This document shows, piece after piece, positions 1 through 64,000 of a stretch of 64,000 nucleotides of DNA. The DNA comes from a virus. A program made the position numbers and the translations under genes. A model generated the notes under the pieces. The model saw only the letters and a list, made by a program, of their open reading frames with translations. It searched no databases and had not been told where the DNA came from. How positions within the stretch are numbered: the first letter of the stretch is position 1; every line of letters starts with the position of its first letter. The DNA lies in the IMG/VR virus record IMGVR_UViG_3300025132_000021, positions 1 through 64,000 of that record; one strand, written 5' to 3'.

Positions 1-184
1 TTATGCGACGCTGCTGCTGCTTTTAAGCATAAATAACCCCTTAGACGAACCAAATTGCACCCAGCCTACTTCTGCCTGACCGAGATTTTGCCTGCCTTTT
101 AGTATCCAAGATTCGCCAACAAGTGCATTAGTATGCAGGAGTATTCAAAGTGCGGTAAATTGTCGGTCTAAATAGAGGTTTTGT

Positions 185-302
185 GGTCCGATTTTTTGCC
201 GTTTTACCCTTTTTTTGGTCCGACTTTTGACCGACCCGACCGACTTTGTGCCGACATCCAGACCGACTTTAGACCGAGATAGAGGTCCGAAAACCTGCCG
301 AA
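185..302. repeat. Cluster of about 10 short CCGA(C) direct repeats in a non-coding T-rich tract
   Basis: ggtccga, gaccgac, cccgac, gccgac, gaccgag etc. recur between 188 and 301 upstream of the first ORF. Confidence 0.65.
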
Positions 303-304
303 CC

Positions 305-313
305 ATTAAGTAG
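305..313 (+). promoter_or_regulatory. TATA-like box (TTAAGTAG class)
   Basis: ATTAAGTAG 30 nt upstream of ATG 335. Confidence 0.65.
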
Positions 314-334
314 GTGATACTACATAGATATAGT

Positions 335-1162
335 ATGGACAGTTATACCCATATTGAAAAGGAGTTGAATATGCTTCCACAGTGGGATATGGAGTCAGTT
401 ATTACAGGAGGCGTAGGTAGAGAGGCTTTTATTGACCGTATGGTTAGGAAAGGCATTTCACAAGCACAAGTCGTGGTGTGCTTAGAGCGCATAGTGGCAA
501 AGTCCACAGGCGATATTGAACGACTCCAAGCAATTACTATTGCAGAGCCTAAAGTTGATACTATTATGCACGAAGCATTTGAGCAACATGAAAGAGTTTT
601 GGAATTAGCCAAAGCACATATCATTGAAATGCAAGTGGCATCTGGAAAAAGTTTAGATGATGCTTATGCGTATGAACCCACTAAGGTTGAGCATAATCAA
701 GCCCTAAGAGTTGTGCGTCATAAGCACAATTTGACAACAAATAAACATGAGGTTATGTTAGGCCACATCAATGAAACTTTAGAGAATGCAAAACATATTT
801 ATGGCCGTCCAGATTTGACTAAAACAGAAATCCTCAAAGCGTGTCGTAAGGATAAAGGAGAGTGGAGAAAAGCAGCCAGTCAAGTATTGGTCTTTTTGAC
901 AGGGCGTGGAATGATTATGAAAGTAGGTTCTCGCTATTGCCACACTACCAATAAAATGCGTATGGTTGAAACAGATTTTACCCGTAAGGTTTTTGAATGT
1001 TTATATGCAGGGCCAAAGTCAATCAACGGCATAGTTAAGCACATTGGATATGATAATGTGTATGGCCGAAAGAAGGTTAGACAAACTTTAGATTTCTTAG
1101 TTAAGGAAGGATTAGTCATTACTAACAATTATCGTTGGGCGCAAAATGGAGTAAGTTCATAA
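335..1162 (+). CDS. Hypothetical protein with probable tandem C-terminal winged-HTH domains
   Basis: Start moved to ATG 335 by promoter spacing; wHTH-like segments (LVFLTGRGMIMKVGSRY; TLDFLVKEGLVITNNYRW). Confidence 0.6.
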   Translation: MDSYTHIEKELNMLPQWDMESVITGGVGREAFIDRMVRKGISQAQVVVCLERIVAKSTGDIERLQAITIAEPKVDTIMHEAFEQHERVLELAKAHIIEMQVASGKSLDDAYAYEPTKVEHNQALRVVRHKHNLTTNKHEVMLGHINETLENAKHIYGRPDLTKTEILKACRKDKGEWRKAASQVLVFLTGRGMIMKVGSRYCHTTNKMRMVETDFTRKVFECLYAGPKSINGIVKHIGYDNVYGRKKVRQTLDFLVKEGLVITNNYRWAQNGVSS

Positions 1163-1176
1163 GGGTGGTTTAAGGT

Positions 1177-1362
1177 ATGAGTGTTATGGAACTACTGACA
1201 ATTTCCGAAGCAGCAGATATGTTTAAGGTTTCAGAAACGACTGTCCGTAGGAATCTATCTTCAATCCCACACATTAGAATTGGCAACCAGATTCGCATAC
1301 CATTAGACAAACTTAACGAATGGATTGAAGCACAATTAAGAGGAGAGAATAAGCATGAATAA
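1177..1362 (+). CDS. Excisionase-like / MerR-type HTH DNA-binding protein
   Basis: LLTISEAADMFKVSETTVRR...IPHIRIGNQIRIP, typical HTH_17 pattern. Confidence 0.85.
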   Translation: MSVMELLTISEAADMFKVSETTVRRNLSSIPHIRIGNQIRIPLDKLNEWIEAQLRGENKHE

Positions 1363-1729
1363 GCAGATTGTAGCAATATCAATGGGAGATGAAGAATCTC
1401 CATTAGTAAGGAATGAAGTTTATGGTTGGATTCAGCAAAATGGATTTGCCATTGTTGATGAAGATGCAGGATTATTTAGCGACGGCAACGGTTCGTCTTT
1501 TGTGTGTTCTTGTTTTGAAAAGACACAATACATTTTATTCAAAGAAGGCGATGGTGAATTGCCTGAATGCGTCTTTGATTGGGTGATGAATCTTAAAGAC
1601 GATAAGACAGTAATTTCTCTTGGCGACGAAGATGAGTCCCGCTATGATATTGTGCGAACAGACTCGGAGTTCACGCTCAAGAGGTTTAGAAAACTTTGGA
1701 ATGAACCCTACGAAGGAGATGATGAATAA
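1355..1729 (+). CDS. Hypothetical protein
   Basis: ORF with GGAG SD, overlaps neighbours. Confidence 0.65.
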   Translation: MNKQIVAISMGDEESPLVRNEVYGWIQQNGFAIVDEDAGLFSDGNGSSFVCSCFEKTQYILFKEGDGELPECVFDWVMNLKDDKTVISLGDEDESRYDIVRTDSEFTLKRFRKLWNEPYEGDDE

Positions 1730-2109
1730 TGCGAACACCTGATTATTGGAAATGTGTAGAAGAAGGATGTCAAGACGACAAGATGTATAATTACAAAGGT
1801 CTTTGTAGGTCTTGCACAGAGTATGATGACGATGGCAAGGTCGTTGAGGCAGTATCCAGAGTTAAAACCACAAAGGAAGGCACAGTAATTGAACAGACTA
1901 CTTCACCCCGTAGAGCCGTAACTCTTCAGGACTTCAAAGATTTCCGTAGGCAGAATCGTCGCTTGACGCATAAGCAAGTGGAAGCCCTCAAAGCAGCCTC
2001 ATCACACGCATTGACTCAAGCACAACAGGATATGCCTGAAGATGTTTCCGATATGCCTATTGATACAGATGTTATGCCTATTGGCGAAAGTTTAGGTGAA
2101 GAAGAGTGA
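1729..2109 (+). CDS. Hypothetical protein with N-terminal Cys4 zinc ribbon
   Basis: CVEEGC...CRSC; TAATG-coupled start. Confidence 0.7.
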   Translation: MRTPDYWKCVEEGCQDDKMYNYKGLCRSCTEYDDDGKVVEAVSRVKTTKEGTVIEQTTSPRRAVTLQDFKDFRRQNRRLTHKQVEALKAASSHALTQAQQDMPEDVSDMPIDTDVMPIGESLGEEE

Positions 2110-2161
2110 AAAACGAATGGAATTGGATGCTTGTTGAAACTTTGGAAGAGGAGGAATGAAT

Positions 2162-2320
2162 ATGAAGTTATATCGCCACATCCCAACTAACACTATCGCT
2201 GAATTAGTTGTTGTTCAAGGTCCAAAGGTTAGGACTATGAGAAATCCTTTAGATGGTGTCTTTCAAAATGTTACTGATGAAGAATGGTCTGAATGGGAAC
2301 TTATTGTGGAGGAAGAATAA
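2162..2320 (+). CDS. Small hypothetical protein (52 aa, not in ORF track)
   Basis: MKLYRHIPTN...LIVEEE*, GAGGAGG SD upstream. Confidence 0.55.
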   Translation: MKLYRHIPTNTIAELVVVQGPKVRTMRNPLDGVFQNVTDEEWSEWELIVEEE

Positions 2321-2322
2321 CT

Positions 2323-2508
2323 ATGGATTCTGCATCTGTGATAGGACTGGGCATTTTAGTCTTGATGGTAATATCTTTCATATTCAATCAAATTAGCCTC
2401 CGAGAAATCAATACTAAAAACCAACATAATATGAATGGTATTTCTCATGTGTGGGGTATGTTGATGGAACTCAAATTAGACCTAAAACTATTGGAGGAGG
2501 AAGAATAA
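2323..2508 (+). CDS. Small membrane protein
   Basis: N-terminal hydrophobic helix VIGLGILVLMVISFIF; GGAGG SD. Confidence 0.6.
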   Translation: MDSASVIGLGILVLMVISFIFNQISLREINTKNQHNMNGISHVWGMLMELKLDLKLLEEEE

Positions 2509-2702
2509 TGGGTGATTTAATTATTGGTATAATTGGCATAGTTATGCTCTACGGCTTAGGGCAGTTGCTTTATCGTGAACCACCACATAGACCCATTCAA
2601 CAAGAGGTAATCAAGATGGAGATTCATGGAGAAATGAGGCCATGGCGAAAACACATGGCAGAATGCCGAGAAGAAGATAAAGAGTTAGCACAAGAACAAT
2701 GA
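2508..2702 (+). CDS. Small membrane protein
   Basis: TAATG coupling; LIIGIIGIVMLYGLGQLLY helix. Confidence 0.6.
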   Translation: MGDLIIGIIGIVMLYGLGQLLYREPPHRPIQQEVIKMEIHGEMRPWRKHMAECREEDKELAQEQ

Positions 2703-2711
2703 GGTTTTGAT

Positions 2712-3002
2712 ATGTCGTTTCGTAAGTTTATAGGATATTTTACAACACCCTTCTTTGTCCCACTAAGAAAACTTGTAGTCTGGGGCGATAGAAACTTTGG
2801 AACTTGCGATATGCGACTTACGCTTGAGGAACGCCCTTATGCAGATGAGCATGATAAAGCACAAACCCGCTTAACTGACTTTACAGATATGCCTGATAAG
2901 CATAAACCATCACTACTTGAGGTTAAACTTTCTGAAGACCAGCACGATAAGTTTTTAGATGCTGAAAATAAAATTGGCGACGATGGAGATGTGGGGTGTT
3001 AA
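2712..3002 (+). CDS. Small protein with PIP-box-like motif
   Basis: QTRLTDF; GAGG SD. Confidence 0.6.
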   Translation: MSFRKFIGYFTTPFFVPLRKLVVWGDRNFGTCDMRLTLEERPYADEHDKAQTRLTDFTDMPDKHKPSLLEVKLSEDQHDKFLDAENKIGDDGDVGC

Positions 3003-3135
3003 TTTGCTTTGCATCGGGTGTGGATTAGACAAAGGCGTTAAACGCCATTTATGTTTAGATTGTAGGTTGCTGGAAGAAGAAGCCCCACTACCACCTATGG
3101 ATTGGTTGTATGACAACCACGAGGAGGAAGAATAA
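2983..3135 (+). CDS. Small Cys4 zinc-finger protein (not in ORF track)
   Basis: CIGC...CLDC, ends EEEE*. Confidence 0.5.
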   Translation: MEMWGVNLLCIGCGLDKGVKRHLCLDCRLLEEEAPLPPMDWLYDNHEEEE

Positions 3136-3293
3136 TGCAGAAACATTCTGACCCATCACCTACCTTAGTGGCTTGCCCCGTATGTGGTAAAAAGGGATAT
3201 ACCGATGAACGCCACTATTCTCCAAGCGAAGATGGTTATTTGTGCGCTCGTTGTGCATTACCCACTATTCAATGGACTATTGTAAATAATTAA
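3135..3293 (+). CDS. Small Cys4 zinc-finger protein (not in ORF track)
   Basis: TAATG coupling; CPVC...CARC. Confidence 0.55.
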   Translation: MQKHSDPSPTLVACPVCGKKGYTDERHYSPSEDGYLCARCALPTIQWTIVNN

Positions 3294-3315
3294 CTTTATG
3301 TGAGTGATTGTGCTT

Positions 3316-3498
3316 ATGAGTAATATGGAACTTTCACAGATGGCTATTTTGTTTTGGGCTTTTATTATCACATGGATTTCAATTTCAAATCAATACCGAT
3401 TAAACCTTATTGACGATAGCAAATCTAAATTAAACATTGATGGAGAAGATGAAACGACTCAACAATTGACCCTTAATGATTTTGCAGAGGAAGAGTAG
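3316..3498 (+). CDS. Small membrane protein with C-terminal PIP-box-like motif
   Basis: TM helix MAILFWAFIITWISI; QLTLNDF near C terminus. Confidence 0.55.
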   Translation: MSNMELSQMAILFWAFIITWISISNQYRLNLIDDSKSKLNIDGEDETTQQLTLNDFAEEE

Positions 3499-3601
3499 TG
3501 TGGGTAGATATTGTCCCCGTAGTCATCGTTTTAACTATATTTGGACTCATCATTGGAAAATTATTTTATGACTCATTTATAGCAAACAGAACACAGGAGT
3601 A

Positions 3602-3880
3602 ATGAATATGCCATACATCAACCCAGAAGACCGAGAAATCTATGAGCCAATCATCGGTGTCTTAATGAATGACCTTAGCAACTCTCCTAATTGGAAAGGC
3701 GACTTAAACTTTATCATAAGCACAATCCTTAATGATATGCTTAACGCTTATGGAACATCATATTCTATGCTTAATGATATGGTGGGTGTGCTTGAATGTG
3801 CTAAATTAGAACTTTACCGTCGTGTAGCAGCCCCGTATGAAGATGAAAAGATTGAATCTAACGGCGATGTCTATGAGTGA
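3602..3880 (+). CDS. Conserved phage protein (DUF6899-like)
   Basis: MPYI...GDLNFIIS...GVLECAKLELYRRVAAPYEDEKIESNGDVY. Confidence 0.75.
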   Translation: MNMPYINPEDREIYEPIIGVLMNDLSNSPNWKGDLNFIISTILNDMLNAYGTSYSMLNDMVGVLECAKLELYRRVAAPYEDEKIESNGDVYE

Positions 3881-3979
3881 GTATGTTCCAGTAGGTGGTC
3901 CATGTCGTCGTCAATGTGATGTAGACAAAGAAACATTAGTTTGCAGAAGTTGTGGACTATCATATAAGAAGGTGGATGA

Positions 3980-4309
3980 ATGAAACTAAATCAATATCAA
4001 AGACACGCCAGAGAAACTGCAATCTACCCAGAGCAAGATGCTCTCATTTATACCGTCCTCGGACTCACAGGAGAGTCAGGAGAAATTGCTGAAAAAGTAA
4101 AGAAACTTCTTCGTGATAACAAAAGTTTAGACATGACTGAAGATGTGCGTAATGAACTTATTTTAGAACTTGGCGATGTGCTTTGGTATGTAGCAAACTT
4201 AGCACATGAACTTGGTGAAACTTTAGAAGATATTGCAGTAGCCAATATCCAGAAATTAGAAAGTCGTAAGATGCGTGGTGTGCTATCAGGTAGCGGAGAT
4301 AATCGCTAA
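3980..4309 (+). CDS. mazG: MazG-like NTP pyrophosphohydrolase
   Basis: LGLTGESGEIAEKVKK...ELGDVLWYVANLA...NIQKLESR. Confidence 0.9.
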   Translation: MKLNQYQRHARETAIYPEQDALIYTVLGLTGESGEIAEKVKKLLRDNKSLDMTEDVRNELILELGDVLWYVANLAHELGETLEDIAVANIQKLESRKMRGVLSGSGDNR

Positions 4310-4342
4310 ACTTTAATAGGGTGATAACCCCTATGATAATTT

Positions 4343-4669
4343 ATGACCACCGTAGTTTATGACGCAATTGAAGATATGACCGAAGGACAACTTGACGACC
4401 TACTATCCGCAATCAAGGATAAGTTAGAAGAACTTCGTGGTGAACGCCCTGAAATCAACATTGGAGATGTAGTCCAATTTGATGTGCGTAAGGCCACACT
4501 AACAGGCGTTGTTGAAAAGACCACCGATAAGCGAGCCACAGTAAAACTTTCCACAGTAGAAGGCACATACACCATTGATACCAAGCAAGTAGAAATCATC
4601 TCGGCAGGAGTATCTCTTGAACCTTCTATGACCGCAGAAACTCTTGAAGCATTTGCTACAACAGAGTGA
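4343..4669 (+). CDS. Hypothetical protein with SH3/KOW-like beta barrel
   Basis: INIGDVVQF...TGVVEK...ATVK; TTTAATAG box about 31 nt upstream. Confidence 0.65.
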   Translation: MTTVVYDAIEDMTEGQLDDLLSAIKDKLEELRGERPEINIGDVVQFDVRKATLTGVVEKTTDKRATVKLSTVEGTYTIDTKQVEIISAGVSLEPSMTAETLEAFATTE

Positions 4670-4712
4670 AGTGTTAAGTAGGTGTATTGCATTATCACCA
4701 GTAGGTAAGATA

Positions 4713-5396
4713 ATGAAAGTCATTGGCTTAGATATTGAAACCCTCAATCTGGACATGGATTCAGAAGGTTTATCATTTGATAATCCAGAAGGTTGGAAAA
4801 CATCATGTGTTTGTATTTATGACCATCACCGTGATTTAACCTATCAATATGTGGAAGACCCAACGCTGGTTAAAGACATTAGTGAAGATGACCTTATCTA
4901 TGGTTGGGAGTTTTTAGCATGGGACTTAGAAGAGTGGTATTATCAAGGCTACACCTTGATTACTAAAAACGGCAATCTTTTTGACATACCTATCATTATG
5001 AAAACCATTGAAGATGGTGGTTGTGGAGTAGAAACGGCTCTTAGATATTTCCTTGATGCCCCACGCACAAAAGAAACAAAATATGGTGAGAAGGAACTTC
5101 CACCTAAGCATATTGATATTTGCGAGTATTTGCGTGAAGCCAGCGAGGGCTATCGCTTTTCGCTGCAAAACTTAATTCAAGGTTGTTTGGGAGAATCAGA
5201 AAGCAAACTTATGGATGCTGCTGATGCACCAAAGACTTGGGCAGAAGGGGACCACAGAACAGTATTAGAATACTGTGCTTCCGATGCCAAATACACCGCA
5301 GACATATTTTTCTTTGGTCGTCGTGAAGGTCGCATCAGAGGTGTTGGCAAAAAAGACGGTGAAGAAAAATTACAAACTGTAAAGGTGATGTGGTAA
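4713..5396 (+). CDS. DnaQ/RNase H-fold 3'-5' exonuclease (DEDD)
   Basis: IGLDIET (ExoI), NGNLFDIPII (ExoII), EYCASDAKYT (ExoIII). Confidence 0.85.
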   Translation: MKVIGLDIETLNLDMDSEGLSFDNPEGWKTSCVCIYDHHRDLTYQYVEDPTLVKDISEDDLIYGWEFLAWDLEEWYYQGYTLITKNGNLFDIPIIMKTIEDGGCGVETALRYFLDAPRTKETKYGEKELPPKHIDICEYLREASEGYRFSLQNLIQGCLGESESKLMDAADAPKTWAEGDHRTVLEYCASDAKYTADIFFFGRREGRIRGVGKKDGEEKLQTVKVMW

Positions 5397-5767
5397 TGAG
5401 CAACAAATTAAATATGACAGAAGCACAAATTGAGCGACAAGGACAAAAGATTATGGATGTTCTTTTTACTGAAATCGTAGCGGAAACTGATTCAGGATAT
5501 ACGGCTGAAATCAACTCAAAAGTTATTGACCTCTTCAAAAGCGAAATCCCATTTAATGAAGCCTTAGAAGAATCTGAACTTGGAGATATTCTTTTGAGAC
5601 TTATCCAAAAGATTTGTGAGTTCGTCAATAATGAAGCCAAAGGAATTAACCAAAAGTTCTTGGCAGCCTATATTTCGGATTTCGTTTCTCAAACATTAAG
5701 TAGTGCATTTTCAATTGAAGAAATGGAAAAGTCTGATGATGATAACAATAGCATGATGTATGGTTAA
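5396..5767 (+). CDS. Acidic helical protein ending in an HbYX-like tail (MYG)
   Basis: AGGTGA SD, TAATG coupling; C terminus DDDNNSMMYG. Confidence 0.65.
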   Translation: MSNKLNMTEAQIERQGQKIMDVLFTEIVAETDSGYTAEINSKVIDLFKSEIPFNEALEESELGDILLRLIQKICEFVNNEAKGINQKFLAAYISDFVSQTLSSAFSIEEMEKSDDDNNSMMYG

Positions 5768-5769
5768 TC

Positions 5770-5780
5770 TTTAAGTATCA
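5770..5780 (+). promoter_or_regulatory. TTTAAGTATCA promoter box
   Basis: 30 nt before ATG 5800. Confidence 0.8.
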
Positions 5781-5799
5781 AAGACTACCTAATACCCTT

Positions 5800-8514
5800 A
5801 TGGTTAGACGCTATGAGGTTTCAGACCTTGATGTTGAAGACATCATAGTATTTGCCCCTAATGCTCATTTGGATTTAGGTTATACACCTTATCCATCGCT
5901 TTTTGAATTAGAGCAAGAAATCTTAGCAGGCGTTCACACTAATTCATCTGGAGAAATTGGTTGCCCTGCTTGCGGTTGTATTGATTTATTCTTGAAAGAA
6001 AGAACTGCGAAAGGAGTTCGTTATCGTTGTATGTCTTGTATGTATGCTACTGAATCGGAGTTTGAATCTGTTAAATCTCGCAAAGACATAACTTTAGCAC
6101 AATTTGGTTTAGGCTTTGAGTGTGCAATATGCGGTGAGGACATAGATTCTTATAATCACGATACAGTTATGCGTCATGTGCGTAAATGTCGTCAAAAAGA
6201 AAATGAAAACTTTTCTGCGGAAAACATGATGTTAGAATTAGGACAGCAAGACCCAGACGACCCAAACAGAATGTGGGGTCCAGACATTATCAGCCCGATA
6301 TTTCCCTTCAAAGGTTATGAAAGACCCACGGAAGAAGTAAGAGCAGATTTACAAAAACATTTGGTTGGACTGGAAATCAGAATGTATGGTCCTCAAAACG
6401 AATCCGAGGCATTAGGCATTAGACAACCGATGGATTGGTGGAAAGATATTGGTTTCAGTGAGTTTCAACCAGCAGGAACTATGGGAAGAGTCACAGGAGT
6501 TTCCATGTCTAACCCAAACCGACCAAAAATCATTGGAGTATGGGTAACTATCATCAGTGGAGGCACGGCCAAACACCCTGTTGGTTCAAGAGTATGGTTT
6601 CATGTTAAAGATTCCTATTTTCCTGATTCTATGAGGCTTGGTTGGACACACGGAGATTATGTCGGCAATCCCAAGAGAGAAGAATACCTAAGAGGCAAAG
6701 GAATTACTAAAGGTTATGAAGCAGAAGATAAACCAGTAGTCCCTCGTTATGTTTATCATGCCACTCCTCAAGCATATTGGGAACAAATTAAGGAACAAGG
6801 TGGCATGACACCACAAATTGGCTACATGACATATCGGGCATTTTTACCCAGATACAAAAAAGCCCACATTGGTCAAGACATTTCTCCTGAACACTATAAA
6901 CAATGGTTGGTTAAGGAACTTGGAGGTCTGAAAATCTGGGTTACTGGACCAAGCAAGGTATCGGTGTATGCCAGTATGATTGAACCCATGAGTTTCTTAC
7001 GAGACAATGTAGTTTTGAAAATTGATACAGAAGGTTTAGACTTTGAATACTATAATTACGATGAGTTTTTTACGCAAAAACCAATCCCCTTGTCTGCGAT
7101 TGAATTAGAGTGGTTGATGGACGGTGAGCGAAGTGATGAAGAATACCCTGATTATTTGTTGCCTACTCTTGACCCTTCATTAGAATCCCTGTTAGAAGAC
7201 GAACCTGAATTGTTGGAAACTCACCCAGAGTTGTTCCGAGATGAACTTTATGAAAGATTTGTGGCGGCGGCTGAAGATAACCAAAGTGATGATTTAATCT
7301 GGGACGAAGAAGCAGGTTTGTTTTACGATTATGTAGAAGTGCCACAACCCGATGGTGAACTCATTGTGGTTTATTGGATTCTCAACGAAGAATTAGACCA
7401 AGTAGGAAAAGCACAAATAAGCCTATTCAACGATAATTTGGAAATTGACAGTATTTTCATTGAACCTTACTATCAACGCCGAGGAATCGCCACTTCATTT
7501 GTTAATCATGTAGTCAATTATTGGGACAGCGAACTTTTAAGATTTTCTGATGCTGTATCTGATGAGGGCGCAGCATTCATTGATTCATTCGCTGCTGAAG
7601 ATAGTTTAGACTATATGAACTATCTCAATGATTTACGAACTTATCCTGAACTACGAAACTTTACTGATGAGCAACTGCTGGCTATGGGTATTGATTGTTT
7701 AGCATTACAAACTGCCAACCGAGAAAAGTTTGATGCTGAAGATAACTACGATTCTACTTATGGAGTCAAGCAAGCCAAAATCCGCAGACGACTCAAAAAG
7801 AAAATCAAGAAGCAGGCAATTATGGGAACAAAGGCGGGTCAATGGTCGGCTCGTAAATCACAAGAACTTAAGCGACAATATGAGGCAGCGTGTCAGCGAG
7901 CAGGTCTAAAACCATACAAGGGTCAGAAAACCAAAAAGCAACAAGACCTTACGGATTGGTCAGACCAACGCTGGCGCACAGCATCAGGTAAAAAATCATC
8001 TACCACAGGCGAGCCATATTTCCCTGCTAAAGCAGTGGCCGCCCTCAAACAAAAAGGACTTTATTCAAAGGCCAAAAAACAGAAACAAGCCGCCACTAAA
8101 GCAGGCAAACAAAATGCCCGCTATTCCGATGACATTAGAAAAGTTGTTAAACAATATCGTAGTGAAAATATGCTTAATCTAAGCATAAATCCATTTGAAG
8201 ATGTAAAATGGGAAGATGATGAAAGTTTAACAGATAGATTAAGGAGAGAAAATGATTCATGGAGAGAAGATATTCAGTGGAAGGCTTGGGAGTCAAAACC
8301 AAGTAAGTTATCAAAAACTTTTATCTTTGAAGAAGAAGAACCATGGATAGAACTTTGGAATCTGGTGTTCTTTTCTGATGCTTTGGCTGAAGCCTCTGGA
8401 GTAGATATTGAATCAGTTGTCAAACAAAATAAAGTTATCATAACTATTGATAAGACAACCACACCACTTGACTTTGTATTATTAGAATACATCAATGAAT
8501 ATATGAGGTTATAA
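5800..8514 (+). CDS. 904-aa multi-module polyprotein-like protein: Zn fingers, ADP-ribosyltransferase-like, GNAT and DUF5872-like basic modules
   Basis: CPAC/CMSC/CAIC..H..C; YVYHATP..IWVT..VVLKID; IDSIFIEPYYQRRGIAT; GTKAGQWSARKSQELKRQYE; modules separated by FSAE/YEAE/AAAE/FAAE/FDAE/YRSE. Confidence 0.75.
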   Translation: MVRRYEVSDLDVEDIIVFAPNAHLDLGYTPYPSLFELEQEILAGVHTNSSGEIGCPACGCIDLFLKERTAKGVRYRCMSCMYATESEFESVKSRKDITLAQFGLGFECAICGEDIDSYNHDTVMRHVRKCRQKENENFSAENMMLELGQQDPDDPNRMWGPDIISPIFPFKGYERPTEEVRADLQKHLVGLEIRMYGPQNESEALGIRQPMDWWKDIGFSEFQPAGTMGRVTGVSMSNPNRPKIIGVWVTIISGGTAKHPVGSRVWFHVKDSYFPDSMRLGWTHGDYVGNPKREEYLRGKGITKGYEAEDKPVVPRYVYHATPQAYWEQIKEQGGMTPQIGYMTYRAFLPRYKKAHIGQDISPEHYKQWLVKELGGLKIWVTGPSKVSVYASMIEPMSFLRDNVVLKIDTEGLDFEYYNYDEFFTQKPIPLSAIELEWLMDGERSDEEYPDYLLPTLDPSLESLLEDEPELLETHPELFRDELYERFVAAAEDNQSDDLIWDEEAGLFYDYVEVPQPDGELIVVYWILNEELDQVGKAQISLFNDNLEIDSIFIEPYYQRRGIATSFVNHVVNYWDSELLRFSDAVSDEGAAFIDSFAAEDSLDYMNYLNDLRTYPELRNFTDEQLLAMGIDCLALQTANREKFDAEDNYDSTYGVKQAKIRRRLKKKIKKQAIMGTKAGQWSARKSQELKRQYEAACQRAGLKPYKGQKTKKQQDLTDWSDQRWRTASGKKSSTTGEPYFPAKAVAALKQKGLYSKAKKQKQAATKAGKQNARYSDDIRKVVKQYRSENMLNLSINPFEDVKWEDDESLTDRLRRENDSWREDIQWKAWESKPSKLSKTFIFEEEEPWIELWNLVFFSDALAEASGVDIESVVKQNKVIITIDKTTTPLDFVLLEYINEYMRL

Positions 8515-8516
8515 GC

Positions 8517-9308
8517 ATGAAATCTGCTTCAGTTGTTTTCGTTACCGCCGATAATCTGATAGGTTTAGGACTTCGTGGAAGTGGTTTAGAATCTCCTTTG
8601 ACATGGGCTGCCATAGGAGGACATCAAGATGATTATGAAACATTACATCAAACAGCCCATCGTGAAGTTTGGGAAGAATTAGGAATTAGAGTTCCCAATC
8701 GTTTAGAATACTTAGGTCATGTTGGAGAAAATTATGTTTTTGTTTGTCGTGTTCCAGATACATTTTCGGTGCGTTTGAATTGGGAGAATCTTGACTTTCA
8801 ATGGAAAACTTTATCAGAGTGGCAAAACCATAAACTACACCCAGAACTGCGTCAAGTGATTCATTCACGCACATTCTTGGCAGAACAGGAGTTTGAAGCC
8901 ATGCCTGAAGAAACAGAAGGTTATTATGGATTTCCTAATGAAAAAGGTGAGTTTGCAGACACAGAAAAGTGGCTCAAAGAGAATTACTTTCCCAAAGACC
9001 CAGACAGTTATTACGATTACGAACCCAAGACTCGTGAAGTAGAACTCCCAAGAGGAGGGACTAAAAACTTTCCTATTAACTGGTGGTTCATCTCGCAAAA
9101 CCTTGAGTTCTGGGAGACCATTCTTGGAATCCCATTCACAGGTAAAATCCCCAAAGTTAAGCAAAAGAAGAGAGTCCGTGGTCCGCACGAGTCTTTCAAT
9201 CCATTTGCACCACAAGCAAAAAAGCAACGAACATCAGATTATTTAGATGAAATTATGAGGCAAAGGCAACAACGACTTTATGATGATTTGAGAGAGTGGG
9301 AAAAGTGA
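8517..9308 (+). CDS. NUDIX hydrolase fused to an unknown C-terminal module
   Basis: Nudix box GGHQDDYETLHQTAHREVWEELGI; junction FLAEQEFEA. Confidence 0.85.
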   Translation: MKSASVVFVTADNLIGLGLRGSGLESPLTWAAIGGHQDDYETLHQTAHREVWEELGIRVPNRLEYLGHVGENYVFVCRVPDTFSVRLNWENLDFQWKTLSEWQNHKLHPELRQVIHSRTFLAEQEFEAMPEETEGYYGFPNEKGEFADTEKWLKENYFPKDPDSYYDYEPKTREVELPRGGTKNFPINWWFISQNLEFWETILGIPFTGKIPKVKQKKRVRGPHESFNPFAPQAKKQRTSDYLDEIMRQRQQRLYDDLREWEK

Positions 9309-9907
9309 GTTCGGGACGCTTTATTAACAGTTGGATAACCAGCGCAGAAGTCCCAGACGCTCAAGCAAAGTTTTTTCATGCAGCCTTGAAAAACATACCT
9401 CTGGACATATTGCTCTCAATGTCTAATACAGAAATAGAAACATCTTTGGCTCGCAAATATGCTAATTTTGACCCAGATGAAGATGTCGGTTTTGCAGGAT
9501 TAGGCTCATTGTTTGGCGACCCCAAGCCCCCACCCACCGCAGAATCAGAATATGGAGATTATTCTTATTCAATCCCTTGGATTGATAGTTTGATGGAAAC
9601 ATTTTCTTCTATTCAGCCGTTTTCTAAAGTCCGTCCACTTAATTTTAATGAATATCAAATGCTTCAGATAATAACAGGAACAGATACTCCAGAGATACAG
9701 AAAAAGGTATTCTCTTATTATTGCCCAAAATGTAGAGCCGAGAAAAAAATTAAATACTCAATGGGAACTCGTTATGATGAAGATGCTGAAGAATACCTTA
9801 AACCATTATTCAATACAGGCAAAGGTGTGAATACTGCCTATTACTTTTGTGATACTTGTTATGAGAATGCTGACGGTTTTGCAGGTTTAGGTTCATTATT
9901 TGGTTAA
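9305..9907 (+). CDS. Protein with two ribosomal stalk (aP1/aP0) C-terminal-like peptides and a Zn ribbon
   Basis: GFAGLGSLFG twice, one at the extreme C terminus; CPKC...CDTC; GTG overlaps upstream TGA. Confidence 0.7.
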   Translation: MSSGRFINSWITSAEVPDAQAKFFHAALKNIPLDILLSMSNTEIETSLARKYANFDPDEDVGFAGLGSLFGDPKPPPTAESEYGDYSYSIPWIDSLMETFSSIQPFSKVRPLNFNEYQMLQIITGTDTPEIQKKVFSYYCPKCRAEKKIKYSMGTRYDEDAEEYLKPLFNTGKGVNTAYYFCDTCYENADGFAGLGSLFG

Positions 9908-10036
9908 ATCCCAGAAAAACGGGACACTGCGAGCCTGTTTCTGGAAATCTTCTGGAATCTGGAAAATCACAAAAGGGTCTTGAAGCCCAGTAATTTTAGA
10001 AAATCATTTTTTTCTATTATTTAGTAGGCATTTCAC

Positions 10037-10555
10037 TTAGACCAAAACATCAGAGAAAAGTTTTTCAATATCAAACATAGCCTCATCATTGAAAGTCCAA
10101 TCTGTCCTTGGACCATTACCAAAGTTTCTAATAACTTTTACGCAACCATCAGCAGAGCCATCAGAGGCTTCTGCTTTGTCCATAAGTTCTTGGATTCTTT
10201 CTTTAGTGAGCCAACCACGCAATTCCAGATATTCTTTGTTTTCAGGCAGATGCCCCATAACATAAATATCCCATTTAGGCTTTTGACCCCACATACGAGT
10301 ATCAAAAGTTGTTTTCATATCAATAGTTAGTTCATCAAACTTGAAATCAGGGTATCTCCAACCCTGTTTGTTAAACACAATCCATTCATAGTCCAATCCT
10401 AAAGATTTCAAATGTTGGTCTAAAGCCATTTCTCCGAGAAGTCCAATGTAGTTATTGGGTGAGGGAAACTTATTCCAAGTTTTTTGAGCATCAAACTTTG
10501 CTTGTTCTCTTTTGGCTTCTGCAACCATTTCGGGAGTAAGTGGAATCCTTATCAT
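10037..10555 (-). CDS. PD-(D/E)xK nuclease-like protein
   Basis: GLLGE...YPDF...IDMKT. Confidence 0.65.
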   Translation of the reverse strand: MIRIPLTPEMVAEAKREQAKFDAQKTWNKFPSPNNYIGLLGEMALDQHLKSLGLDYEWIVFNKQGWRYPDFKFDELTIDMKTTFDTRMWGQKPKWDIYVMGHLPENKEYLELRGWLTKERIQELMDKAEASDGSADGCVKVIRNFGNGPRTDWTFNDEAMFDIEKLFSDVLV

Positions 10556-10606
10556 ACCTTAACATAACAGAGGTAGTATATCATACTTCGGGTCTTGAAG
10601 TCAAGA

Positions 10607-11107
10607 TTAGAAGAGAGGAGAACAGCCGTTCTCATACCATAGTGGTGATTCTTCTTTCCACCGAGGGCCACTTCCACGATTCATATATCCTTTGCCCAGA
10701 TTGTAATAGTTTCGGTAAGACATTACTGGGTCATCTTTGACCTTAAACTTGTCTGGCATACACACTACAAAAGGTTGTAGTTTGCCCGCAGGTATGTATT
10801 TAGCCTTGCTAATACAATGCTCAATTACGGCTTGGCACTTGTGTTCTCGGCCATAGCGACGAGTGTATTCTCGGCACAATTCCATGCCGTGTTTGCCCAG
10901 CCAAAGGAAGTTTTCACGAGTTGCTGAAGCCCATTTAGTGCATGGGTGCGATACATGAGTTGGACCATATTTGGTGCTACGGTATTTGTGGTTTTGTAAA
11001 GCCGTGCATAACATTTGGGCTGTTTCAATTGGCATCTTAACGGTATGCCGATTGCAGAGTTGTCGGGCAGCAGCACGAGGGTCGGAATCTACGATAAAGA
11101 TATTCAT
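10607..11107 (-). CDS. Pyrimidine-dimer DNA glycosylase (T4 endonuclease V-like family)
   Basis: MNIF...HTVKMPIETAQMLCTA...HPCTKWA...EYTRRYG...SYRNYY. Confidence 0.8.
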   Translation of the reverse strand: MNIFIVDSDPRAAARQLCNRHTVKMPIETAQMLCTALQNHKYRSTKYGPTHVSHPCTKWASATRENFLWLGKHGMELCREYTRRYGREHKCQAVIEHCISKAKYIPAGKLQPFVVCMPDKFKVKDDPVMSYRNYYNLGKGYMNRGSGPRWKEESPLWYENGCSPLF

Positions 11108-11115
11108 TCAATCAC

Positions 11116-11340
11116 CTACTGTGGGTTATCTACTAACCACTGTATAAAACTTAATACCTCATTTACCATGTTATCATCTAACTGTTTGACCTCACCGAAG
11201 CGATTACGCAAACAAACCCAGATATGGGCGTAGCCATTACGACCATTCGGGTGTCTGGGTGAGAATGGTAGAGTTTTTGTTAAAATATCCCCTGCTACCC
11301 CTACTGTTTGGGTGATTCTTTGCCAATTTTGTTCATTCAT
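11116..11340 (-). CDS. Small conserved hypothetical protein
   Basis: HPNGRNGYAHIW motif; within minus-strand operon. Confidence 0.65.
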   Translation of the reverse strand: MNEQNWQRITQTVGVAGDILTKTLPFSPRHPNGRNGYAHIWVCLRNRFGEVKQLDDNMVNEVLSFIQWLVDNPQ

Positions 11341-11346
11341 TGTGCA

Positions 11347-12174
11347 TCAACTCTGATAATCAGGACACCACCAAGTCCTACGGCGGTCTGGAGTTTCCTC
11401 TTGAACAACTTTATGTCCATGTTTAGAAACTCTTTTGGAATAGCATTCAAACTCAAAACGGTAATCACCAGTGCTACCATCAGGCAACACATAATCACGA
11501 ATAGTAGCCCCACGACAGTCATAAGAGGCATTGATTACAAAAAGAGTCTGGTCATAAATGGCTCGTAAATTATCGTCCGTGAGTTCTTCTACACTATGCC
11601 ATGGACTAACCTTAGCACGATAGAGAACTTCTGCTTTGATATAGTTTCCGATGCCTGAAACCACCTTTTGGTCCATTAGTGCTTTGGTGATATTCCAATG
11701 GTTTTTCTTTCGTAGACGCATCACGAACTCATCAAAACTCGGAGGGTCATTAAGCATATCAGGACCAAGCGTAGCCAGTTTCTTATCCAGCGTAGAATTA
11801 TCCTTGTGGAAAATCTTGAAAGTTCCAAACCGTCGTGTATCACGATAGTAAGTCAATTTACCATCTAAGGTTTCTAACTTGAGCATCACATGATTCTTTG
11901 GGTTGTAAGTTCTCCAAGTCCCACTCATACCTAATGTATGCCAAATCTCCCATTCACCACCATTTAGTGTGAACCAGATAAACTTTCCTTTACAGTTGAT
12001 ACCATCAATCTTTAATGGTTTATCATCTAATACTGCCCTCAAATCGTGGATTTGGTCTCGCACCTGTTTAGAGCAATAACTCTCATTCTCAAAATGAATT
12101 GCACGCAATTCTTCCCCCGCCAACCGCTTATTCAAACGCTCAACAATACGCTTTACTTCAGGACCTTCAGGCAT
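11347..12174 (-). CDS. mutM: Fpg/Nei DNA glycosylase/AP lyase (zinc-less finger type)
   Basis: N-terminal MPEGPEV, KGKF, HTLGMSG, DTRRFG, LGPD, LMDQKVVSGIGN; start 12174 is 31 nt after TTAATAAG. Confidence 0.93.
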   Translation of the reverse strand: MPEGPEVKRIVERLNKRLAGEELRAIHFENESYCSKQVRDQIHDLRAVLDDKPLKIDGINCKGKFIWFTLNGGEWEIWHTLGMSGTWRTYNPKNHVMLKLETLDGKLTYYRDTRRFGTFKIFHKDNSTLDKKLATLGPDMLNDPPSFDEFVMRLRKKNHWNITKALMDQKVVSGIGNYIKAEVLYRAKVSPWHSVEELTDDNLRAIYDQTLFVINASYDCRGATIRDYVLPDGSTGDYRFEFECYSKRVSKHGHKVVQEETPDRRRTWWCPDYQS

Positions 12175-12200
12175 ACATAAAGTATGTAATATCACTCTTA

Positions 12201-14495
12201 TTAACTAATGCTGACCGAGTTAGCAAAGTGGTCTGCACTGACCTCATCACCAATACGATACTTAACTAATACTTCATAAGTTCCAGTAGTTAAATCACCG
12301 AAAAGTTCTACATCATCAACATCTAAAACAATTGTTCCATTAGCATAAACATTGTGAACACCATTTTCTTGGAAATCACTAATGTCATAATAAGTTCCAT
12401 TTTGATATAGCGTAATACTTATTTCAATAGCCTCATAACAAGAAGATTCATCAGGACCATCATGCGTAATATCCCATGTTAGTGTCAAGTTATCATCAGC
12501 GTCTTTACCCAGAACCAATGAATTAGAAGTTAGAGTTAGGTTGCTACAATCAACAGGCTCATCTGACTCCGTGATAATTTCTTGATTCAAAGCACTTCGT
12601 TCAATAAATTGTTGAGTTCCATTTCCATCAACCCAAATAGCATACCAATAGAAATCATAGTTAGTAATTTCTTCATCAGTAAAGTTATCTAATTTCAAAA
12701 ATCGGGTATCATCAGTATAGCCTTGAATGTATTGTAAGCCAGTAACATATTTGATAACTTCTTCCTGTGCGACTTCGCCCGCAGGATACACAATAAATTG
12801 AGTGGAAACATTGTATCCTTCTAAATCGTTAGTATTGTATCCACAATCTAAATCATAAAAGAAGAAAGCCTCATGGTTTTCAGTAATGTTGAAGTTCCAA
12901 TCAAATAAGTTGATTTCACAAACTTCTTCAGGTTCTTGGTAATTTACATACACCCACGCATGAGATTCTTCAGCAATATCTTCTTCATTCTGGAAGATGA
13001 TTACTTCAGGTTGCCAATCTCCATTAGGAACATCATTGAAAGTGTAAGCGTAATAATTGCTGGTTTCACTAATGCTATTTTCGTGAGTAATATCTTCTTC
13101 CTCGTTATCATCAACAGGGATTAAGTTTATTTCAATATCCCATGGGTCATTACAATCAGTCCCTTCGGTTTGGGCGATATAAAACATTACAGTTACATCT
13201 GTTTCCGAGACAGTGGCTTGTAGATTATCAATAACCGCTTCACAAGGCACATAATCAGGAATCTCGTCTACGACTTCAGTATTGGTCATCTCACAACAGT
13301 TTTCTTCTTCGCCTTCAATCCACCAACGGAACTCAACTTTCCAATCACCATCTTCTACATCACGCATTAACTCATTATCATCTTGATTGATGTTGAAATA
13401 AGTCATACCTATGTCTTGAACATAATAGTTGTTGTTAGCAATAAAATAATCTTGGTAACCATCATTCTTATACAGGGCTAATTGCATCTGGATAGGAGTA
13501 GGGTCATTACAATCACCGTTGTCTTGATATTCTACATACAAGTTCAAATCATTACCATTAGCAGTTAGGACTAATTCATTGACTACTATATCAGTATTAC
13601 AATCATCATCTGGATTCTCCATAGTTACTAATGCACTTGGACCACTCCAATGGCTTCCATCGGAGTAATAATCTACACGCACGATGTAATCGCCCACAGG
13701 CACATCATACACATGATGACTGATTCTAAACTCATCATGGAACTTTTCATAAGAAGACCAAGTATCATATTCTTGACCATTTTCATCATTGATAACTTTT
13801 ACTTCAAAGAATCCTTGGTCCATGTGTCGGTTGCATCTGTTCCAATCATTAAACAAAACTACTACTTCTATATCATTGTTGTAGCCTTCGCCGTTAGCAT
13901 CCCAATCACGAATTAAAACTTCGTCCCAACGCCAATCTTCATTACAGGGTGGACCAGTGGTATCCCAATAACAAGAACCATCATCATTAGTAGCATCTGG
14001 CATATAATTTTCTGCATCGGGGTCTGTGCAACCCCAAATCTCATAGTATTCATCATCTTCCCAACTGTTTCCACCATCTTCATTATCTAAAAAGAAGTCT
14101 AATCCTACTCCACCAGTTAGTAATAACATCACAGGGGCAATAATAACGATAATTTTACGAAGGTTTTGAGCCTTTCGTTCAACCGAAGCAATAGCACGGT
14201 CTACAATATCTCCTTCAAGAGTAGTTTCTACTGCTACTTCTGTTTTGTTATTGCCACCATTTAATACAGTATTATCAGAAACTTGTTGGTTGATATTTTG
14301 AACAGTAGCAATCAATTCTGCCGCTTCTTTTAATTGTTCTACTAATGAGGCATCCTTTTTTTCCTCATTAGAAAGATTAACTACTCCATCATCTAATAAA
14401 TCTTCAATAATCTTTTGTTCAGAACGACCTGTGGCTTCTGCGATAATTTTTGCTTTTTCTCTTAGTTCATCAGTTACTTCATCATCAGTCATCAT
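12201..14495 (-). CDS. Large acidic single-pass membrane/surface protein with repeated Ig-like beta domains
   Basis: TM IIVIIAPVMLLLTGGVGL; GCTDPDAENYMPDATNDDGSC motif; repeated beta-rich acidic domains. Confidence 0.75.
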   Translation of the reverse strand: MMTDDEVTDELREKAKIIAEATGRSEQKIIEDLLDDGVVNLSNEEKKDASLVEQLKEAAELIATVQNINQQVSDNTVLNGGNNKTEVAVETTLEGDIVDRAIASVERKAQNLRKIIVIIAPVMLLLTGGVGLDFFLDNEDGGNSWEDDEYYEIWGCTDPDAENYMPDATNDDGSCYWDTTGPPCNEDWRWDEVLIRDWDANGEGYNNDIEVVVLFNDWNRCNRHMDQGFFEVKVINDENGQEYDTWSSYEKFHDEFRISHHVYDVPVGDYIVRVDYYSDGSHWSGPSALVTMENPDDDCNTDIVVNELVLTANGNDLNLYVEYQDNGDCNDPTPIQMQLALYKNDGYQDYFIANNNYYVQDIGMTYFNINQDDNELMRDVEDGDWKVEFRWWIEGEEENCCEMTNTEVVDEIPDYVPCEAVIDNLQATVSETDVTVMFYIAQTEGTDCNDPWDIEINLIPVDDNEEEDITHENSISETSNYYAYTFNDVPNGDWQPEVIIFQNEEDIAEESHAWVYVNYQEPEEVCEINLFDWNFNITENHEAFFFYDLDCGYNTNDLEGYNVSTQFIVYPAGEVAQEEVIKYVTGLQYIQGYTDDTRFLKLDNFTDEEITNYDFYWYAIWVDGNGTQQFIERSALNQEIITESDEPVDCSNLTLTSNSLVLGKDADDNLTLTWDITHDGPDESSCYEAIEISITLYQNGTYYDISDFQENGVHNVYANGTIVLDVDDVELFGDLTTGTYEVLVKYRIGDEVSADHFANSVSIS

Positions 14496-14842
14496 TCTTC
14501 CTCCAACATCACAACAATAGGTTCATCTTCTTCTTGTAATCTGTCTCTGGCTCTCCGAATATCGTTTTCAGTTTTATGTTGTCTACGAATAGACTCTATG
14601 TATTCTTCTTCTTCAGCGTTCCAACGGTCAAAGAATCTTGAAATAGCCATATATGCAGGACCACTTAGAATACCAAGAACTGCGATGTAGGCTTCAATGT
14701 CCTCTCGGACTTCTGGATTTACAAAAGCCGTAGTAATCAATTGATACGATAAAACCATGAAAACAAGGATAAGTGGAAGGGATACTAAAGCCACCATAAT
14801 GTTGTTAAATGTCAATCGGACATCCCATTCAATCTTAGACAT
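14492..14842 (-). CDS. Two-TM membrane protein
   Basis: Two hydrophobic helices; promoter 30 nt upstream. Confidence 0.7.
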   Translation of the reverse strand: MSKIEWDVRLTFNNIMVALVSLPLILVFMVLSYQLITTAFVNPEVREDIEAYIAVLGILSGPAYMAISRFFDRWNAEEEEYIESIRRQHKTENDIRRARDRLQEEDEPIVVMLEEE

Positions 14843-14861
14843 GGGTTTTAGTGGTCTGTTT

Positions 14862-14872
14862 TGATACTTAAG
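14862..14872 (-). promoter_or_regulatory. CTTAAGTATCA promoter box (minus strand)
   Basis: 30 nt before ATG 14842. Confidence 0.75.
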
Positions 14873-14893
14873 TTTTACGCTTTAATGCGAAAC

Positions 14894-14901
14894 TTTATAT
14901 C
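14894..14901 (+). promoter_or_regulatory. TATA box for ncRNA
   Basis: TTTATATC 30 nt before start of first helix (14924). Confidence 0.6.
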
Positions 14902-14923
14902 AGTGAAAACTCCTATGTAATTT

Positions 14924-15196
14924 AGACGAAGGAGGTTCTGTAAGGTTAAGGAAGGCCAACCAATCAAGCGAGATGGATTAGCGGGTAGTAGCGAACAGCG
15001 AACCCTGTGAACCAACCTCGTTTGAGGTAGGAGATAACTTAACATATAATGCTCTCACCGCAAGTGGGCGGCTCTTACGCAAATATAAAATAGAAAGTGC
15101 TTTTCCACGAAAGAGGCAAACACTTTCAAAAAAGAAACGAGGTGGTATGCAGCGAAATCGGTTTGCTACTGAAAGTAACTGCGTATCATCTCACCC
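14924..15196 (+). ncRNA. Structured ncRNA of about 270 nt, unknown class
   Basis: No ORF; multiple helices with G-U pairs (14924-14938/15009-15023; 15027-15033/15072-15078; 15093-15099/15121-15127; 15139-15152/15179-15192); 10-bp long-range pairing 14987-14996/15161-15170. Confidence 0.7.
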
Positions 15197-15263
15197 CATT
15201 CCATTCATTTTCACAAACCATTAAGTAGTAGAATATCTAATGTATTATTAGGAGACACCGGGC

Positions 15264-15584
15264 ATGAACCCACATTTAGAACAAGTTTATGGCGTTATTT
15301 TTGAGCATTGGAATCGTGAAAATAACCAAGTCAAAATCTCTATGCCAGTCCTGTTAATTATTGAAAATCATTTTGGGTCAGATGGAGAAGATTTAATGAT
15401 TAACATTCAAGATTTGACCCTCCGTTATTGGTTATGTCGCAGAGACATTGTAGACCACATAGAACTTTCTATGCCAGATTTGCCTTTGGAAATTATTCCT
15501 AAAGAAGTAGATAAAGTTTTGAAGCGAGTATTAGGTTTAGACGATTATACACGCAGATACATTAGAGATTCATTATCAGGGTGA
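15264..15584 (+). CDS. Hypothetical protein
   Basis: ORF with upstream TTAAGTAG box and AGGAG SD. Confidence 0.6.
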   Translation: MNPHLEQVYGVIFEHWNRENNQVKISMPVLLIIENHFGSDGEDLMINIQDLTLRYWLCRRDIVDHIELSMPDLPLEIIPKEVDKVLKRVLGLDDYTRRYIRDSLSG

Positions 15585-15588
15585 ACGA

Positions 15589-15771
15589 ATGAAGAATCAA
15601 CAACCGTCTAAACGCAACAAAGCGTGGCGTGAGCATCGTCAGCCAAAGCATGAAGAAACCGACATTGATGAACTCAATTTAGAAATCCTTGGGCTTTGGA
15701 GATGTCCCGATTGTGAACTCATGCAACCATTAGCCCATTATGAATGTCAAAAGTGCGGTTTTGTGCGTTAG
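15589..15771 (+). CDS. Small RanBP2-like zinc ribbon protein
   Basis: WRCPDC...CQKCGFVR; GGGTGA SD. Confidence 0.65.
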   Translation: MKNQQPSKRNKAWREHRQPKHEETDIDELNLEILGLWRCPDCELMQPLAHYECQKCGFVR

Positions 15772-15802
15772 TTTATATGGGTCATCGGACTTATGTTTAA
15801 GT

Positions 15803-16381
15803 ATGAGCCGTAAAATTGTGAACATGGTAGCCAGCACCAGACTAACCGACACCATTGATTTGTATGATGTCGCAAACACCCTTGACCTTGATTTTGAGGC
15901 CGAACAATTCCCGGGCATGGTCTATCGTGTCGGAGAAGATACTCACGGAGAAGGCGCACCTAAAGTTTGTTTGCTACTCTTTGGTTCTGGTCGTGTAGTT
16001 GCCACAGGAGCCAAGTCTTATGATGATGTAGTTATCGCTATGAATCACATTGTTGATGACCTCAAGAACCATGAGTTTGAACTCTGGGATTTTGATGAGG
16101 ACGACATTCAAGTGCAAAACATTGTTATGACTTATGATTACGGACACACACTTCACCTGCACAATCTTGTGCTGGCACTTCCGTTTGAGCGAAGCGAATA
16201 CGAACCAGAGCAATTCCCCGGATTGATTTTCCGCCTTGAGGAAACTTCAGGAGTCTGTCTGATTTTCTCATCAGGCAAGTGTGTTATCACAGGAACTAAC
16301 TCTCCTGACGAAGCAGAAGAAGCCATTGAGGAACTCAAGATGGAACTTGACGCTGTGCGTAGTGTTTCTTCTATTGTTTGA
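15803..16381 (+). CDS. tbp: TATA-box binding protein
   Basis: Two TBP repeats: NMVAS..EQFPGMVYR..LFGSGRVVATGAK and NIVMT..YEPEQFPGLIFR..IFSSGKCVITG; TTTATATG box 31 nt upstream. Confidence 0.97.
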   Translation: MSRKIVNMVASTRLTDTIDLYDVANTLDLDFEAEQFPGMVYRVGEDTHGEGAPKVCLLLFGSGRVVATGAKSYDDVVIAMNHIVDDLKNHEFELWDFDEDDIQVQNIVMTYDYGHTLHLHNLVLALPFERSEYEPEQFPGLIFRLEETSGVCLIFSSGKCVITGTNSPDEAEEAIEELKMELDAVRSVSSIV

Positions 16382-16420
16382 TACTAACTTTTAAGTAGCA
16401 GCGTCGTTGAATTATCACTC

Positions 16421-17128
16421 ATGCCAGATATTTCTGTGGTTTATTTCAATTCAGCCAATATGTTCCGTTTCAACAAATTGGCTGTGGCTATGAAAGTTCT
16501 TAAACATGGTCTTCTCCGCCGCCAAGGTGGCACGATTCCATACGAAGTAGATTATTACATTAAACGCAGAACACAATTTGAACGCATAGACTGGTTAAAA
16601 ATGGCTTCTCACGGTAAGCGTGATGTTGAGATTCCTATGCCAAGTCATAGCGGCGATAAGGATGTTAAATCAATAAATGAAATTATTATCAATCTTTTGA
16701 AAATCATAGCGAACTCATCCCTGACACATATTATCACAGATGACCTTTTCACTTTAGAGATTTTAGATTATACTTTGAGTATGATAAAAGCAACTGAAAC
16801 AGAGTATGGAAGCATTCGGATTTCTTATCTGGGCAGTAAAGAAGGATTGAACAACGAAGAAGTTTTCAAAATGGAGCATTGGTTTGACTTAATAGACATG
16901 GAGTATTCACCACCTGCACCTATGACTGGGGCGAGGATGACATCATGTATTTTTAACATAGAATTGGACTACTACATTTGTGATTCTAAATTACAACTCT
17001 CGTCAGATAGGTTAATGAACTTGTCTTCTGATATATCAGAAGATGTTAGTAGTCAAGTGTCCAAACTTTATATGGACATAGAAAGGTTAAGGACAAGCAG
17101 GACATCACGCACTTTCAAGACTAAGTGA
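16421..17128 (+). CDS. Hypothetical protein
   Basis: 235-aa ORF 31 nt after TTTAAGTAG (16390). Confidence 0.65.
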   Translation: MPDISVVYFNSANMFRFNKLAVAMKVLKHGLLRRQGGTIPYEVDYYIKRRTQFERIDWLKMASHGKRDVEIPMPSHSGDKDVKSINEIIINLLKIIANSSLTHIITDDLFTLEILDYTLSMIKATETEYGSIRISYLGSKEGLNNEEVFKMEHWFDLIDMEYSPPAPMTGARMTSCIFNIELDYYICDSKLQLSSDRLMNLSSDISEDVSSQVSKLYMDIERLRTSRTSRTFKTK

Positions 17129-17137
17129 TAGCAAATC

Positions 17138-17148
17138 TTTAAGTATCA
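17138..17148 (+). promoter_or_regulatory. TTTAAGTATCA promoter box
   Basis: 30 nt before ATG 17168. Confidence 0.8.
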
Positions 17149-17167
17149 GTTCAGACCACCAACTATT

Positions 17168-17629
17168 ATGTTGGTAGCACTAACAGGCACAATGATTGGA
17201 TTTGGAGCCTTCGGATATTCTATTGTTAAACTTAAAGACCGTCAATGGCGTGAAGCCGCAATCGCTATGGTTGGCGGTGCTGCTGTGCTTTCCATTGTAG
17301 GTTGGAATCTTAATCGTTTGAAGGACGATGCAACGAAAGTTTTCGGTGCAGACTACATGAAGCGTAATGAAGTTGAAAAAGTTCTTGATGAATCTGCTGG
17401 CAAAATTGTCGGTGTAACTTTCATTAAGAAAGATGGTTCAGAGCGCACACTTGTTGGCAGGATTGGCAAGAGATACTCCCCAACGGGAACTGACCCGTTA
17501 GGTGGCAAAGCCGCCCGCCGAGGTCGTGGACTATTCACAATTTATGATATGCAAAAGCAAGCCTTCCGCATGGTAAATATGGATACAGTTATCAGCATTC
17601 GTGCTGGTGGAAAGACCTACCGTGCGTGA
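17168..17629 (+). CDS. Two N-terminal TM helices plus WYL_2/DUF2693-like Sm/SH3 barrel
   Basis: VTFIKKDGSERTLVG...IYDMQKQAFRMVNMDTVISI; FGAD junction. Confidence 0.7.
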   Translation: MLVALTGTMIGFGAFGYSIVKLKDRQWREAAIAMVGGAAVLSIVGWNLNRLKDDATKVFGADYMKRNEVEKVLDESAGKIVGVTFIKKDGSERTLVGRIGKRYSPTGTDPLGGKAARRGRGLFTIYDMQKQAFRMVNMDTVISIRAGGKTYRA

Positions 17630-17633
17630 TAGC

Positions 17634-17837
17634 ATGAGTTTTTACACAAATCCAATAGTTTTCACGGCATTAGCGATTACTTCTTATGGATTTTATCGTT
17701 CAATTAAAATTGGGCTTGCTACTGCTATGGATAAATCAGTAAGTGATAGAGAGTATTGGTTATCTATGCTTCCCGGATATGCTTTAGTTGCCTTTGGTAT
17801 TGGAATCATGGCTTCAATGTATCCTTTTAAGAATTAA
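17634..17837 (+). CDS. Small two-TM membrane protein
   Basis: Two hydrophobic helices. Confidence 0.55.
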   Translation: MSFYTNPIVFTALAITSYGFYRSIKIGLATAMDKSVSDREYWLSMLPGYALVAFGIGIMASMYPFKN

Positions 17838-17853
17838 ACATAGTTGTGATTGA

Positions 17854-18225
17854 ATGTATGATATTTTAGTAGCCAATAATGCTGCCATGGTTGATTACCG
17901 AGGTGACCTTGCACTTACTTTAATGAATATCATGTATGATTATCACGGCAACCGACTTTACAAAAACATTTTTTCAACTAATGACGGTATGCTAAAAGAC
18001 CAAAGTTGGTTAGAAAAATCCCTATTACAAATCCGCTACATTGTTGGTAGCATTGATGGTATGAACGGCATTGGAAGTTTGGATGAATCCGAGTTTATTA
18101 GAAAAGTGATGAGGGAGGGTCTTGATACATTTAACACCATTTTAGTAGTTGAACCTCACGCTTACGAAGATTATGTAAATAACGATTATGTAAAGTATTT
18201 CAAAGACATAATTATCATTAGTTGA
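17854..18225 (+). CDS. Hypothetical protein
   Basis: 123-aa ORF. Confidence 0.55.
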   Translation: MYDILVANNAAMVDYRGDLALTLMNIMYDYHGNRLYKNIFSTNDGMLKDQSWLEKSLLQIRYIVGSIDGMNGIGSLDESEFIRKVMREGLDTFNTILVVEPHAYEDYVNNDYVKYFKDIIIIS

Positions 18226-18226
18226 A

Positions 18227-18703
18227 TTAAACATAGTCTTCAAACGGAAGTGTTGTGTTAAGTTTATACGAAACCACAGTATCTTTACTACGACTAATTA
18301 CCCCTCTTTTAACATACAAATTACAGCAAGCAGATACGCTGGCCGTTGAACACCTGTAAGGAGTAGTTTGTTCAATCCAAACAGATATTTCTCGTGCAGA
18401 ACTTTCACCTAAAATCCTAAGACCTTTGAGAATGTTATATTTAACTTTACTTTTTCTTCCAAACAATCTACCACTTTTTTTCTGACAATCCTTGCTACAC
18501 ATCCAAGCGTATTTCCAATTAGACACTCCATCAATACACATAGTATTGCCGCAGATTAAACACGCCACATCAATTTTACCGTTAGCAGGTTTTATACCCT
18601 TAGCAATCTCATAACAATAACGAGAACATTGTTCCTTAAGAAAGGTAGTTCTTGCACCTTCACGGTTGTAATAACCATCACCACAAACACTACAATTGGG
18701 CAT
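18227..18703 (-). CDS. Cys-rich (CxxC/CSxxC) Zn-binding protein with C-terminal winged HTH
   Basis: CSVC..CSRYC..CLIC..CSKDC plus wHTH; start 18703 is 30 nt after TTTATATC; paralogue of 21077-21547. Confidence 0.7.
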   Translation of the reverse strand: MPNCSVCGDGYYNREGARTTFLKEQCSRYCYEIAKGIKPANGKIDVACLICGNTMCIDGVSNWKYAWMCSKDCQKKSGRLFGRKSKVKYNILKGLRILGESSAREISVWIEQTTPYRCSTASVSACCNLYVKRGVISRSKDTVVSYKLNTTLPFEDYV

Positions 18704-18761
18704 AACCCATATACAACGAATCACTGATATAAAATCTTACATTTATTTAACTTACCAAAAC

Positions 18762-18769
18762 TTTATATG
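18762..18769 (+). promoter_or_regulatory. TATA box for ncRNA
   Basis: TTTATATG 30 nt before 5' hairpin at 18792. Confidence 0.6.
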
Positions 18770-18791
18770 AGTCATTCGTCTTAGGAGAATT

Positions 18792-18997
18792 GTTGGCGGG
18801 GATACCTGCCAATGGAGATGGCTGAATGTCCCTTCGTGGGGGATAAGGCACTGCTCTCGTAGGAACACGATTCCTGCCGTGGACGGCCAAGTGGCATAGA
18901 AGCGAGCCTGTAAATGGGCGGTTAGTAGGTTGGAGTCGTGAACGCAACGGAAACTGCGACGGCTGCATGGAGGTATGTCCAAGTCCTCCTCTCACCC
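18792..18997 (+). ncRNA. tRNA-like structured RNA of about 205 nt with expanded arms
   Basis: GC-rich island; GAGA-TGGCTGA..TAAGGCA D-arm-like, CTGCT/AGTAG stem, GGAGG/CCTCC T-stem followed by TCTCACC; then a T-rich tract. Confidence 0.65.
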
Positions 18998-19032
18998 TTT
19001 ACTTCATATAGGTGCTACTCTTTAGTAGTAGT

Positions 19033-19248
19033 ATGGACTCATTTTGGATAGCACAAATGCAACAGTATGCCAGTAGATATGCACAATTCGTAGAAATCTT
19101 AACTACTAAGGTTCACATGACTACTGAAGATATTTTACCACTTTGGCTTCATCTTAATGAACTTGTTTGTGATTGCGAAGGATGTCGTGAAGAAACAGAT
19201 TGCATAATTCATATTGATTTTGATTTTGATGATGAAGACGAGGATTGA
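19033..19248 (+). CDS. Small acidic Cys-containing protein
   Basis: CDCEGC..C..H; upstream of DP1. Confidence 0.5.
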   Translation: MDSFWIAQMQQYASRYAQFVEILTTKVHMTTEDILPLWLHLNELVCDCEGCREETDCIIHIDFDFDDEDED

Positions 19249-19253
19249 TTACT

Positions 19254-20588
19254 ATGCGAGAAATTAGAGGTTGGAATCCCACCCGCATTCACGAGGAACT
19301 CAAATTAGAGCCTCGTCAAATTGCTGATGCGTGGTCTGCCAAAGCCTCGGATTATGCTTATGAACTTTCCACAGGTGTTTCCGTTGGTGAAACCGACCAA
19401 ACAGGAAAGATGGAAGATATTATCAATTTATTTCAGAATCGTTTAGAGGTTATTGAAAAGATTCTCAAGAATGAACATGGATTTCATAAGTTTGGAGACA
19501 TTCGTGAAGTAGACCGCAACCGAAGAAAGTTTATTCGCCATCAAGTAGCCGTAATTGGTATTGTAACTGATATTAGGCGAAGCCGAAGCGGAGGTCGTAT
19601 CGTAGAATTAGAAGACCGCACAGGCACAATGACAATTTTTATTCGCAAAGATGACCCCGCAGCAGGCACATTAGTTAATGATGATGTTATCGGAGTAGTT
19701 GGTAATTTTGCAGACAAAGGAGATATGTTCTTTGCTAATCGGGTTCAATATCCCGAAGTATTGCCCACACATCAAAATCGTGGAGGTTTAGATTTTGACC
19801 CAGTATCAGTGGCTTTTGCTTCCGACATCCACATGGGTTCTAAAAAGTTTCTGGAAAAAGATTGGGACAAGATGATGAAATGGATGAACTCAACTGATGA
19901 AACAGCCCAGAATATCAAATACTTTGTTTTATCAGGAGATGTAGTAGATGGAGTAGGCGTTTATCCCGGACACGATAGAAACTTGTCTATGAATGATGTT
20001 TATGACCAATACGAGTATTGCGCTCGCAAATTAGATGAATTGCCAGACCACATCACACCAGTAATCCTTCCGGGAAATCACGATGCTGTCCGACCTGCTG
20101 AACCCCAACCTATGCTTGAACCACTAATTCAACAAAGGTTTAATTCCACAGTTCACACAGGCAATCCTGCTCGCATCTATCTAAATCATGGTCAAGAATC
20201 AGACCCATTTGAAATACTAAGTTATCACGGCAAAGGCATTGACGACATGGTTCCAAGAATGGCTCATGTGACTTATGAAGCCCCAGCCGAAGCCATGAAA
20301 GAAATGATGAAGAAACGACATTTGGCTCCAATGTGGGGTGAACGCAACGCTCTAAGTCCCGAAGTAGAAGACCAAATGATTATTCGTGATGCACCAGATT
20401 TATTCGTTACAGGTCATACCCATGCTCATCAAGTTGAGTGGTATCGTGGCACACCCTTAGTAGTATCATCTACTTTCCAAGGCGAAACAGATTTCATGCA
20501 AATGCTGGGTTATCAGCCCAAGAAATCTTTGCTTTCAGTGTATAATTTACAGTCCCGAAGTAGCCGAGTTATCTCTTTTGAGTCCTAA
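19254..20588 (+). CDS. polD1: DNA polymerase D small subunit DP1 (OB fold plus calcineurin-like 3'-5' exonuclease)
   Basis: SDIHMGSKKF, GDVVDGVGVYPG, PGNHDAVRPAEPQP, YHGKGIDD, RHLAP.WG, TGHTH, TFQGETDF. Confidence 0.95.
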   Translation: MREIRGWNPTRIHEELKLEPRQIADAWSAKASDYAYELSTGVSVGETDQTGKMEDIINLFQNRLEVIEKILKNEHGFHKFGDIREVDRNRRKFIRHQVAVIGIVTDIRRSRSGGRIVELEDRTGTMTIFIRKDDPAAGTLVNDDVIGVVGNFADKGDMFFANRVQYPEVLPTHQNRGGLDFDPVSVAFASDIHMGSKKFLEKDWDKMMKWMNSTDETAQNIKYFVLSGDVVDGVGVYPGHDRNLSMNDVYDQYEYCARKLDELPDHITPVILPGNHDAVRPAEPQPMLEPLIQQRFNSTVHTGNPARIYLNHGQESDPFEILSYHGKGIDDMVPRMAHVTYEAPAEAMKEMMKKRHLAPMWGERNALSPEVEDQMIIRDAPDLFVTGHTHAHQVEWYRGTPLVVSSTFQGETDFMQMLGYQPKKSLLSVYNLQSRSSRVISFES

Positions 20589-20671
20589 AAACGGCCTACC
20601 GAGAGACAACCTTTAAGTAGTAGCAACATAGATTACCCTTATTCCGAGTCATAGACGAGGAGGAAAGTGCC

Positions 20672-20857
20672 ATGAGTTTAACCCTAATCCAATACACCGA
20701 GTTTGATAATTTGATGCAAAATCTTAATTGGAATCAACCCAACCCATGCTGGCTTAGTTCACAGGCTTGCGCCTTTGAACATCTCCGCCGCATTGGTATT
20801 ACTAAACTTCCAATTCTCAACCGACGCTTGAAATGGTTAAAAGAAAATCAAGCATAG
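20672..20857 (+). CDS. Small hypothetical protein
   Basis: TTTAAGTAG promoter plus GAGGAGG SD. Confidence 0.55.
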   Translation: MSLTLIQYTEFDNLMQNLNWNQPNPCWLSSQACAFEHLRRIGITKLPILNRRLKWLKENQA

Positions 20858-20888
20858 TTTTATATCACTCCTACATGATATGTAGAAT

Positions 20889-21077
20889 ATGACTGTGGCA
20901 CTTAGATGTTTTAAGTGTGCAGAATGGGTTTATCGTCCCAAAAAGGGATTGGCTAAATGTCCTTGTAAATCCTTGACAATGTTTTCATCTCAAAAAGTAT
21001 CTGGACTTTATTCCGAGTTTTGGAATGAAGATACTGAAAAACACATTGTTTATGATGAACCCAGAGGCGTTGAATAA
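20889..21077 (+). CDS. Small zinc-ribbon protein
   Basis: CFKC...CPC; TTTATATC box 30 nt upstream. Confidence 0.6.
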   Translation: MTVALRCFKCAEWVYRPKKGLAKCPCKSLTMFSSQKVSGLYSEFWNEDTEKHIVYDEPRGVE

Positions 21078-21547
21078 TGATTAAAGTTTGCTCTTGTGGC
21101 TCAACTATTAAACGACCCCTTCACGACGACAAGTATTGTTCCCGATATTGTCGCACATGGTATGGAGAAAAAGGAAATACTTCATTACCTGCTACCCGAA
21201 AGAGTGCTTTAGAGGTTAAATGTGCATGGTGTGGAACACATCACGAAATCACCTTTGGACAAAGATACGATAAAGTTTATTGTTCCTTTGAGTGTTCTAC
21301 TGAAGCCCAAGCCCGTGATAACTGGCTTTGGTTCAATTACTGTCGTGTGTTATCACACCACCCTGCGGGATTAACAGCCCCCGCAATTGCTCGTTATCTT
21401 GATGAGTATGCCTTTAATCAAACACCGAACAAAGTTTCCAGCAAAATGCGAAAGTTAGTTCGCTTGGGCATCGTTGCCAAAGAAGACCGACTTTATCGGT
21501 TGCTTCACCCACAAGCCTGTGGTAAGGTGTGGTTATCATGTCTTTGA
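21077..21547 (+). CDS. Cys-rich Zn-binding protein with C-terminal winged HTH
   Basis: CSC..CSRYC..CAWC..CSFEC; LTAPAIARYL..MRKLVRLGIV. Confidence 0.7.
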   Translation: MIKVCSCGSTIKRPLHDDKYCSRYCRTWYGEKGNTSLPATRKSALEVKCAWCGTHHEITFGQRYDKVYCSFECSTEAQARDNWLWFNYCRVLSHHPAGLTAPAIARYLDEYAFNQTPNKVSSKMRKLVRLGIVAKEDRLYRLLHPQACGKVWLSCL

Positions 21548-21744
21548 AAAGTGTAATCCGACCTTGGTTTGGGTTGTTAGCCTTACAACCCTTAATTTTA
21601 ATTTGGTGTGCCTTGTATGGAATGTCCTACTGGGAAAATATGGGTCCATTTAGTTTAATCACTACTGCTTACCTTATGCCTGTTTATCATTACTATGAAA
21701 AATGGTATCCCAAATCTTTAAGTATCAAAGATGATTTATCTTAA
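21538..21744 (+). CDS. Small membrane protein
   Basis: Two hydrophobic segments. Confidence 0.5.
   Translation: MSLKSVIRPWFGLLALQPLILIWCALYGMSYWENMGPFSLITTAYLMPVYHYYEKWYPKSLSIKDDLS
21717..21727 (+). promoter_or_regulatory. TTTAAGTATCA promoter box
   Basis: 30 nt before ATG 21747. Confidence 0.8.
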
Positions 21745-21746
21745 GT

Positions 21747-23291
21747 ATGGCAGGATTTATCGTCAGCAATTCGTTTGGCAGATTCAATGCTAAAAAGAAA
21801 GTTTTCAATGCTACAATCACAGACATACCCGGAGTCCCCACCACAGTTCCATTTAAGCAGATAGTTCAAGGATTACCTCAAGACACAAACGGATATGCAG
21901 GCAATAATGGTTGGGCTTACAAAAAGCAGTTGGGTAAAAATAGTGGTGAAAGCACAAATGGCAGTGGCCGATTAACACAAGCCCAAGCCGACAAGTATTT
22001 CCAGTGGTCTGGTGGTAGTCCTACTAATGAAAATACCATGAATCTTTACGCTGGTGATGCTTACCATTTTAGACCAGCCCCCGGAACAATTGCTAAGTTC
22101 CAGTTCAAATATGTCACCAACAAGGGCAGTTCAAATCAATACCCTTATGATTATGTAGTTAATATCAAAAAATCAGGATTAAGCATTCCGAGCGCAGCAA
22201 CTTCCGCATCATATCCTTCAATTACCAATTACACAAGGGTAGATACCACATCAAGTGCTTCAGGCTATGTTAAGTTCACAGTAGAGTTTGATGGAGATGA
22301 TTCCAGCAATTACTTTTCTATTGATATGGGAGACCCCCAAGTAGGCGGTATTGCTGCGTGCAAGTTTTACACTCCTGACGGATTCTTTACCAGAGACCAA
22401 TACCCTTCTGATAAAGACATTGACCGAGTAGAGATTCATCTTTGGAGTATCAAAAAGAAACCTGTTTCTGGTTGCACAGACCCACAAGCCGACAATCACA
22501 ATGTTAATGCAACGGTTAGCGATAACAGTTGTTCATACACGACCGCAACGATTAGCACATTTAGCACATCACCAACCACAATTACTCAAGGAGGAAGTTC
22601 TACAATTACTTGGACTCTATCTGATGGAAACTTTTCTGAAGTTAAACTTTTAGAAAATGGAACTAACATCATGCCTACCAATAAAAAGCAGGCTCAATCA
22701 TCATCACTTGTAGTTAGCCCTGCAACTGTTGGAAACAACACTTATCAATTACAAGTAGATTGGACTAAGCCAAATACTGAAACAAGAAATAGTGCGGTGC
22801 AAACAATAAATGTGAATGCACCAACTTCTTATATCCCATGCACTGACCCGAACAGAGACACCGATGGTAATGGAGAATGTGCAAGTTGTAAATCAGGATA
22901 TTATCTTGGTTCAGATGGTCTTTGCACCCAATGTTCTGACCCAAACCGAGAATATGATACTGACGGTCGCTGTGGTGATTGTGTTTCTGGATATGCTTTG
23001 GGAACAAACGGACTTTGCCAAAAGTCAGGATGTATGGATGAAGACGATGCCAATTATGACCCAGATGCAGTAATTGATGATTCATCTGCTTGCTATGGCG
23101 ACGATGATGACGATGACGGAACTGACGGAACTGGCGGAGATGGTGATGATGATGATGATGACGACACTGGAACGACCATCACCACACAAACAACTACAAC
23201 GACCACAACTGAAGAAGAATCTCCGAATCTTTTAGTTCCAATTCTACTTGGCGGTGCAATTCTCGGTGGAGTATTACTATTAAGGAAGTGA
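21747..23291 (+). CDS. Tail-anchored surface protein with Ig-like and Cys-rich repeats
   Basis: GCTDP/GCMD motifs, CxxCxxGY repeats, D/T-rich linker, C-terminal TM LLVPILLGGAILGGVLLLRK. Confidence 0.8.
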   Translation: MAGFIVSNSFGRFNAKKKVFNATITDIPGVPTTVPFKQIVQGLPQDTNGYAGNNGWAYKKQLGKNSGESTNGSGRLTQAQADKYFQWSGGSPTNENTMNLYAGDAYHFRPAPGTIAKFQFKYVTNKGSSNQYPYDYVVNIKKSGLSIPSAATSASYPSITNYTRVDTTSSASGYVKFTVEFDGDDSSNYFSIDMGDPQVGGIAACKFYTPDGFFTRDQYPSDKDIDRVEIHLWSIKKKPVSGCTDPQADNHNVNATVSDNSCSYTTATISTFSTSPTTITQGGSSTITWTLSDGNFSEVKLLENGTNIMPTNKKQAQSSSLVVSPATVGNNTYQLQVDWTKPNTETRNSAVQTINVNAPTSYIPCTDPNRDTDGNGECASCKSGYYLGSDGLCTQCSDPNREYDTDGRCGDCVSGYALGTNGLCQKSGCMDEDDANYDPDAVIDDSSACYGDDDDDDGTDGTGGDGDDDDDDDTGTTITTQTTTTTTTEEESPNLLVPILLGGAILGGVLLLRK

Positions 23292-23295
23292 AATT

Positions 23296-23538
23296 ATGGC
23301 AGTTATTAGCGAAGCACAAAATTACCAAGATTATATGATTCCTCACACATGGGCAACTGAAGAAGAAACCCAACCTCAAATCACACCTGAAGCACAAAAC
23401 ATTGATGGTTTAGTAGTTGAACCCACTAAGCCTACGGTCATGGAAATGATTACTAAGATTGCATTTTCACCCATTGGATTAACTGTTCTTGGATTAGTCG
23501 GACTTGGATTAGTCGTATCAGGCTTCAAGAAAGAGTAA
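23296..23538 (+). CDS. Small tail-anchored membrane protein
   Basis: C-terminal TM IGLTVLGLVGLGLVVSGFKKE. Confidence 0.7.
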   Translation: MAVISEAQNYQDYMIPHTWATEEETQPQITPEAQNIDGLVVEPTKPTVMEMITKIAFSPIGLTVLGLVGLGLVVSGFKKE

Positions 23539-23570
23539 AGTTAATAACGGTGTTGCATAGTATCCCTGCT

Positions 23571-24104
23571 ATGAACAGATTAGGTAATCTCCGTTGTTAT
23601 CTTGCAGGTCCTATTGATTATGCAGAAGATGACGGAGTTGGATGGCGGAAAGATATGACCGCTTGGCTACAAGAACGAAATGTGCAAGTGCTTGACCCTT
23701 GTGATAAACCCATCAAAGATGTTCGCTACAAAGAAATAGAAGGTGAAAAGGTTCAGATGTTTGAACTCAAAAACACTGGACGCTATTTTGAACTTACGCA
23801 ACGCATGAAAGAGATTGTCCACATGGACTTAAGAATGGTAGATGTTTCTGATTTCGTTATTGTTTATCTTGATATGGATGCCCGACCTTTCGGCACAGTC
23901 CATGAATTGATTCTTTCTCTTAATCAACGCAAACCAACCTTAGTGGTAATTGAAGGAGGTCGTGTCAATGCCAGCAATTGGTTATTCGGTATTATGGATT
24001 ACAACTTTATGTTTGACAACTTTGACGAGTTGCAGGTTTTCTTAGACCAAATTGATAGTGGCAATACCATTGGCGACCTATCTCGTTGGGTTTTCTTTGA
24101 ATAA
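23571..24104 (+). CDS. Nucleoside 2-deoxyribosyltransferase family protein
   Basis: YLAGP...DLRMVDVSDFVI...GTVHE; TTAATAAC box 30 nt upstream. Confidence 0.85.
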   Translation: MNRLGNLRCYLAGPIDYAEDDGVGWRKDMTAWLQERNVQVLDPCDKPIKDVRYKEIEGEKVQMFELKNTGRYFELTQRMKEIVHMDLRMVDVSDFVIVYLDMDARPFGTVHELILSLNQRKPTLVVIEGGRVNASNWLFGIMDYNFMFDNFDELQVFLDQIDSGNTIGDLSRWVFFE

Positions 24105-24106
24105 TC

Positions 24107-24117
24107 TTTAAGTATCA
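24107..24117 (+). promoter_or_regulatory. TTTAAGTATCA promoter box
   Basis: 30 nt before ATG 24137. Confidence 0.8.
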
Positions 24118-24136
24118 GGGTTGCATAAGTAATCCT

Positions 24137-24343
24137 ATGAGAGACCCAATCACAGTTACCAAAGAAGCAGTTGTAGTGGGTGCAAGCCTCTTAGTTGTCG
24201 GTAGTTTATTGATGCTACCCAATTTTTCATGGAAAAATCACCCCGCTTGGCCGTATGTAGGCACATTTATTGCAGGATTCTCAACCCATTGGATTTATGA
24301 AGCCATTGGAGCCAACGAATGGTTTTGTAATCAAATTGTCTAA
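24137..24343 (+). CDS. Small two-TM membrane protein
   Basis: EAVVVG...FIAGFSTHWIYEAIGANEWFC. Confidence 0.7.
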   Translation: MRDPITVTKEAVVVGASLLVVGSLLMLPNFSWKNHPAWPYVGTFIAGFSTHWIYEAIGANEWFCNQIV

Positions 24344-24384
24344 TAAGAGCAATCTTTAAGTAGTCGTGGCACTAACCAAGAGTT

Positions 24385-25212
24385 ATGGGCTGGACAGTCG
24401 TAGAACCTTTATCACCGGGTCTATTCCAAATTGACCCCGCTATTTATGATGCTGAAACGCAAGTTTTTGAAGTTGCAGTTCTCGGCCAAACAATTAAGAA
24501 GATTGTTAAAGCCATTCAGGAAAAGATTGGCAAACAAGTTGCCGAAAAGGTTCAAAAGCAAGTTGCTGAAAAAGTTGGTAAAGAAGTTTCCCAAGAAGCA
24601 GCCGACCAAGCCACACAAGAGGTTATGGAAGAAGCCTATGAACAGGCTATGAAAAAGAATAATCCAGATTTCTGGGCTTGGAAAGAAGGTGGAGAAGTAG
24701 GCACAAGACCTGCACTTAAAGTTTCAGGAAATGCTTTAGATAACGCAGTTGCTAAAGAAGCCACAGAATTAGCCAGCCAAAAACTTACTAAAGAATTAGG
24801 AGGAGAAGTTGGCGAAGATGTAATCGGTGAAGTTGGAGAGAAAACGGTTAAAGAAATGACTCCTCAACAATTAGCACTCAAAGATTCCGTAGACCGATTA
24901 GCAGGAAAAGGTGTTTTCGCAGGTGCTTTTGGATTAACTGCATTTGCGATTCTAAGTCCAATTTCCGAGGCATTTGGAGAGGGTTTCAGCGACATTATTG
25001 CAGCCTTAAGTGGAGAAGATTGCGAAGATATTGAAGTAGAAGAAGATAAACAGCGATGTCAAGACCGTGCTGACCAGAAACTTTTACTATTCGGTGCAGG
25101 CAGTTTAACCTTAGTGGGACTACTTGGTGCATTTGTCATCGCTCGTTTAATTCCTAAGAAACAGCCAGAGGAAGAAGAAGAAGAAGAAGAAGAAGAACAA
25201 GCCGAGGAGTAA
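24385..25212 (+). CDS. Membrane protein with C-terminal TM helices and poly-Glu tail
   Basis: TTTAAGTAG at 24355; hydrophobic segments; YDAETQVFE motif near N terminus. Confidence 0.75.
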   Translation: MGWTVVEPLSPGLFQIDPAIYDAETQVFEVAVLGQTIKKIVKAIQEKIGKQVAEKVQKQVAEKVGKEVSQEAADQATQEVMEEAYEQAMKKNNPDFWAWKEGGEVGTRPALKVSGNALDNAVAKEATELASQKLTKELGGEVGEDVIGEVGEKTVKEMTPQQLALKDSVDRLAGKGVFAGAFGLTAFAILSPISEAFGEGFSDIIAALSGEDCEDIEVEEDKQRCQDRADQKLLLFGAGSLTLVGLLGAFVIARLIPKKQPEEEEEEEEEEQAEE

Positions 25213-25214
25213 GT

Positions 25215-26219
25215 ATGGCTGAACTCAAAGGCTGGACTTCAGTAGGAGACAAAGTTTTCGGAACTTATGGTTCTGGAACTACTTCTGATAAAACTAACTT
25301 TGAATCAAAAGTTTTCCTCAAGCGTGCAGGAAAGAATCAAGCATCTAAAAAAGTTTCAGGTTCAGAAGGTGGAACATCTATTGTTTGGCAAGATGCAAAA
25401 CATGATGATGAACTCCATTGGACAGCCAAGACCCTTTGTGATAATGACCCAACAGCAGATAGAGTAAATGTTGTTTTAAGTTATTACGACCCAACCTACC
25501 TCGGTCAATTATCGGACCAAATTATCAAAACTTTGAACGATAGTGAGTTAGAACAAGTAATGGTTGGAGATAGTTCAGTTATTGAAAAGAAATTAGAAAC
25601 TATGTTGGACATCAACCGTGCTTTGAAACAAGTTTATTCAACCACCGTAGTCACTGATAAAGATGGTATCGCAGAAGGCGTTATACCATTACCTGCCGAT
25701 TATCCTTATTCTGAATACACATTAACCATGCACTACGGTTATTCTGGACTCGCAGAAAGAACAGATTCCGATAAAGCATGGGATTTTTGGTTAAATGAAG
25801 TAGGTATTATGGTATTAGAAATAGTTTTAATCATTATTGCTACCGCCCTAACAGGAGGGGCTGCTTTAGCATTTGGAATAGCAGCCACAGTAGTAGGTGT
25901 GGCCGACCTTGCACTTATGGCAAGCCAATATACATCTAATGGATTTGGTGCGATTGATGAAAACAACCGTGGTTGTTTATTCCCAGCAACAGGTTGGAAT
26001 CATAGTTATGCCATAGTTCTAAACGAACCTGTTCCTGAAGAAGAGGGAGGTGGCAACGAAATTAGTAATGAAATCTTTGAGCAAATTAGTGTTCCTGAAG
26101 CCACTCAAGAAAAAGCAAAGCAAATTATGAGTGATTATTCCTTTGCTCAAATTGCTATCGTAGGCTCTGCTACTTTGGCAGCCATTATGCTACTTTTATT
26201 TGGAGGGCGTAAGAAATGA
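25215..26219 (+). CDS. Membrane protein with internal hydrophobic hairpin and C-terminal TM
   Basis: VGIMVLEIVLIIIATALTGGAALAFGIAATVVG; C-terminal IAIVGSATLAAIMLLLFGGRKK. Confidence 0.75.
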   Translation: MAELKGWTSVGDKVFGTYGSGTTSDKTNFESKVFLKRAGKNQASKKVSGSEGGTSIVWQDAKHDDELHWTAKTLCDNDPTADRVNVVLSYYDPTYLGQLSDQIIKTLNDSELEQVMVGDSSVIEKKLETMLDINRALKQVYSTTVVTDKDGIAEGVIPLPADYPYSEYTLTMHYGYSGLAERTDSDKAWDFWLNEVGIMVLEIVLIIIATALTGGAALAFGIAATVVGVADLALMASQYTSNGFGAIDENNRGCLFPATGWNHSYAIVLNEPVPEEEGGGNEISNEIFEQISVPEATQEKAKQIMSDYSFAQIAIVGSATLAAIMLLLFGGRKK

Positions 26220-27205
26220 TGAATAATCCTTTTCAAATGCCTTTGCTTAATTCCAAGGCTCAAAAGTTTATTGCTGAAGAAACTTTACCGGGTTTCAATA
26301 ATAAAATTGAATTATTAGAAGATAAAACCAAAGAGCGAGACCCTAAGAAACTTTGTGGTTCTAAACACGCAGTTTGGGTCGGGATTGAGCCACCAGCCAA
26401 GCCTAACAAGATTATTCCATTTAAGAACAACATTGTGATAGCATTTTGGGCTAACGATACCTCTGGAGGCGGTATTCTTGACCCGGGTGCAGTTATTGGA
26501 GGCATTACAACTTTAGTCACTGACCCTGAAGAATACAAAGACACTATTGATGCAGGATTACAAGCAGTTTGGGAAAGAGATAATGACTCTTTCGGTGATT
26601 ACGCTGAAGCATGGGGCTATACTATTCTTTACAAAGGAATTGGTGAACCATTTAGCAATACATCAAAGGCTGTGAATGCAGGTTGGGATTATGTTTCAGA
26701 TTGCGACGAGCGTTGGTATTGTGCCGAAAGTTATGAAACAGACACAGATTTCCTCGGTTTTGATTATCACAACAAAGTGGCTAATGCACATACAATTTCT
26801 ATCAAGATTACCAATGAATACGAAGGTGTGCTACGCACAGTTCACGACACCACTTTAGCAGGAACAACAGAAGTTTATGGTTCAGCCCAAAACCCGATGC
26901 CAGCCCTTGCTTATTTCACAATTGATTCTCCCGGTGTTTGGAGAGTCAGAGTCAAATCTAAAGCATCAGGTTCTTGTGCAGACCCACGATTAGACATTAA
27001 CGAAAGATTTACTGTTCCCACTCCAACTGGCTGGGGACAAACCGACTCTCCTGCGGAGAGTCAGATTACACCCGCCGCACCTGTGGAAATTACCACTCAA
27101 ACCAGCACCGTAGAAGTCGCTGAAAAAACTGGCACGACTCCTTTAGTTTTATTAGGTGCGACAATCGGTGTAGGCGGATTGTTAGCCTATGCTTTGCTTA
27201 GGTAG
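26216..27205 (+). CDS. Tail-anchored membrane protein
   Basis: C-terminal TM LVLLGATIGVGGLLAYALLR. Confidence 0.75.
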   Translation: MMNNPFQMPLLNSKAQKFIAEETLPGFNNKIELLEDKTKERDPKKLCGSKHAVWVGIEPPAKPNKIIPFKNNIVIAFWANDTSGGGILDPGAVIGGITTLVTDPEEYKDTIDAGLQAVWERDNDSFGDYAEAWGYTILYKGIGEPFSNTSKAVNAGWDYVSDCDERWYCAESYETDTDFLGFDYHNKVANAHTISIKITNEYEGVLRTVHDTTLAGTTEVYGSAQNPMPALAYFTIDSPGVWRVRVKSKASGSCADPRLDINERFTVPTPTGWGQTDSPAESQITPAAPVEITTQTSTVEVAEKTGTTPLVLLGATIGVGGLLAYALLR

Positions 27206-27237
27206 TTTTATATGAGTGAGCGCATATAGTTAAACTT

Positions 27238-27444
27238 ATGAACTGTCCTTTGTGCGGTTGGAAAGTCAAGCAAAAGCAAGAGTGGGAAGCCCACGGCTTG
27301 CTTTGTGGTATTTGGAGTTGTTCTGATTGTGAAACTACAATCACAGCACAAACTCCGCTACATAAGGTCAAAGAGTTTAATAAACGCTATCAAAAAGACA
27401 AAGGAGGTAAGAAAAGTGGGAAAACAAAGACTGGTTCTGATTGA
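27238..27444 (+). CDS. Small zinc-ribbon protein
   Basis: CPLC...CSDC; TTTATATG box upstream. Confidence 0.65.
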   Translation: MNCPLCGWKVKQKQEWEAHGLLCGIWSCSDCETTITAQTPLHKVKEFNKRYQKDKGGKKSGKTKTGSD

Positions 27445-28486
27445 TGCTGGATGGTTTGTGGGTCGCAACGCCCGCCATTGGAGTCGTAAAGGCTCAATGC
27501 GACGAGCGCATTACAAGTGGATTGTCAAACCTGCCAAGCCTAATGCCTATATGTTTGTTAAAGCCTGTCGTAAAACTGTCTTTAATGATTTTCAGTATCT
27601 TGATTTGAGAATGAGCCAATTGCGTGTATCACCCAAATATGGAAACGCCGAAGTTTTAGTTTGCTATGATGGTATTAAAGCCCGCCAGCGTCGTGGCTTA
27701 GTTCAAAGTTCTTACAAAGGAAACCGTGCTATCCTCACAGACACCAGTGTTTATGATGCTGAATCTTATGAGATTCACGACTTGCGAGAAGATTTTGCTA
27801 AGTGGAGTATCAATCCCATGCACCCCCGAAAAGGCTGGACAGGAGTTTATGATGATTACAAAGAAGCAGATGACTTGATTGCTGAAAAAGTTTTAGAAGC
27901 ATTTGAAGATGAAGAAGTAGAAGATATTGTTATCTTTACTGGTGATTCAGATTTACACCAAATCTATGCTTGGGATGTTCCCGAAGGTAAAACTTTGCGT
28001 ATTTCTAATGTTCAAGAAGTAATTAGTCCAGATTCAATAGAAGAATCAACAGGAGTAGAGTTGGCACAATTTGTAGATTGGAAATCTCTTAATGGAGATA
28101 CCAGCGACAACATTTCTGGAATCCCCGGTTTAGGTCCAGTCAAGGCAACTAAACTTATCACTGAATATGGCACATTAGATGCTATGCCCGAACATGAGTT
28201 TATTCGTTATGAAGTTATGGATTCACAATCTGTTTGCGATACGCTTAAAGAGTATCGTGAAGATAATGGCTTAAGCAATTATCGTGTAGAAAAGGACTAT
28301 GGTTATTTTTGGAAATCATTAGAAACTATGAAGCGTAAGTATCTGACTTACGATGAATACGCTTCCATTCAATCTTTGATTGACCCTTCTGATTTTGAGG
28401 AACGGAATTATCATTCTCTAATTCTAAGCAATCGTCATTTGATTCGCCTTCCATTTGAAATGTCGGAAACCCTAACGCTTGATTAA
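27416..28486 (+). CDS. 5'-3' exonuclease / flap endonuclease (PIN plus H3TH)
   Basis: LVLIDAG, YDG, YKGNR, EADDLI, TGDSDLHQ, GDTSDNISGIPGLGPVKA; GGAGGT SD before GTG 27416. Confidence 0.92.
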   Translation: MGKQRLVLIDAGWFVGRNARHWSRKGSMRRAHYKWIVKPAKPNAYMFVKACRKTVFNDFQYLDLRMSQLRVSPKYGNAEVLVCYDGIKARQRRGLVQSSYKGNRAILTDTSVYDAESYEIHDLREDFAKWSINPMHPRKGWTGVYDDYKEADDLIAEKVLEAFEDEEVEDIVIFTGDSDLHQIYAWDVPEGKTLRISNVQEVISPDSIEESTGVELAQFVDWKSLNGDTSDNISGIPGLGPVKATKLITEYGTLDAMPEHEFIRYEVMDSQSVCDTLKEYREDNGLSNYRVEKDYGYFWKSLETMKRKYLTYDEYASIQSLIDPSDFEERNYHSLILSNRHLIRLPFEMSETLTLD

Positions 28487-28895
28487 GCAAAGTGGGCAAC
28501 CAGTATTCTAAATCATTACAATCGTCAGGCGAAAGTCCGATATAGTAGTAATCTTCCATTTCTAAATAAGCATCTTCTTTCATGTTCTTTCGTTTCTGAT
28601 ATTTTGGGGCAGCATCTTTTACCCAGCCAGAAACCTGTTTCATTTGGCTGGGGGAGTAATCCAACCCCCAGTATTCAATAATGATGCTTTTATCAATACC
28701 AAGTTCAGGAGTGGGTAAGATAACCCAATCAGGCACGATGCGTTTTTCACCCAACCAAAAAACAGGTTCATAAACATAATTTAACTTTTGCTTAAAGAAC
28801 CAATTATCAATTTTGGCTTCGGAATAACTTTGCACCCAATATCCTGCTTTTGTTTTAGTTCTTTTTGATTGGTTTTTTCGGTGGCGTTTCGCCAT
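28326..28895 (-). CDS. PD-(D/E)xK-like nuclease
   Basis: VQSYSEAKIDNW..YVYEP..VPDW..IIEYWG; TTAAATAG promoter; 3' end overlaps the exonuclease gene by about 160 nt. Confidence 0.7.
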   Translation of the reverse strand: MAKRHRKNQSKRTKTKAGYWVQSYSEAKIDNWFFKQKLNYVYEPVFWLGEKRIVPDWVILPTPELGIDKSIIIEYWGLDYSPSQMKQVSGWVKDAAPKYQKRKNMKEDAYLEMEDYYYIGLSPDDCNDLEYWLPTLLNQALGFPTFQMEGESNDDCLELENDNSVPQNQKGQSKIEWKRIHRKSDTYAS

Positions 28896-28959
28896 AATCC
28901 TACTTAGTTTGCACGACTATTTAATCTCTTTGGCTTTCAGTATTGCCCTTAGCCAAAAC

Positions 28960-28970
28960 TTTAAGTATCG
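28960..28970 (+). promoter_or_regulatory. TTTAAGTATCG promoter box
   Basis: 31 nt before ATG 28991. Confidence 0.75.
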
Positions 28971-28990
28971 GCTCAACCAATGTTATATTT

Positions 28991-29437
28991 ATGCGTCGTA
29001 GGATTCTTGTTCCCATCCGAGATGACCCAGAGCCTACCGAAGACGAAGCCCGTTTAGGATTATTAAATTGGTTGTCTCAACCCAGAGTGATTTCTTCACC
29101 AGAAGACACCCAATTACTTAGTATTTTTGCCGCCCGCAATATAGCCCCTAATGGCCGAGCCAGCATGGTTCATCCTTACAAAACCTGTTATGCTAATGTA
29201 GATGAGGCTAAATCTGAATTAGTAGTCCTTTTTTATGATTATTTTACCAAATATCTTTCCGAACTGGGTGCTACACTTGAAGATTTTTCATGGAGTTATG
29301 ATTCATCAGGTAATTTGCAGTTAAAATACGAAGAAGACACACCCGGAAACTCGGTCTTAGCAGCAATTCAATTACAAGACGCAGAAGTTTCTTTTGAATC
29401 AGTTATGGAAGCCATCACAGAATCTTTGATTCCTTGA
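28991..29437 (+). CDS. Hypothetical protein
   Basis: Start set by promoter spacing. Confidence 0.65.
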   Translation: MRRRILVPIRDDPEPTEDEARLGLLNWLSQPRVISSPEDTQLLSIFAARNIAPNGRASMVHPYKTCYANVDEAKSELVVLFYDYFTKYLSELGATLEDFSWSYDSSGNLQLKYEEDTPGNSVLAAIQLQDAEVSFESVMEAITESLIP

Positions 29438-29473
29438 AATCTTTTAAGTAGGTCGTCCGTATTAGGTGATATT

Positions 29474-29794
29474 ATGAAGAGTTTTGAGATTTCAGAAGAA
29501 GATTTACAAAATTGTATTGATTTAGTAGGACCGCAAGGTGAAGGACTACGAATGCCGTATCATATTTTAACCCAAATGCTTCAGATGGGGCAACAACACC
29601 GAGACTCATGGAGAGTTATTTTACATAATGGCGACCATGAAGCAGAAGTTTCGGAAACTTATGCAGATTATTTAGACCGCAAAGCCTGTGGCGAAGAAGT
29701 TTGGTTTGACCCAGATGCCAACGGCGGAGAGGGCGAAGTTTTGTTTGAGAAACCAGAAGTTGATAACCATGAACCCACCAGCGAAGAAAATTGA
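29474..29794 (+). CDS. Hypothetical acidic protein
   Basis: TTTAAGTAG at 29443; AGGTGA SD-like. Confidence 0.65.
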   Translation: MKSFEISEEDLQNCIDLVGPQGEGLRMPYHILTQMLQMGQQHRDSWRVILHNGDHEAEVSETYADYLDRKACGEEVWFDPDANGGEGEVLFEKPEVDNHEPTSEEN

Positions 29795-29909
29795 TTGCCC
29801 TGCCTGTTCGTCGCCTTACAACCGATATTCTTTGGTTCTAAGAGAAGACCGAAATGGACATTTTTATGAATGCAATTGTGGTTATTGTGTTATCTTGCGT
29901 AAGTCTTAA
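29769..29909 (+). CDS. Small zinc-ribbon protein
   Basis: CPAC...FYECNCGY. Confidence 0.55.
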   Translation: MNPPAKKIDCPACSSPYNRYSLVLREDRNGHFYECNCGYCVILRKS

Positions 29910-29949
29910 ACTTAATAACAGTATTGTTGCTTAGGTAAATTGACCCGCC

Positions 29950-30339
29950 ATGAAATACACACGCTTGGCAAGGCGGGCTGCTGCGAAGTCCGATTGTTAT
30001 ATTGGAATGTCAGCCATTTTGGTTCGTGGAGGTCGTATCATAGCCCTTGGCAATAATACCGTGGGTTATCGTGGTGCATCACTTCATGCCGAGCGAGATG
30101 CTTTGCGACAAGTTCAACGACAGAAAAACCGAGCCGAAGGTGCGGATATGTATGTGTTCCGATTTGGTGCAGACGGCCACAATCGTCATTCCAAACCCTG
30201 TCGTCATTGTTATGATGCCATGCAAGAAGCAGGAGTTTCCAGAGTTTTCTATTACGATGAGCAAGGTTCACAAAAAGTTATTAAACTTCGTGATGCAGAC
30301 CCCGATGAGTTTTATCTTACTGCCCGAAACTTGCCTTAA
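29950..30339 (+). CDS. Cytidine/dCMP deaminase family protein
   Basis: HAE...PCRHC zinc deaminase motifs. Confidence 0.88.
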   Translation: MKYTRLARRAAAKSDCYIGMSAILVRGGRIIALGNNTVGYRGASLHAERDALRQVQRQKNRAEGADMYVFRFGADGHNRHSKPCRHCYDAMQEAGVSRVFYYDEQGSQKVIKLRDADPDEFYLTARNLP

Positions 30340-30370
30340 CTTCAAATAGGTGCTAACACTTATTCTAACT

Positions 30371-31075
30371 ATGGCGAGAGTTATTGTAGATGCTCACGAG
30401 CATGGTCGGATTAAGGCTATGGCCGAGATGATACTAAATGCAGAAGTAGAACCCTTAGCAGTGGGAGATTTTAGAGTAGAGGGTCAAGGCTTTGAAGAAC
30501 AACCAATTGCAGTAGTAGTTGAGCGTAAAACATGGTCAGACGCTTATGGAAGTTTTAATTCTAAGCGACTTCAAAATCAAATCTCTCGTTTAATTGAGGC
30601 AGCCGTTGATTCTAATGTTCGGCCAGTTTTACTGGTAGAAGGTTCAACCAGAGATATTTATGGAGTCAATGCTGACCGTATTCGTTCACTTCAACAACAC
30701 CTTAACCGTCTTTCAGTAGAATCTGTTCCCGTAGTCTACACAGAATCTATTGATGAAACTTTCCGTTATCTCAACTCGGTAGTTCACCGAGTCAAGTCTA
30801 AAGAGTTTGGTTCATTAGTTAGACCAGTCACAGTAGTCACTTCTTCTCGCAACAAACATCATGCTATGTTAGAACAAATGCCTAAAGTTGGACGCACAAT
30901 GGGTAAGAAAATCTATGATGAATATGCTTCATTAGTAGATTTTGTGAATCGTTTTGAATCTGACCCCGTAATTGGTTCTCATACCAAAGCCTATCAAGCC
31001 ATTGTTGATTTCCTCAACACAGAATGGGGAGAATCTAAATCTGAAACCATTACTAAATTGGAGGCGAGTGAATGA
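30371..31075 (+). CDS. XPF/ERCC4 (Mus81-like) structure-specific nuclease with HhH
   Basis: VDAHE, VGDF, VVERKTWSD, LLVEG, MPKVG HhH. Confidence 0.9.
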   Translation: MARVIVDAHEHGRIKAMAEMILNAEVEPLAVGDFRVEGQGFEEQPIAVVVERKTWSDAYGSFNSKRLQNQISRLIEAAVDSNVRPVLLVEGSTRDIYGVNADRIRSLQQHLNRLSVESVPVVYTESIDETFRYLNSVVHRVKSKEFGSLVRPVTVVTSSRNKHHAMLEQMPKVGRTMGKKIYDEYASLVDFVNRFESDPVIGSHTKAYQAIVDFLNTEWGESKSETITKLEASE

Positions 31076-31809
31076 AATTAGAAGCCCGTCTATCAGTGCC
31101 AGTCATTAAAAACTTAATTTCTACTTTAGAGAAAATTGCTGAAGAAGCAGTGTTTCGTTTTTCACCTGCTGGACTCAAAGTAAATATAGTGTGCGCTAAC
31201 CGTTTCAAAATGGTTGATGCGTGGCTTCAACCCGCCGCTTTTGCCTCGTATGATTGCGAAGGAGATATTGAACTCGGAGTAGTTATTGACCGTATCAAAG
31301 ATATTACCAAAACTTTGACTACTAAAGATGAACTTTTGATTACTTATGAAGATGGTAAGTTTTGTTTAGTGGCTAATGGCATTCGCCGTGTCATCAAATT
31401 ACTTCGTTTAGAATACATGAACAAATTAACAGGAGTTCCTGATTTTGATTACACTTACACTTTGAATACCAGTTCCAAAGAGGTTAGAGATTACTTGAAA
31501 ACATTAGGCAAGACAGTTGCCTTTGATAGTATAGTCCGAAAAAATACCGACCTTGAGATTGTTTGGTTATCTAAAAATGATGAAGAACCGATTGAATGGA
31601 AACCTGATTTAACTTCCGAAGATAGAACTGCTACTTTTAGTGATGTATCAGTAACTACCTTTACGACTGATGAAGTGTTATCATCTGTCGCCGCTACTAT
31701 TCGCTCGCAACCTATTTTGATACAAGGAGGCCAAGAGATACCTATGCGTTTTGATTGGCAACCTTATGACGGTGTTAGGATAATTAGTATTGTAGCGAAC
31801 CGAAGGTGA
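31072..31809 (+). CDS. pcn: PCNA sliding clamp (divergent)
   Basis: 245 aa; EEAVFRFSPAGL...MVDAWL...FASYDCE..IELGV; C-terminal IVANR equivalent to LAPR. Confidence 0.85.
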   Translation: MKLEARLSVPVIKNLISTLEKIAEEAVFRFSPAGLKVNIVCANRFKMVDAWLQPAAFASYDCEGDIELGVVIDRIKDITKTLTTKDELLITYEDGKFCLVANGIRRVIKLLRLEYMNKLTGVPDFDYTYTLNTSSKEVRDYLKTLGKTVAFDSIVRKNTDLEIVWLSKNDEEPIEWKPDLTSEDRTATFSDVSVTTFTTDEVLSSVAATIRSQPILIQGGQEIPMRFDWQPYDGVRIISIVANRR

Positions 31810-32030
31810 TGAGAATGACACGAACAAAACCAACCAATTATGAAGCCGCTAAACGCATGGTTTCAGTAGGCGAGAAAGTAACGGCAGAAAACATGGTCAC
31901 GAGATTGATTGAATCTCGTCGTAGAGAAATCCCAACCAAGCGAAGTTTGTCGGCAAAAATGAAGAAAGACCCTGATTTTGTAACTATCGGTGCAAACCGA
32001 GGACCTACAATCTTTCAGAGGATTTCGTGA
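31809..32030 (+). CDS. Small basic winged-HTH-like protein
   Basis: VTAENMV..IPTKRSLSAKMKKDPDF. Confidence 0.6.
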   Translation: MRMTRTKPTNYEAAKRMVSVGEKVTAENMVTRLIESRRREIPTKRSLSAKMKKDPDFVTIGANRGPTIFQRIS

Positions 32031-32122
32031 TTGTGCGTAGCCTCGCACAAGACCAAAAATAGACCGCAGCAAAGCATTAAGTAGTAGAGTTAATCATGCA
32101 ATAAATTGTTGGAGGAATCATT

Positions 32123-34153
32123 ATGACAAATACAAACACAGATACAAATAGATTTACACTTTCAGATAATTTCGTAACTAAATACAAGAGGAAAAAAGCA
32201 CCTTTTGGATTCAACGGATTAGGAGAGTTAGTTTATCATAGAACCTATTCTCGTATGAAGCCAGATGGTAAAAACGAACAATGGTGGGAAACAGTTCAAC
32301 GAGTTGTAGAAGGCACATTCAATATGCAAAAGCGACACATTGATGCACATGGTTTGGGTTGGAATGCTTGGAAAGCCCAACACTCGGCACAACAAATGTA
32401 TGACCGTATCTTTAACATGAAGTTCCTTCCACCGGGTCGTGGACTATGGGCTATGGGAACACCAATCACTGAAGAAAAGAAACTTTTCGCAGCCCTGAAC
32501 AACTGTGCTTTCGTATCTACTGAAAACTTCAAAGGTGAGTTCTCCTCGCCTTTTTGTTTCTTGATGGATGCTTCTATGCTGGGTGTTGGAGTAGGTTTTG
32601 ATACCAAAGGTGCTGGCACTTTAATTCTCAAAGGTCCAAACGAACAACGCCGTAGTGAACTATATGAAATCCCTGACACTCGTGAAGGCTGGGTAGAGTC
32701 CCTCCGACTATTGTTAGATTCCTATGCTCAAGGCACAGGAGAAATTGAGTTTGACTATTCAGCAATCCGTCCAATGGGAGTTCCTATTCGTGGATTCGGT
32801 GGTGAATCATCAGGACCAGAACCCTTGATTGAACTGCACCAAACAGTTCGTTCTATTCTTCTTCACGAAATTGGCAAACCAATTTCACTCACTGCTATTG
32901 TAGACATTATGAATCTAATTGGCAAGTGCGTAGTTGCTGGAAATGTGCGACGCACAGCAGAAATTGTCTTTGGAGAGCCAGATTCAGAAGAATACCTTGA
33001 CCTTAAGAATTATGAGGTCAATCCCCACCGAGCCGAATATGGTTGGACTTCTAACAACTCTATTTTCGCAGAGGTTGGAATGAATTATGAACCTGCTGCC
33101 GAGCGTGTTCGCTACAATGGTGAACCCGGTTTTGCATGGCTTCACAATATGAAAGCCTATGGCCGAATGGCAGATGCCCCAAATTGGAAAGACCGCCGAG
33201 CCACAGGTGGTAATCCTTGTTTGGAACAAACTTTAGAATCCTATGAACTTTGTTGTTTGGTAGAAACTTTCCCTAACAACCACGATTCAGTAGAAGATTA
33301 TTTGGAAACTTTGAAATATGCTTATCTTTATGCTAAGACCGTAACTTTGGGGCAAACCCATTGGCCTGAAACCAACCGAGTTATGCTTAGAAATCGTAGA
33401 ATTGGTTGTTCCATGTCAGGTATTGCCCAATTTGTTGCTAACAAAGGATTAGGAGAACTACAAGCATGGATGGATAAAGGCTATGCCCACATTCAAAAAC
33501 TTGATGAAAACTATTCTGATTGGATGGCTATTCCTCGTTCTATCAAAACTACTTCTATCAAACCATCAGGAACAGTTTCTCTTTTGGCAGGTGCTACACC
33601 GGGTATTCACTTCCCCGAATCCAGATACTACATTCGTCGTATGAGATTGGGCGTAGGTTCAAATCTCGTTCCAGCCCTTGAGAAAGCAGGATACAAACTT
33701 GAACCTGCTTTTGGTTCAGAAGAAACTACTTTGGTAGTTGAAATCCCTGTTGATGTAGGAGAAGGTGTTAAAACTCTTGATAATGTTTCTATGTGGGAAC
33801 AACTTGGTATGGCATCTTTGGCACAACGCTATTGGGCAGATAATCAAGTATCTTGCACCGTAACTTTTGACCCAGAATCAGAAGGCTCTCAAATTGCGGC
33901 GGCTCTTGACCAATTCCAATATCAACTCAAAGGTATTTCTTTCTTGCCCCGATTAGACTTGGGTGCATATCCACAAATGCCTTATGAATCTATTGATGAA
34001 TCTACTTACCATGAAATGAAAGCACAACTTGGAAAACTTTCTTTTGGTCGTATCAAGGGTGAAGAAATCGTCGTAGAGCGTTTCTGCGATAATGATGTTT
34101 GCGAAATTGATTTTAACCCCGTAGATAATGAAGAAGTTAATGCTCAACTATAA
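32123..34153 (+). CDS. nrdJ: Class II (B12-dependent) monomeric ribonucleoside-triphosphate reductase
   Basis: FLPPGRGLW, LNNCAF, GNVRRTA, NPCLEQ, TSIKPSGTVS, C-terminal FCDNDVC. Confidence 0.96.
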   Translation: MTNTNTDTNRFTLSDNFVTKYKRKKAPFGFNGLGELVYHRTYSRMKPDGKNEQWWETVQRVVEGTFNMQKRHIDAHGLGWNAWKAQHSAQQMYDRIFNMKFLPPGRGLWAMGTPITEEKKLFAALNNCAFVSTENFKGEFSSPFCFLMDASMLGVGVGFDTKGAGTLILKGPNEQRRSELYEIPDTREGWVESLRLLLDSYAQGTGEIEFDYSAIRPMGVPIRGFGGESSGPEPLIELHQTVRSILLHEIGKPISLTAIVDIMNLIGKCVVAGNVRRTAEIVFGEPDSEEYLDLKNYEVNPHRAEYGWTSNNSIFAEVGMNYEPAAERVRYNGEPGFAWLHNMKAYGRMADAPNWKDRRATGGNPCLEQTLESYELCCLVETFPNNHDSVEDYLETLKYAYLYAKTVTLGQTHWPETNRVMLRNRRIGCSMSGIAQFVANKGLGELQAWMDKGYAHIQKLDENYSDWMAIPRSIKTTSIKPSGTVSLLAGATPGIHFPESRYYIRRMRLGVGSNLVPALEKAGYKLEPAFGSEETTLVVEIPVDVGEGVKTLDNVSMWEQLGMASLAQRYWADNQVSCTVTFDPESEGSQIAAALDQFQYQLKGISFLPRLDLGAYPQMPYESIDESTYHEMKAQLGKLSFGRIKGEEIVVERFCDNDVCEIDFNPVDNEEVNAQL

Positions 34154-34157
34154 GTAG
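34149..34157 (+). promoter_or_regulatory. TATAAGTAG box overlapping the nrdJ stop codon
   Basis: Exactly 30 nt before first base of the sRNA stem. Confidence 0.65.
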
Positions 34158-34178
34158 TTGAAGCATACTAATACTAAT

Positions 34179-34258
34179 TGGAGCCAACATCAAACACTAA
34201 CCGTTCTCGCCTTCCTCACCAACGGTTCTTCCCTCACCTCTCTTGGTGTCTGGCTCCA
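34179..34258 (+). ncRNA. 80-nt small RNA with pyrimidine-rich anti-SD-like loops
   Basis: 15-bp terminal stem 34179-34193/34243-34258 (bulged C, one G-U); inner stem AACCGTT/AACGGTT; loops CTCGCCTTCCTCACC and CTTCCCTCACCTCTC. Confidence 0.7.
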
Positions 34259-34292
34259 CCATCTATTCCAATAAGCCTAAGCCTTGCCAATC

Positions 34293-34303
34293 TTTAAGTA
34301 TCA
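34293..34303 (+). promoter_or_regulatory. TTTAAGTATCA promoter box
   Basis: 30 nt before ATG 34323. Confidence 0.8.
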
Positions 34304-34322
34304 GTTCTGCATTAGACTATTT

Positions 34323-35000
34323 ATGGTGCTTGAGTTTTATCCCATAGAGTTTGATGATGACTCGGTAGGATTCGTAGCAGTAGAGTCAGAGTTTGAACCT
34401 TGGTTAATTGCAGCCGTAGGTGTTGGTTTTGAAGATATGAGTTATTCTGTTCTTGAAGAAGACGATGATGGCTTAGTAGAATTGATTATTGACGGGGACG
34501 ATTTTGACAACCTTCAAGATTTGTATGCAGAATATCAAACCTATGGTTGGGCAGTTATTGATGACGATGATTATGCAGAATGGGCTGAAGCCTTTTCAGC
34601 CGAACAAATGAGTGATGAAGATTATCTCTTAATGATTATAGAGTTTGATGAGAAAAATCCACAACCTGCGAAACCTTATCATATAAAGTCAAGTCTTTAC
34701 GAAGATGGCACAGTCCCTTCAATGGCATTCTTTTTGGGTGGGAAAACGGTCAATCCAAAAGTAATGCTCAAAGCAATTAGAGAAGGCAGAGTTGCTCGCC
34801 TCAATCGTAATGCCGACACCAAAGGCTACTATCGTGGAATCAATCTTGACCGCTTTTCTGGTAATAAATCTAACCGCCGAAACTTTTCACAAACTCGTCG
34901 TAATCTTAAGAAAGATATGTTCGGTTCAGTATCCCTCGGCAGCATCCTCACAGGTGTTGCAGCCCTCGGAACAATTTTGTATCTGGTTAATAGGAAGTGA
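34323..35000 (+). CDS. Tail-anchored modular protein (acidic module / FSAE / basic module / TM)
   Basis: C-terminal TM LGSILTGVAALGTILYLVNRK. Confidence 0.7.
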   Translation: MVLEFYPIEFDDDSVGFVAVESEFEPWLIAAVGVGFEDMSYSVLEEDDDGLVELIIDGDDFDNLQDLYAEYQTYGWAVIDDDDYAEWAEAFSAEQMSDEDYLLMIIEFDEKNPQPAKPYHIKSSLYEDGTVPSMAFFLGGKTVNPKVMLKAIREGRVARLNRNADTKGYYRGINLDRFSGNKSNRRNFSQTRRNLKKDMFGSVSLGSILTGVAALGTILYLVNRK

Positions 35001-35144
35001 ATAAATGCAACATTTGGAAATCTTACTGAACTCCGCCCATCAACGCACCTCACACATTAACTTTTTAATGAATCATACTTCTGAAAAATTAACTCATTTA
35101 CAATCTAAGGCACAAGCCTTGATTGCACACTTAACCCAGTAAGT

Positions 35145-35155
35145 TTTAAGTATCA
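35145..35155 (+). promoter_or_regulatory. TTTAAGTATCA promoter box
   Basis: 30 nt before ATG 35175. Confidence 0.8.
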
Positions 35156-35174
35156 ATAGTGTTTATGTTATTAC

Positions 35175-35486
35175 ATGGACAAAGATTTAGAATCCTTTAC
35201 TAAGGATTTGATGTTGTTAATCAACGCTTTCATTACCGATACAGGAGAGATGAAAGAAGTCTTAGCCAGACTCACAGAACAAATGGATACTTTAGAAAAA
35301 GATGTTGGCTACATGAACAAAGTGGTTCGTGATGGCAACGGTCGTCCACCACTAATGACTCGGTTAGAAGTTTTAGAAGAAAAGATTAACACCCTCAAAG
35401 AAACCACTAATCGTTGGTGGCAAGTTTGGGTAGCCGCAGTTCCCGGTTTGTTAGCCTTGCTTACAACTGGTGCAGTGGTGATGTGA
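35175..35486 (+). CDS. Coiled-coil protein with C-terminal TM (holin/XhlA-like architecture)
   Basis: LARLTEQMDTLE..GNGRPPLMTRLEVLEE; TM at C terminus. Confidence 0.65.
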   Translation: MDKDLESFTKDLMLLINAFITDTGEMKEVLARLTEQMDTLEKDVGYMNKVVRDGNGRPPLMTRLEVLEEKINTLKETTNRWWQVWVAAVPGLLALLTTGAVVM

Positions 35487-35487
35487 T

Positions 35488-35682
35488 GTGGAACCATGCC
35501 CTTGTGAGCGTGGATTTATCAAAGGACGCTTACGAGGTGTAGATTTACAAATCCTCCCCGCACCCCTCCTTGATTGTGCCGCCTGTGAAGGAAATTATGA
35601 TTTCAAATTAGTGATGTGCCGAGACCCATGGGAAGGCAACTATTGGTATGAATGGCGGCTAATTCCTGCGCCCGGGACTTGA
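35488..35682 (+). CDS. Small Cys-containing protein
   Basis: CPC...CAAC; GGTGA SD. Confidence 0.5.
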   Translation: MEPCPCERGFIKGRLRGVDLQILPAPLLDCAACEGNYDFKLVMCRDPWEGNYWYEWRLIPAPGT

Positions 35683-35690
35683 AGACAAGT

Positions 35691-35701
35691 TTTAAGTATC
35701 A
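35691..35701 (+). promoter_or_regulatory. TTTAAGTATCA promoter box
   Basis: 30 nt before ATG 35721. Confidence 0.8.
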
Positions 35702-35720
35702 GAACAGTCAAGGATAGTAT

Positions 35721-36170
35721 ATGCCTTATTCCGACCCTGCTAAGAAAAAAGCCTATCAAGATGCTTACAATAAAAGATATTATGAAACTTACAAAGATGC
35801 GAAGAATCTGGTTGGCAAAGCCACTGATTCTAAATCACAACTACGCCAAAAGAAAAAACTTTGGTTAATTCATAAGTTAGGAAACAAATGTGAACTTTGT
35901 GGCATTCAAGAGCCAGAAGTATTACAAGTTAAAACCACCAATAAAACACCTGTGCAAAAGTGGAATAATAACTATTACAAATCTATTTATGATTATTCTT
36001 GGGACAATTTGGAAACTTTACATCATTCTCTTAAGATTACTTGTGATGTTTGCTTACAAAAGAACCTCAAATCTACTAAGAAAACTTTGCAGACATTGTT
36101 TGAAGAAACAGAAGACCTTCCCAGAGGTTATTCCCTTGATGAAGATTTAGAACCAGAGACTAATCTTTAA
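35721..36170 (+). CDS. HNH-like treble-clef protein, catalytic His apparently lost
   Basis: LGNKCELCG...LKITCDVC; basic N-terminal helix. Confidence 0.55.
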   Translation: MPYSDPAKKKAYQDAYNKRYYETYKDAKNLVGKATDSKSQLRQKKKLWLIHKLGNKCELCGIQEPEVLQVKTTNKTPVQKWNNNYYKSIYDYSWDNLETLHHSLKITCDVCLQKNLKSTKKTLQTLFEETEDLPRGYSLDEDLEPETNL

Positions 36171-36176
36171 GTATCA
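36166..36176 (+). promoter_or_regulatory. TTTAAGTATCA promoter box
   Basis: 31 nt before ATG 36197. Confidence 0.8.
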
Positions 36177-36196
36177 GAGCAAACTAAGTGATAATA

Positions 36197-37912
36197 ATGC
36201 CTGTCTTTTTGATTACTGGATATGATGGCGAGGATGCCATCTTTTACAGAGAAACTCCTCACCATAATGGAGTTGGGCCGTTGTTAAATCAAGCAATTCG
36301 TGAACTATCTCAACTCCCTAATTCAATGATTATTATTGAAAGTTTGCATGAAGATTCACCCGAAACTCAAATGGAAAAGCATATTCCTTTTGCAGATTAT
36401 GAAGAGTTTTATGTAGATGAGTGGGACGCAGAATCTACTAAAAAGTCAGGTAAAGTAATTACCATGTCTGGCAAACCACACAAACCTCGTAAGTTGAAGC
36501 AAGACCAAGGCATTAGCCCAGAAGAAGCAATTCAAAGAATAGCATTTCGTAGTGAAACAAGTGATTGGGTAATTGAAGAAGTTAGTATTTATGATTCTAC
36601 TTATGGCAGTAAGGCTGATGGTTCACTTTACAATCCAGATTCTAATGAACGCATAGAGTTTGAAGAAGCAGATGTTCGCATGGATTATTACATCCCACCA
36701 ATGGAAAACATTTATGTAGATTATGACGAAGACGAGGACGAAGACGAAGATGTTGAGGCGGTTGTAGAAGAATCCATGATGGAAGCCGAAGGATTCTATG
36801 ACGAGGATGGCATAGGTCCTAAGTTTATGGCGGAAGGAAAAAAGAACTGTGGCTGTGGTCAAGACCCATGTAAGACTTACGGTGCAGAAACTTTTGAAGC
36901 ACCCAAAACCATGACCAAAACTCAAGCCAAGAAGAAGTTTATTGCTTTGGCTCAACCCTACTGGATAAAAGCACTAACTAAATTGAAGGAAGGCTATATC
37001 CAAGAGAAAAAGGATGACGACAAACGGAGAGGCGGTGAATCTGAATACTTTGAACAGTATGATTATGATATTGAAGACACAAACACCTATCTCAAGATTG
37101 CTAAATCTCAATCCAAGATTATGAACATCATTGGTTGTGATGATGGAGATACAGTCCTTAGAGAAATGATTCCTGACGGATTTTACCACCTTATCAACTA
37201 TCCACGAGAAGATTATGATACTTGGGAAACCACAATGGCTTATTTTGAAGGACCCAAAACAATTAAAAAACAATTGAAAGCCTTGTTGCCTTTTATTGAG
37301 GGCAAAGTTACGGTCAAGCCAAAGTCAAAGGCTAAGAAACCTAAATACTATCTTCATTTTGGTGAGGGTTTTACTGCTGATAAATGTGTTTATACTGGTA
37401 AAAAGTATGCTATGAACACAATTCGTTCCGCCAAAGCATTAGCAAATCAGATGTGGAATCTCGGACCTATGCCCGGTATGAATCGTGGATATGCAGATTT
37501 TACCATCAACGGTGAACATTATGGCAATATAGTAACATGGGAAACAGAAATTATAGATGCCGACACGGGAGAAGTGGTGGATTATTGGACACCATCAAAA
37601 GAACAAAAAGCCGCATATAAAAAGAAGGCTAATGCTATCAAAAAGGCTGCTAAACCTGCGGCAAAGAAACCCAAGCCCAAGCCACGGGCAAAAGCCTCTG
37701 CTAAGAAATCTAAGGCTAAGGCTAAAGCCAAGACTGGCCGCAAAGCACCTACAATTTCAGCCACCAAGCGAAAGATTGGAACTCGGATGCGAGGCAACGA
37801 TGGTAAAATGTGGGAAGTCAAGAAATCTGGAAAATCACAACGATGGATGGCTGGTGCAGAAACTCAAGAGTTTCGTTCACCATTAGATGACTCTTTTGAT
37901 GAAATACTATGA
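36197..37912 (+). CDS. Polyprotein-like modular protein with acidic modules and Lys/Ala-rich (H1-like) C-terminal region
   Basis: WDAE, FRSE, MEAE, FMAE, YGAE, AGAE junctions; KKAAKPAAKKPKPK; RKAPTISAT..GTRMRGNDGKMW..QRW. Confidence 0.75.
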   Translation: MPVFLITGYDGEDAIFYRETPHHNGVGPLLNQAIRELSQLPNSMIIIESLHEDSPETQMEKHIPFADYEEFYVDEWDAESTKKSGKVITMSGKPHKPRKLKQDQGISPEEAIQRIAFRSETSDWVIEEVSIYDSTYGSKADGSLYNPDSNERIEFEEADVRMDYYIPPMENIYVDYDEDEDEDEDVEAVVEESMMEAEGFYDEDGIGPKFMAEGKKNCGCGQDPCKTYGAETFEAPKTMTKTQAKKKFIALAQPYWIKALTKLKEGYIQEKKDDDKRRGGESEYFEQYDYDIEDTNTYLKIAKSQSKIMNIIGCDDGDTVLREMIPDGFYHLINYPREDYDTWETTMAYFEGPKTIKKQLKALLPFIEGKVTVKPKSKAKKPKYYLHFGEGFTADKCVYTGKKYAMNTIRSAKALANQMWNLGPMPGMNRGYADFTINGEHYGNIVTWETEIIDADTGEVVDYWTPSKEQKAAYKKKANAIKKAAKPAAKKPKPKPRAKASAKKSKAKAKAKTGRKAPTISATKRKIGTRMRGNDGKMWEVKKSGKSQRWMAGAETQEFRSPLDDSFDEIL

Positions 37913-38176
37913 GGAATTATTATGCACCCAAATACAATAGAAGCAGTTCGCAAATACCTACGAAACAAAGCATTAGATGAAACATATTCTTATTTCGGAG
38001 TAGATTAACTATGATTTATCATTGTTTGCATTGTAATCAACCTATAATGCCCGGAGAATCCTCCATTAGATTACATGGTTCATCACCAGTTCACTTGACT
38101 TGTCAAAACAATAATACCTTTACTGCACCATGGGAACATAGATAAGTTTATATTGGTCATTACATATAGTATTACT

Positions 38177-38557
38177 ATGACTAATTTTTGGGAAGACTTT
38201 TTCCGAGACATGATGAACAATTCTACGAATCCATATTCAGGATATAATACCAGCCATTATAGTAATCATTATATTCCTCGTAATCAAAAGCAAGGTGGAA
38301 TTGGCCGTTTGGCAAAAACACTTAAAGAAATCAAAGAACTGGTTGAAGCCCTTTTGAACAATCAATTAGAAACCAGCCACATTGTAGAAGAAAAGTTAGC
38401 AATTGATGATAACAAGTTTGAACTTAATTTAGTTGTAGAGAAGGAGATTGCAGGCGAAACCCGCCGATTCAACATCAATGTAGAAGAAGTTTTTGTGGAA
38501 GAGTCAGACGATGAAGAAGAGTCTGATGAAGATACCACCAATTATTTTACTGAATGA
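38177..38557 (+). CDS. Hypothetical protein
   Basis: TTTATATT box 30 nt upstream; acidic tail. Confidence 0.6.
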   Translation: MTNFWEDFFRDMMNNSTNPYSGYNTSHYSNHYIPRNQKQGGIGRLAKTLKEIKELVEALLNNQLETSHIVEEKLAIDDNKFELNLVVEKEIAGETRRFNINVEEVFVEESDDEEESDEDTTNYFTE

Positions 38558-38652
38558 GCATCACGCCCCAAACTTTAAGTAGTTGATAAGACCTATTGTT
38601 TAGTAGAGGAAACAGTGGGTTTCCTATGAACGACAAATAAAAGGTAATTTTA

Positions 38653-40365
38653 ATGAACAAAGAAAATAAACTAAAGAAGACATTTTTAACGATTTTAACA
38701 GCAATTATGCTTGCTATGAGTGCAGGTGTAGTTACTGGTGAAGGTTCCGACCCTCTTGACCCATCAGACGGTGGCGCAGATTGGGATGGCGACGGTTTGA
38801 CTAACAAAGAAGAACAAGACGCTGGAACTAATATGAACAACCCAGATTCAGACGGTGATGGACTCCCAGATGGTTGGGAAGTTGCTAACGGCCTAAATCC
38901 AACTAACGGTGGCGATGCTAACGGCGACCCAGATGGAGATGGTCTAACCAACTCTCAAGAATATGCACAGGGAACTAACCCAAACAATGCCGATACTGAC
39001 GGCGATGGCAAACCTGATAACACAGATGCCTTCCCTAACGACCCTAACGATGGAGAATACTCCGACTCCGATGGAGATGGAATCCCAGACGCATACGACC
39101 CAGATTATCAAGAGTCCCAAGCGGGTTCTGGTAATGGAGGCACAGAAGGCGGTGGCGAGTCTGAAGACAATGGACAAGGCGAAGGCCAAGGTCAGGGTCA
39201 AGGACAGGGACAAGGACAAGGACAGGGGCAAGGCCAAGGCCAAGGTCAGGGTCAAGGTCAGGGTCAGGGTCAAGGACAGGGCCAAGGTCAAGGACAAGGA
39301 CAAGGGCAGGGCCAAGGACAAGGGCAAGGCCAAGGTCAAGGTCAAGGACAGGGACAGGGCCAAGGCCAAGGTCAGGGTCAAGGACAAGGCCAACAACAAG
39401 GTCAAGGTCAAAGTCAAGGACAAGGACAACAAGGACAACAAGGCCAGCAAGGAAACCAAGGACAACAAGGACAGGCTGGACAACAAGGCCAACAATCTGG
39501 ACAACAAGGTAACCAAGGTCAGCAAGGCCAACAAGGGCAACAAGGTCAGCAACAAGATAACGGGCAAGGCCAGCAACAACAAGGAGGTCAGCAAGGCGGT
39601 CAGCAATCTGAACAACAAGCAGAAGAACAGAACGGCCAAAACCAAAATGGTGCTAACCAACAACAGCAAGGTCAAACCCAGAATGGTCAGCAAGGCCAGC
39701 AAGGTCAGCAAAATGACCAGCAACAAGGCCAACAGTTGGATAATCAAGACCAAAATGGAGATAACGACAATGATGGCGACGGTATTCCTGATGACTTAGA
39801 CAATGATGATGATAACGATGGAATCCCAGATACTATGGATGATTCACCTCAAGACCATGATAACGACGGCATTGATGATGCTGAAGATAATGATGATGAC
39901 GGAGATGGAATCAACGATAATGAAGAAGTCAATGATGGCAACGACAACACAGATATTTATGACCACGACAATGACGGTATAGAAGACCGTTTTGACTTTG
40001 ACATTGATAATGACGGAATTGACAACTGGAATGACCTGTATGAAAACGGGTCAGATGCCAGCCGAGACCACGACAATGATGGTATGGACGATGGTGTAGA
40101 CACAGACGACGATAACGACAACATTCTTGATGTTGATGAAATCGGCGGTGCTTGGTCTTCCTATCGCTACGACCATGATAACGACAACATTTGGGATGCA
40201 ACAGACCTTGATGATGATAACGATGGTCTATCAGACTGGTTTGAGAACAATGATGGCAACGATATGACAGGTCAATTTGACCATGACAACGATGGCGTTA
40301 GTGATTACTTAGACCTTGACGATGATGGCGACGGTATTCTGGACGAGTTTGAAAACGGCGTTTGA
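38653..40365 (+). CDS. Secreted protein with TSP3-like Ca-binding DxDxDG repeats flanking a Gly-Gln low-complexity domain
   Basis: Signal peptide; DSDGDG/DHDNDG/DDDNDG repeats; (GQ)35 then Q/G/N-rich. Confidence 0.85.
   Translation: MNKENKLKKTFLTILTAIMLAMSAGVVTGEGSDPLDPSDGGADWDGDGLTNKEEQDAGTNMNNPDSDGDGLPDGWEVANGLNPTNGGDANGDPDGDGLTNSQEYAQGTNPNNADTDGDGKPDNTDAFPNDPNDGEYSDSDGDGIPDAYDPDYQESQAGSGNGGTEGGGESEDNGQGEGQGQGQGQGQGQGQGQGQGQGQGQGQGQGQGQGQGQGQGQGQGQGQGQGQGQGQGQGQGQGQGQGQGQGQQQGQGQSQGQGQQGQQGQQGNQGQQGQAGQQGQQSGQQGNQGQQGQQGQQGQQQDNGQGQQQQGGQQGGQQSEQQAEEQNGQNQNGANQQQQGQTQNGQQGQQGQQNDQQQGQQLDNQDQNGDNDNDGDGIPDDLDNDDDNDGIPDTMDDSPQDHDNDGIDDAEDNDDDGDGINDNEEVNDGNDNTDIYDHDNDGIEDRFDFDIDNDGIDNWNDLYENGSDASRDHDNDGMDDGVDTDDDNDNILDVDEIGGAWSSYRYDHDNDNIWDATDLDDDNDGLSDWFENNDGNDMTGQFDHDNDGVSDYLDLDDDGDGILDEFENGV
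39184..39393 (+). repeat. (GGN CAR)x35 coding repeat (Gly-Gln)
   Basis: 210 nt with synonymous codons mixed. Confidence 0.9.
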
Positions 40366-40469
40366 AGTCTATAATTTAACTTGTTATGACGGACGAGATT
40401 TCATTACGAAATCTTCTCTTGAACTCGTTAAAGAGTAGTGTTAAATAGGTGAAACCACCTACACTAATT

Positions 40470-40703
40470 ATGAACCCCGCCAAACTTACACCCGTTCAAA
40501 TGCGTGTCCTTTGTAGCCGAAATGAGTTAGAAACATTTGTCAAGCGTAGACTTTCTACCTTAAACAAAAGAAGTGCTGATTCATGGAATAAGCGAAACCA
40601 AAAAGTTCAGCGTTCAGAAGTTAATTTTTCTAATATCAATAAAGAAACATTGGTGTTCATGGCTTCGGCTTTGAGCAAGTGTGAGCGTAAAGACAATCTT
40701 TAA
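40470..40703 (+). CDS. Small basic protein
   Basis: TTAAATAG box 29 nt upstream of ATG 40470. Confidence 0.55.
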   Translation: MNPAKLTPVQMRVLCSRNELETFVKRRLSTLNKRSADSWNKRNQKVQRSEVNFSNINKETLVFMASALSKCERKDNL

Positions 40704-40709
40704 GTATCA
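40699..40709 (+). promoter_or_regulatory. TTTAAGTATCA promoter box
   Basis: 30 nt before ATG 40729. Confidence 0.8.
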
Positions 40710-40728
40710 AAGAATACCATTAAACTTC

Positions 40729-40935
40729 ATGCGTAGTCGTGAAGATGTCTATGGAATGCTTAGAGAAGCAGTAGATTTGCAGGAAACATGGCGTTATGCC
40801 TATGACCAAGCCAAAGCGCAAGGCAACAAGGAACAAATGAGGATTTGTGTTCGCAATCATAAAGCATTAGAAGGAGTTATCAAAACCCTTCGGTGGACAC
40901 TTGAATATGCAGGTATTAGTAGTCCCTTAATGTAA
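40729..40935 (+). CDS. Small helical protein, paralogue A
   Basis: RNHKALEGVIKTLRWTL. Confidence 0.75.
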   Translation: MRSREDVYGMLREAVDLQETWRYAYDQAKAQGNKEQMRICVRNHKALEGVIKTLRWTLEYAGISSPLM

Positions 40936-40975
40936 ATCTTTATTAAGGTGCTTCAACAAACGAGGGTTGAAAACT

Positions 40976-41227
40976 ATGGCTGAAATGAGCGACCATCAAG
41001 ATACGAACCATTTTACTTATGACCGTAATTGGGACGAAATTGAAAATATGTTAGATGCTGCCGAGCGCATGATGAACAAATGGGTTAATCGTTTTTACGA
41101 GGCTCAAGTCAAAGGCGACCGTAGAACTATGAAAGATTGCGCTCGTAATAAAAAAGCCTTAGAAGGTGTTATCAAAACACTCCGATGGACATTGGGCGAT
41201 AAGAACATAGAACATCCATTAAATTAA
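40976..41227 (+). CDS. Small helical protein, paralogue B
   Basis: RNKKALEGVIKTLRWTLGD. Confidence 0.75.
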   Translation: MAEMSDHQDTNHFTYDRNWDEIENMLDAAERMMNKWVNRFYEAQVKGDRRTMKDCARNKKALEGVIKTLRWTLGDKNIEHPLN

Positions 41228-41239
41228 ACTTAGCAAATC

Positions 41240-41250
41240 TTTAAGTATCA
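41240..41250 (+). promoter_or_regulatory. TTTAAGTATCA promoter box
   Basis: 31 nt before ATG 41271. Confidence 0.8.
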
Positions 41251-41270
41251 GAACCGCCAAAGTCCTTATC

Positions 41271-42203
41271 ATGGACGCAAGAACAATCGCAGGCGCAGGA
41301 CTACTCATTGGTGGTGGTCTTGTCGGCTACAAGGCTATGAAAGATTTGGCAGGACTTGGTTGCTATGGACCAGCCGCTTACCTAACACTCGGACTCACTG
41401 GAATTGGCGCAGGATTATTCCTGTTTGGCAAACTACGAACAGACGCAGTTAAGCAAAGAGTTGCTGATGTAAAAGAAGAAGTTTCCGCAGTAATGAACTC
41501 TGAATACTACCCTTGGCTACCTGAAGGTATGGATGCTGGCGATGTAGTAGTTCCTAACTCCTATGGAGACACTTCCTCTGCTGCTGGTATGCCTGATGGC
41601 TCTGGTCGTGGAGTTCCACAATGGTATGGAAGCGCAGAAGGCCGAAAATACGGCAAGCGTGACCGATACACAGACCGTTGGGGCAACGCTCGCTACTTTA
41701 CTCGTCGCAAGGACGGTTCAATCGTAACTTCAGTCAATATCGCTGGAAAGCGTGGTGCTGTTGCTAACGACCGCCGACAAGGTGCTAAGACTTACAAGCC
41801 TTCTGGCTACCGTCAGATGGGTGATGCAAAGCCAGTCGGACAACTTGAGAGAGCCATGAAGAATATGTTCGGTGCAGATACCGAAGCAGGACTTCCAGTT
41901 ATCCCAGATTCCTACGGAACAAACTCTGCTCTGGATTCAGGACAAGGAGTTCCAGTTTGGTATGGTTCCGCAGAATCCAAGTATGGCAAACGCCAACGCT
42001 TTGACCATATCAAAGGCAACAGCCGATATGTCGCTCGTGATACTAAGGGAAGATTTATCTCCAATGTATCAGTAGCAGGTAAGCGAGGTTCAATCGCACA
42101 GGACAAGCGTAAGATGGCAAAGTCCTACAAGCCTGCTGGCTACCGCCAGATGGGTGATGGAAAGCGTGTTCCACAATCGGCTCGTGCTTCCAAGAATGTG
42201 TGA
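41271..42203 (+). CDS. Membrane-anchored precursor with duplicated spacer plus basic module
   Basis: Two N-terminal TMs; two copies of P.SYG..SG.GVP.WYGSAE followed by KYGKR..AGKRG..YKP.GYRQMGD. Confidence 0.8.
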   Translation: MDARTIAGAGLLIGGGLVGYKAMKDLAGLGCYGPAAYLTLGLTGIGAGLFLFGKLRTDAVKQRVADVKEEVSAVMNSEYYPWLPEGMDAGDVVVPNSYGDTSSAAGMPDGSGRGVPQWYGSAEGRKYGKRDRYTDRWGNARYFTRRKDGSIVTSVNIAGKRGAVANDRRQGAKTYKPSGYRQMGDAKPVGQLERAMKNMFGADTEAGLPVIPDSYGTNSALDSGQGVPVWYGSAESKYGKRQRFDHIKGNSRYVARDTKGRFISNVSVAGKRGSIAQDKRKMAKSYKPAGYRQMGDGKRVPQSARASKNV

Positions 42204-42236
42204 AGACTTAAGTAGTTGAACTTACCATGATTATTC

Positions 42237-42581
42237 ATGGACTGGGACGCTTTGCTCAAGGCAGAAGCCAAGAAAGAAGAGTTGCGTCGTAAGACTATGG
42301 GAGAGCGTAGCACACTACATTCTCGTAAGCGTCGTTCAGACCCACACCGTTATGCTAAAGTTCCCGATATTCCAGTAGTTCCTATTCAGAAGCAATCACC
42401 AGATTGGACTCAACAGATTAAAGATACCTCCCTCCCCGACACCCCTCCCTCTGTGGATAGAGCAATTCAAACGCAACATACCTCTGGTTTGAATAAAACT
42501 AATTTGAAGCGTAATGCTGAACAACAATTAGAAGATTTACGCAAACAATTGCGAAAAGCCTATGGATTAGGGGGTATTTAG
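42237..42581 (+). CDS. Hypothetical protein
   Basis: CTTAAGTAG at 42207, +30 ATG. Confidence 0.65.
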   Translation: MDWDALLKAEAKKEELRRKTMGERSTLHSRKRRSDPHRYAKVPDIPVVPIQKQSPDWTQQIKDTSLPDTPPSVDRAIQTQHTSGLNKTNLKRNAEQQLEDLRKQLRKAYGLGGI

Positions 42582-43082
42582 GTGTCAATTCGTCGGCAAG
42601 GCTGGGAATGGGCTGTGGCAGACCTTGGAAACTTACCTGCCAAGGTTAAACAACTTGAAGTTCGCCCACAATCAGTTTTTTATTCAGGAATTGGTGATGC
42701 TACACAGGTAAATCGTAATCGCACAGGTGATGATGAGTATATCGTTCTACAATATGTTGGTTCTACACCGGGTAATTGGGGCGGTTTATTTAACAAAGGT
42801 CGTGATTGGAAACCCGGTGGTTTCGTCAATATCCGTATCGGCACAACAGCCTATTATCAAACTTTAGATGGTAGAGATTCACAAGGACTAACTGGCACAG
42901 CCGCACCCTATCCTATCTCATCTTCTGCTTCACCAGTTTTGAAAAACTGGATTCCAATTCAAATCCCGCCCGGAACGGATTGGGACATTACTTATTTCTT
43001 AGGCAACGCTTTAGTTCCACTTACGGAGGAGTTTCCACAGTTGCCGATTTCAACATTTACAATTACTGAAGTTCCACCATGA
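42582..43082 (+). CDS. Beta-rich hypothetical protein (possibly structural)
   Basis: 166-aa ORF immediately after upstream stop. Confidence 0.6.
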   Translation: MSIRRQGWEWAVADLGNLPAKVKQLEVRPQSVFYSGIGDATQVNRNRTGDDEYIVLQYVGSTPGNWGGLFNKGRDWKPGGFVNIRIGTTAYYQTLDGRDSQGLTGTAAPYPISSSASPVLKNWIPIQIPPGTDWDITYFLGNALVPLTEEFPQLPISTFTITEVPP

Positions 43083-43092
43083 GGTTTTTATT

Positions 43093-45948
43093 ATGGGATT
43101 AGTCTACGATATTAACACCGTTGCTTTGCCATGGCAAAGTAATACCAAAAATTGGTTTGAGTCCTTTGCTAATTTTGATGGCACTGCTGAGTTCCAAGGC
43201 GCACTCACAGAATCCATGCAAGGTATAGAACAATTTGACCCCGGAGGTAATCTTGTGACTGATTGGATTATTCGTGGACAAACTTATGTGAATGATTATT
43301 ACATTTGGTATGGGTCTTACCGAGCCTATTTCATGGACTTATATGCTGCCAATACTGGAGGAATTGCATGGGATGGTTTCATTTGTGTTGCGAGAGCCTA
43401 CAATGCTGTAAAGGGAGGACGGTATGACCCAGATGCAGGAGTTCCATTTCCTCCTAATGCCCCATTTGCCGAAGGACCGTTTGAGGTTCCATTTCGCTCG
43501 GTTTATATGATTCCCATGAGGTTGCCTTATCAATTACCACCGGGCGTTGTGGGTGATGCGGTCAAGATTGCCGCCGATAGTGAACCCGGTGTTTATGGTG
43601 TAAATATCGCCACAGGATTAGGCTCATTATATGGGTCAGAAGTAGTAGGAACTTCTTTTGCTAACAAAGATTATGCAGTTATGGATTCACGCCGAACACC
43701 TAAAATTGGTATTGGCGTAGTAGGAACTCAAAGAACTTATACAGGTAATAGCACACCCACTGGCATTTCTTATGTAGGTTTTGGAAACATTTTTAACATT
43801 GATTATAACCCCGCAAGTTATGAACAAGGAAACCTTTTAGACCCACAGATGCAAGGTTCACCCATGGCTCTTATTTGGGCAGAAGCATGGGGTTGGAAAA
43901 AAGAAAGTTTTTACAATAATGGTGGAGTGGGTGTGCCAAATCTTACTCAATTTGTTCCGTTGGATGATGGAATTATCAATATGGAATCTAATACAACTCG
44001 TTGGGTTTTCCCCGGTGATGTTGCAGATGCCGACCAAGCCAATGCTTTACTATACAGTGGAGGAGATGGACACATCATTACTAAAGTTTATGATTTGAAA
44101 TGGTCTGCTGACACAGTTAATCTAAATAATCCCAAAGGAACTGGTATTGGACTACTGTGTGGACAAGTAGCCGAGTTCGCAGGAGGAGTTTTACAAAACT
44201 TTCAACCATTCTTTGCAGGTTGGAAATCGGTTTGGACGGGAGACTTGCCCTCCTATACTTATGCAAAATATGGTTCTACCAGTGGACATCCCGATGGAAG
44301 ACCTTGTAATATCAAAGTTGGTGTAGCCTCTCGTAGTGGGACTACTGCTAATTTCATCATGCCTACTGATGTTACTATTGACCTTACGAGTGGAGCCTTT
44401 GCTAACACCATAACTCAAGCATTACCAGATAATACAGTAGAGACTTATTTGAATACATTTTTAGTTGGTATAAATTATGCAGTTATAGGTGGTGTTAAAC
44501 AATGTGTTGTTTATTCAGCCAATTCACCAGATATTATTTATGGTAATGGATTTGAGGCTGCAACCAGAAGTTATTGTTTGGCTCCTTTGGCGTATGCAGG
44601 AGGTTCGTTTGTGACTGAAACAGGTTTAGAGATGCCTTCAACCGCAGGAGGAACACCAATTTGGACAGGTTCGGTTTTTCAAAATCAAACATTAGATTTA
44701 GAATACGAAGAACGCTCAACAGGTAAATCAGATTTCCAGAATGCGGCAGCGTTGATAGCACTTGGAGGTGCGCCAACTTATGTCATAGATGATGATTTAG
44801 TAGAATCCAATAATAAGGATTTCACCGTCCCTCCTGAAGAGAAAGCAGCCCTCGCTTTAGCAGGAGTTGGTCTTGGTAATGCAGGAAATTGTTATATTCC
44901 CGGAGTGAATCAAGAAACTCCAAGCCCAACTAATCCTTATGCAAACTTAGCCAATGGTTTATTAGCCTACCAACCGGGTGCAGGACCTTATGCTTTAATT
45001 TATGATTTTGGCAGTATTAGTGCCAACCCAGTAGCATTTAGTAATCCATTACAAATTACCAGCACAGGTTCAGGAACTCAACAAGGAGGAGAAATGAACA
45101 AAGAGTTTATCACAGGACCAAACTCTACCACTCGCTATGCTACTTGTGGTTCTTGGGATAATGACAGAGACCAATGGATTTTTACATTCTGCGACCCTGT
45201 AAATGGTGCAGGAATCATGTCAGTCAATTCGGCTTTTGGATTAGCCAGCAAAGTTCAACAAACTTTCTTAGACCAGACTGTAAATCTACCCGGACCTCCA
45301 AAAAATAGTTTCACCCCACAATGTTCTATTTATACCAGTCGTCAAATGACTACTCAATTAGATGGACTCGTGATTTCAGGGGCAGAAAATAACCTACAAG
45401 GCACAGATGCAGACGGACAAGTTTCAGGAGGTCGTTTGGCATTAAAGGGTGCGCCCTTAGCAGGAGTTCCTGCTGCTCAAGCCTTTACGGTATTTGGAAT
45501 CGGAGTAATCACAGGAACAACAGGCAGAACTGCTCGTGTTTGGGTAGATTATCTGTTATTTGATGGTCCTGAGTCCTTAATTGCAGTGGAACTTGAAAAG
45601 TTAGGACTCCGTGTAACCGTAGAAAATGTAGAATGGTATAAAGCCAAGATTCTTAAAGCAGGAAAATTGGGTCTTACTTTAGAAGAAATTGAAGACTGGG
45701 TTCGTATGCAACAAGATGAATACCGAGCCACTTTGAAACAAAAAGAGCGTGCAGGTCGTATGCGTAGCAAACGCCGACAAGTTGCTGTCTGGAGAGAAGG
45801 ATTAGAAGATACCTTAGAAGGAGACTTTATGGACAAAGGAGGATTTGAAACTCTCAAGGACTTAGATACTGCTGCTCAAGAGTATGTCCCTGCCCCTTCA
45901 GAAACTACCAAAAATACCAAAAACACGAAATTAGATTCCGATAAATGA
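43093..45948 (+). CDS. Large beta-rich G/N/T-rich protein (putative virion or surface protein)
   Basis: 951 aa; GAGG SD; charged helical C terminus. Confidence 0.7.
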   Translation: MGLVYDINTVALPWQSNTKNWFESFANFDGTAEFQGALTESMQGIEQFDPGGNLVTDWIIRGQTYVNDYYIWYGSYRAYFMDLYAANTGGIAWDGFICVARAYNAVKGGRYDPDAGVPFPPNAPFAEGPFEVPFRSVYMIPMRLPYQLPPGVVGDAVKIAADSEPGVYGVNIATGLGSLYGSEVVGTSFANKDYAVMDSRRTPKIGIGVVGTQRTYTGNSTPTGISYVGFGNIFNIDYNPASYEQGNLLDPQMQGSPMALIWAEAWGWKKESFYNNGGVGVPNLTQFVPLDDGIINMESNTTRWVFPGDVADADQANALLYSGGDGHIITKVYDLKWSADTVNLNNPKGTGIGLLCGQVAEFAGGVLQNFQPFFAGWKSVWTGDLPSYTYAKYGSTSGHPDGRPCNIKVGVASRSGTTANFIMPTDVTIDLTSGAFANTITQALPDNTVETYLNTFLVGINYAVIGGVKQCVVYSANSPDIIYGNGFEAATRSYCLAPLAYAGGSFVTETGLEMPSTAGGTPIWTGSVFQNQTLDLEYEERSTGKSDFQNAAALIALGGAPTYVIDDDLVESNNKDFTVPPEEKAALALAGVGLGNAGNCYIPGVNQETPSPTNPYANLANGLLAYQPGAGPYALIYDFGSISANPVAFSNPLQITSTGSGTQQGGEMNKEFITGPNSTTRYATCGSWDNDRDQWIFTFCDPVNGAGIMSVNSAFGLASKVQQTFLDQTVNLPGPPKNSFTPQCSIYTSRQMTTQLDGLVISGAENNLQGTDADGQVSGGRLALKGAPLAGVPAAQAFTVFGIGVITGTTGRTARVWVDYLLFDGPESLIAVELEKLGLRVTVENVEWYKAKILKAGKLGLTLEEIEDWVRMQQDEYRATLKQKERAGRMRSKRRQVAVWREGLEDTLEGDFMDKGGFETLKDLDTAAQEYVPAPSETTKNTKNTKLDSDK

Positions 45949-46015
45949 TAGTCTGCGAGCCTATATGCACACAAACTTACTCAAACTTTAAGTAGTAGTA
46001 AATCAAAATAATACT

Positions 46016-55235: not shown

Positions 55236-58200
55236 ATGGTAGATGAAGTAGAAGATATGGGACTAACTGTTCCAGAAGATGTTGAAGAAGTAATGGAAAC
55301 TTTAATTGAAGAAGTCGTTGAACCCACACCAGTTGAGCCAAAACTTTCAGGTTCAATCAAAGAACAACTCACTGCATTAGTTGGCGAAGATGGTGTTAGC
55401 ACTTTAGAAGAAGTTGCTAAATCTACTTACAAAGATTTAGATGAGTTCGCTAAGATTACAGTTATTGATACTGCTCTTGATTCTTTAGAGATTTTTACTG
55501 GTAAGAATCGTAGTCCTTTGAACATGGTTGCTTTGGATGCTGATGGAAACACTATTGACTTAGATGATGCAGGTATGGAACTTGCTGACAAAGGCTACGA
55601 AGGTTTCTCTTTAGATTCAGTCTTTGAGACCACCGTTTTTGAACCCGGATTTAGCCCAGAAAATATGGGAACTGCTCTCAAAGAAGTATTCCGTGCAAAA
55701 CTTACTTTAGGAGATTGGGAAGCCAAGCAAAAAACTCACACTGAACTACTTGACCCAGTGCGTAAGGCTATGACTCAACTCGGAGAAGTTTTCGGTTTTG
55801 ATAACTATGAACACTTAGAAATGTTCTTTGCAGCATGGTTGATGAAAGATTCTACTTGCCGTTTGTCTGGTATTCCCGGAACTGGTAAGACCACGGTTAT
55901 TGAATCAGCAGCAGTTCTGTTGTGCAATTCTTATGGATTCAACAAACAATCTCGTTTCGTTGCCCCAATCCGTGCTGACCCATATACTATGGAAGAATTA
56001 TTCGGAGAGAATCGTTCCTATGTGGCTCAAGAATACCCATCAGGTATGGAATATAACCTAACTTACTCAAACTCTGCTTATGAAACAGTTCGCAACGATT
56101 GGGACGAATGGCGTTTCACCAGTTGGTCTCGTCCCGGTGGTCGCAACCGTTCAGGTGCTTATCTTTATGATATGTCATTCTTGCACCCATCAGGTAAGCG
56201 TGATGGAGAACCATTCCAGAAAAAAGCCTTGGAAATTGGAAACTTTTACAAGTTGTTGAACAATTGTTATGTCGTTCAGGCTCCAGTTCAAGGATTTACT
56301 GACCCATCAGAAGGAAAGTCAGAAGGTAAAGAACTTTTGAAACAATTAGAGGAAGACCAAATCCAAACCGTAGTAGCACCTATCAAGTTGCTTAACGCTG
56401 ATGGAACTTTGGCTGATTTTGGAACACCATTGGTGTATGATGTTTATGATGTCCGAGGCAACAAGCATCAATTCCCAATGCAAGTCCGTTTCCCAGATGT
56501 AAATATGGCGGCTGAAACTGAAAACACTCAAAATTACAAGTGGATTTTAGAACAAGGAGATGCTACCGAGTTTATTCAAGATGGATACGGTTTGTTCACT
56601 GATGCTGGCCGTTCCGAAGGATACGGATTCCGTCAATATCTTATTGAAAACTTTGTAGACTTGCGAAGCAAAGATGCTCGTATTTCAGGAAAGTGGAAGC
56701 CAATTCTTGAAGAAATGCTTGAAGAAATTGGTGTGGCAAAGATTGACTACGAAAAGCGTGCTGATGAAGTATTGTATGGTATTGAGATTCAACAATCCAC
56801 TGTCACTGATAAAATCCGTGATGCTCAGATTTCAACTTATGAGTTTGAACCAGTGCCTCGTCCAATTGTTACTCAACCTATCAAGTTCTTTAACGAAGCC
56901 AACCGTTCACAGGCTGGTGTAGAAGACGCAGTTCTGGGTCTAATTGCCGAGCGAAAGGTAGAATACCGTGGTAAATCTTTTGATTCTCCAAACTTTGTTG
57001 CTTGGATGGACACTAACCCTCACCAAAAAGGAAACGACCTTGCGTTTATTGACCGTATTGATATGGAACTTTTGTTTAAGTCTATCTCTCTCGGTGAACG
57101 CTACTCACAATTGAGTGGTCGTTTCGGTGGTGGCGGTGGATTAGCCCCACAAGAACAAATTGTTTCTAAGTTAGCAGCAGGTGGCGACATTGGATTCACT
57201 GCTCTAAGATTCGGCAATCTTGCTAATCTGTGGCAATTCGTTCAGAAACAAGTTGGATTCGCACCACCGGGTCAGCAACCCGGGACCAGCACTTACGATG
57301 CTTTGCGTGAAATCTCTTATATTTCAGTTCTCTTCACCCAGCGTTTCCTTCCTCGCAACACCACCCTAAAGTCAGGAAATGAGACATTCAATGTAAGTGC
57401 TAAACAGGATTTCAATGAATCTCCGCTTATGGATTTCTCGGTGACTACTAATACTAACGAAGAAGGAAAGTCCAACATTAAACTTCAATCTGATATTAGA
57501 ACAACTTATTCCCAGCACACACCATCTAACATTGACCGTGTTCTTGGTTTCCGTTTCACTAACTCTTTGGTAAAACTTTCGTCAGCATTGGCCTTCCTTC
57601 GTGGAAAGTCTTATGTTACTCGTCAAGAAATCCTTGATGGGCTACCTTATGTGACTGCTCACCGATTAGGTCGTGCTAAATCCAGTAAAGGAGAAATCCA
57701 AGGTTTGCCAGCAGGTCTTCAGTTCAATAACGAACAAGAGTGGATTCGTGAAGCCATTGTTAATGGTTATCTACTTCAAGAAACCAACATTGGTTTCAGT
57801 CAAGGTGGATTACCACTTATGGACATTTGGGATTTGTATTACCGCCGATGTGTAGATGCACTTAAGAGCGCACCTGCACTCTTTTGGTATGAACAACAAG
57901 TGTTGATTCCATTACATAAAGCATTGATTGAAGCAGGCGCAGATGTGGGCAACAAGTTCACACCAGTTCACTGGCATATTGCTACTATGGTTGTTCAAAA
58001 CGAAAAGTCTGCAACTATGCAAAGTTTGACTAAGCCTTACCGAACCTACGCTCACGGTGATGATTACCAATCTAACTACAACCATTACCTAACTCGTGTT
58101 TTCAGCAATCCTAACCCTTCTAAGACTACGGCTGACCAATCATTATATGATTACTACCAACTTCGTGGTGAAATCTGTTCCGAACCTAACTTGTTCTCGG

Positions 58201-59204
58201 ACGACCGTGAAACTTTGTTAGAACTTTTGGCTTCTACTATGGATACCATTTCAGGCAAAGGCGCACCGGGCGGAAAAGGTTCAGGAGTTGCCAACCCAAC
58301 AGCGATTGTTGCTTCTAAGAAATTATCAGCCAAGACCCAAGCCAACGCACAACGCTATTCCGATACAACTTCATTCCAATGGAGAACCTATCAAGATTCC
58401 ATCGGAACATGGGGTCGTATGCTACAACTTGATGGAACAAGTGGTGTAGGAGGAGGCGCAACTGATGTTTTCACCGCATCCCAAACTTCTACGAGTCAAA
58501 AAGTTGCTGCTTCTTTTGCAGACCAAGCCCTAATGATTACAGGCCGTATGGAAGTCAAAGAACCCTCTAAGCGAGCCAGCGTTGCAGGTTCAGCCAGTTC
58601 CATGCAAAGAGACCAAATGATTACCCAACTCAACAAAGTTGAAATGGCATTTGCATCTTATCTGGGCGAAGGAGTTCGGATTCTAAGCGCAGCCGACGGC
58701 TCAACAGAAACCATGACATTTAATCAGTTAATGTCGGCTTGTCGTGAGTTTGTCACTCAATACCCTGCTCGTAAAGACATTACCACAGGGGCTTTTGAAG
58801 TTAATGGAATAGAAGTAGACCTACAAACAGAAGGTTTAATGGCTTGCTTCCCATTAGCCCACACAGCAGGTGCGCCTATGTCTACTGAATACACAGGTGA
58901 TGATTCTTTGCGTTTGTGGGTTCGTTTGTTTGAATCCAACCTAACTGGCAAAAAGGCAGCCACTCAATCAGGAGGTTCGGCTTTCGTAACTCTTAACTTT
59001 ACTATGGGTATCACTTCTAACTGGGCAACCAAGAAGGGAGATTTCCTTAATGTTGTTCCTTCAACAGATGATGACAAGAAAGCCTACATTATTGAAACTT
59101 ACAATGGTTCAGACCTACAAGACACAGGAAACTTGTCCAAGACTGACCTACTTAATTATCAATTCATGTTTGCAGAGTCTCTCAAAGAAGACACGGCTTA
59201 TTGA
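55236..59204 (+). CDS. Giant MoxR/RavA-like AAA+ ATPase with large insertions
   Basis: Walker A GIPGTGKT; Walker B FFNEANR; VLGLIAERKV; DTNP; AFIDRID; lid ALAFLRGKSYV..VTAHR. Confidence 0.85.
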   Translation: MVDEVEDMGLTVPEDVEEVMETLIEEVVEPTPVEPKLSGSIKEQLTALVGEDGVSTLEEVAKSTYKDLDEFAKITVIDTALDSLEIFTGKNRSPLNMVALDADGNTIDLDDAGMELADKGYEGFSLDSVFETTVFEPGFSPENMGTALKEVFRAKLTLGDWEAKQKTHTELLDPVRKAMTQLGEVFGFDNYEHLEMFFAAWLMKDSTCRLSGIPGTGKTTVIESAAVLLCNSYGFNKQSRFVAPIRADPYTMEELFGENRSYVAQEYPSGMEYNLTYSNSAYETVRNDWDEWRFTSWSRPGGRNRSGAYLYDMSFLHPSGKRDGEPFQKKALEIGNFYKLLNNCYVVQAPVQGFTDPSEGKSEGKELLKQLEEDQIQTVVAPIKLLNADGTLADFGTPLVYDVYDVRGNKHQFPMQVRFPDVNMAAETENTQNYKWILEQGDATEFIQDGYGLFTDAGRSEGYGFRQYLIENFVDLRSKDARISGKWKPILEEMLEEIGVAKIDYEKRADEVLYGIEIQQSTVTDKIRDAQISTYEFEPVPRPIVTQPIKFFNEANRSQAGVEDAVLGLIAERKVEYRGKSFDSPNFVAWMDTNPHQKGNDLAFIDRIDMELLFKSISLGERYSQLSGRFGGGGGLAPQEQIVSKLAAGGDIGFTALRFGNLANLWQFVQKQVGFAPPGQQPGTSTYDALREISYISVLFTQRFLPRNTTLKSGNETFNVSAKQDFNESPLMDFSVTTNTNEEGKSNIKLQSDIRTTYSQHTPSNIDRVLGFRFTNSLVKLSSALAFLRGKSYVTRQEILDGLPYVTAHRLGRAKSSKGEIQGLPAGLQFNNEQEWIREAIVNGYLLQETNIGFSQGGLPLMDIWDLYYRRCVDALKSAPALFWYEQQVLIPLHKALIEAGADVGNKFTPVHWHIATMVVQNEKSATMQSLTKPYRTYAHGDDYQSNYNHYLTRVFSNPNPSKTTADQSLYDYYQLRGEICSEPNLFSDDRETLLELLASTMDTISGKGAPGGKGSGVANPTAIVASKKLSAKTQANAQRYSDTTSFQWRTYQDSIGTWGRMLQLDGTSGVGGGATDVFTASQTSTSQKVAASFADQALMITGRMEVKEPSKRASVAGSASSMQRDQMITQLNKVEMAFASYLGEGVRILSAADGSTETMTFNQLMSACREFVTQYPARKDITTGAFEVNGIEVDLQTEGLMACFPLAHTAGAPMSTEYTGDDSLRLWVRLFESNLTGKKAATQSGGSAFVTLNFTMGITSNWATKKGDFLNVVPSTDDDKKAYIIETYNGSDLQDTGNLSKTDLLNYQFMFAESLKEDTAY

Positions 59205-59240
59205 GAAAGTTTAAGTAGTTGAAGCCCATAAGGGATAGTG

Positions 59241-60575
59241 ATGACGGCTGGTTATTACGAAAAACCCGGTGGGGCTAATTTACCTCCAGAATTAGTGACT
59301 GCTGCTAATCGTTTGCGAGGCATCAATGGTTTAACTAACAAAATTGTTATTGTTCCTTCGGCCATGCACGAAGCCTACACTAATATGACTTACATTTCTC
59401 TATCAGGAGATTATCTTTCTATGGCTATGGAGGGAAACTATCATGGTTATCCAGAAAAACGCCTCCGTGAAGATTTAGATTTCGTTATTCAACACGAGAT
59501 TGGACATTTGAATATCCACCCCGGAGTTGCAGGCGGCGGTTGGAAATCCGAAATTGAAGCCATGCCCGTTGAAGGCAATAAAAAGGGTCAATGGTCTAAT
59601 GTATTATCTGATGTTATCGTCAATTACAACGCAGCCAATGGAACTCAATTGACAATTGGAGGCAAAGAAAAACTGGCCGAAGTTGCTCGTATGAGTAAGG
59701 CTATGTGGAATGCTTATGGAGGAGGATTCCGTAGTTGTTTTGATGGCTCTGCTAAAAACATGGGTTGTATTAAGCATCGTGAACTTCTTGATGCAGGAAA
59801 ATTAGTAGATAATCGCTACAATAACGGTCGTTATGACCCTCACGCCGCAGGAAATCCATATCTTGCAGCCGAAGATACACCAGAGTTTCAAAAATTATTG
59901 GGTCATGGTCGTGCGCCGCAGTTATATCCTGCTATTGCTCATTGTGTGGCTAACAAAATGCCTGTTGGCACAGATATGGGACCGGGAATGGGTCAATCCA
60001 GAACTGTTCAAGATTACCCAGATAATTGGAAACAAGTTAAACTTTTGGCTTCATTAGACATAGAATACTCCCCTAATGCAGATAAATGGTTGGGTTATAA
60101 CCCAACCCCCGGTAGTTGCCCCCTAACAGGAGGCTCAACTGAAAAAGTAGGTTCAATTGGTGCTGGTGAGTATCAAGTAGTGGCTACTCGCACTTATGAT
60201 GGAATAGAAAATCCAAAAAATGTTAGACCCATTGAGTTTTTCAAATTACGAAATGGAAGCAAAGATATTTGGGTTCCAGCCCACTATTGTATTAGCAAGT
60301 GTCCTCATTGTGGTGAGCCAGCAGCGAGTCAGTTTCAACTGGGCATGGGCTACAAACCAGCCCTCGCAGGACTGGTGGGTAGAGGAGATATAGACCAAGA
60401 CACAATTTCTCAAATTGAAAACAGCAAACTTTACAATGTTTTACTTTGTAATCTTAATGCAGGACTCTATGCTACATCTCAAGAAGGTTTTGATGGTAAA
60501 ACTGGACGAGATGCAGGAATAGCCTTTTTGAATGCTTGTGCTTGGGACAGACACCTATGTATGATTGGACGGTGA
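59241..60575 (+). CDS. Zincin metallopeptidase (vWA-associated type) with Zn ribbon
   Basis: QHEIGH...NVLSDVIVN; CPHC; TTTAAGTAG at 59210. Confidence 0.75.
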   Translation: MTAGYYEKPGGANLPPELVTAANRLRGINGLTNKIVIVPSAMHEAYTNMTYISLSGDYLSMAMEGNYHGYPEKRLREDLDFVIQHEIGHLNIHPGVAGGGWKSEIEAMPVEGNKKGQWSNVLSDVIVNYNAANGTQLTIGGKEKLAEVARMSKAMWNAYGGGFRSCFDGSAKNMGCIKHRELLDAGKLVDNRYNNGRYDPHAAGNPYLAAEDTPEFQKLLGHGRAPQLYPAIAHCVANKMPVGTDMGPGMGQSRTVQDYPDNWKQVKLLASLDIEYSPNADKWLGYNPTPGSCPLTGGSTEKVGSIGAGEYQVVATRTYDGIENPKNVRPIEFFKLRNGSKDIWVPAHYCISKCPHCGEPAASQFQLGMGYKPALAGLVGRGDIDQDTISQIENSKLYNVLLCNLNAGLYATSQEGFDGKTGRDAGIAFLNACAWDRHLCMIGR

Positions 60576-60579
60576 TATT

Positions 60580-63399
60580 ATGCCTTATGAAAGTAACACT
60601 TACATTTCGGAGAAGGGTAGAGAATACTCTGAACACATTTTTGATTCTTTGTTTCCATCCGACCCAACCACAGGTGAGATGATTGTTAATACGGTCTCTG
60701 ATGTAGTAGACCATTTCCGAGGACCCGGTGGAGATAACTTGCACAACACTTGTCAAATGATGAAAAAGTTTATTCAAGGTTATGAACAATTTGGTTGGAT
60801 AGAATCTTTTAATTCAGGAATCCATATTTGTCCAAAATGTCATCGTAGAGATTTTATTTGGTATTGGGAGTATCTTGATTTCGGACTTCGTTTAGATAAT
60901 GAGGAATGGACTTCTTCAGTAAAACTTCAGAAACAAGAGTATGATGTTGGAGGGGGCATGACCGATGTTGGCTATCGTTTTAACTGTCGTGTTCGTTGTA
61001 ATGAGGCTACTACTTGTAATCAGTGCCACGAAACAGTGACAGGAAAGTTTAGTAATTGTAAATCTTGTGGTTCTTCTGATGTATCTCAAGTAGGATGTGG
61101 TCACGAATCTTATACACAACATCTTGTTAAAGATAATAAATGGCAAACTTGGGTTGAGTCTGACCGAGGCCGAACCCAACAAAGAAGTATTTCTGTTTGG
61201 AATGAAGGCACAGGACAAATCTCCCCAACTTACAATATGCGACCCTTTATGTTCAGAGTAGCGTATAATGGCCCAGCACCTAAAGGGAAAATTATTACTG
61301 AACCTTCAGATGCTTACCAGTATATGCCTTCTTTAGAAATTGGTTATGAAACTTATGATGGAGAGCATCAAAGACCTTATGGCTACAAATGTCCCAATAG
61401 TGATTGTAATTTTGTCCGATATGCACCTCCTAATGGAGAAAAATATGATGTTGAGATTAGTGGTAGTTATCAGCAAACTAAAATGCAACTTTCAGGAACA
61501 AGCGACAAACCAAGTGGTATTTATCCTACTATCAATAATGGGAGAGAAGAAAACTGTGGTTTAGTCGGCAATATGGGTTCATGCCCAATGCCAAGTTGTT
61601 CTGGAACAAAATTAGTCCCCAACATATCTATCAAAGAAAAACTACCCTCTATTTGTTTCAAAGGTGGTAATCCCAAGATGGCAAGAACAGTGACCAGCAG
61701 TTGGCGAGTCGGAACTAAAGAGCCAGATGACGAGGGTATTCAAATAATCACTCAATATGTCAATAGACAGGTTGCTCGCTACCGAAACGCCACTCCAGTT
61801 TCATATCCATTTACGCCAGCCCTTCGTGCTTTTGCCCGTAGTCGTTCCGAGATTTGTCTTAAATGTTATCATTCTTCTTATTATGGTGGAGAATCAGCCC
61901 AATACTTTTGGAAACATGGAAAACTTCAAAATGAATGTGTCTTTTGTGGAGAATGGAAACCCTCGGAGAGAGCATTACATCCAAAAATGAGAATGAATCC
62001 ACCTATGCGAATGAAAATTGTTAATCCACAACCACTTGTGCCACCTCATATAGTAATCACACCTTCTGGACCTGCGATGAAAATGGGAGATTTAGGGGGA
62101 AGTATGAGAAGTGGACAATTAGATGAAACAGGAGGTATGATTTGGTCTATTCGTATGGATTGCCCACAAGCCCCAGAGTTTGCTTTGATGCAAATGCAAT
62201 TACAGATGTGGAGTTTAATGTCAATTCCAGAAAGTCCTATTGGACCACCAATGACAGGACAAGGAATCCAAATGTGTCCTAATGATGTAGAAGGCGTGGC
62301 CTTTGGAGAAGTAGCCAAAGAAAGATTAGAAGAAAAAATGAAAGAAGTTGAAGTCAAGGAAGATTCCGAAGAAGTTTTGACTACGAAGTTAGTTAATCTT
62401 AAGGGTGATGCACCTGACGGTTCAGGAACTATGAGAGATTATTGGAAAAGATTACAAACGGAATCCGAAGTGCCATTAAAAATAATAGTAGGTTCAAGAG
62501 TTGAGATAATTGGTGTAGACCGAGATGCAGAGTTTCAAACTATCACTACGGGAGATTTACTCAAATACCGACCCGGTGATTTAGAGGACAATCCTATTGG
62601 TCGCCAGTGGCAAGCCAAAGTCCGAACTGAAAATCTTTTACTACCGCCCGGAGAAGATTCTTTATTAGGAATCACAGCACCCGGTTTTTCCTTTGTGGTT
62701 TGTGAAGGCCGTAGTCGTGAAGCCTACCGAGATAAGCGAACCAATAATTGGGTTGATGTTAGCCCTGAATGTATTTCTTATCATAATCGTGAAGACCCCG
62801 CAAATCCACTTACAGACCCAATTTATTATCCACGATGGACACAAACTCCTGCTAACGATTTAAGACCACCCGCACGAGGCACTTCAGAAGGAACTACGGT
62901 TGCTAATGATGGAGATTATTATTGGAATCACACCACACACTTTTGTCAAGACCAATATGTTATTAACGATTATCTTTCTCAATTTATGGGAGGAAGTGCG
63001 TCAGAACCCACTTTAGAAAAGAGATTCCATGATTTCGGTTATGCTTGCGACCCAATTATTCAAGTAGACAAAGGTATTTACTACAATGTTTATGAATGTG
63101 CTACTTGTAAGAAAAAGTATGATATTGGCAGAGAACTACAAGCAGATGGAACATACAGCGAAGGCGCAGCCTCTATCGCTTACTGGAGTTCTAAAGGATT
63201 AGTAGATTCTGAAGGTAAAACTACGGATGAAGATTTATTCCCTCAAGAGTGCATTGATGCAGCCATTGAACAAGAAGAAGAAAACCCTGCAAACTTTGGT
63301 GTAGAAGATGCGACTATGCAAAACATGGGTCGTGGCGGTGGCCGAAGTGCCAAAGAAATGTTAGAAAATCCGAGATTGGTGGTGGAATTAGATGAATAA
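60580..63399 (+). CDS. Large Cys-rich multi-zinc-ribbon protein
   Basis: Multiple CxxC/CPxxxC pairs; GGTGA SD before ATG 60580. Confidence 0.7.
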   Translation: MPYESNTYISEKGREYSEHIFDSLFPSDPTTGEMIVNTVSDVVDHFRGPGGDNLHNTCQMMKKFIQGYEQFGWIESFNSGIHICPKCHRRDFIWYWEYLDFGLRLDNEEWTSSVKLQKQEYDVGGGMTDVGYRFNCRVRCNEATTCNQCHETVTGKFSNCKSCGSSDVSQVGCGHESYTQHLVKDNKWQTWVESDRGRTQQRSISVWNEGTGQISPTYNMRPFMFRVAYNGPAPKGKIITEPSDAYQYMPSLEIGYETYDGEHQRPYGYKCPNSDCNFVRYAPPNGEKYDVEISGSYQQTKMQLSGTSDKPSGIYPTINNGREENCGLVGNMGSCPMPSCSGTKLVPNISIKEKLPSICFKGGNPKMARTVTSSWRVGTKEPDDEGIQIITQYVNRQVARYRNATPVSYPFTPALRAFARSRSEICLKCYHSSYYGGESAQYFWKHGKLQNECVFCGEWKPSERALHPKMRMNPPMRMKIVNPQPLVPPHIVITPSGPAMKMGDLGGSMRSGQLDETGGMIWSIRMDCPQAPEFALMQMQLQMWSLMSIPESPIGPPMTGQGIQMCPNDVEGVAFGEVAKERLEEKMKEVEVKEDSEEVLTTKLVNLKGDAPDGSGTMRDYWKRLQTESEVPLKIIVGSRVEIIGVDRDAEFQTITTGDLLKYRPGDLEDNPIGRQWQAKVRTENLLLPPGEDSLLGITAPGFSFVVCEGRSREAYRDKRTNNWVDVSPECISYHNREDPANPLTDPIYYPRWTQTPANDLRPPARGTSEGTTVANDGDYYWNHTTHFCQDQYVINDYLSQFMGGSASEPTLEKRFHDFGYACDPIIQVDKGIYYNVYECATCKKKYDIGRELQADGTYSEGAASIAYWSSKGLVDSEGKTTDEDLFPQECIDAAIEQEEENPANFGVEDATMQNMGRGGGRSAKEMLENPRLVVELDE

Positions 63400-63498
63400 G
63401 ATGAAATGTATAAAGCCGTTAGTCCATAATCCCCAATTTGAAGGAAAACATCATTGTAAGCATTGTGCCAGAGAAGCCACAGAACAGGAGGAATCTCA

Positions 63499-64000
63499 AT
63501 GAGTGATGTTCAAGCAGATTCGTGGGTAGACAACCCTTTTACTTTTGCCAAACAGTTTCCGTTGCCCGATATTAAGCCGTTGCCAGTTTCCCTTCGTAAT
63601 CCACTTAAAGATTGTTTTACGGCTTTGAAAGCAAAGTATATCAAAATGCCACCTGCTAAAATCAATCCTGTTGAACCAGTTAGCACTACTCAATGGACAC
63701 CTGAAATGGGAATGGGAGATACTTTAGCAGACCGATTCGCACCTAACCCTGCTTTTATTGGTTTGCCTCTTAAGCGTAAAGAAGTTCCAACCCAGCGTGG
63801 AACAAAAGGGTGGAACACTCATTACAACATCATGGTAGACCAATCAGGTTCTATGCAAGCACCATCCACCGATTTTGACGGAGTTACTATGGATAGAAGT
63901 ATGGTTTGTCGCTTGGCAACCGCTTGTTTAATCCAACAAGCCAGTTTGAACATAGACAGTTTTACTATTTACACCTATAACGATGTTGGCAAACTTGCAT
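63499..64000 (+). CDS. vWA domain protein (truncated by window end, not in ORF track)
   Basis: Open frame from ATG 63499 (AGGAGG SD) containing YNIMVDQSGSM, a MIDAS DxSGS motif. Confidence 0.85.
   Translation, partial: MSDVQADSWVDNPFTFAKQFPLPDIKPLPVSLRNPLKDCFTALKAKYIKMPPAKINPVEPVSTTQWTPEMGMGDTLADRFAPNPAFIGLPLKRKEVPTQRGTKGWNTHYNIMVDQSGSMQAPSTDFDGVTMDRSMVCRLATACLIQQASLNIDSFTIYTYNDVGKLA

Follow-up and report, generated by a model that had tools for sequence, protein, structure and literature searches.

Stalk-tip peptide copies and a covarying hairpin RNA as candidate translation modulators of a 160-kb linear virus with a probable Poseidoniales host

The virus appears to carry two mimics aimed at translation: peptide copies of the ribosomal stalk tip of its host, and a hairpin RNA able to pair with Shine–Dalgarno (SD) sequences. 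Both are credible from sequence and apparently undescribed. In the reading we prefer, with a probability of roughly 0.55, these are two separate translation modulators, accompanied by ordinary archaeal leaderless transcription from a viral variant of the TATA box and by a separate manA-like RNA. Seizure of host translation by archaeal viruses is barely known. The window analysed is a stretch of 64,000 nucleotides, within which the span 5770–41271 had been described in a preliminary way as a possible integrated takeover of translation towards leaderless mRNA, built from boxes, anti-SD RNA, stalk tails and a tRNA-shaped RNA. The four-part integration fails, since the host has leaderless genes too, many viral genes are SD-led and the parts do not co-occur.

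The genome is linear, 160 kb in length, and encodes its own TBP, TFB and PolD (its genes include TBP, TFB, DP2, DP1 and PCNA). Two of these lie in the span:

15740–16381, + strand: virus-encoded TBP, probable start at 15803, behind TTTATATG at 15772
19245–20588, + strand: PolD small subunit (DP1-type)

The host is probably a member of Poseidoniales (Marine Group II). Among the 80 matches listed for the stalk-tail pattern in GTDB, nearly all are Poseidoniales-type MAGs, and the translated matches are the C-termini of aP1 or aP0. The tail match also points to the probable host of an abundant family of viruses that encode PolD, TBP and TFB, of which we found no description in the searchable literature. 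The described Poseidoniales viruses (magroviruses; PMC11706807) share the probable host order, whereas the present virus has a 160-kb genome with inverted terminal repeats (ITR), PolD, TBP, TFB and twin capsid-like genes; PolD, TATA and ribosomal do not occur in the text of PMC11706807. That the twins encode capsid proteins is putative: fold searches with a weak model gave no match, and an Atlas search gave a single lead (0.78) to jelly-roll capsids.

The window contains 25 TTTAAGTA boxes, all on the + strand, where 3.4 are expected. An ORF-opening ATG follows at +29 to +31 behind 14 of the 17 boxes in the span and 22 of the 25 in the window (random positions give 2.8%), and genome-wide an ATG lies at +28 to +31 behind 51 of 64 boxes. 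This is the arrangement of a leaderless archaeal promoter, in which some 30 nt separate a TATA-like box from the ATG, and the spacing suggests that genes of this class are leaderless, as had been proposed. The predicted RNA-gene starts also lie at +30/31 from their boxes. Three boxes in the span are exceptions: that at 15796 overlaps the probable TBP start, which is itself preceded by a TTTATAT box; that at 20612 is followed by a leader and an SD; and that at 38574 has a conserved leader hairpin. The outermost boxes of the span are:

5770–5777, + strand: virus-type TATA box of the polyprotein–NUDIX–stalk-tail operon, ATG at +30
41240–41247, + strand: last TTTAAGTA box of the span, ATG at +31

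The 5770-type box does not occur in the 800 kb of host DNA scanned, and the orthologue of the gene behind the 41240 box in a related virus (G005) is leadered, with its ATG at +41. We suggest that the TTTAAGTA box would be a form of the host TATA pattern (TT-N-A-W-R, lying about 29–30 nt ahead of the ATG) that is enriched in the virus, and that the viral TBP and TFB probably read it; as it fits the host pattern, host TBP may read it. Leaderless mRNA from such a box is to be expected, because first cistrons in the host are often leaderless.

Leaderless initiation does not separate virus from host. Three host genomes show a leaderless peak at 29 nt, and the viral ORFs of at least 80 aa fall into 64 leaderless, 63 SD-type and 48 neither by rough regex classes. 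The viral SD peaks 9–13 nt before starts and is present on about a third of the genes, the capsid-like pair among them; the twins are leadered in all three genomes compared. Orthologues switch mode: ten genes that are leaderless in this virus (G000) are SD-led in G005, and five show the reverse. The virus would use SD-led initiation in parallel with leaderless initiation.

The stalk tails sit in the operon behind the 5770 box:

5800–8514, + strand: 904-aa multi-module protein with weak GNAT and DUF5872 matches, leaderless by spacing
8517–9308, + strand: NUDIX hydrolase, downstream cistron with a weak SD
9305–9907, + strand: 200-aa protein with two aP1-type tails, its start overlapping the NUDIX stop
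9488–9517, + strand: internal aP1-type tail, GFAGLGSLFG
9875–9904, + strand: C-terminal aP1-type tail, GFAGLGSLFG

The tail carrier is the third ORF behind the box, with only an intragenic TTAAATA, at 9750, in between. Its two GFAGLGSLFG copies, which bear out the earlier claim of stalk tails here and are host-type by their match to Poseidoniales aP1, are encoded by different codons. The tail shares 9–10 of 10 residues with Poseidoniales aP1, the C-terminal copy 9 of 10; five homologues have that copy unchanged, and the GL-SLF core of both is kept in 11 homologues, down to 36% identity. The same tail occurs on two unrelated proteins of G005, which lacks the present carrier, and on an unrelated 462-aa viral protein; in one lineage that bears the hairpin RNA, the tail is gone from its carrier. 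A fifth look-alike, inside the polyprotein after FEAP (L063–L067), is degenerate in G000 and was left out of the count. With the 10 residues of the host stalk tip copied onto no fewer than four unrelated viral proteins, this would be a cheap and testable convergent mimicry of the factor-binding site of the ribosome.

In aP1, the interface with aEF1a is formed by L100, L103, S104, L106, F107 and G108 (PMC4267659), and the viral carrier shares this terminal hydrophobic, factor-binding motif of the aP1/aP0 C-terminal domain. It differs from aP1/aP0 in having no P1 N-domain or hinge, a short acidic run in place of the long one, internal copies and unrelated bodies. Profile comparison aligns only 15 C-terminal columns and gives no support for reading the N-terminal helices of the carrier as the aP1 dimerisation and anchoring domain; the body has no Pfam or fold match (weak model, pLDDT 60). 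Phage-encoded bL12 (Mizuno et al. 2019, PMC6375957) likewise carries the factor-binding part of the stalk and is patchy in its presence, whereas the viral tail is a linear peptide of the archaeal P type where bL12 is a folded domain, and ribosome incorporation is not indicated. We regard it as credible that the tails are host-type stalk mimics: the host aP1 C-terminal peptide would have been grafted onto unrelated small viral proteins, should bind stalk-dependent GTPases, judged from the solved aP1–aEF1a structure, and would most likely work in solution as a decoy, throttling these GTPases or capturing them. The tails could instead be recruiters that bring translation GTPases to membranes, assembly sites or viral mRNA and increase viral translation for every type of mRNA, which we consider rather unlikely. 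The predicted build of the carrier, with two tails on an N-terminal domain that is folded and helical, and the several different carrier bodies would suit recruitment, as would the varied, often unrelated larger proteins in which phage bL12 domains sit (PMC6375957), but the carrier has no ribosome-anchoring aP1 N-domain, nor any recognised domain for binding RNA or membranes.

The second candidate modulator is encoded directly downstream of its synteny anchor:

32123–34153, + strand: class II ribonucleotide reductase, with box, leader and SD
34149–34156, + strand: sRNA box TATAAGTA, predicted sRNA start at +31
34180–34261, + strand: 82-nt hairpin sRNA with a 14-bp terminal stem, C/U-rich loops and a 4-nt 3' tail
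34228–34242, + strand: conserved 3' internal loop, the SD-complementary element

The sRNA folds with z = −5.3 and exposes two C/U loops. It founds a new covarying family (46 matches, 26 distinct sequences, 50–89 nt) with double-sided changes in 6 of 10 pairs, slid controls being much lower; the 50-nt minimal member is easily synthesised. The earlier claim of an sRNA with anti-SD loops holds for the conserved structure and its unpaired C/U motif, but pairing with the SD is only modestly better than in shuffles: among 168 permutations the SD comes 4th, which 1 of 30 shuffled-loop controls equals. Per lineage, pairing gives p values of 0.003–0.46 over lineages that are not independent, and the advantage on real SD regions is small, at about 1 kcal/mol, and absent in two lineages. 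UC(A/G)CCUC is kept in only 12 of the 26 sequences. CyaR, S. aureus RNAIII and the UCCC sRNAs (PMC2837412) share the unpaired C/U loop complementary to the SD on a hairpin; the viral RNA differs in being virus-encoded, in its archaeal host and in its closed 50–89-nt hairpin, and, unlike that class, it has no Rfam match and no specific conserved orthologous mRNA target was found for it (the recurring genes are only those with a strong SD). On computed pairing, the C/U loop would most likely seed on purine-rich ribosome-binding sites, and the sRNA would dampen SD-led mRNAs, whether viral or of the host. Since leaderless mRNAs would be spared, a mild indirect bias towards them is plausible. If the sRNA is a general anti-SD, it would offer a direct test of the dependence of archaeal initiation on SD pairing.

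It is also conceivable, though in our view rather unlikely, that the sRNA is a decoy or sponge for protein (Y-RNA-like, Sm/Lsm-binding or an acceptor-stem mimic) and owes its SD match to being rich in pyrimidines. Pyrimidines make up 86% of the unpaired bases, GUGAGGGA and not the SD is the target word with the highest conservation, and there is a resemblance between the terminal stem and the acceptor stem in the tRNA-Ala-like gene of this virus (G000 80312–80385). Yet the order of bases in the loop favours the SD over shuffles, a CCA end is encoded in only 11 of 26 sequences and is thus not conserved as a tRNA acceptor mimic would require (though CCA may be added after transcription), and no Ro60 was found in three (incomplete) host genomes or two viruses, which speaks against a Y RNA. 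A 23S rRNA helix contains GUGAGGGAA. As a target it pairs well in some lineages, but a search of the host 23S rRNA did not find this 9-mer; elsewhere there are only 8-mers.

The distribution of the parts rests on few long genomes. All four are present in this virus; G005, which is complete and ITR-bounded, has the box, sRNA and tails and lacks the manA-like RNA; G002 has the box and the manA-like RNA and lacks the sRNA and tails; and the partial genome G012 has the box only. The expected joint occurrence was thus not found: boxes are family-wide, the sRNA and tails occur in a single subclade only, and the manA-like RNA comes and goes on its own. The joint presence (G000, G005) or absence (G002, G012) of sRNA and tails fits a linked module, on a single contrast confounded by ancestry, and a two-part core in one subclade is possible. 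By our preferred reading, that subclade would have added two independent translation modulators.

A two-part takeover would go further. 70S particles initiate on leaderless mRNA and aP1 binds ABCE1; the sRNA might mask SD-led mRNAs while the tails sequester factors that bind the stalk, ABCE1 and aIF5B for example, leaving 70S particles to start on leaderless viral mRNA. We think this unlikely. The two parts do occur together in many G005-type loci as well, strong SDs precede the host aP1 genes and pair with the sRNA loop of the window over 7 nt, and leaderless genes make up about 37% of viral ORFs against at least about 11% in the host (a net estimate from a narrow pattern). But the second capsid-like gene, with its strong SD, would itself be hit by the sRNA loop (−12.6 kcal/mol), G002 is equally rich in leaderless genes with neither part, and the carriers vary between viruses, including the lineage in which the tail is missing. 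An initiation-mode switch of the one subclade, in which a broadly acting anti-SD RNA would silence SD-led mRNAs, both host and viral, tail decoys invented repeatedly would withhold recycling and initiation GTPases, and ribosomes would come to favour leaderless viral mRNA, is likewise improbable. An elongation-factor decoy alone does not discriminate leaderless mRNA.

The last part is the RNA that had been called tRNA-shaped:

18762–18769, + strand: TTTATAT-class box of the manA-like RNA, not of the TTTAAGTA class
18795–18999, + strand: manA-like structured RNA, tRNA-like D-arm/T-arm order, 4–5 bp closing stem

The RNA is real and conserved, but it is not a tRNA. ARAGORN finds none at 18795–18999 (a low-threshold run gave noise), and the cloverleaf fails for want of a 7-bp acceptor stem and a 7-nt T-loop. 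A full system of four parts that includes it is very improbable: all four are present in G000 and tails and manA-like RNA co-occur in close relatives, but G005 lacks this RNA, G002 has it with neither sRNA nor tails, its promoter is of another class, the tRNA features are missing, and manA RNAs form RNA cages in vitro, with kissing-loop oligomers in other members (bioRxiv 10.64898/2026.07.01.735769). We suggest that it would be a phage RNA of the manA-like kind that is distributed independently of the other parts and whose link to translation is hypothetical. Rfam manA (RF01745) is the best match, full-length at 40.5 bits (E 5.5e-7); the manA-like RNAs score 36.1–41.1 bits, below the gathering cut-off of 55.2. 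Compared with the described manA (PMC2864571), the RNA lies in an archaeal virus, has its own TATA box and differs in its central arms; it shares the marine viral context and the covarying closing stem, and the model is matched end to end.

The preliminary description proposed that leaderless promoters, an anti-Shine-Dalgarno (anti-SD) RNA, a stalk mimic and a tRNA-like RNA, all encoded between 5770 and 41271, form one integrated system for the takeover of translation. All four features are present, namely virus-type TATA-like boxes, stalk tails, a structured small RNA (sRNA) and a structured RNA at 18795-18999. The interpretation is partly supported overall, in its components and not as an integrated system, and we regard the convergent grafting of the aP1 tail and a new hairpin RNA family as the lasting results. 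The features concerned are as follows.

9305-9907: ORF of the two-tailed carrier protein, with two copies of GFAGLGSLFG
15740-16381: TBP gene
18795-18999: manA-like RNA, matching Rfam manA end to end
34180-34261: hairpin sRNA, fold z = -5.3

The full virus record (G000) is linear, 160,342 bp long, with 99-bp inverted terminal repeats (ITR); the window contains the genes for TBP, DP1, PCNA and class II RNR, and those for DP2 and TFB lie beyond it. Its relatives include G005 (166 kb, ITR; 148 of 217 ORFs in common) and G002 (150 kb; 105 ORFs in common), as well as partial records. The RNR type varies inside the family, with this site occupied by another RNR in G002-type viruses (L120-L126 versus L039-L093). 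The host is most probably Poseidoniales, judging by marine sources and by the tail, because a GTDB scan with the tail-plus-stop DNA pattern gave, among the 80 matches listed, nearly all Poseidoniales-type MAGs, the translated matches being aP1 or aP0 ends.

The stalk tails proposed for the operon behind the 5770 box match the end of host aP1 (GFEGLGSLFG, or Asp for the Glu). The two copies are encoded by differing codons, their core is retained in homologues down to 36% overall identity, five homologues have the exact host-form ending, and operon synteny is maintained in relatives; the remainder of the carrier is not aP1. G005 has no such gene; there, two unrelated proteins encoded side by side bear this tail, terminal in one (139 aa) and internal in the other (141 aa or more), and it is kept throughout the G005 clade. 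An IMG/VR contig that lacks the capsid-like pair encodes, beside a primase-like gene, a 462-aa protein (L357:2302-3690) that ends in the exact Poseidoniales aP1 tail. The same tail on several unrelated viral proteins points to a convergent graft used repeatedly, strong evidence that selection acts for it. Its residues match those that dock onto aEF1a in the solved aP1 complex (PMC4267659), and we suggest that it binds translation factors. By itself, the tail yields no bias to leaderless mRNA, because elongation factors serve all mRNAs. We note that the module after FEAP (G000 86792-88690) is tail-like in some relatives and degenerate in G000.

At 46 places a homologue of the sRNA lies downstream of RNR, giving 26 distinct sequences of 50-89 nt; none was found in G002, G012, G003 or more distant loci. 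In an alignment that had been fitted to the model, the terminal stem covaries, with both sides changed in six of ten pairs and 91% of cells pairing against 32-50% in slid controls. The smallest member consists of a 14-bp stem and a single 18-nt loop, which identifies the 3' C/U loop as the core; conservation does not extend to the CCA end (11 of 26 sequences). The host has a standard anti-SD in its 16S tail. When paired with the SD consensus, 11 of 12 sRNA loops beat their own shuffle mean (-7 to -15 kcal/mol; 16S tail, -16.3), and the SD 8-mer ranks fourth among 168 permutations, equalled by one of 30 shuffled sets. On real SD regions the advantage is about 1 kcal/mol and is missing in two lineages; it is at least as large for viral as for host SD regions. 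Anti-SD action, with SD masking predicted from computed pairing, is the most likely, though still putative, function. Other small RNAs were seen: a tRNA-Pro-like gene immediately 3' of the sRNA in G005-type viruses (L017 about 6957-7034, minus strand), a tRNA-Ala(UGC)-like gene at G000 80312-80385, detected only with a lowered ARAGORN threshold, and, at G000 155371-155594 (L030), an orphan TTTAAGTA box with a 193-nt RNA. The last starts and ends like the sRNA (terminal 6 bp identical), is U/G-rich and then A/G-rich, and gives no match to the sRNA model.

The window has 25 boxes against 3.4 expected, and an ATG lies at +29 to +31 in 22 of them (14 of 17 between 5770 and 41271; 2.8% by chance). 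All seven records examined have TTAAGTA or TTAAATA boxes with this spacing. In the sRNA family, the RNA begins at +30/31 relative to a box of this kind, which settles where transcription probably starts and makes a leaderless interpretation of box-driven genes sound, with their start sites predicted from spacing. The leaderless signature is not peculiar to the virus, since three host genomes show a sharp TT(C/G)A(A/T) peak 29 nt upstream of ATG. What is virus-specific is the 8-mer box (64 copies in G000, none in 800 kb of host DNA). Transcriptional control, with a TBP of presumably matching specificity, is the simpler explanation of this box, because the virus encodes a diverged TBP (about 45-60% identity to host repeats) plus TFB; host TBP may read the viral box as well, because it still fits the host pattern. 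At host loci L269-L308, the TATA boxes are apparently TT(C/G)A(A/T)(A/G), atypical among archaea, and TBP has an insertion between repeats.

The virus also employs SD-led initiation, with an SD peak 9-13 nt upstream of starts; roughly, 64 ORFs are leaderless, 63 SD-type and 48 unassigned. Ten leaderless G000 genes have SD-led counterparts in G005, and five swap the opposite way. The twin capsid-like genes (G000 81469-82849, L328), 230-aa paralogues that are very highly conserved and have 1678 homologues, are preceded by a leader in three of three genomes and the second gene has a strong SD. They are probably capsid proteins of an undescribed family, an identity we offer as a lead; G012 has additional matches resembling their paralogues. 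A leader hairpin ahead of a 570-aa TSP3-repeat gene (38574-38653), kept in G005 and G002 with stem changes, is a candidate cis-regulatory element.

The RNA at 18795-18999 has the arm order of a tRNA, yet its closing stem is 4-5 bp and its T-loop enlarged, and we rejected it as a tRNA. It is instead manA-like: it scores 40.5 bits (E = 5.5e-7), below the Rfam cut-off of 55.2, and its homologues likewise match end to end. Marine cyanophages carry manA RNAs (PMC2864571), which form closed oligomers (bioRxiv 10.64898/2026.07.01.735769). Its promoter is a TTTATAT-class box, and this analysis gave it no link to translation.

Co-occurrence of the four parts, the check suggested in the preliminary description, failed across related genomes: G000 has all four, G005 boxes, sRNA and tails without the manA-like RNA, G002 boxes and a divergent manA-like copy without sRNA and tails, and G012 (partial) boxes only. 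The sRNA and tails are confined to one shared subclade, a single contrast that may reflect ancestry alone, and in one lineage bearing the sRNA the carrier no longer has its tail. A two-part switch of sRNA and tails is, in our judgement, unlikely. Two further observations concern the proteins: the N-terminal motif of the product of 46473-47618 marks it as an ArsA/Get3-like ATPase, and the genome has many C-terminally anchored proteins, and a hydrophobic-x-A-E motif, possibly a protease site, recurs between modules in 5800-8514 and in many ORFs genome-wide.

Follow-up and report, generated by a model that had tools for sequence, protein, structure and literature searches.

The promoters of rudiviruses carry a virus-specific GTC directly 3' of the TATA box (PMC5569661). 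In the virus analyzed here (G000 in our comparisons), a large archaeal virus from the ocean whose linear 160-kb genome has inverted terminal repeats of 99 bp, about 75 genes are headed by a near-invariant TTTAAGTA box ~30 bases 5' of the start codon, and the bases that follow the box separate two classes, A and B, beside a third, C, with an ordinary TATA box. The same promoter layout is found in two relatives at only 42-54% protein identity. The window that we analyzed is a 64-kb stretch of this genome (positions 1 to 64,000). The virus encodes both a TATA-binding protein (TBP) and TFB, the gene for the latter lying outside the window. Neither an RNA polymerase gene nor a TFE gene was found in the virus and, without a polymerase gene of its own, it must use the host polymerase.

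The boxes, promoter-like and in discrete classes, are archaeal-type core promoters. Counting from presumed start sites, a BRE-like AA occupies -35/-34, a TATA-like box of 8 bp spans -30 to -23, and the A of the ATG belongs to a putative pyrimidine-purine initiator; of 62 A/B promoters, 58 have T or C at position -1. With such an initiator, the first gene of each unit would be translated from leaderless mRNA. Among the 134 genes that lack a box, 63 have Shine-Dalgarno-like sites, versus 1/22 in class A, 8/40 in class B, and 0/15 in class C, and the downstream genes of units use Shine-Dalgarno sites.

The boxes are far too frequent and too regularly placed for chance. YTTAAGTATCR occurs 12 times against 0.17 expected, a count reached by none of 100 shuffles, and TTAAGTAG has 19 occurrences where chance predicts 2.24. 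All 12 sites of the former reported in an earlier note on this DNA are present where it placed them, and each of its ten TTAAGTAG examples has an ATG at 29-30 nt. The spacing is as rigid as that note proposed, over a range of 28-31 nt rather than 29-31, and is mostly exactly 29 nt from TTAAGTA. Across the whole 160-kb record, taking ATGs that open ORFs of at least 40 aa, the TTAAGTA-to-ATG distance is 29 nt at 44 of 91 sites, 30 nt at 11, and 28 nt at three, such that 55 of 91 sites lie 29-30 nt 5' of an ORF-opening ATG. In class A, the ATG falls 29-30 nt past the first T of TTAAGTA, equivalent to 30-31 nt when counted from where the 11-mer begins. This spacing corrects the start codons of several ORFs, as had been suggested: 314 becomes 335, 4644 becomes 4713, 28943 becomes 28991, 34284 becomes 34323, 36188 becomes 36197, 53113 becomes 53134, 59238 becomes 59241, and that of tbp moves from 15740 to 15803.

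Class A combines TTTAAGTA with TCA at bases -22 to -19. Its plus-strand boxes lie at 5770-5777 (TTTAAGTA then TCAAAG; ATG 5800, a 904-aa multi-domain protein with a GNAT domain), 17138-17145 (ATG 17168, a WYL_2 protein), 21717-21724 (ATG 21747, 514 aa), 24107-24114 (ATG 24137, 68 aa), 28960-28967 (a TCG variant; ATG 28991, 148 aa), 34293-34300 (ATG 34323, 225 aa), 35145-35152 (ATG 35175, 103 aa), 35691-35698 (ATG 35721, 149 aa), 36166-36173 (ATG 36197, 571 aa), 40699-40706 (ATG 40729, 68 aa), and 41240-41247 (ATG 41271, 310 aa). On the minus strand, the box at 14865-14872 (CTTAAGTA then TCAAAA) leads to ATG 14842 and to genes of 116 and then 764 aa.

Class B carries GTCG, GTTG, or GGTG at the same bases, and the following boxes of this class lie on the plus strand: 305-312 (ATTAAGTA then GGTGAT; ATG 335, 275 aa), 16390-16397 (ATG 16421, 235 aa), 24355-24362 (GTCGTG; ATG 24385, 275 aa), 29443-29450 (ATG 29474, 106 aa), 42207-42214 (ATG 42237, 114 aa, in an operon with a 951-aa gene), 45987-45994 (ATG 46016, 140 aa), 47772-47779 (GTCGTG; ATG 47802, 306 aa), 48718-48725 (AGACTT; ATG 48749, 128 aa), 49290-49297 (ATG 49320, 133 aa), 50244-50251 (GTCGTT; ATG 50273, 247 aa), 51531-51538 (ATG 51561, 376 aa), 53104-53111 (ATG 53134, 698 aa, then a 1322-aa gene), and 59210-59217 (ATG 59241, 444 aa, then a 939-aa gene). 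Other class B boxes are followed by leaders. The one at 32076-32083 (ATTAAGTA then GTAG) stands 47 nt 5' of the ATG of a class II ribonucleotide reductase with GGAGG between them; that at 4673-4680 has a short leader before ATG 4713 (a PolB-exonuclease-like protein); and the rest lie at 15220-15227 (ATG 15264, 106 aa, 5' of a zinc-ribbon ORF and tbp), 20612-20619 (GAGGAGG in the leader; ATG 20672), and 38574-38581 (ATG 38653, a 570-aa TSP3-repeat protein).

Class C consists of an ordinary TATA box (TTTTATAT or VTTAAATA) followed by GTGAT. Plus-strand examples lie at 19003-19010 (TTCATATA then GGTGCT; ATG 19033, then a PolD small-subunit-like gene at 19254), 20858-20865 (TTTTATAT; ATG 20889, then an HTH_20 protein at 21077), 23540-23547 (GTTAATAA then CGGTGT; ATG 23571, nucleoside 2-deoxyribosyltransferase), 27206-27213 (TTTTATAT then GAGTGA; ATG 27238, then a FEN/5'-3' exonuclease), 30341-30348 (TTCAAATA then GGTGCT; ATG 30371, an ERCC4 nuclease, then PCNA), 38146-38153 (GTTTATAT; ATG 38177, 126 aa), 40440-40447 (GTTAAATA then GGTGAA; ATG 40470, 77 aa), and 46442-46449 (GTTAAATA then GGTGCT; ATG 46473, an ArsA/Get3 ATPase). 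Those on the minus strand are at 12198-12205 (GTTAATAA then GAGTGA; ATG 12174, an Fpg/Nei glycosylase), 11142-11149 (TTTTATAC then AGTGG, with a leader; ATG 11107, a pyrimidine-dimer glycosylase), and 18727-18734 (TTTTATAT then CAGTGA; ATG 18703, 158 aa).

The classes follow gene function. Class C heads tbp, tfb, and replication, repair, and nucleotide genes, whereas the genes behind A and B boxes are mostly ORFans or encode multi-domain proteins rich in cut sites or packaging, capsid, and glycosylation functions. The placement of informational genes behind class C rather than A/B (Fisher p = 4e-7) upholds the earlier proposal of discrete classes with ordinary TATA boxes on tbp, repair, and nucleotide genes, and such boxes indeed lie 5' of tbp, Fpg, the nucleoside deoxyribosyltransferase, the FEN operon, ERCC4/PCNA, and Get3. 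Exceptions are PolX, ribonucleotide reductase, endonuclease VII, and the ligase operon, which stand behind A or B boxes. Units of class A are enriched in a cut-site-like motif, which reaches 0.56 per 100 aa versus 0.24 expected.

With class C on the replication, TBP, and TFB genes and TTTAAGTA on ~75 others, the best reading, which we judge somewhat likelier to be right than wrong, is an early-to-late programme run by the viral TBP-TFB pair, with the boxes as class-specific core promoters. Gene content suggests the probable temporal order. Class C would be transcribed early, by means of host TBP and TFB; as the viral TBP and TFB then build up, they would bring the host polymerase to A and B promoters, either by themselves or together with a further DNA-binding protein of the virus. 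The start sites, like the identity of the protein that recognizes the G of the box and the element at -22 to -19, are inferences on our part. The earlier note had assigned such a switch to the viral TBP. The virus does possess its own TBP, and temporal classes gain from the match between class and gene function and from the lack of box enrichment in the cells searched; the notion of TBP acting alone is not supported, since TFB is also encoded and any factor switch would therefore involve the pair.

The tbp gene (P0001; 15803-16381, plus strand) encodes 192 aa matching PF00352 twice, as two repeats (E = 5e-46), and from the corrected ATG the N-terminus, MSRKIVNMVAST, aligns with the beginning of TBP repeat 1. 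Its class C box, TTTATATG, lies at 15772-15779 on the plus strand, 31 nt 5' of the start codon; the corresponding box is TTAAATAGGTG in relatives G001 and G003 and GTTTATATGGGTGA in G002. In G000, G001, and G002 alike, class C boxes head both tbp and tfb, with tbp so placed in three diverged lineages. A TTTAAGTA box also covers the start codon and presumed start site of tbp (15796-15803, plus strand), and one is found between TATA box and ATG in G001 and G003. This box is a possible feedback operator, which may switch tbp off once the viral factors have accumulated.

Upstream, in gene-free 14880-15220, two ordinary boxes converge, in line with the earlier suggestion of boxes at two non-coding RNAs, although the RNAs stay candidates. 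The plus-strand class C box at 14893-14900 (CTTTATAT then CAGTGA), with no ORF 3' of it, is a candidate promoter for a structured RNA at ~14925-15215 (fold z = -4.3) that has no Rfam match. The class C-like box at 15083-15090 (TTTTATAT), on the minus strand, is predicted to give an antisense or short transcript (fold z = -2.0).

The relatives bear on whether the G of TTTAAGTA has regulatory meaning. G001-G003 each have 26-61 TTAAGTA-N21-23-ATG sites. It is conceivable, but very improbable, that the G is a by-product of restriction-site avoidance, TTTAAGTA having replaced TTTAAATA because TTTAAA, TATATA, and most palindromes were purged, which left TTTAAATA unusable. Indeed, G000 has no TTTAAA (61 expected) and no TATATA, and 57 of the 64 6-bp palindromes are missing from it; T never precedes TTAAATA in G000, G001, or G004, and C never follows TTAAGTA, in line with the total absence of GTAC. 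However, G002 tolerates TTTAAA (34 sites) and has TTTAAATA as a class C box, but in its 73 TTTAAGTA boxes of classes A and B the G is invariant and therefore under selection. VTTAAATA, moreover, is available in G000 and used for class C only, and avoidance leaves the link between class and function unexplained. Orthologues keep the A/B split only in part: at 54% identity, 7 + 16 assignments are kept versus 1 + 7 changed (p = 0.011), a change in 8 of 31 pairs, and G001 has other subclasses.

Viral TBPs form a separate, virus-specific clade (100/100 support) that is old and is present on hundreds of marine contigs. In the TBP of G000, the DNA-contact residues are canonical, and they are identical in G004 and G005, which have almost no TTAAGTA and use TTAAATA or TTTATSTA boxes in place of TTTAAGTA; a single column, not DNA-facing, separates G-box TBPs from the others. 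The earlier view of the viral TBP as the factor acting on the G-box is therefore not supported, and nothing marks this protein out as recognizing the G. In the viral TFB, the helix that reads the BRE is likewise canonical, and the C-terminal stirrup motif of the TBP, EYEPEQFPG, is the cellular one, so that pairing with host TFB looks possible. These features favor a tentative alternative, less probable than the programme, in which the viral factors provide supply rather than specificity: as ordinary general factors they would top up or replace those of the host, perhaps after host shut-off or titration by ~75 strong promoters per genome copy, and any TBP/TFB would read all classes, which would differ in strength or be set by other regulators. 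In TATA recognition, an ordinary TBP should bind less well when position 6 of the box is a G. The invariance of this G under selection, even where TTTAAATA is allowed, tells against mere supply, as do the class split by gene function and the lack of TTTAAGTA enrichment in 401 Thermoplasmatota genomes (ATG-anchored) or 201 (unanchored), a set that may not include the true host.

While we favor the early-to-late programme of the TBP-TFB pair, a separate viral DNA-binding protein might recognize the class elements, namely the box's G-T-A end together with TCARAA or GTCG at -22 to -17, and recruit or block basal factors, leaving the viral TBP and TFB as bystanders in class choice. Candidates would be the WYL_2 protein (17168), the HTH_20 protein (21077), and small zinc-ribbon ORFs such as that at 15589. 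We consider this rather doubtful: no factor is tied to a class, and the element adjoins the box where TFB and TBP would sit, leaving little room, as suggested by the TBP-TFB-DNA complexes 1AIS and 1D3U, matched by sequence only. In its favor, TTAAGTA varies far less than ordinary TATA boxes do, and TCARAA is kept beside the box in G004 and G005 despite different cores (TTTATCTA, TTTATGTA, and TTAAATA). Such a reader would resemble archaeal activators or repressors, or the rudivirus GTC element, whose place after the TATA box offers a parallel (PMC5569661).

The promoter-like boxes described in the earlier note hold up in both number and placement. The motif YTTAAGTATCR occurs in the window at 12 sites against 0.17 expected and a second motif, TTAAGTAG, at 19 against 2.2, and the fixed spacing then claimed is borne out, as each claimed site has an ATG 29-30 nt past the first T of TTAAGTA. 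Across the whole 160,342-bp record, of which the window is the first 64 kb, the distance from TTAAGTA to the ATG of an ORF is 29 nt at 44 of 91 sites and 30 nt at another 11. Taken with its extra T as the 8-mer TTTAAGTA, the box covers positions -30 to -23, counted from the A of the start codon, in some 60 cases, which is the archaeal TATA position (centre ~26-27 nt upstream of the start) only if transcription begins at the ATG itself. A BRE-like AA lies upstream of the boxes at -35/-34, and a pyrimidine (T or C) immediately precedes the ATG in 58 of 62 promoters of the two G-containing classes, A and B. Shine-Dalgarno (SD)-like sequences stand upstream of 1 of 22 class A, 8 of 40 class B, and 0 of 15 class C genes, versus 63 of 134 genes that have no box. 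The layout of the record is the usual archaeal one, with presumably leaderless first genes and SD-led internal genes. Several start codons were revised by the spacing, as had been foreseen, and the start of tbp (15803..16381, plus strand) now falls at ATG 15803, giving the N-terminus MSRKIVNMVAST... On these sequence features, we consider it very probable that the boxes act as promoters for leaderless mRNAs and that the meaning of class C is distinct from that of classes A and B.

Anchoring on the box yielded three classes. Class A (AAtC-TTTAAGTA-TCAg) heads 22 genes in the record and class B (AA.c-TTTAAGTA-Gt.G) 40 leaderless genes; class C, with ~15-23 members, reads TTTTATAT or VTTAAATA, followed by (C/G)AGTGAT or GGTG. 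Class C boxes agree with the definition of the TATA box as an AT-only site that TBP binds through the minor groove; classes A and B depart from that definition by an invariant G at box position 6. The trinucleotides that follow the class B box are mainly GTC (14), GTT (7), GGT (5), GTA (4), and AGT (4), and the TC group of class A is discrete, the sole other T-initial trinucleotide after the box being one TGA. Sites that lack an ATG at 30 nt include several additional, leadered class B promoters, for example before the ribonucleotide reductase gene. A presumed capsid gene pair at 81.4-82.8 kb is assigned to class B because a class B box, TTAAGTAGTC at 81389, lies 71 nt before its first gene, which has a GGAG leader. 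Of the window's five leadered class B boxes, three read TTAAGTAGTAG (e.g. 15220, 20612, 32076) and lead into 40-60 nt of leader carrying a strong SD; such boxes may form a further subclass. The TAA within the box is the stop codon of the upstream gene in 12 of 62 class A and B promoters, and the TAG of TTTAAGTAG is the stop in 3, so that at these places the end of one gene is fused with the promoter of the next. A stop codon (TAG) as the origin of the class B G after TTAAGTA is rejected, being found in only 3 of 40 cases.

The classes separate gene content. Ordinary boxes had been noted before tbp and before repair and nucleotide genes, and class C does head tbp (box TTTATATG, 15772..15779, plus strand, 31 nt 5' of the ATG), Fpg, the dimer glycosylase, and the deoxyribosyltransferase. 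It also heads the operon that contains tfb, FEN, ERCC4-PCNA, both PolD subunits, an MCM-like gene, an XPD-like helicase, primase, and Get3. Behind class A and B boxes stand ORFans, a packaging-type ATPase, a glycosyltransferase, an AAA ATPase, and the presumed capsid pair, with few informational exceptions (PolX, RNR, endonuclease VII, and a ligase operon). By our count, informational units make up 14 of 23 in class C versus 4 of 62 in A and B (Fisher p = 4e-7). Genes in the record point inward from both ends, on the plus strand to ~106 kb and on the minus strand from ~106 to 160 kb; most class C units are found towards the two ends, with the A/B block in the middle. A cut-site-like tetrapeptide occurs 0.56 times per 100 aa in class A products, 0.29 in class B, and 0.25 in class C, with 0.24 expected from composition.

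The base composition of the boxes has to be read against strong avoidance of palindromes. Of the 64 6-bp palindromes, 57 never occur in the record (G+C ~40%, with 99-bp inverted terminal repeats at its ends), nor do 7 of the 16 4-bp ones, namely ACGT, AGCT, CGCG, CTAG, GATC, GTAC, and TCGA, for each of which 150-630 copies are expected. This looks like anti-restriction selection, and two C5 methyltransferase genes are present. TTTAAA (61 expected) and TATATA are both absent, which makes the textbook boxes TTTAAATA and TTTATATA impossible here; class C boxes in the record take the form VTTAAATA or TTTTATAT(C/G). Likewise, C never follows TTAAGTA because GTAC would arise. Such avoidance could suggest that the G in the box is a mere detour round TTTAAA. 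The relative G002, a 166-kb virus record, speaks against that explanation: related viruses share most, but not all, of the avoided set, and G002 keeps ACGT, TCGA, and 34 copies of TTTAAA and uses TTTAAATA in class C, yet it has an invariant G in 73 TTTAAGTA boxes. Retention of the G where TTTAAA is allowed argues that it is selected for its own sake.

Pfam matches in the window comprise TBP; a PolD small-subunit-like protein, PCNA, FEN, and ERCC4; Fpg and a pyrimidine-dimer glycosylase; class II ribonucleotide reductase, dCMP deaminase, nucleoside deoxyribosyltransferase, MazG, and NUDIX; and a Get3/ArsA ATPase, alongside numerous ORFans. The organism names attached to Get3 homologues and to members of their clusters are of no use, the few that exist looking like mis-binned viral contigs. 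Beyond the window, the record adds PolD DP2, PolX, an MCM-like ATPase, an XPD-like helicase, primase, ligase, the methyltransferases, PP2C, a glycosyltransferase, and AAA/HerA-like ATPases. No genes for RNA polymerase subunits or TFE were found in the record. The window yielded no tRNAs and no Rfam families at the gathering threshold, and megablast of 19 kb found no match in the phage collection.

One TBP and one TFB are encoded in the record. Archaeal TBP consists of two tandem repeats of ~85 aa each (PF00352), and the 192-aa ORF contains two PF00352 matches (68 and 90 bits), that is, two tandem TBP repeats; it can be aligned along its entire length with 2Z8U and 1MP9, and in two segments with 1AIS and 1PCZ. 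The 327-aa TFB is encoded outside the window (139124-140107, minus strand) and comprises an N-terminal zinc ribbon (CxxC...CxxC) and two cyclin repeats (PF00382, 86 and 72 bits); a 23-residue stretch of it aligns with its counterpart in P. woesei TFB (1D3U), and its BRE-reading helix is almost identical to the one in that structure. The tfb operon has a class C box, CTTAAATAGGGG, at 140922. In phylogeny, the viral TBPs group in a single clade (support 100/100), separated from cellular TBPs by a long stem; it holds 342 protein clusters on contigs of up to ~170-190 kb, many from Tara samples. This long separate stem and wide occurrence indicate that the TBP gene is old and has been retained in the virus group. 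The best cellular matches, from several phyla, are only 39-49% identical. Public bins file TBPs of the viral clade as Nanoarchaeota, Euryarchaeota, Thorarchaeota, Cyanophyceae, or 'bacterium', including one on a 657-bp 'Nanoarchaeota' contig; such entries probably stem from viral contigs that were placed in cellular bins.

We looked among TBP residues for a reader of the G and saw no sign of one. Saddle residues of repeat 1 (N7, V9, F36, L58, F60, V66, T68) and repeat 2 (N106, V108, F138, L153, F155, V161, T163), which we take to be the DNA-contact set by way of yeast TBP numbering, are invariant in six viral TBPs, and both sets equal the residues of P. woesei TBP. Relative to 79 cellular TBPs, the viral clade has fixed differences L->M 39, T->V 55, C->A 67, L->F 128, V->I 142, K->S 149, and C->I 162. 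Position 142 presumably corresponds to yeast TBP I194, an altered-specificity residue, and 149, on our mapping to yeast TBP, to the C-terminal stirrup. All differences of the viral clade, however, are shared by two related fragments, G004 and G005, that lack the G-box. Among columns co-varying with the G-box, none is DNA-facing and the sole separating one lies off the DNA surface, and we reject residues that track the box as its readers. The viral clade lacks two cysteines and one lysine conserved in cellular TBPs, the lysine being one that we place in the C-terminal stirrup. A 7-residue insertion at residues 44-52, GEDTHGE in this virus and SPATHGP in G002, is absent from the other four viral TBPs; on our reading, it would lie within the stirrup loop of repeat 1.

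The proposal that viral TBP acts like a sigma factor is kept in part: the switch it envisaged remains our best mechanism, but it would involve a TBP-TFB pair instead of TBP alone, as TFB is encoded too. The DNA-contact residues of TBP are canonical. In a first step, host factors would fire class C, viral tbp and tfb included; in a second, the viral TBP-TFB pair would drive classes A and B, perhaps with another factor. We give this programme about an even chance of being correct. Its main rival is that the viral pair merely adds more general factor; the canonical saddle speaks for this rival, and the split in gene content between class C and classes A and B speaks against it.

A TBP-based search of virus records retrieved relatives, two of which have the same layout. 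G002 has inverted terminal repeats and a mean orthologue identity of 54%; G001 (150 kb) stands at 42%; both encode TBP and TFB, the TFB homologues being 77% and 60% identical, respectively. G003 (84 kb) is of the G001 lineage, with an identical TBP. TTAAGTA-N21-23-ATG sites number 47 in G001, 61 in G002, and 26 in G003, versus 0-3 in the reversed control. In all three lineages (our record, G002, and G001 with G003) tbp lies behind an ordinary box; in G001, tfb is preceded at 30 nt by a TTAAATAGGTG box of its own. Between our record and G002, 7 class A and 16 class B orthologues keep their class, more than chance would give, with 1 going from A to B and 7 from B to A (p = 0.011). In G001, class A promoters are few, and other subclasses, GCG and GGAAG, occur. 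The fragments G004 and G005, whose TBP is 54% identical to ours, have almost no TTAAGTA, and their class-A-like promoters read TTTATCTA, TTTATGTA, or TTAAATA, then TCAGAA(G). Since TCARAA is present there without the G-box core, we infer that this element predates the TTTAAGTA core. Across the virus group, box position 6 is repeatedly occupied by G or C.

The box appears to be a viral signal. In 401 Thermoplasmatota genomes from across the phylum, TTTAAGTA-N20-22-ATG reached at most ~16 sites per genome, mostly no more than the reversed control, and the unanchored 10-mer TTTAAGTAGT at most 15 per genome in 201 genomes, usually below control, compared with over 50 anchored sites in the 0.16 Mb of the virus. 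Enrichment was thus not found in the cellular genomes searched, and the host may lie outside that set. G374 and G368, two cellular genomes in which the anchored motif is slightly over-represented, are not evident users of it: their genes are SD-led with no ATG-anchored box, and their upstream words are the ordinary TATAAA, TTTAAA, and TAAATA. A search for RNR at E <= 1e-60, which was too strict, gave no match in the 401 genomes, and an IMG/VR scan with the 14-mer TTTAAGTATCAGAA returned single chance matches on unrelated contigs and was uninformative.

A further TTTAAGTA box lies over the start codon of tbp itself (15796-15803), and in G001 and G003 a similar box separates the tbp start codon from its TATA box. 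With ~1 box per 2.4 kb of strand, about 1% of 30-nt intervals would contain one by chance. A factor bound to this box would occupy the tbp start site, and it may be a candidate autoregulatory operator that shuts off tbp once the late factor accumulates. Upstream, a gene-free stretch (14880-15220) contains a pair of class C boxes facing each other, at 14893 (plus strand) and 15090 (minus strand). The plus-strand RNA of 14925-15215 has a fold of -87.6 kcal/mol (z = -4.3); the RNA of 14880-15220 has no Rfam match, and blastn of 14880-15230 revealed no conservation in G001, G002, G004, or G005.

The general view is that archaeal viruses depend on the TBP and TFB of their hosts. In the present virus the TBP-TFB pair is complete, a polymerase gene is lacking, and ordinary core promoters are cleanly set apart from virus-specific ones. 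Reviews describe only small virus-encoded regulators (PMC5569661), and in the searchable literature we found neither an archaeal virus reported to encode TBP together with TFB nor a G-containing box class. If the pair reads the TTTAAGTA classes, this would be the first archaeal case of viral takeover by swapping basal initiation factors, and a natural experiment on how TBP and TFB handle a G·C pair inside a TATA box. The virus group is common in ocean metagenomes, and the fixed 30-nt spacing is a reliable guide to start codons and transcription units in these large, mostly ORFan genomes. More tentatively, and with less confidence than in the two-step programme, we suggest that widespread marine archaeal viruses may possess a counterpart of phage sigma cascades: a TBP-TFB pair made from host-type promoters would re-aim host RNA polymerase at a virus-only TTTAAGTA box, with two sub-classes set by the four bases after it, and would switch off its own gene at the box on the tbp start.

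Archaeal BRE/TATA/Inr core promoters and leaderless mRNAs have been mapped in Sulfolobus/Saccharolobus and Haloferax. The promoters here resemble them in an 8-bp AT-rich box, whose centre would lie near -26/-27 if transcription starts at the ATG, a purine-rich BRE upstream, and a Py-Pu initiator, as do the units in their presumably leaderless first genes and SD sites on internal genes; they differ in mostly having G at position 6, in a 7-mer near-invariant over ~75 promoters, and in the discrete post-box elements TCA, GTCG, and GTGAT. Among nucleocytoplasmic large DNA viruses, TBP-/TFIIB-like factors are described for poxviruses (VITF-3; PMC12917281). ASFV and mimivirus have such factors too, and promoter motifs in the group are stage-specific. 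Our virus shares with these the virus-encoded TBP/TFIIB-type pair and short uniform motifs, which in theirs are stage-specific. However, those viruses have their own RNA polymerase and eukaryotic hosts, whereas no polymerase gene is present here and TBP and TFB are canonical in sequence. Among archaeal viruses, the Aoguangviridae (magroviruses) of Poseidoniales likewise encode TFB, as their genome map indicates (PMC10768690), and halovirus HF2 also has repeated intergenic promoter motifs in classes, within promoter-carrying intergenic repeats (PMC8707807). For promoters of the rudiviruses SIRV1 and SIRV2, a virus-specific GTC just after the TATA box is described (Kessler et al. 2004, as cited in PMC5569661). 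As there, a short virus-specific post-TATA element marks most viral promoters, class B being TTTAAGTA-GTCG; unlike rudiviruses, which use host factors and have no TBP or TFB genes, this virus combines a TBP-TFB pair with two alternative elements and an ordinary class. The TBP and TFB paralogues of Halobacterium NRC-1 have been proposed as selectors of promoter sets, the archaeal counterpart of alternative sigma factors; those are cellular, whereas the extra pair here is viral, with its TBP in an old clade of its own. In phage sigma cascades, T4 gp55 acts with late TATAAATA promoters and SPO1 uses gp28 and gp33/34. The proposed reading has the same outline, with a viral initiation factor made from host-type promoters redirecting host RNA polymerase to a uniform late class; unlike in T4 and SPO1, the factors would be TBP and TFB instead of sigma, and the redirection is one that we infer.

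Follow-up and report, generated by a model that had tools for sequence, protein, structure and literature searches.

We found that the 904-residue product of a single viral open reading frame is a chain of unrelated modules, and that the joints between them, short peptides usually ending in Ala/Ser-Glu, are the exact sites at which close genomes have gained, lost or reordered whole modules. The joints are conserved through selection at the level of the peptide, not of the DNA, and they look like protease cut sites. On balance we lean towards the reading that the gene, P0001, is a cassette polyprotein of seven modules that are cut apart at these joints.

P0001 lies in a window of 64,000 nucleotides (the whole stretch analysed, positions 1 to 64,000 of the IMG/VR virus record IMGVR_UViG_3300025132_000021). 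It runs as one continuous frame, open throughout and with no stops, as a preliminary description of this DNA had reported; the positions given there for the six joint motifs are all exact. Internal initiation at these sites is ruled out, since Met is not consistently found after the joints. The gene, its modules and joints and its immediate surroundings are arranged as follows:

5770–5777, + strand: promoter-like (TATA-like) box TTTAAGTA, a putative promoter 23 nt 5′ of the P0001 ATG
5800–8514, + strand: modular ORF P0001, candidate polyprotein, 904 aa
5800–6222, + strand, aa 1–141: module 1, two zinc-ribbon or C2HC-like units, ending in FSAE
6211–6225, + strand, aa 138–142: joint FSAE/N
6223–6726, + strand, aa 142–309: module 2, lineage-specific and partly β-rich, ending in YEAE
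6715–6726 (YEAE), + strand, aa 306–310: joint YEAE/D
6727–7275, + strand, aa 310–492: module 3, predicted ADP-ribosyltransferase (ART)-fold core (about aa 318–445) with an acidic tail, ending in FVAAAE
7258–7275 (FVAAAE), + strand, aa 487–493: joint FVAAAE/D
7276–7599, + strand, aa 493–600: module 4, GNAT acetyltransferase, ending in FAAE
7588–7599 (FAAE), + strand, aa 597–601: joint FAAE/D
7600–7740, + strand, aa 601–647: module 5, acidic helical module of 47 aa, ending in FDAE
7729–7740 (FDAE), + strand, aa 644–648: joint FDAE/D
7741–8166, + strand, aa 648–789: module 6, basic DUF5872-like module, ending in YRSE
8155–8166 (YRSE), + strand, aa 786–790: joint YRSE/N
8167–8511, + strand, aa 790–904: module 7, acidic Trp-rich spacer (790–829) and predicted PCD/DCoH-like fold (about 825–904)
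8517–9308, + strand: adjoining NUDIX gene

The promoter-like box occurs 25 times in the window, every copy on the + strand (3.4 expected), and the majority of copies lie directly 5′ of ORF starts. The NUDIX gene (Pfam NUDIX, E = 7.9e-12) begins 3 nt past the P0001 stop, and NUDIX also occurs as a fused module inside two homologous chains (P0090 and P0099). Genes near P0001 include MazG, NUDIX, a pyrimidine-dimer glycosylase and a Fapy glycosylase. The source is a large marine virus that encodes PolD, with inverted terminal repeats and archaeal-type replication genes.

Most modules could be placed by family or by predicted fold, and the names that the preliminary description had given to several of them were confirmed or supported. 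The zinc fingers of module 1 are visible directly in the sequence as CxxC pairs, with weak Pfam matches; 12 of 45 homologues have a ZNF592-like zinc finger. In relatives this module is N-terminal, internal or C-terminal, and its C-terminal copies are without the linker and motif tail. No match to the fold of module 2 was found by structure comparison of its model, and modules 2 and 3 together had 21 matches in 1.84 billion representative proteins. The ART-like label of module 3 is supported at the fold level: its AlphaFold model (mb043cb5c4a8a) aligned in VIA-align with KptA (Z = 9.7), CC0527/DUF952 (9.2) and mouse Tpt1 (8.0), the rest of the top-50 rows were mostly ADP-ribosyltransferases or related NAD-dependent toxin folds, and Foldseek was concordant, all pointing to a Tpt1/KptA-like ART fold. 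A YHAT motif was spotted by eye near the start of the module. Pfam confirmed module 4 as GNAT (PF00583, aa 502–574, E = 2e-4; 22.0 bits against a gathering cut-off of 20.7), a family present in 7 of 45 homologues. The DUF5872-like label of module 6 is supported by PHROG 14910 (E = 4e-12), the Pfam match (PF19197, E = 1.7e-4) scoring 22.6 bits, under its gathering cut-off of 27.5; DUF5872 was matched by 40 of 45 homologues, and pelagiphage homologues can be aligned to this module. It and the zinc-finger module are probable nucleic-acid binders. In a second AlphaFold model (m3cf0080f7954; local pLDDT 60–73), the fold of module 7 is predicted to follow the order β-β-α-β-β-α, and Foldseek placed it with pterin-4a-carbinolamine dehydratase (PCD)/DCoH over about 80 residues (probability 1.0; TMt 0.55–0.71; r.m.s.d. 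2.0–2.8 Å). P0001 gave no Pfam match to PF01329; true PF01329 modules are found in 11 of 45 homologues.

Homology breaks off at the joints. The breakpoints of homology between P0001 and 120 homologues cluster at aa 141, 490/491, 596/597, 646 and 789/790, and in an all-against-all comparison 407 HSP right ends fell exactly on the motif E/D, against 57 expected, in a sharp step (68 at position −1). A motif-free logo had Glu at the break in 123 of 252 pile-ups, preceded by Ala/Ser at −1 and Y/F/L at −3. Close genomes differ in the same way. At loci L004–L007, which have the same neighbours as P0001 and a DNA identity of 82–99% (95–99% for L004 and L005), the genes encode 689, 796 and 851 aa, and positional orthologues of P0001 in independent assemblies encode 689, 796, 851 and 740 aa. 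The indel breakpoints at L004–L007 lie inside motif codons with an overlap of 6–9 nt (window positions 6222/6721, 7601/7734, 6723 and 7271). Module 2 is missing in L004 through a deletion that runs exactly from motif to motif, and module 5 is mobile as a unit, missing in L004 and preceding GNAT in L005 instead of following it. The preliminary description had proposed looking in homologues for module gain or loss exactly at the motif, which is what these loci and the breakpoint pile-ups show.

Across 125 relatives there are 112 distinct architectures and module order is not fixed, the 47-aa module standing on either side of GNAT. Module 6, present in 115 of 120 homologues, has 34 different left and 25 different right neighbours. 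The repertoire of the relatives includes SOD, PolX, pterin dehydratase, NUDIX, GNAT and LigD phosphoesterase. Cu/Zn SOD and PCD, which are known to function as separate oligomers, are found mid-chain. Among shorter proteins there were no convincing single-module stand-alone genes, the matches being mostly frameshifted or truncated gene calls that are uninformative either way. The Y-R-S end of the DUF5872-like module also occurs in stand-alone pelagiphage homologues, and part of the YRSE joint is therefore native to module 6, a point against the cleaved reading. The chain is thus a string of unrelated and independently movable modules, as had been proposed, and the breakpoints at the motif Glu, the indels in motif codons and the 112 architectures strongly support the proposal that the motif is a standard joint for adding modules.

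One consensus occupies all six module junctions of P0001, as in viral polyproteins cut at consensus sites. The triplet [AS]E[ND] occurs six times in the protein, always at a joint and each time with Phe or Tyr before it. The pattern [FY]x[AS]E[ND] was observed five times (0.10 expected) and [FY]x(1-3)[AS]E[ND] six times (0.27 expected), and none of 3,000 shuffles matched either count, an enrichment over shuffled sequence that the preliminary description had named as a check. Since the pattern was picked post hoc, after inspection of the sequence, this test weighs less than the homology-breakpoint, HSP-end and genome-wide tests. Genome-wide, [FYW]x[AS]E was observed 92 times against 48 expected (z = 7.1), with flat controls (K/Q at P1, G/T at P2 and the reversed motif), and P0001 homologues contain 506 motifs against 125 expected. 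The enrichment extends genome-wide to proteins outside the P0001 family, and covers many other ORFs that sit behind the same promoter-like box. Across joints, P4 is hydrophobic and usually aromatic, P2 is Ala or Ser and P1 is Glu, rarely Asp. The claim that Asn or Asp always follows the Glu holds within P0001 but fails in homologues, where E, S, I, D, T, N and G are found. Codon use at 91 motif sites matches that of the genome; selection therefore acts on the peptide, and a purely DNA-level recombination signal is ruled out.

Structure prediction bears in part on whether the motifs lie in linkers, as the preliminary description would have it. This holds for YEAE, which falls within a segment of pLDDT below 50 linking two folded parts of model mb043cb5c4a8a. 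The second model (aa 470–904), with a mean pLDDT of 52 and a GNAT part that is not confidently folded, says little about linkers; it has the motifs at helix C termini rather than in long loops. Folding used the cleaner two-part alignments A5 and A7 and left out A1, A4 and A6, in which MAFFT had misaligned several modules of shuffled full-length proteins or mixed fragments. The seven modules appear to fold independently.

If P0001 is a cleaved polyprotein, an endopeptidase would read the joint on its N-terminal side and cut after Glu, and cleavage would free the zinc-finger protein, the basic DUF5872-like protein and the enzymes (ART-fold, GNAT and PCD-like) as separate proteins. The joint is encoded by short repeats (GCN GAA GAY), which also provide microhomology of 6–9 nt and could so allow cassettes to recombine in frame. 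A wider version of this scheme, which we put forward only tentatively, is a plug-and-play system in which one endopeptidase specificity (aromatic-x-Ala/Ser-Glu) is common to many genes and the codons of the site double as in-frame joints.

It is possible, though we think it rather unlikely, that P0001 is instead an uncleaved multi-domain ‘polyvalent’ protein, a single chain with several activities in which the motif is no more than a customary linker and a scar left by recombination. Microhomology between joint codons would let cassettes swap, and the peptide would persist as a harmless helix cap and linker. The 6–9 nt microhomology at breakpoints in motif codons fits such a chain, but the motif retains its amino acids with a free choice of codons, which means that conservation does not reside in the DNA repeat. 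The motifs stand at predicted helix ends, as a helix cap would, and protease searches identified no enzyme; yet a hydrophobic P4, a small P2 and a Glu P1 with a variable prime side resemble a protease subsite code. The uncleaved chain also gains from variant joints without the Glu, F-[ES]-A-P (FEAP/YQP), which carry Pro in its place and for which recombination via similar short sequences fits better than a strict P1-Glu site. There are polyvalent proteins that enter the virion without being processed, among them the N4 virion RNA polymerase (PMC5512222). The scrambled module order, the placing of oligomer-forming enzymes mid-chain and the motif enrichment beyond the P0001 family all count against the uncleaved chain.

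We regard as improbable that the motif, present once per module, serves as a tag for binding or sorting, for instance one on which a viral chaperone or an assembly factor would dock (MoxR/vWA or a capsid-targeting receptor). A tag would account for a repeated motif conserved at the peptide level and enriched in many other ORFs behind TTTAAGTA, and a MoxR-like ATPase stands beside the genome's HExxH ORF; however, a tag has no need of exact placement at every module boundary, it leaves the loss of the motif in C-terminal modules unexplained, and no test that we ran indicated a receptor. An assembly or gene-calling artefact fusing separate genes, suggested by nothing more than the unusual architecture, is refuted by the continuous frame and by the same and variant chains, with module junctions in frame throughout, in many independent assemblies (JGI, ENA, NCBI and Logan).

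The cleaved polyprotein calls for a protease. In one sublineage the chain's own C-terminal HExxH module may be the enzyme: an HExxH...E module closes the chain of 28 homologues, with HExxH and two downstream Glu invariant among the 17 aligned. This module has no Pfam or PDB family match and was not found in the P0001 genome. P0001 itself contains no HExxH by regex and no embedded peptidase domain, so in this virus the cutting would fall to a protease acting in trans, whether viral or from the host. A regex scan of the genome yielded a sole HExxH protein:

59238–60575, + strand: candidate trans-acting protease, behind a TTTAAGTA box

This ORF, which a MoxR-like ATPase adjoins, has no Pfam family and a weak Atlas lead to DUF2201_N (score 0.76). 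It was rejected as a homologue of the relatives' HExxH module, the likeness being confined to the HExxH letters. Pfam scans of the genome for seven families (Trypsin_2, S78, S77, C48, Prok-JAB, DUF2201_N and S49) were all empty. For the prohead proteases the scan covered S77 and S78, with positive control genomes, and a very divergent enzyme could escape it; for clan CE it covered C48. A JAMM-like ORF (G000, 123193–123999) had a weak Pfam match to DUF4329 and nothing else, and phmmer against the PDB gave nothing relevant for it. An example of a tryptic peptide that would span a P0001 joint is FDAEDNYDSTYGVK.

Among head-protein proteases, T4 gp21 cuts at L/I-x-E and phiKZ gp175 at S/A/G-x-E, and their substrates include several packaged and ejected proteins, such as T4 Alt, an ADP-ribosyltransferase. 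The preliminary description drew an analogy with these enzymes, which is weakened by the absence of structural PHROG matches among 19 large ORFs of the genome and of Pfam S77/S78. There is nevertheless a precedent in phage prohead proteases, whose motifs of three residues are cleaved C-terminal to Glu, as by SPN3US gp245 after A-X-E (PMC10052503). The P0001 joint shares with their sites a short motif, Glu at P1 and determinants on the non-prime side. However, head proteases mostly remove N-terminal propeptides and do not separate enzyme chains, and their sites have a small residue at P3, whereas the P0001 joint is small at P2 and aromatic at P4. That the products of the modules are packaged into the virion and delivered to the host is speculation. 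‘Effectors’, the word used for them in the preliminary description, may be wrong, because SOD, PolX, LigD phosphoesterase, NUDIX and the Tpt1-like fold, together with the neighbouring genes, point no less to repair and detoxification than to an assault on the host.

ASFV pp220 and pp62 are cut by pS273R at GG/X and adenovirus precursors by adenain at (M/L/I)XGG/X; ASFV PolX is a repair enzyme carried in the virion. The P0001 chain resembles these as a candidate dsDNA virus polyprotein or precursor with a short consensus, a hydrophobic P4 (adenain) and products that include basic DNA-binding core proteins in those viruses. Their consensus is Gly-Gly, in contrast to Ala/Ser-Glu in P0001, their protease belongs to clan CE, and their polyproteins are structural and of fixed architecture, whereas the P0001 family consists of shuffled enzyme cassettes. 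In polymorphic toxins, the VENN pre-toxin joint of CdiA is likewise a short conserved peptide that marks the point where variable C-terminal cassettes recombine. There, one joint serves and only the C-terminal cassette varies, whereas the P0001 family has at least six joints and every position varies; the joint codon usage in the P0001 virus is also unconstrained.

ART and NUDIX-type enzymes reportedly belong to the theme of polyvalent proteins set out by Iyer, Burroughs, Anand, de Souza and Aravind in 2017, and we know of no shared junction motif described for such proteins. Found in phages and conjugative elements, polyvalent proteins are chains of 2–15 unrelated domains, many of them enzymatic, with highly variable architectures, and often include a zincin-like peptidase domain through which they are predicted to process themselves (PMC5512222). 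P0001, a virus-encoded single polypeptide of seven unrelated modules in a family of variable architecture, belongs with them on these grounds, and the HExxH module of the 28 homologues might process the chain as the zincin-like domain would there. P0001 differs in being without a peptidase module of its own, in a host system that is archaeal-type where theirs is bacterial, and in that the modules of its family (SOD, PolX, PCD and DUF5872) lean to repair and detoxification.

What is new here is population-level evidence on module exchange for P0001. Near-identical genomes that differ only by whole modules at the joint make the proposed processing directly testable, and, as a practical rule, the joint can be used to divide hundreds of marine viral ‘giant ORFs’ that lack annotation into their functional units. 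The set of modules (SOD, PolX, LigD phosphoesterase, NUDIX, the Tpt1-like fold and GNAT), with the UV-repair glycosylases, points to the needs of life in sunlit surface water. Cleavage at the joints would make this, as far as we are aware, the first description of polyprotein processing in a large dsDNA virus whose replication genes are of archaeal type, and it would show how a virus swaps whole enzymes through one gene without breaking that gene. Should the plug-and-play system be true as well, any captured enzyme flanked by joints would be expressed, released and possibly loaded into particles, a protein-level capture of cassettes, with a logic like that of integron cassettes, in a lineage of large archaeal-type viruses not described before. 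Even without cleavage, the P0001 family remains an unusually clear case in nature of domains shuffled in frame at a defined peptide joint.

The ORF at 5800-8514 (+ strand; protein P0001) is open throughout and encodes 904 residues. It contains six joints, peptides of the [FY]-x-[AS]-E type that close its modules, each at exactly the position claimed in the preliminary description.

Modules of P0001, each with its closing joint and the residue that follows
aa 1-141, module 1: two zinc-ribbon/C2HC-like units (sequence; weak Pfam matches); FSAE then N, residues 138-142
aa 142-309, module 2: lineage-specific; YEAE then D, residues 306-310
aa 310-492, module 3: predicted ADP-ribosyltransferase-fold core (AlphaFold model, core pLDDT 80-92); FVAAAE then D, residues 487-493
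aa 493-600, module 4: GNAT (Pfam, over cut-off); FAAE then D, residues 597-601
aa 601-647, module 5: 47-residue unit; FDAE then D, residues 644-648
aa 648-789, module 6: basic DUF5872-like unit (PHROG 14910, E 4e-12); YRSE then N, residues 786-790
module 7: acidic Trp-rich spacer, then a beta-beta-alpha-beta-beta-alpha unit

All six [AS]E[ND] triplets in P0001 are joints, and all are preceded by F or Y. The pattern [FY]x[AS]E[ND] occurs five times (shuffle mean 0.10) and a looser version six times (shuffle mean 0.27); none of 3,000 shuffles reached either count, confirming the anticipated enrichment over shuffled sequence. Because the joint pattern was defined after inspection of the sequence, we relied more on tests independent of that choice than on shuffles.

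The GNAT, DUF5872-like and zinc-finger labels first given to the modules from sequence are supported by the matches listed, those for the zinc-ribbon units being weak; a ZNF592-like finger was found by Pfam in 12 of 45 homologues. The ART-like label is supported at fold level: in VIA-align searches, the module 3 model matched KptA (Z 9.7), CC0527 (DUF952; 9.2) and mouse Tpt1 (8.0), and the rest of the top 50 were mostly ADP-ribosyltransferase or related NAD-dependent toxin folds, so the core is predicted to have this fold. A search with modules 2 and 3 together matched only 21 of 1.84 billion cluster representatives, every one of them from this virus group. The module 7 unit resembles pterin-4a-carbinolamine dehydratase/DCoH (Foldseek probability 1.0, TM <=0.71, for a model of middling confidence). 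Pelagiphage relatives of module 6 are small, stand-alone proteins. In Pelagibacter phage Lederberg (L008:508-935) the counterpart is two neighbouring small ORFs of 59 and 82 aa, the second of which terminates in ...RRYRSFT, resembling the YRSE joint.

A word-indexed search yielded 120 homologues, ranging from 515 to 1536 residues in length, most of which have only one or two modules in common with P0001. BLAST alignment ends cluster on P0001 at residues 141, 490/491, 596/597, 646 and 789/790, and varied upstream modules, each with its own version of the terminal motif (FAAE, NLGAE, MMSAE, YHSE, FAAD or LEAE), adjoin the same downstream module. When 121 proteins were compared all against all, 407 alignments had their right end on the E/D of hydrophobic-x-[AS]-[ED] (57 expected), a sharp step up from the 68 ending one residue earlier. 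A logo of the breakpoint pile-ups, built with no motif assumed, had Glu at the break position in 123 of the 252, with Ala/Ser just before and Tyr/Phe/Leu at -3. The next residue varies; the claim that N or D always follows the E thus describes all six joints of P0001 and not the family.

When the sequences were cut at the motif and the resulting fragments clustered, 125 proteins gave 112 architectures made up of 167 piece families, in which the DUF5872-like module had 34 different left and 25 different right neighbours. The differing Pfam, PHROG and fold assignments, together with these architectures, bear out the description of P0001 as unrelated modules strung together. Among 45 diverse homologues, Pfam modules included Cu/Zn superoxide dismutase (9), pterin dehydratase (11), DNA polymerase X (7), LigD 3'-phosphoesterase (4), GNAT (7), NUDIX (2) and PPPDE peptidase (2). 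One homologue (P0055, 1137 aa) carries a five-module block in tandem duplicate, with piece families 2, 18, 19, 23 and 24 each present twice; multi-module blocks, besides single modules, can therefore be copied.

The same neighbourhood was found in four contigs from independent assemblies (L004-L007), in which the gene encodes 689, 796, 796 and 851 residues. The conserved order is MazG, three small ORFs, the gene, NUDIX and a 200-aa ORF, then the pyrimidine-dimer and Fapy glycosylases on the opposite strand. P0001 is clustered with genes for DNA repair and nucleotide sanitation, identified by synteny with these contigs:
3980-4309 (+), MazG
8517-9308 (+), NUDIX
10607-11107 (-), pyrimidine-dimer glycosylase (Pyr_excise)
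11347-12195 (-), Fapy/H2TH glycosylase

L004 and L005 match the window at 95-99% DNA identity, L007 at 82-92%. Relative to L004, the window has two additional modules, and the alignment breaks (6222/6721 and 7601/7734) fall within the GCN-GAA codons of FSAE/YEAE and FAAE/FDAE, with 6 and 9 nt common to both sides. L005 has two other modules in place of module 3 (breaks at 6723 and 7271), and its 47-residue module precedes GNAT, which it follows in the window. Protein alignment agrees with the DNA breakpoints residue by residue. Judged from these alignments, whole cassettes have recently changed at the joint, precisely and in frame, and the predicted gain or loss of modules exactly at the motif was thus found in related contigs.

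A conserved DNA signal at the joint was ruled out by codon use: Ala, Ser, Glu, Phe and Tyr codons at 91 [FYW]x[AS]E sites across the genome occur in genome-typical proportions, and the Ala/Ser codons of the six P0001 joints vary (GCG, GCA, GCT, AGT), so it is the peptide that is conserved. Across the whole genome [FYW]x[AS]E occurs 92 times (48 expected, z 7.1), and control patterns (Lys/Gln last, Gly/Thr third, reversed motif) showed no enrichment; homologues contain 506 (125 expected), counts that are not independent as the sequences are related. A chain-terminal zinc module ends ...KKCGVPK, without linker or motif. The expectation that motifs lie in linkers holds for YEAE, which in the AlphaFold model of 142-492 occupies a seven-residue stretch of pLDDT <50 that separates module 2's last helix from module 3's first strand; the model of 470-904 (mean pLDDT 52, too weak to add much) has every motif closing a helix at its C terminus, with a break after it. 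Elsewhere in the record (88671-96364, outside the window), ORFs of 675, 503, 177, 266 and 483 aa are rich in hydrophobic-x-[AS]-E-[ND], two of them reaching p=0 in 300 shuffles, and neither PHROG nor Pfam gives any of the five a structural annotation.

The joint pattern combines a hydrophobic residue at P4, a small one at P2 and Glu at P1 with an unconstrained prime side. It recurs at every boundary between modules that elsewhere function as proteins of their own and can stand in any order, and in this it looks like a protease site code. An endopeptidase cutting after the joint Glu would release the modules as separate proteins. Phage prohead proteases are a precedent for short Glu-ending motifs, SPN3US gp245 cutting after A-X-E (PMC10052503), and polyvalent phage proteins for chains of several enzymes, predicted to be processed by their own zincin domains (PMC5512222). 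Consistent with the second precedent, 28 homologous chains (among P0030, P0031 and P0051-P0085) have a conserved C-terminal module of about 150 aa, with WHE[LI]GH in 28/28 by regex; the HExxH residues and two downstream Glu (EEFAES) are invariant in 17 aligned members. One of the 28 is the positional orthologue in a more distant, 158-kb relative (L010:7001-9223). This module may be an undescribed zincin; no Pfam or PDB family matches it, this genome lacks it, and it is unrelated to the genome's only HExxH ORF (59238-60575), which belongs to no recognised family. The Pfam families Trypsin_2, S78, S77, C48, Prok-JAB, DUF2201_N and S49 had no match in the genome but did match in control genomes. 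Some joints read F-[ES]-A-P ahead of a module starting YQP, which counts against cleavage because a strict P1-Glu enzyme should not cut there, and the Y-R-S closing the DUF5872-like module already occurs in pelagiphage homologues. With these points against it, cleavage stays an inference from sequence patterns, to which we give slightly better than an even chance. The main rival, which we consider less likely, is an uncleaved multi-domain protein in which the joint is a mere linker and recombination convention.

The window covers the leftmost 64 kb of an IMG/VR virus record, 160,342 bp long, that has exact 99-bp inverted terminal repeats. Despite these repeats, CheckV put completeness at 65%, an estimate that is probably unreliable for an undescribed lineage. 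The genome encodes an archaeal DNA polymerase D large subunit (Pfam PolC_DP2_N, E 2.7e-69), and in the more distant relative, genes for TBP and the PolD small subunit lie close to the orthologue of P0001. None of nineteen large ORFs of the present genome matched a structural PHROG. The octamer TTTAAGTA lies 23 nt upstream of the P0001 ATG (5770-5777) and occurs 25 times in the window, on the + strand only (3.4 expected; other sites include 36166, 41240 and 59210), mostly 20-35 nt upstream of ORF starts, a placement that would suit a TATA-like archaeal promoter whose leaders are short or missing. The window also encodes:
32123-34153, class II (B12-dependent) ribonucleotide reductase
38653-40365, 570-aa protein containing bacterial TSP3 repeats
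46473-47618, ArsA/Get3-family ATPase (E 3.5e-61)

Among known systems, three come nearest: polyvalent proteins, the processing of head proteins after Glu, and the ASFV and adenovirus core polyproteins that are cut at consensus sites. The present system differs from all of them in having a single peptide joint at all module boundaries, a turnover of entire modules there even among near-identical genomes, archaeal-type replication genes in the virus and no recognisable protease of the Pfam families scanned. Our literature search found no description of such shared-joint module shuffling; new here are the population data for this gene, the assigned folds and the sublineage with the HExxH module. 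The range of modules, like the repair genes nearby, suggests a repair and detoxification kit as readily as the host-directed effectors first proposed.

What the first reader, a model, noticed from the sequence alone, without database searches (positions are those of the whole stretch)
5800..56516. Genome-wide [FYWM]-x-[AS]-[ED] processing code, concentrated in genes behind TTTAAGTA promoters
Seen: the same motif, often followed by x(1-3)-F-E/R, marks composition switches in many other orphan proteins. Examples: FLAE-QEFEA (8874), FGAD (17342), YDAE-TQVFE (24445), FSAE (34593), six sites in 36197-37912, MNSE/YGSAE/FGAD/YGSAE in 41271-42203, FAAE (50480), and MAAE within the AAA insertion (56505). 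Five carriers (5800, 17168, 34323, 36197, 41271) sit directly behind TTTAAGTATCA boxes. Inference: a co-regulated (late?) set of precursor proteins processed by one protease, a system I do not know to be described for archaeal viruses. Caveat: matches also occur in enzymes (TBP FEAE, 5'-3' exonuclease YDAESYE).
Basis: partly seen in the sequence, partly recalled or inferred. Interest (0 to 1): 0.88.

Follow-up and report, generated by a model that had tools for sequence, protein, structure and literature searches.

The report
Cassette tag in giant archaeal virus
Dozens of probable virion proteins of a large, apparently undescribed marine archaeal virus are strings of swappable cassettes separated by a four-letter tag (F/Y/M-x-A-E). 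The tag is most likely a cut site for a viral protease, and the only conserved candidate is a zinc JAB/MPN enzyme, a type for which I found no report of a role in virion maturation.

Summary
The motif is real but narrower than stated. The signal is [FYM]-x-A-E: 69 sites against 26 expected genome-wide, and about 3x in three related genomes. The W, S and D variants are mostly chance, and about three quarters of broad-pattern matches in the window are expected at random. The motif is at background in replication and metabolic enzymes and 3-5x enriched in orphan and membrane-anchored proteins. It is in-frame only, uses any codons and sits at module edges. Strains from two studies lack one 324-codon cassette exactly between two copies. 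The promoter link is weak: TTTAAGTA is this lineage's ordinary TATA box, and relatives without it keep the motif. The genome is a 160-kb linear virus with inverted terminal repeats, PolD and single-jelly-roll capsid-like genes. No gp21/S78-type protease was found. The best candidate is a conserved tail-anchored JAB/MPN metalloprotease with an intact JAMM site, whose 92 distinct homologous tails all carry the tag. Cleavage is inferred, not shown; a non-cleaved docking tag is the main rival. First readers noted the motif in other windows of this genome, and the anchored JAB in one other genome.

The parts
5770..5777 (+). TATA box TTTAAGTA(TCA), 30 nt before the ATG (leaderless-type spacing). Same box at 17138, 34293, 36166 and 41240 before the other carriers, and before non-carriers at 21717, 24107, 35145, 35691, 40699
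   Evidence: 25 boxes in the window vs 3.4 expected, all on the + strand
5800..8514 (+). 904-aa polyprotein-like carrier: Zn fingers | FSAE 6211 | unknown | YEAE 6715 | ART-like (by eye) and GNAT | FAAE 7588 | FDAE 7729 | DUF5872 basic module | YRSE 8155
   Evidence: Pfam GNAT 502-576 and DUF5872 664-763; the FDAE and YRSE sites are kept as FAAE/LGAE and YRAE in relatives
8517..9308 (+). NUDIX domain (27-116) ending at FLAE-QEFEA (8874)
17168..17629 (+). N-terminal hydrophobic anchor | FGAD (17342) | WYL_2 Sm-like domain
   Evidence: site kept in G001; the G002 homologue of the domain is preceded by several sites
24385..25212 (+). Membrane protein with N-terminal YDAE (24445)
   Evidence: FYSE in G001
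26216..27205 (+).
   Evidence: aligned to MESE and FGAE in G001
34323..35000 (+). Acidic module | FSAE (34593) | basic module | C-terminal anchor
   Evidence: no homologue in G001-G003
36197..37912 (+). 571-aa cassette protein: FRSE 36545, MEAE 36779, FMAE 36824, YGAE-TFEAP 36878, final AGAE; WDAE and FTAD are weaker
36881..37864 (+). 324-codon cassette flanked by a 12-bp direct repeat GGTGCAGAAACT (G-A-E-T); absent in frame in other strains
   Evidence: contigs of runs X5 and X8 (two studies) join 36879 to 37852; the joined frame reads YGAE-TQEF
41271..42203 (+). Two N-terminal hydrophobic helices | MNSE 41493 | mobile GVPxWYGSAE module | basic module | FGAD 41868 | second copy
   Evidence: sites are MGAE and FGSE in G001; the module is shared with genes at genome 86810 and 90734
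50273..51016 (+). Core gene of the group; FAAE (50480) between the N-domain and the coiled-coil/anchor part
   Evidence: F[AS]AE in all four genomes at 37-60% identity
51561..52691 (+). Core acidic protein with YLAE (52284)
   Evidence: YTAE in G001
42582..43082 (+). Context: paralogue of the single-jelly-roll capsid-like family (main copies at genome 81469, 82163, 98320, 99024); carries no motif
56505..56516 (+). MAAE in the AAA insertion: probably a chance match
   Evidence: not conserved in G002; the enzyme class is at background
59241..60575 (+). HExxH metallopeptidase-like gene of the MoxR-vWA block: rejected as the general processing enzyme
   Evidence: no match in G003, whose flanking genes are adjacent and which keeps 3x motif enrichment

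Best explanation
[FYM]-x-A-E (L or K tolerated at P4, D or S sometimes; often a tandem with T/S/E-F-E-A) is a protein-level tag marking the ends of cassettes in the membrane-anchored and internal virion proteins of a giant tailless archaeal virus. Shown: the tag's enrichment, its class restriction, its position at module edges, and gain or loss of cassettes at the tag. Inferred mechanism: precursors are tethered to the assembling virion membrane by a short hydrophobic helix. During maturation a virus-encoded protease cuts after the Glu, freeing cargo enzymes (PolX, GNAT, NUDIX, WYL, WGR) and basic DNA-binding peptides (DVNP-like, DUF5872) from their anchors and from each other. The most likely enzyme is the tail-anchored JAB/MPN zinc protease (genome 123202-123999, outside the window), which carries the tag around its own anchor. 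The tag-coding DNA doubles as microhomology, so new cargo can be added in frame with a ready cut site.
For: About 3x enrichment in four genomes and about 5x in three more loci. Enzymes 0.9-1.3x vs orphans 2.8-3.7x and membrane proteins 3.6-5.0x. Shared-module ends pile on the Glu: 14 exactly, 30 within 3 residues vs 10 random. Pfam domains are bracketed: PolX 187-344 between sites at 177 and 343; DVNP starts at the site at 136. Subsite-like profile: P3 lacks Pro/Val/Ile/Thr, P1' favours T/G/D/E/S. In-frame only, any codon, Ile/Asn not accepted. Strain deletion exactly between two tags. JAB: fold matches MPN proteins; E31, H80, H82, S97, D100 and also R93 invariant down to 30% identity; present in all four genomes; 92 of 92 distinct tails carry the tag vs 11 shuffled; neighbours of distant JAB homologues still show TFEAE/YSAE (6 vs 2.6). 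Precedent for cutting after Glu at short motifs: T4 gp21 L/I-X-E (PMC9026906), SPN3US gp245 A-X-E with C-terminal self-cleavage (PMC10052503).
Against: No cleavage data exist. In JAB homologues the tag is more constant after the hydrophobic helix (80 of 92) than before it (38 of 92), so both sides of the anchor would have to be reachable. The three most distant full-length JAB homologues lack the tag in their own tails. Characterised JAMM enzymes cut ubiquitin-like or CD-NTase conjugates, not Glu sites (PMC5512222; own knowledge). The capsid-like proteins are not substrates, unlike in T4 or SPN3US. Many orphan genes stay unassigned, so another viral protease or a host enzyme is not excluded. 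The pile-up of alignment ends is partly inflated because the shared tag itself extends local alignments.
Confidence: 0.5

Rival explanations
1. The tag is a non-cleaved docking or packaging signal: a multivalent short linear motif that binds a scaffold or core protein and recruits cargo into the particle. The JAB protein is just another passenger, for example a de-SAMPylase.
For: Tandem copies at 5-residue spacing and up to nine core copies per protein suit avidity. The tag occurs on both sides of an anchor and within 2-8 residues of some C-termini. Gly preference and loss of beta-branched residues at P3 suggest a turn rather than an extended strand. T4 capsid-targeting sequences show that such peptides can target without being cut (PMC9026906).
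Against: Single tags sit at the edges of unrelated enzymes and between anchor and cargo in both orientations. No binding partner was identified. Proteins already membrane-anchored would not need a second targeting signal.
Confidence: 0.27
2. The tag is cut after Glu, but by a different enzyme: an unrecognised viral protease among the orphan core genes, or a host protease, as for SSV1 VP1, which is processed at a conserved glutamate.
For: About 20 core genes have no family. The S77 and C57 searches had silent controls. An archaeal precedent exists (PMC5748691).
Against: No other core protein shows an obvious catalytic set in four-genome alignments. S78, C48 and ClpP searches with working controls were blank. 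The HExxH gene is missing from G003.
Confidence: 0.2
3. The motif is a DNA-level cassette recombination site (integron-like) that merely translates as Phi-x-A-E.
For: A 12-bp direct repeat flanks the cassette missing in other strains; mild GAA/TTT codon bias.
Against: No enrichment in other frames or strands; 111 different 12-mers among 172 sites; ATG accepted but ATH not; adjacent sites share codons no more than unrelated sites do (32% vs 29%); no tyrosine recombinase in four genomes.
Confidence: 0.05
4. The tag is a site of covalent modification or ligation (for example transpeptidation or conjugation) rather than hydrolysis.
For: Strict A-E core; JAMM enzymes work in conjugation systems (own knowledge).
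Against: No E1/E2, ubiquitin-like or ligase gene among the families listed (only the top 25 were shown each time).
Confidence: 0.08

Closest known systems
T4 gp21, phiKZ gp175 and SPN3US gp245 prohead maturation (PMC9026906, PMC10052503)
   Same: A short motif ending in Glu, repeated across many internal virion proteins; cargo enzymes packaged as precursors; the protease processes its own C-terminus.
   Different: The motif is aromatic/Met at P4 and Ala at P2, not L/I-X-E or A-X-E. The capsid-like proteins carry no site. No clan SH protease was found. The virus has a single-jelly-roll-like capsid protein and anchored substrates.
Polyvalent proteins of phages and conjugative elements (PMC5512222)
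   Same: Strings of unrelated conflict domains (GNAT, NUDIX, ART-like, nucleotidyltransferase) predicted to be processed and delivered early.
   Different: Here a discrete conserved delimiter is present. No fused zincin MPTase, and no MuF/ArdC-N leader was seen. The delimiter also marks small anchored proteins.
Varidnaviria maturation proteases: adenain (M/I/L-x-G-G), vaccinia I7 (AG-x), ASFV S273R (GG-x) (own knowledge)
   Same: Tailless jelly-roll virions whose membrane and core proteins are cut at a short motif; hydrophobic P4 and small P2 as for adenain.
   Different: P1 is Glu, no clan CE protease was found, and the host is archaeal.
JAMM/MPN+ proteases (Rpn11, PfJAMM1, CBASS Cap3)
   Same: Fold and E/HxH/SxxD site; Cap3 reads a linear tail with no ubiquitin fold (own knowledge).
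   Different: A private family (56 representatives) with a longer HxH-SxxD loop, an invariant Arg and a C-terminal membrane anchor; substrate unknown.
Portogloboviridae (SPV1) and Sphaerolipoviridae/Halopanivirales
   Same: Single-jelly-roll capsid fold (best match SPV1), HerA/FtsK-like ATPase, linear genome with inverted terminal repeats (as sphaerolipoviruses, PMC12643093).
   Different: 160 kb vs about 30 kb for sphaerolipoviruses; own PolD, TBP, TFB and MCM; I found no report of such a processing code in these families.

Membership tests
T4 gp21/phiKZ-type prohead protease system | Clan SH prohead protease gene | tested here: inconclusive
   S78 blank in four genomes with a working control; S77 blank but its control was silent
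T4 gp21/phiKZ-type prohead protease system | Motif L/I-X-E or A-X-E (P3-P1) | tested here: not met
   The motif has Ala at P2 and F/Y/M at P4; Ile, Leu and Val are depleted at P3
T4 gp21/phiKZ-type prohead protease system | Major capsid protein is an HK97-fold substrate | tested here: not met
   The capsid-like family folds as a single jelly roll; 2 of 120 homologues have a core site
Polyvalent proteins | Multiple unrelated effector domains in one chain | tested here: met
Polyvalent proteins | Fused or linked zincin MPTase | tested here: not met
   The one HExxH gene examined is standalone in a MoxR-vWA block and absent from G003
Polyvalent proteins | MuF or ArdC-N leader domain | tested here: inconclusive
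   Not among the Pfam families shown, but the lists were truncated
JAMM/MPN+ metalloproteases (candidate enzyme) | MPN fold | tested here: met
   Foldseek BRCA1-A complex E 4.9e-4, probability 0.99; Rpn11 Z 7.7 (rmsd 3.9, 139 aligned), PfJAMM1 Z 7.6
JAMM/MPN+ metalloproteases (candidate enzyme) | Catalytic E, HxH, SxxD | tested here: met
   Invariant in close and distant full-length homologues
JAMM/MPN+ metalloproteases (candidate enzyme) | Peptidase activity and substrate | not testable with these tools
   Needs an assay
Clan CE (adenain/I7/Ulp1) virion maturation | Clan CE cysteine protease gene | tested here: inconclusive
   C48 blank with a working control; C57 blank with a silent control
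Clan CE (adenain/I7/Ulp1) virion maturation | Gly at P1 (GG-x, AG-x) | tested here: not met
   [FYM]xAG 13 vs 19 expected
Single-jelly-roll archaeal viruses (Portogloboviridae/Halopanivirales) | Single-jelly-roll capsid protein | tested here: met
   SPV1 6oj0 Z 8.6, rmsd 3.2, 135 aligned, the only match at Z 8 or more; model pLDDT 74
Single-jelly-roll archaeal viruses (Portogloboviridae/Halopanivirales) | HerA/FtsK-like packaging ATPase | tested here: inconclusive
   Conserved P-loop ATPase at genome 64730; family assigned by eye
Single-jelly-roll archaeal viruses (Portogloboviridae/Halopanivirales) | Linear genome with inverted terminal repeats | tested here: met
   99-bp exact repeats; G001 likewise
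Single-jelly-roll archaeal viruses (Portogloboviridae/Halopanivirales) | Internal membrane in the virion | not testable with these tools
   Only inferred from about 40 hydrophobic-anchor proteins per genome

The most novel reading that the evidence does not exclude
A widespread lineage of giant tailless marine archaeal viruses uses a membrane-anchored JAB/MPN zinc protease with Glu specificity as its virion maturation enzyme. It cuts a universal Phi-x-A-E code that also serves as the in-frame exchange point for cargo cassettes. This would be a further enzyme class for virion maturation, next to the assemblin-like and adenain-like ones.
Probability: 0.3. Interest if true: 0.9.

Novelty: new variant of a known kind. 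Interest (0 to 1): 0.78.

Why it matters
It gives a sequence-readable rule for which proteins of an abundant, uncultured ocean virus group (1,669 capsid homologue clusters) are probable virion cargo and where their domains begin and end. It also names one enzyme and one motif that can be tested in vitro without culturing virus or host. If JAB is the cutter, JAMM enzymes gain a substrate class unrelated to ubiquitin, single-jelly-roll archaeal viruses gain a maturation protease, and the long-predicted processing of polyvalent proteins gets a concrete code. The cassette loss at the tag shows how such a virus adds or drops cargo in frame.

Tried and rejected
Protease families searched without a match: S77 and C57 (controls silent), S78, C48 and ClpP (controls rang). 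The HExxH gene at 59241 was rejected as the general enzyme (caveat: G003 is a fragment). The PHROG 'terminase' hit is the P-loop ATPase at genome 64730. An Atlas search of core orphan 96369 gave nothing. A PDB sequence search with the JAB profile gave nothing useful. Predicted complex of JAB + Zn + a tandem-tag peptide: no verdict, score 0.07, no evidence either way. A DNA-level site was tested and rejected as the primary cause. Viral-contig searches found only three relatives; no JAB match in GenBank phages. Literature searches found no description of this virus group or motif; the library is incomplete. Weak structural matches of JAB to NCLDV proteins such as ASFV F317L (E 2.9e-3) are a lead only.

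Full report
Setting. The window is bases 1-64,000 of a 160,342-bp virus record with 99-bp exact inverted terminal repeats. It encodes PolD (both subunits), TBP, TFB, a class II ribonucleotide reductase, an ArsA/Get3 ATPase and, by eye, PCNA, MCM and a HerA/FtsK-like ATPase. A paralogous family (window 42582; genome 81469, 82163, 98320, 99024) folds as a single jelly roll whose best match is the SPV1 capsid protein (Z 8.6; Foldseek probability 0.98). Homologues are abundant, and the runs that hold this DNA are almost all marine metagenomes. The nearest organism-named TFB is from a Thermoplasmatota genome (54%), so a Poseidoniales-like host is an inference. Three related records of 166, 150 and 123 kb were fetched. 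I found no paper on this group.

Observation. In the window [FYWM]x[AS][ED] occurs 55 times against 42.5 in shuffles. An unbiased scan of all gapped triplets puts F.AE, M.AE and Y.AE near the top of their class. [FYM]xAE is 69 vs 26 genome-wide and 20 vs 9 in the window, while W.AE.SD.AD and [LIV].AE are at chance. The same 2.9-3.1-fold excess holds in the three relatives and about 5-fold in three further loci. The matches in TBP and the AAA insertion look like chance.

Promoters. TTTAAGTA is strongly over-represented and sits about 30 nt before ATGs. It fronts about 50 genes, including TBP, a glycosyltransferase and a PP2C phosphatase, so it is the lineage's ordinary TATA box. Among non-enzymes the motif rate is 4.2x behind the box and 2.9x elsewhere (p=0.085), though carriers are more often box-fronted (17 of 43 vs 19 of 120, p=0.002). 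The densest region is genome 64-98 kb, around the capsid-like genes. Relatives L128 and L129 keep the motif with other TATA sequences. The link is thus to a gene class, not to this box, and timing is untested.

Anatomy. Carriers are of three types: anchor-tag-cargo (17168, 41271), cargo-tag-anchor (26216, 34323), and long strings of cassettes (5800, 36197; up to nine core sites in G003 proteins). Pfam domains are bracketed closely: GNAT, DUF5872, NUDIX and WYL_2, PolX and a DVNP-like peptide. Ends of modules shared between proteins fall on the tag's Glu 14 times exactly, and within three residues 30 times against 10 at random (partly inflated because the tag itself aligns). Orthologues exchange F, Y and M at P4 and vary P3 while keeping A-E. 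The profile is E at P6; F/M/Y at P4 (L and K tolerated, I and N not); G/D/E/A/S at P3 with no Pro and few beta-branched residues; A, E; then T/G/D/E/S and often F-E-A, a 5-residue tandem. Selection is on protein: only the coding frame is enriched and all codons are used. Contigs from two independent studies lack 972 nt of gene 36197, exactly between YGAE and the final AGAE, which share a 12-bp repeat; several other contig divergence points lie at tags. Cassettes are therefore gained or lost at the tag, probably by microhomology, since no integrase is encoded.

The enzyme. No S77, S78, C48, C57 or ClpP protease was found (two controls silent). The HExxH gene at 59241 is missing from G003, which keeps the motif. 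The one conserved protein with a protease site is at genome 123202-123999: present in all four genomes, among the most conserved unannotated core genes, MPN fold, with E31, H80, H82, S97, D100 and R93 invariant down to 30% identity. Its tail is highly variable, yet all 92 distinct tails carry the tag: 38 before and 80 after the hydrophobic helix. Distant homologues lie in 56%-GC contigs that share no other detectable gene with these genomes; their anchored neighbours still show TFEAE and YSAE (6 vs 2.6), although those JAB tails lack the tag. That JAB cuts the tag is inference. The invariant Arg as a Glu-binding residue, and the parallel with the ubiquitin tail L-R-G-G (hydrophobic P4, small P2), are my own reasoning.

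Mechanism and rivals. Most likely (0.5) the tag is a maturation cut site that frees cargo from anchors and from each other, JAB being the enzyme in about 0.3 of that 0.5. A non-cleaved docking signal (0.27) fits the tandem copies and the sites on both sides of an anchor. T4's capsid-targeting peptides do both jobs (PMC9026906), so the two readings may combine. Covalent modification (0.08) and a pure DNA site (0.05) are unlikely.

Comparison. It works like T4/phiKZ/SPN3US head maturation (Glu at P1, many internal substrates, self-processing protease; PMC9026906, PMC10052503) and is built like polyvalent proteins (PMC5512222). It is a member of neither: different motif, capsid-like proteins not tagged, no clan SH protease found and no fused MPTase. 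In archaeal viruses the nearest precedent I found is SSV1 VP1, processed at a conserved glutamate (PMC5748691).

Verdict. A real, family-wide, apparently undescribed cassette code. New variant of a known kind, with a 0.3 chance of a new class of maturation protease. Interest 0.78.

Noticed in passing
window 46473-47618: Virus-encoded ArsA/Get3-like ATPase, conserved in all four genomes, alongside dozens of tail-anchored proteins: a possible viral insertion chaperone.
   Followed up: partly
whole genome; window 19245-20588 (DP1), genome 106624-110190 (DP2): 160-kb linear virus with inverted repeats that encodes both PolD subunits, TBP and TFB; homologous contigs reach 236 kb. Relatives are binned in bacterial MAGs (L128-L130).
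   Followed up: partly
upstream of window 18724(-) and 20889; genome 128306, 142345, 146142, 155597: A second promoter-like class (GTTTTATATCAsTGA / GTTTATGTArGTG) lies before helicase, primase and small HTH genes: a candidate early class.
   Followed up: no
   Followed up: no
window 53134-63399 and genome to 64689: MoxR-like AAA, HExxH and vWA gene block (by eye); present in G001 and G002, absent between the flanking genes in G003.
   Followed up: partly
window 41271-42203; genome 74163, 86810, 90734: A mobile peptide of about 30 residues ending GVPxWYGSAE recurs about ten times in four proteins: a possible docking module.
   Followed up: partly
genome 123202-123999 (L004:3202-3999): After the post-anchor tag, JAB homologues keep a short His/Trp-rich end (WHE, HFWK, HWW) that could be a propeptide or cofactor.
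   Followed up: no
window 38653-40365: Secreted-type TSP3-repeat protein with a long GQ/Q tract; ends 79-87% identical across all four genomes.
   Followed up: no
window 40729-40935 and 40967-41227: Adjacent small paralogues sharing ALEGVIKTLRWTL, conserved in all four genomes; function unknown.
   Followed up: no
genome 148617-151278: Three tandem C5 cytosine methylase paralogues.
   Followed up: no
genome 64730-65914 and orthologues: The packaging-type ATPase has a C-terminal anchor, preceded by tags in G001 and G002.
   Followed up: partly

Follow-up and report, generated by a model that had tools for sequence, protein, structure and literature searches.

We analysed a 64-kb window of an IMG/VR virus record of 160,342 bp (~160 kb) that carries inverted terminal repeats (99 bp exact). 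It encodes a structured RNA, flanked on one side by a divergent ORF and on the other by a co-oriented 71-aa ORF, which lies 33 nt 3' of the RNA and precedes the gene for the PolD small subunit DP1 (Table 1). The RNA region has a G+C content of 0.565, compared with a genome mean of 0.41, and is among the most G+C-rich 200-nt stretches of the genome. Genome annotation places TBP and DP1 genes near the RNA locus, and DP2, PCNA and an archaeal-type primase are encoded elsewhere in the same genome; the host of this virus-like genome is therefore archaeal. From the marine habitat and a DP1 relative named 'Euryarchaeota archaeon' we infer that the host may belong to the Poseidoniales. The sequencing runs containing the element are mostly marine. 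Many related contigs with DP1 exist, reaching up to 179 kb. Terminase_6N has no match in the viral genome. The sole tRNA gene called in the genome is a tRNA-Ala(TGC) at G000:C1:80312-80385, for which CCA is not encoded.

Table 1. Features at the RNA locus, in window coordinates unless a genome position is given.
Feature	Position	Strand	Remarks
Divergent ORF	18227-18733	-	about 158-165 aa; Cys-rich N-part, winged-helix-like C-part; promoter motif at 18733
Archaeal TATA-type promoter of the RNA	18762-18791	+	TATA box start at 18762; the genome's leaderless-promoter class
Whole manA-family ncRNA	18792-18999	+	3' end approximate, inferred from the Rfam match and a pyrimidine run
P1, 5' hairpin	18792-18813	+	9 bp, from the predicted transcription start; 3 compensatory pairs
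P2, 5' strand, acceptor-like	18815-18818	+	paired to 18990-18993 over 4 bp (homologues: 5 bp); A-U to U-A change
D-arm-like core	18819-18850	+	U8 G9 G10 C11 U12 G13 A14 A15 ... A21 A22 G23 G24 C25 A26
D-like stem	18821-18823/18847-18849	+	U12-G23 to U-A change
Hairpin P3b	18829-18843	+	inserted in the D-like arm; replaces the GG D-loop
Loop L3	18834-18838	+	candidate kissing partner of L5; 5/5 Watson-Crick with 18866-18870; G-U kept in homologues
P4 stem and four-way junction P4-P5-P6-P7	18851-18928	+	manA inner domain; replaces the anticodon loop
P4, anticodon-type stem	18851-18855/18924-18928	+	68 nt enclosed
Loop L5	18866-18870	+	candidate partner of L3
P6 internal loop, unpaired strand	18881-18885	+	candidate partner of L9; invariant
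P8, variable-arm-like helix	18934-18964	+	GAAA-containing end loop
P9, T-arm-like	18968-18989	+	U48, G53:C61, U54, A58, U60; 7-nt insert between U54 and A58
T-like stem of P9	18969-18973/18985-18989	+	11-nt loop
Loop L9	18976-18980	+	candidate partner of the P6 internal loop
Separate promoter of the 71-aa ORF	19003-19032	+	ATG at 19033, exactly +30
PolD small subunit DP1	19245-20588
PolD DP2	G000:C1:106624-110190

A divergent member of the manA RNA family

With permissive filters, Rfam returned one strong match at the locus, to manA (RF01745), spanning 18795-18999 and model positions 1-192 with 40.5 bits and an E-value of 4.7e-9. The first-pass annotation had thus missed a described family. 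The match lies below the manA gathering cut-off of 55.2 bits, as do those of its homologues (35.6-41.1 bits); at the gathering threshold nothing is found in the window, and a search of the genome with RF01745 missed the RNA, which is visible with permissive filters only. A covariance model of our subfamily finds six further loci (L536, L372, L546, L537, L518 and L508) at E-values of 9e-14 to 1e-6, each of which scores above the manA cut-off (55.4-77.5 bits). The same model, run with default filters, does not reach the cyanophage-type manA members. Both the P1-P9 architecture with its P4-P5-P6-P7 four-way junction and the conserved manA core letters at the P2/P3 junction and in P9 are present in the window RNA. 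Because of the full-length match and the link through our own model to members above the cut-off, we file the RNA as a divergent manA-family member, though it falls below the curated threshold. It resembles manA (RF01745; PMC2864571; 10.64898/2026.07.01.735769) in P1-P9 order, four-way junction, core letters, marine viral source and a length of about 200 nt. It differs from manA as described in that it belongs to an archaeal host system, has a TATA promoter, scores below the cut-off and has a 4-bp P2; its L5 and L7 are not complementary, its L8 is of the GAAA type, and P8 has no 3' bulge.

We reached the homologues via the divergent ORF. They comprise one allele that is 98.6% identical to the window RNA (L365-L370) and one that is about 75% identical (L364, L377). 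In L378 (202-413) the allele is a mosaic, with a 5' part like that of L364/L377 and a P8 region like that of the window, which suggests recombination inside the RNA gene. A second copy was not found in the parts of the genome searched. A scan of prokaryote genomes gave four matches, none RNA-like on reading, which argues only weakly that cellular genomes lack the RNA. BLAST against cultured phages returned chance 20-mers only, four further scans used patterns of too little stringency and yielded chance matches, and the L001 virus, a 33% fragment, has no match to the RNA. The element has no Rfam match to RNase P RNA, SRP RNA, tmRNA or group I introns.

Twelve phage RNAs (L510, L513, L511, L523, L519, L545, L010, L529, L540, L547, L524 and L535) carry the manA D-arm core with inner domains that are much larger or smaller (up to about 345 nt), and several of them lie in tRNA arrays. 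Judged by such sequences, the family is wider than RF01745. A compact manA variant occurs in marine tailed viruses (L372:1700-1890, L373-L376, L518 and L538; L375 also has a terminase) and is bordered by further non-coding stretches that are conserved and rich in hairpins; TBP, PCNA and archaeal primase were not found for these viruses (L372 group). A phage array in L546 (590-6030) holds more than 25 tRNAs together with a GOLLD RNA and a manA RNA.

A conserved secondary structure

All helices named in the first-pass annotation (5' hairpin, acceptor-like pairing, D-arm, anticodon-type stem, variable arm and T-stem) are present in the sequence. When the window RNA is aligned with four homologues, 98.8% of cells pair on the named structure and 15 pairs are changed on both sides, a set that represents about two alleles or lineages, not five, with the changes coming mostly from one allele split. 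Structures slid along the same alignment are paired at 39-49% and show 0-4 two-sided pair changes. The inner domain contributes three compensatory pairs in P4, four in P5, one in P6b and two in P7. RNAalifold likewise arrives at the manA architecture with its P4-P5-P6-P7 junction. Single-sequence folding gives a modest signal (z -1.87 for the plus strand versus z -0.70 for the minus strand). These findings together confirm that the folded RNA is real and conserved.

The RNA has its own promoter

The genome uses a TATA promoter class in which an ATG lies exactly +30 from the TATA start in 10 of 22 motif matches. Thirty nucleotides from 18762 lies 18792, the first base of hairpin P1, and the same geometry is found in all homologues (n=4), in which the promoter is kept. 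We placed the RNA start at this position because the class sets the start 30 nt from the TATA start. The RNA had earlier been annotated as 18762-19002: a folded RNA is indeed found at 18792 to ~18999, but the first 30 nt (18762-18791) are its TATA promoter. The promoter motif of the downstream 71-aa ORF is also present in relatives without the RNA, where it precedes the orthologous ORF by 30 nt. Our analysis thus shows that the RNA has a promoter of its own, without coupling to that of the downstream gene. A palindrome at 19014-19030, considered as a 3' hairpin of the RNA, was rejected as it belongs to this next promoter of the same class. We also rejected an antisense 82-aa ORF (18747-18995) as a gene, stops interrupting it in three homologues.

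We examined four RNA sequencing runs from four studies, chosen for covering a small share of 17800-20000. Their metatranscriptome contigs cover 18799-18955, 18810-18960, 18792-18970 and 18813-18959 at 98-100% identity, and the rest of 17501-20500, including the flanking genes, is without contig cover except for one 51-nt partial match. The small share was the selection criterion; recurrence of the same segment four times was not selected for. Uncovered flanks in RNA contigs are not proof that the flanking genes are silent. The contigs, which carry no strand, level or true ends, hint that the element accumulates as an abundant discrete RNA but do not prove it; the RNA is probably expressed.

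manA has been classed as a cis-regulatory 5'-UTR element or riboswitch candidate since 2010 (Weinberg et al. 2010, PMC2864571; also Rfam), and the placement of our RNA shortly before the co-oriented 71-aa ORF, itself followed by the gene for the PolD small subunit, would suit a switch for this ORF and DP1. This ORF, however, has its own leaderless-type promoter even in RNA-less relatives, so that the RNA does not occupy the position of a 5'-UTR cis-regulator. The RNA contigs end by 18970, and other manA members are flanked by tRNAs rather than ORFs, often lying flush between tRNA genes as in S-CREM1; at nine loci no more than 11 nt separate the RNA from a tRNA. The separate downstream promoter, the contig ends and the tRNA-flanked members together argue against the 5'-UTR reading of PMC2864571. 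We thus regard a cis-regulatory role as very improbable, and the element is clearly not the 5'-UTR switch suggested by the Rfam label.

A cassette with a divergent ORF

The divergent ORF lies beside the RNA in all close homologues. The two have back-to-back promoters (18704-18791) with an extended TATA motif of 17 nt that is almost the same in both. The rest of the genome has no match of such exactness (the next best has 2 mismatches), and this shared motif is possibly an operator for the winged-helix-like ORF product. In five related genomes (DP1 76-88% identical), RNA and ORF are both absent from the site; the RNA is therefore accessory. Where the cassette is present it has diverged more than DP1 (in L377, 75% identity for the RNA, 70% for the ORF and 89% for DP1). 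In close relatives (L365:5483-6199, L364, L379), a Cu/Zn superoxide dismutase-family gene adjoins the divergent ORF; it is missing there in the window.

The common promoter motif, the joint absence and the stronger divergence would all fit a two-gene mobile cassette in which the RNA, as a regulatory or antitoxin-like molecule, is the partner of the divergent Zn/winged-helix-like protein. The homologues were, however, found via the ORF, which makes the co-occurrence partly a matter of construction; distant ORF homologues have no RNA nearby, and other manA members have no such ORF alongside. The protein model (pLDDT 64.5) gives only weak matches, the best at an E-value of 0.002, and these are to DNA-binding regulators with MecI/Fur/MarR-type domains. 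We consider this partnership improbable.

A class II tRNA core in manA RNAs

In the order of its arms and the lengths of its linkers (2 nt, 1 nt, 1 nt, 0 nt) the window RNA agrees with class II tRNAs, which have a long variable arm. It also has in common with them (Ser, Leu, Tyr; for example phage T4 tRNA-Ser) a 3-bp D-stem with G13.A22 and the core invariants U8, A14, R15:Y48 (here A15:U48), A21, G53:C61, U54, A58 and Y60. Against a class II profile built from 39 roughly registered tRNAs from fetched loci, for which percentages are approximate, the window RNA has the most frequent letter at 19 of 22 positions, for a score of 24.6 bits. On the same profile, the mean for real class II tRNAs is 17.0 bits (sd 6.3), and random sets that keep the pairs do not exceed 17.7 bits (n=200,000). 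The seven T-arm positions alone give a p of about 3e-4.

We then parsed the T-arm region of 158 candidate loci without sequence constraint. In 125 of them the parse gave a T-like hairpin with an acceptor-like strand behind it, and 104 of these are close cyanophage-type copies; the D-arm letters had been part of the search patterns. The parsed members have U48, G53:C61 and Y60 throughout (125/125 each), U54 in 119 and A58 in 123, whereas only one of 300 shuffled controls could be parsed, and none had the T-arm letters. The same core letters stand in Rfam's own manA consensus, and about a dozen distinct lineages agree. These comparisons support a tRNA scaffold that is real and family-wide in manA, and the first-pass description of a tRNA scaffold with expansions in every arm can be extended to the whole manA family. 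The window RNA is shown to have both the manA secondary structure and class II tRNA core letters. In the literature searched, limited to non-subscription papers, we found no link of manA to a tRNA-like fold, and the cryo-EM preprint and its supplement do not contain the word 'tRNA'.

The manA of L508 (3110-3295, plus strand; 77.5 bits) lies behind a sigma-70 promoter and has a 7-bp acceptor stem and GCCA. This apparent intermediate favours descent from tRNA, and the core letters suggest that the manA family descends from a class II tRNA; they could alternatively be shared by convergence on a tRNA-like junction. A second tRNA-shaped element, also CCA-ended, directly follows the manA RNA in L508 (3296-3373) and has no Rfam or ARAGORN call.

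Other tRNA features, precisely those by which the tRNA-handling machinery recognises its substrates, have been lost: G18G19 is replaced by a hairpin, U55C56 by a pairing loop and the anticodon loop by the four-way junction, and the acceptor has 4-5 bp and no CCA. The G18G19/U55C56 elbow is what RNase P, ribosomes and T-boxes read. The window RNA, which unlike class II tRNAs also has an extra 5' hairpin, has neither G18G19 nor a 7-nt TΨC loop, and its 4-bp acceptor-like stem is followed by ACC and then C, in place of a 7-bp stem with a CCA or CCA-ready end. A 7-nt anticodon loop is absent with or without splicing, and the bases at 34-36 vary from one homologue to another and extend into helix P5.

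The first-pass annotation had offered two explanations for such an RNA, a tRNA mimic that would decoy ribosomes, synthetases or anticodon nucleases, or an intron-laden relic. A functional mimic would be cut by RNase P and RNase Z, receive CCA and act as a decoy for a synthetase, a modification enzyme or a tRNA-targeting defence nuclease. The tRNA core letters, the ACC conserved after the acceptor-like stem, the complete acceptor end of L508 and the many members flush between tRNAs would be in keeping with this, and YrlA shows that tRNA-like ncRNA domains can serve as enzyme substrates (PMC4201824). The acceptor stem, however, has 4-5 bp in 116 of 125 members, without CCA, and no triplet is conserved at positions 34-36. 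Since the tRNA elbow and the anticodon loop are missing, ordinary tRNA enzymes are probably not what the RNA decoys, and we consider a mimic of this kind unlikely.

The second explanation, a pre-tRNA laden with introns and spliced to give a working tRNA, or else the decayed remains of such a gene, is largely refuted and has very little probability left. C32 and U33 do follow the anticodon-type stem in all homologues, and permissive bulge-helix-bulge matches exist, but none lies at 37/38, and the recurrent ones are rich in G-U pairs and incompatible with covarying helices. ARAGORN calls no tRNA at the locus, with or without introns at normal threshold, and excision of the inner domain in every register yields no call even when the threshold is relaxed. 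Covariation shows that selection acts on the structure of the inserts themselves, and splicing cannot lengthen an acceptor of 4-5 bp. The T-loop excess of just 4 nt is too short for an archaeal intron.

Two other groups of tRNA-like ncRNAs bear comparison. Phage T4 species 1 RNA (rnaC) is likewise a tRNA-shaped phage ncRNA with an enlarged inner domain, but it keeps a canonical T-loop, lacks the manA D-core and gives no match with the archaeal subfamily model. YrlA and bacterial Y RNAs (PMC4201824) are ncRNAs with a tRNA-like domain that also occur in phages; the window RNA differs from them in having no Rfam Y RNA match, no Ro60 in its genome and no canonical T-loop.

Candidate loop pairing and probable oligomerisation

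manA variants form pentamers, decamers and a 60-mer via L5-L7', L8-L9' and L3-L8' kisses, with interfaces that vary by variant, and the cages were observed in vitro at about 3 mg/mL RNA and 10 mM Mg (10.64898/2026.07.01.735769). L5-L7 complementarity is found in most, not all, solved variants; in the window RNA, these loops share no run of at least 4 pairs. Most of the cyanophage-type manA RNAs tested have the best complement of L9 within L8. In the archaeal subfamily it is the P6 internal-loop strand instead, with 5-6 bp in all three sequences tested (window, L364, L378). L3 is a perfect 5-nt complement of L5, a pairing kept as G-U in the other allele. Two disjoint complements of such length arise in 3.2% of shuffles, and both pairings are post hoc; the window RNA and its four homologues contain no two-sided covariation for either of them. 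We regard L3-L5 and P6 loop-L9 as candidates for rewired kissing contacts. If the core is L-shaped like a tRNA, L9 would sit at its corner, with P6 past the distal end, a geometry that would favour intermolecular pairing. Without the canonical L5-L7 contact, the archaeal variant might not oligomerise.

Discussion

On balance, we lean towards the reading that the window encodes a scaffold RNA of tRNA origin which forms oligomers and works in trans, as a multivalent scaffold or sink. The element is then a stand-alone viral manA ncRNA with its own archaeal promoter, and the conserved U8/A14/A21, G13.A22, A15:U48 and U54.A58 contacts would still fold the central junction, with D-loop, anticodon loop and T-loop swapped for modules that display pairing loops. 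Oligomerisation would most likely occur via these loops, as in the relatives solved by cryo-EM, with L3-L5 and P6 loop-L9 as candidate contacts instead of L5-L7 and L8-L9. The resulting stable ring or cage may, in the course of infection, serve to gather or sequester a protein of the host or the virus.

More tentatively, manA RNAs in general may be tRNA-derived viral RNAs that kept the tRNA core fold while their D-, T- and anticodon loops became interchangeable modules that kiss to build RNA-only rings and cages. On this broader proposal, to which we give rather less credence, the family would have crossed between bacterial and archaeal viruses, and its archaeal version would have been re-paired into a contact network outside the solved ones. 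GOLLD, ROOL and OLE are likewise phage-associated structured RNAs solved as RNA-only complexes (10.1101/2024.12.08.627333), but they are much longer and have unrelated folds.

The manA family and its oligomeric structures were known; in the literature searched we did not find the tRNA core, the stand-alone promoter or the altered loop pairing. The own promoter rules out a 5' UTR for the window copy and favours an RNA that acts in trans. The tRNA core found across the family, with a complete acceptor in one member, would provide an origin for the manA fold that is checkable on the deposited structures, and it points to host enzymes worth testing. An archaeal variant with different loop partners would offer a natural test of the design rules of RNA cages.
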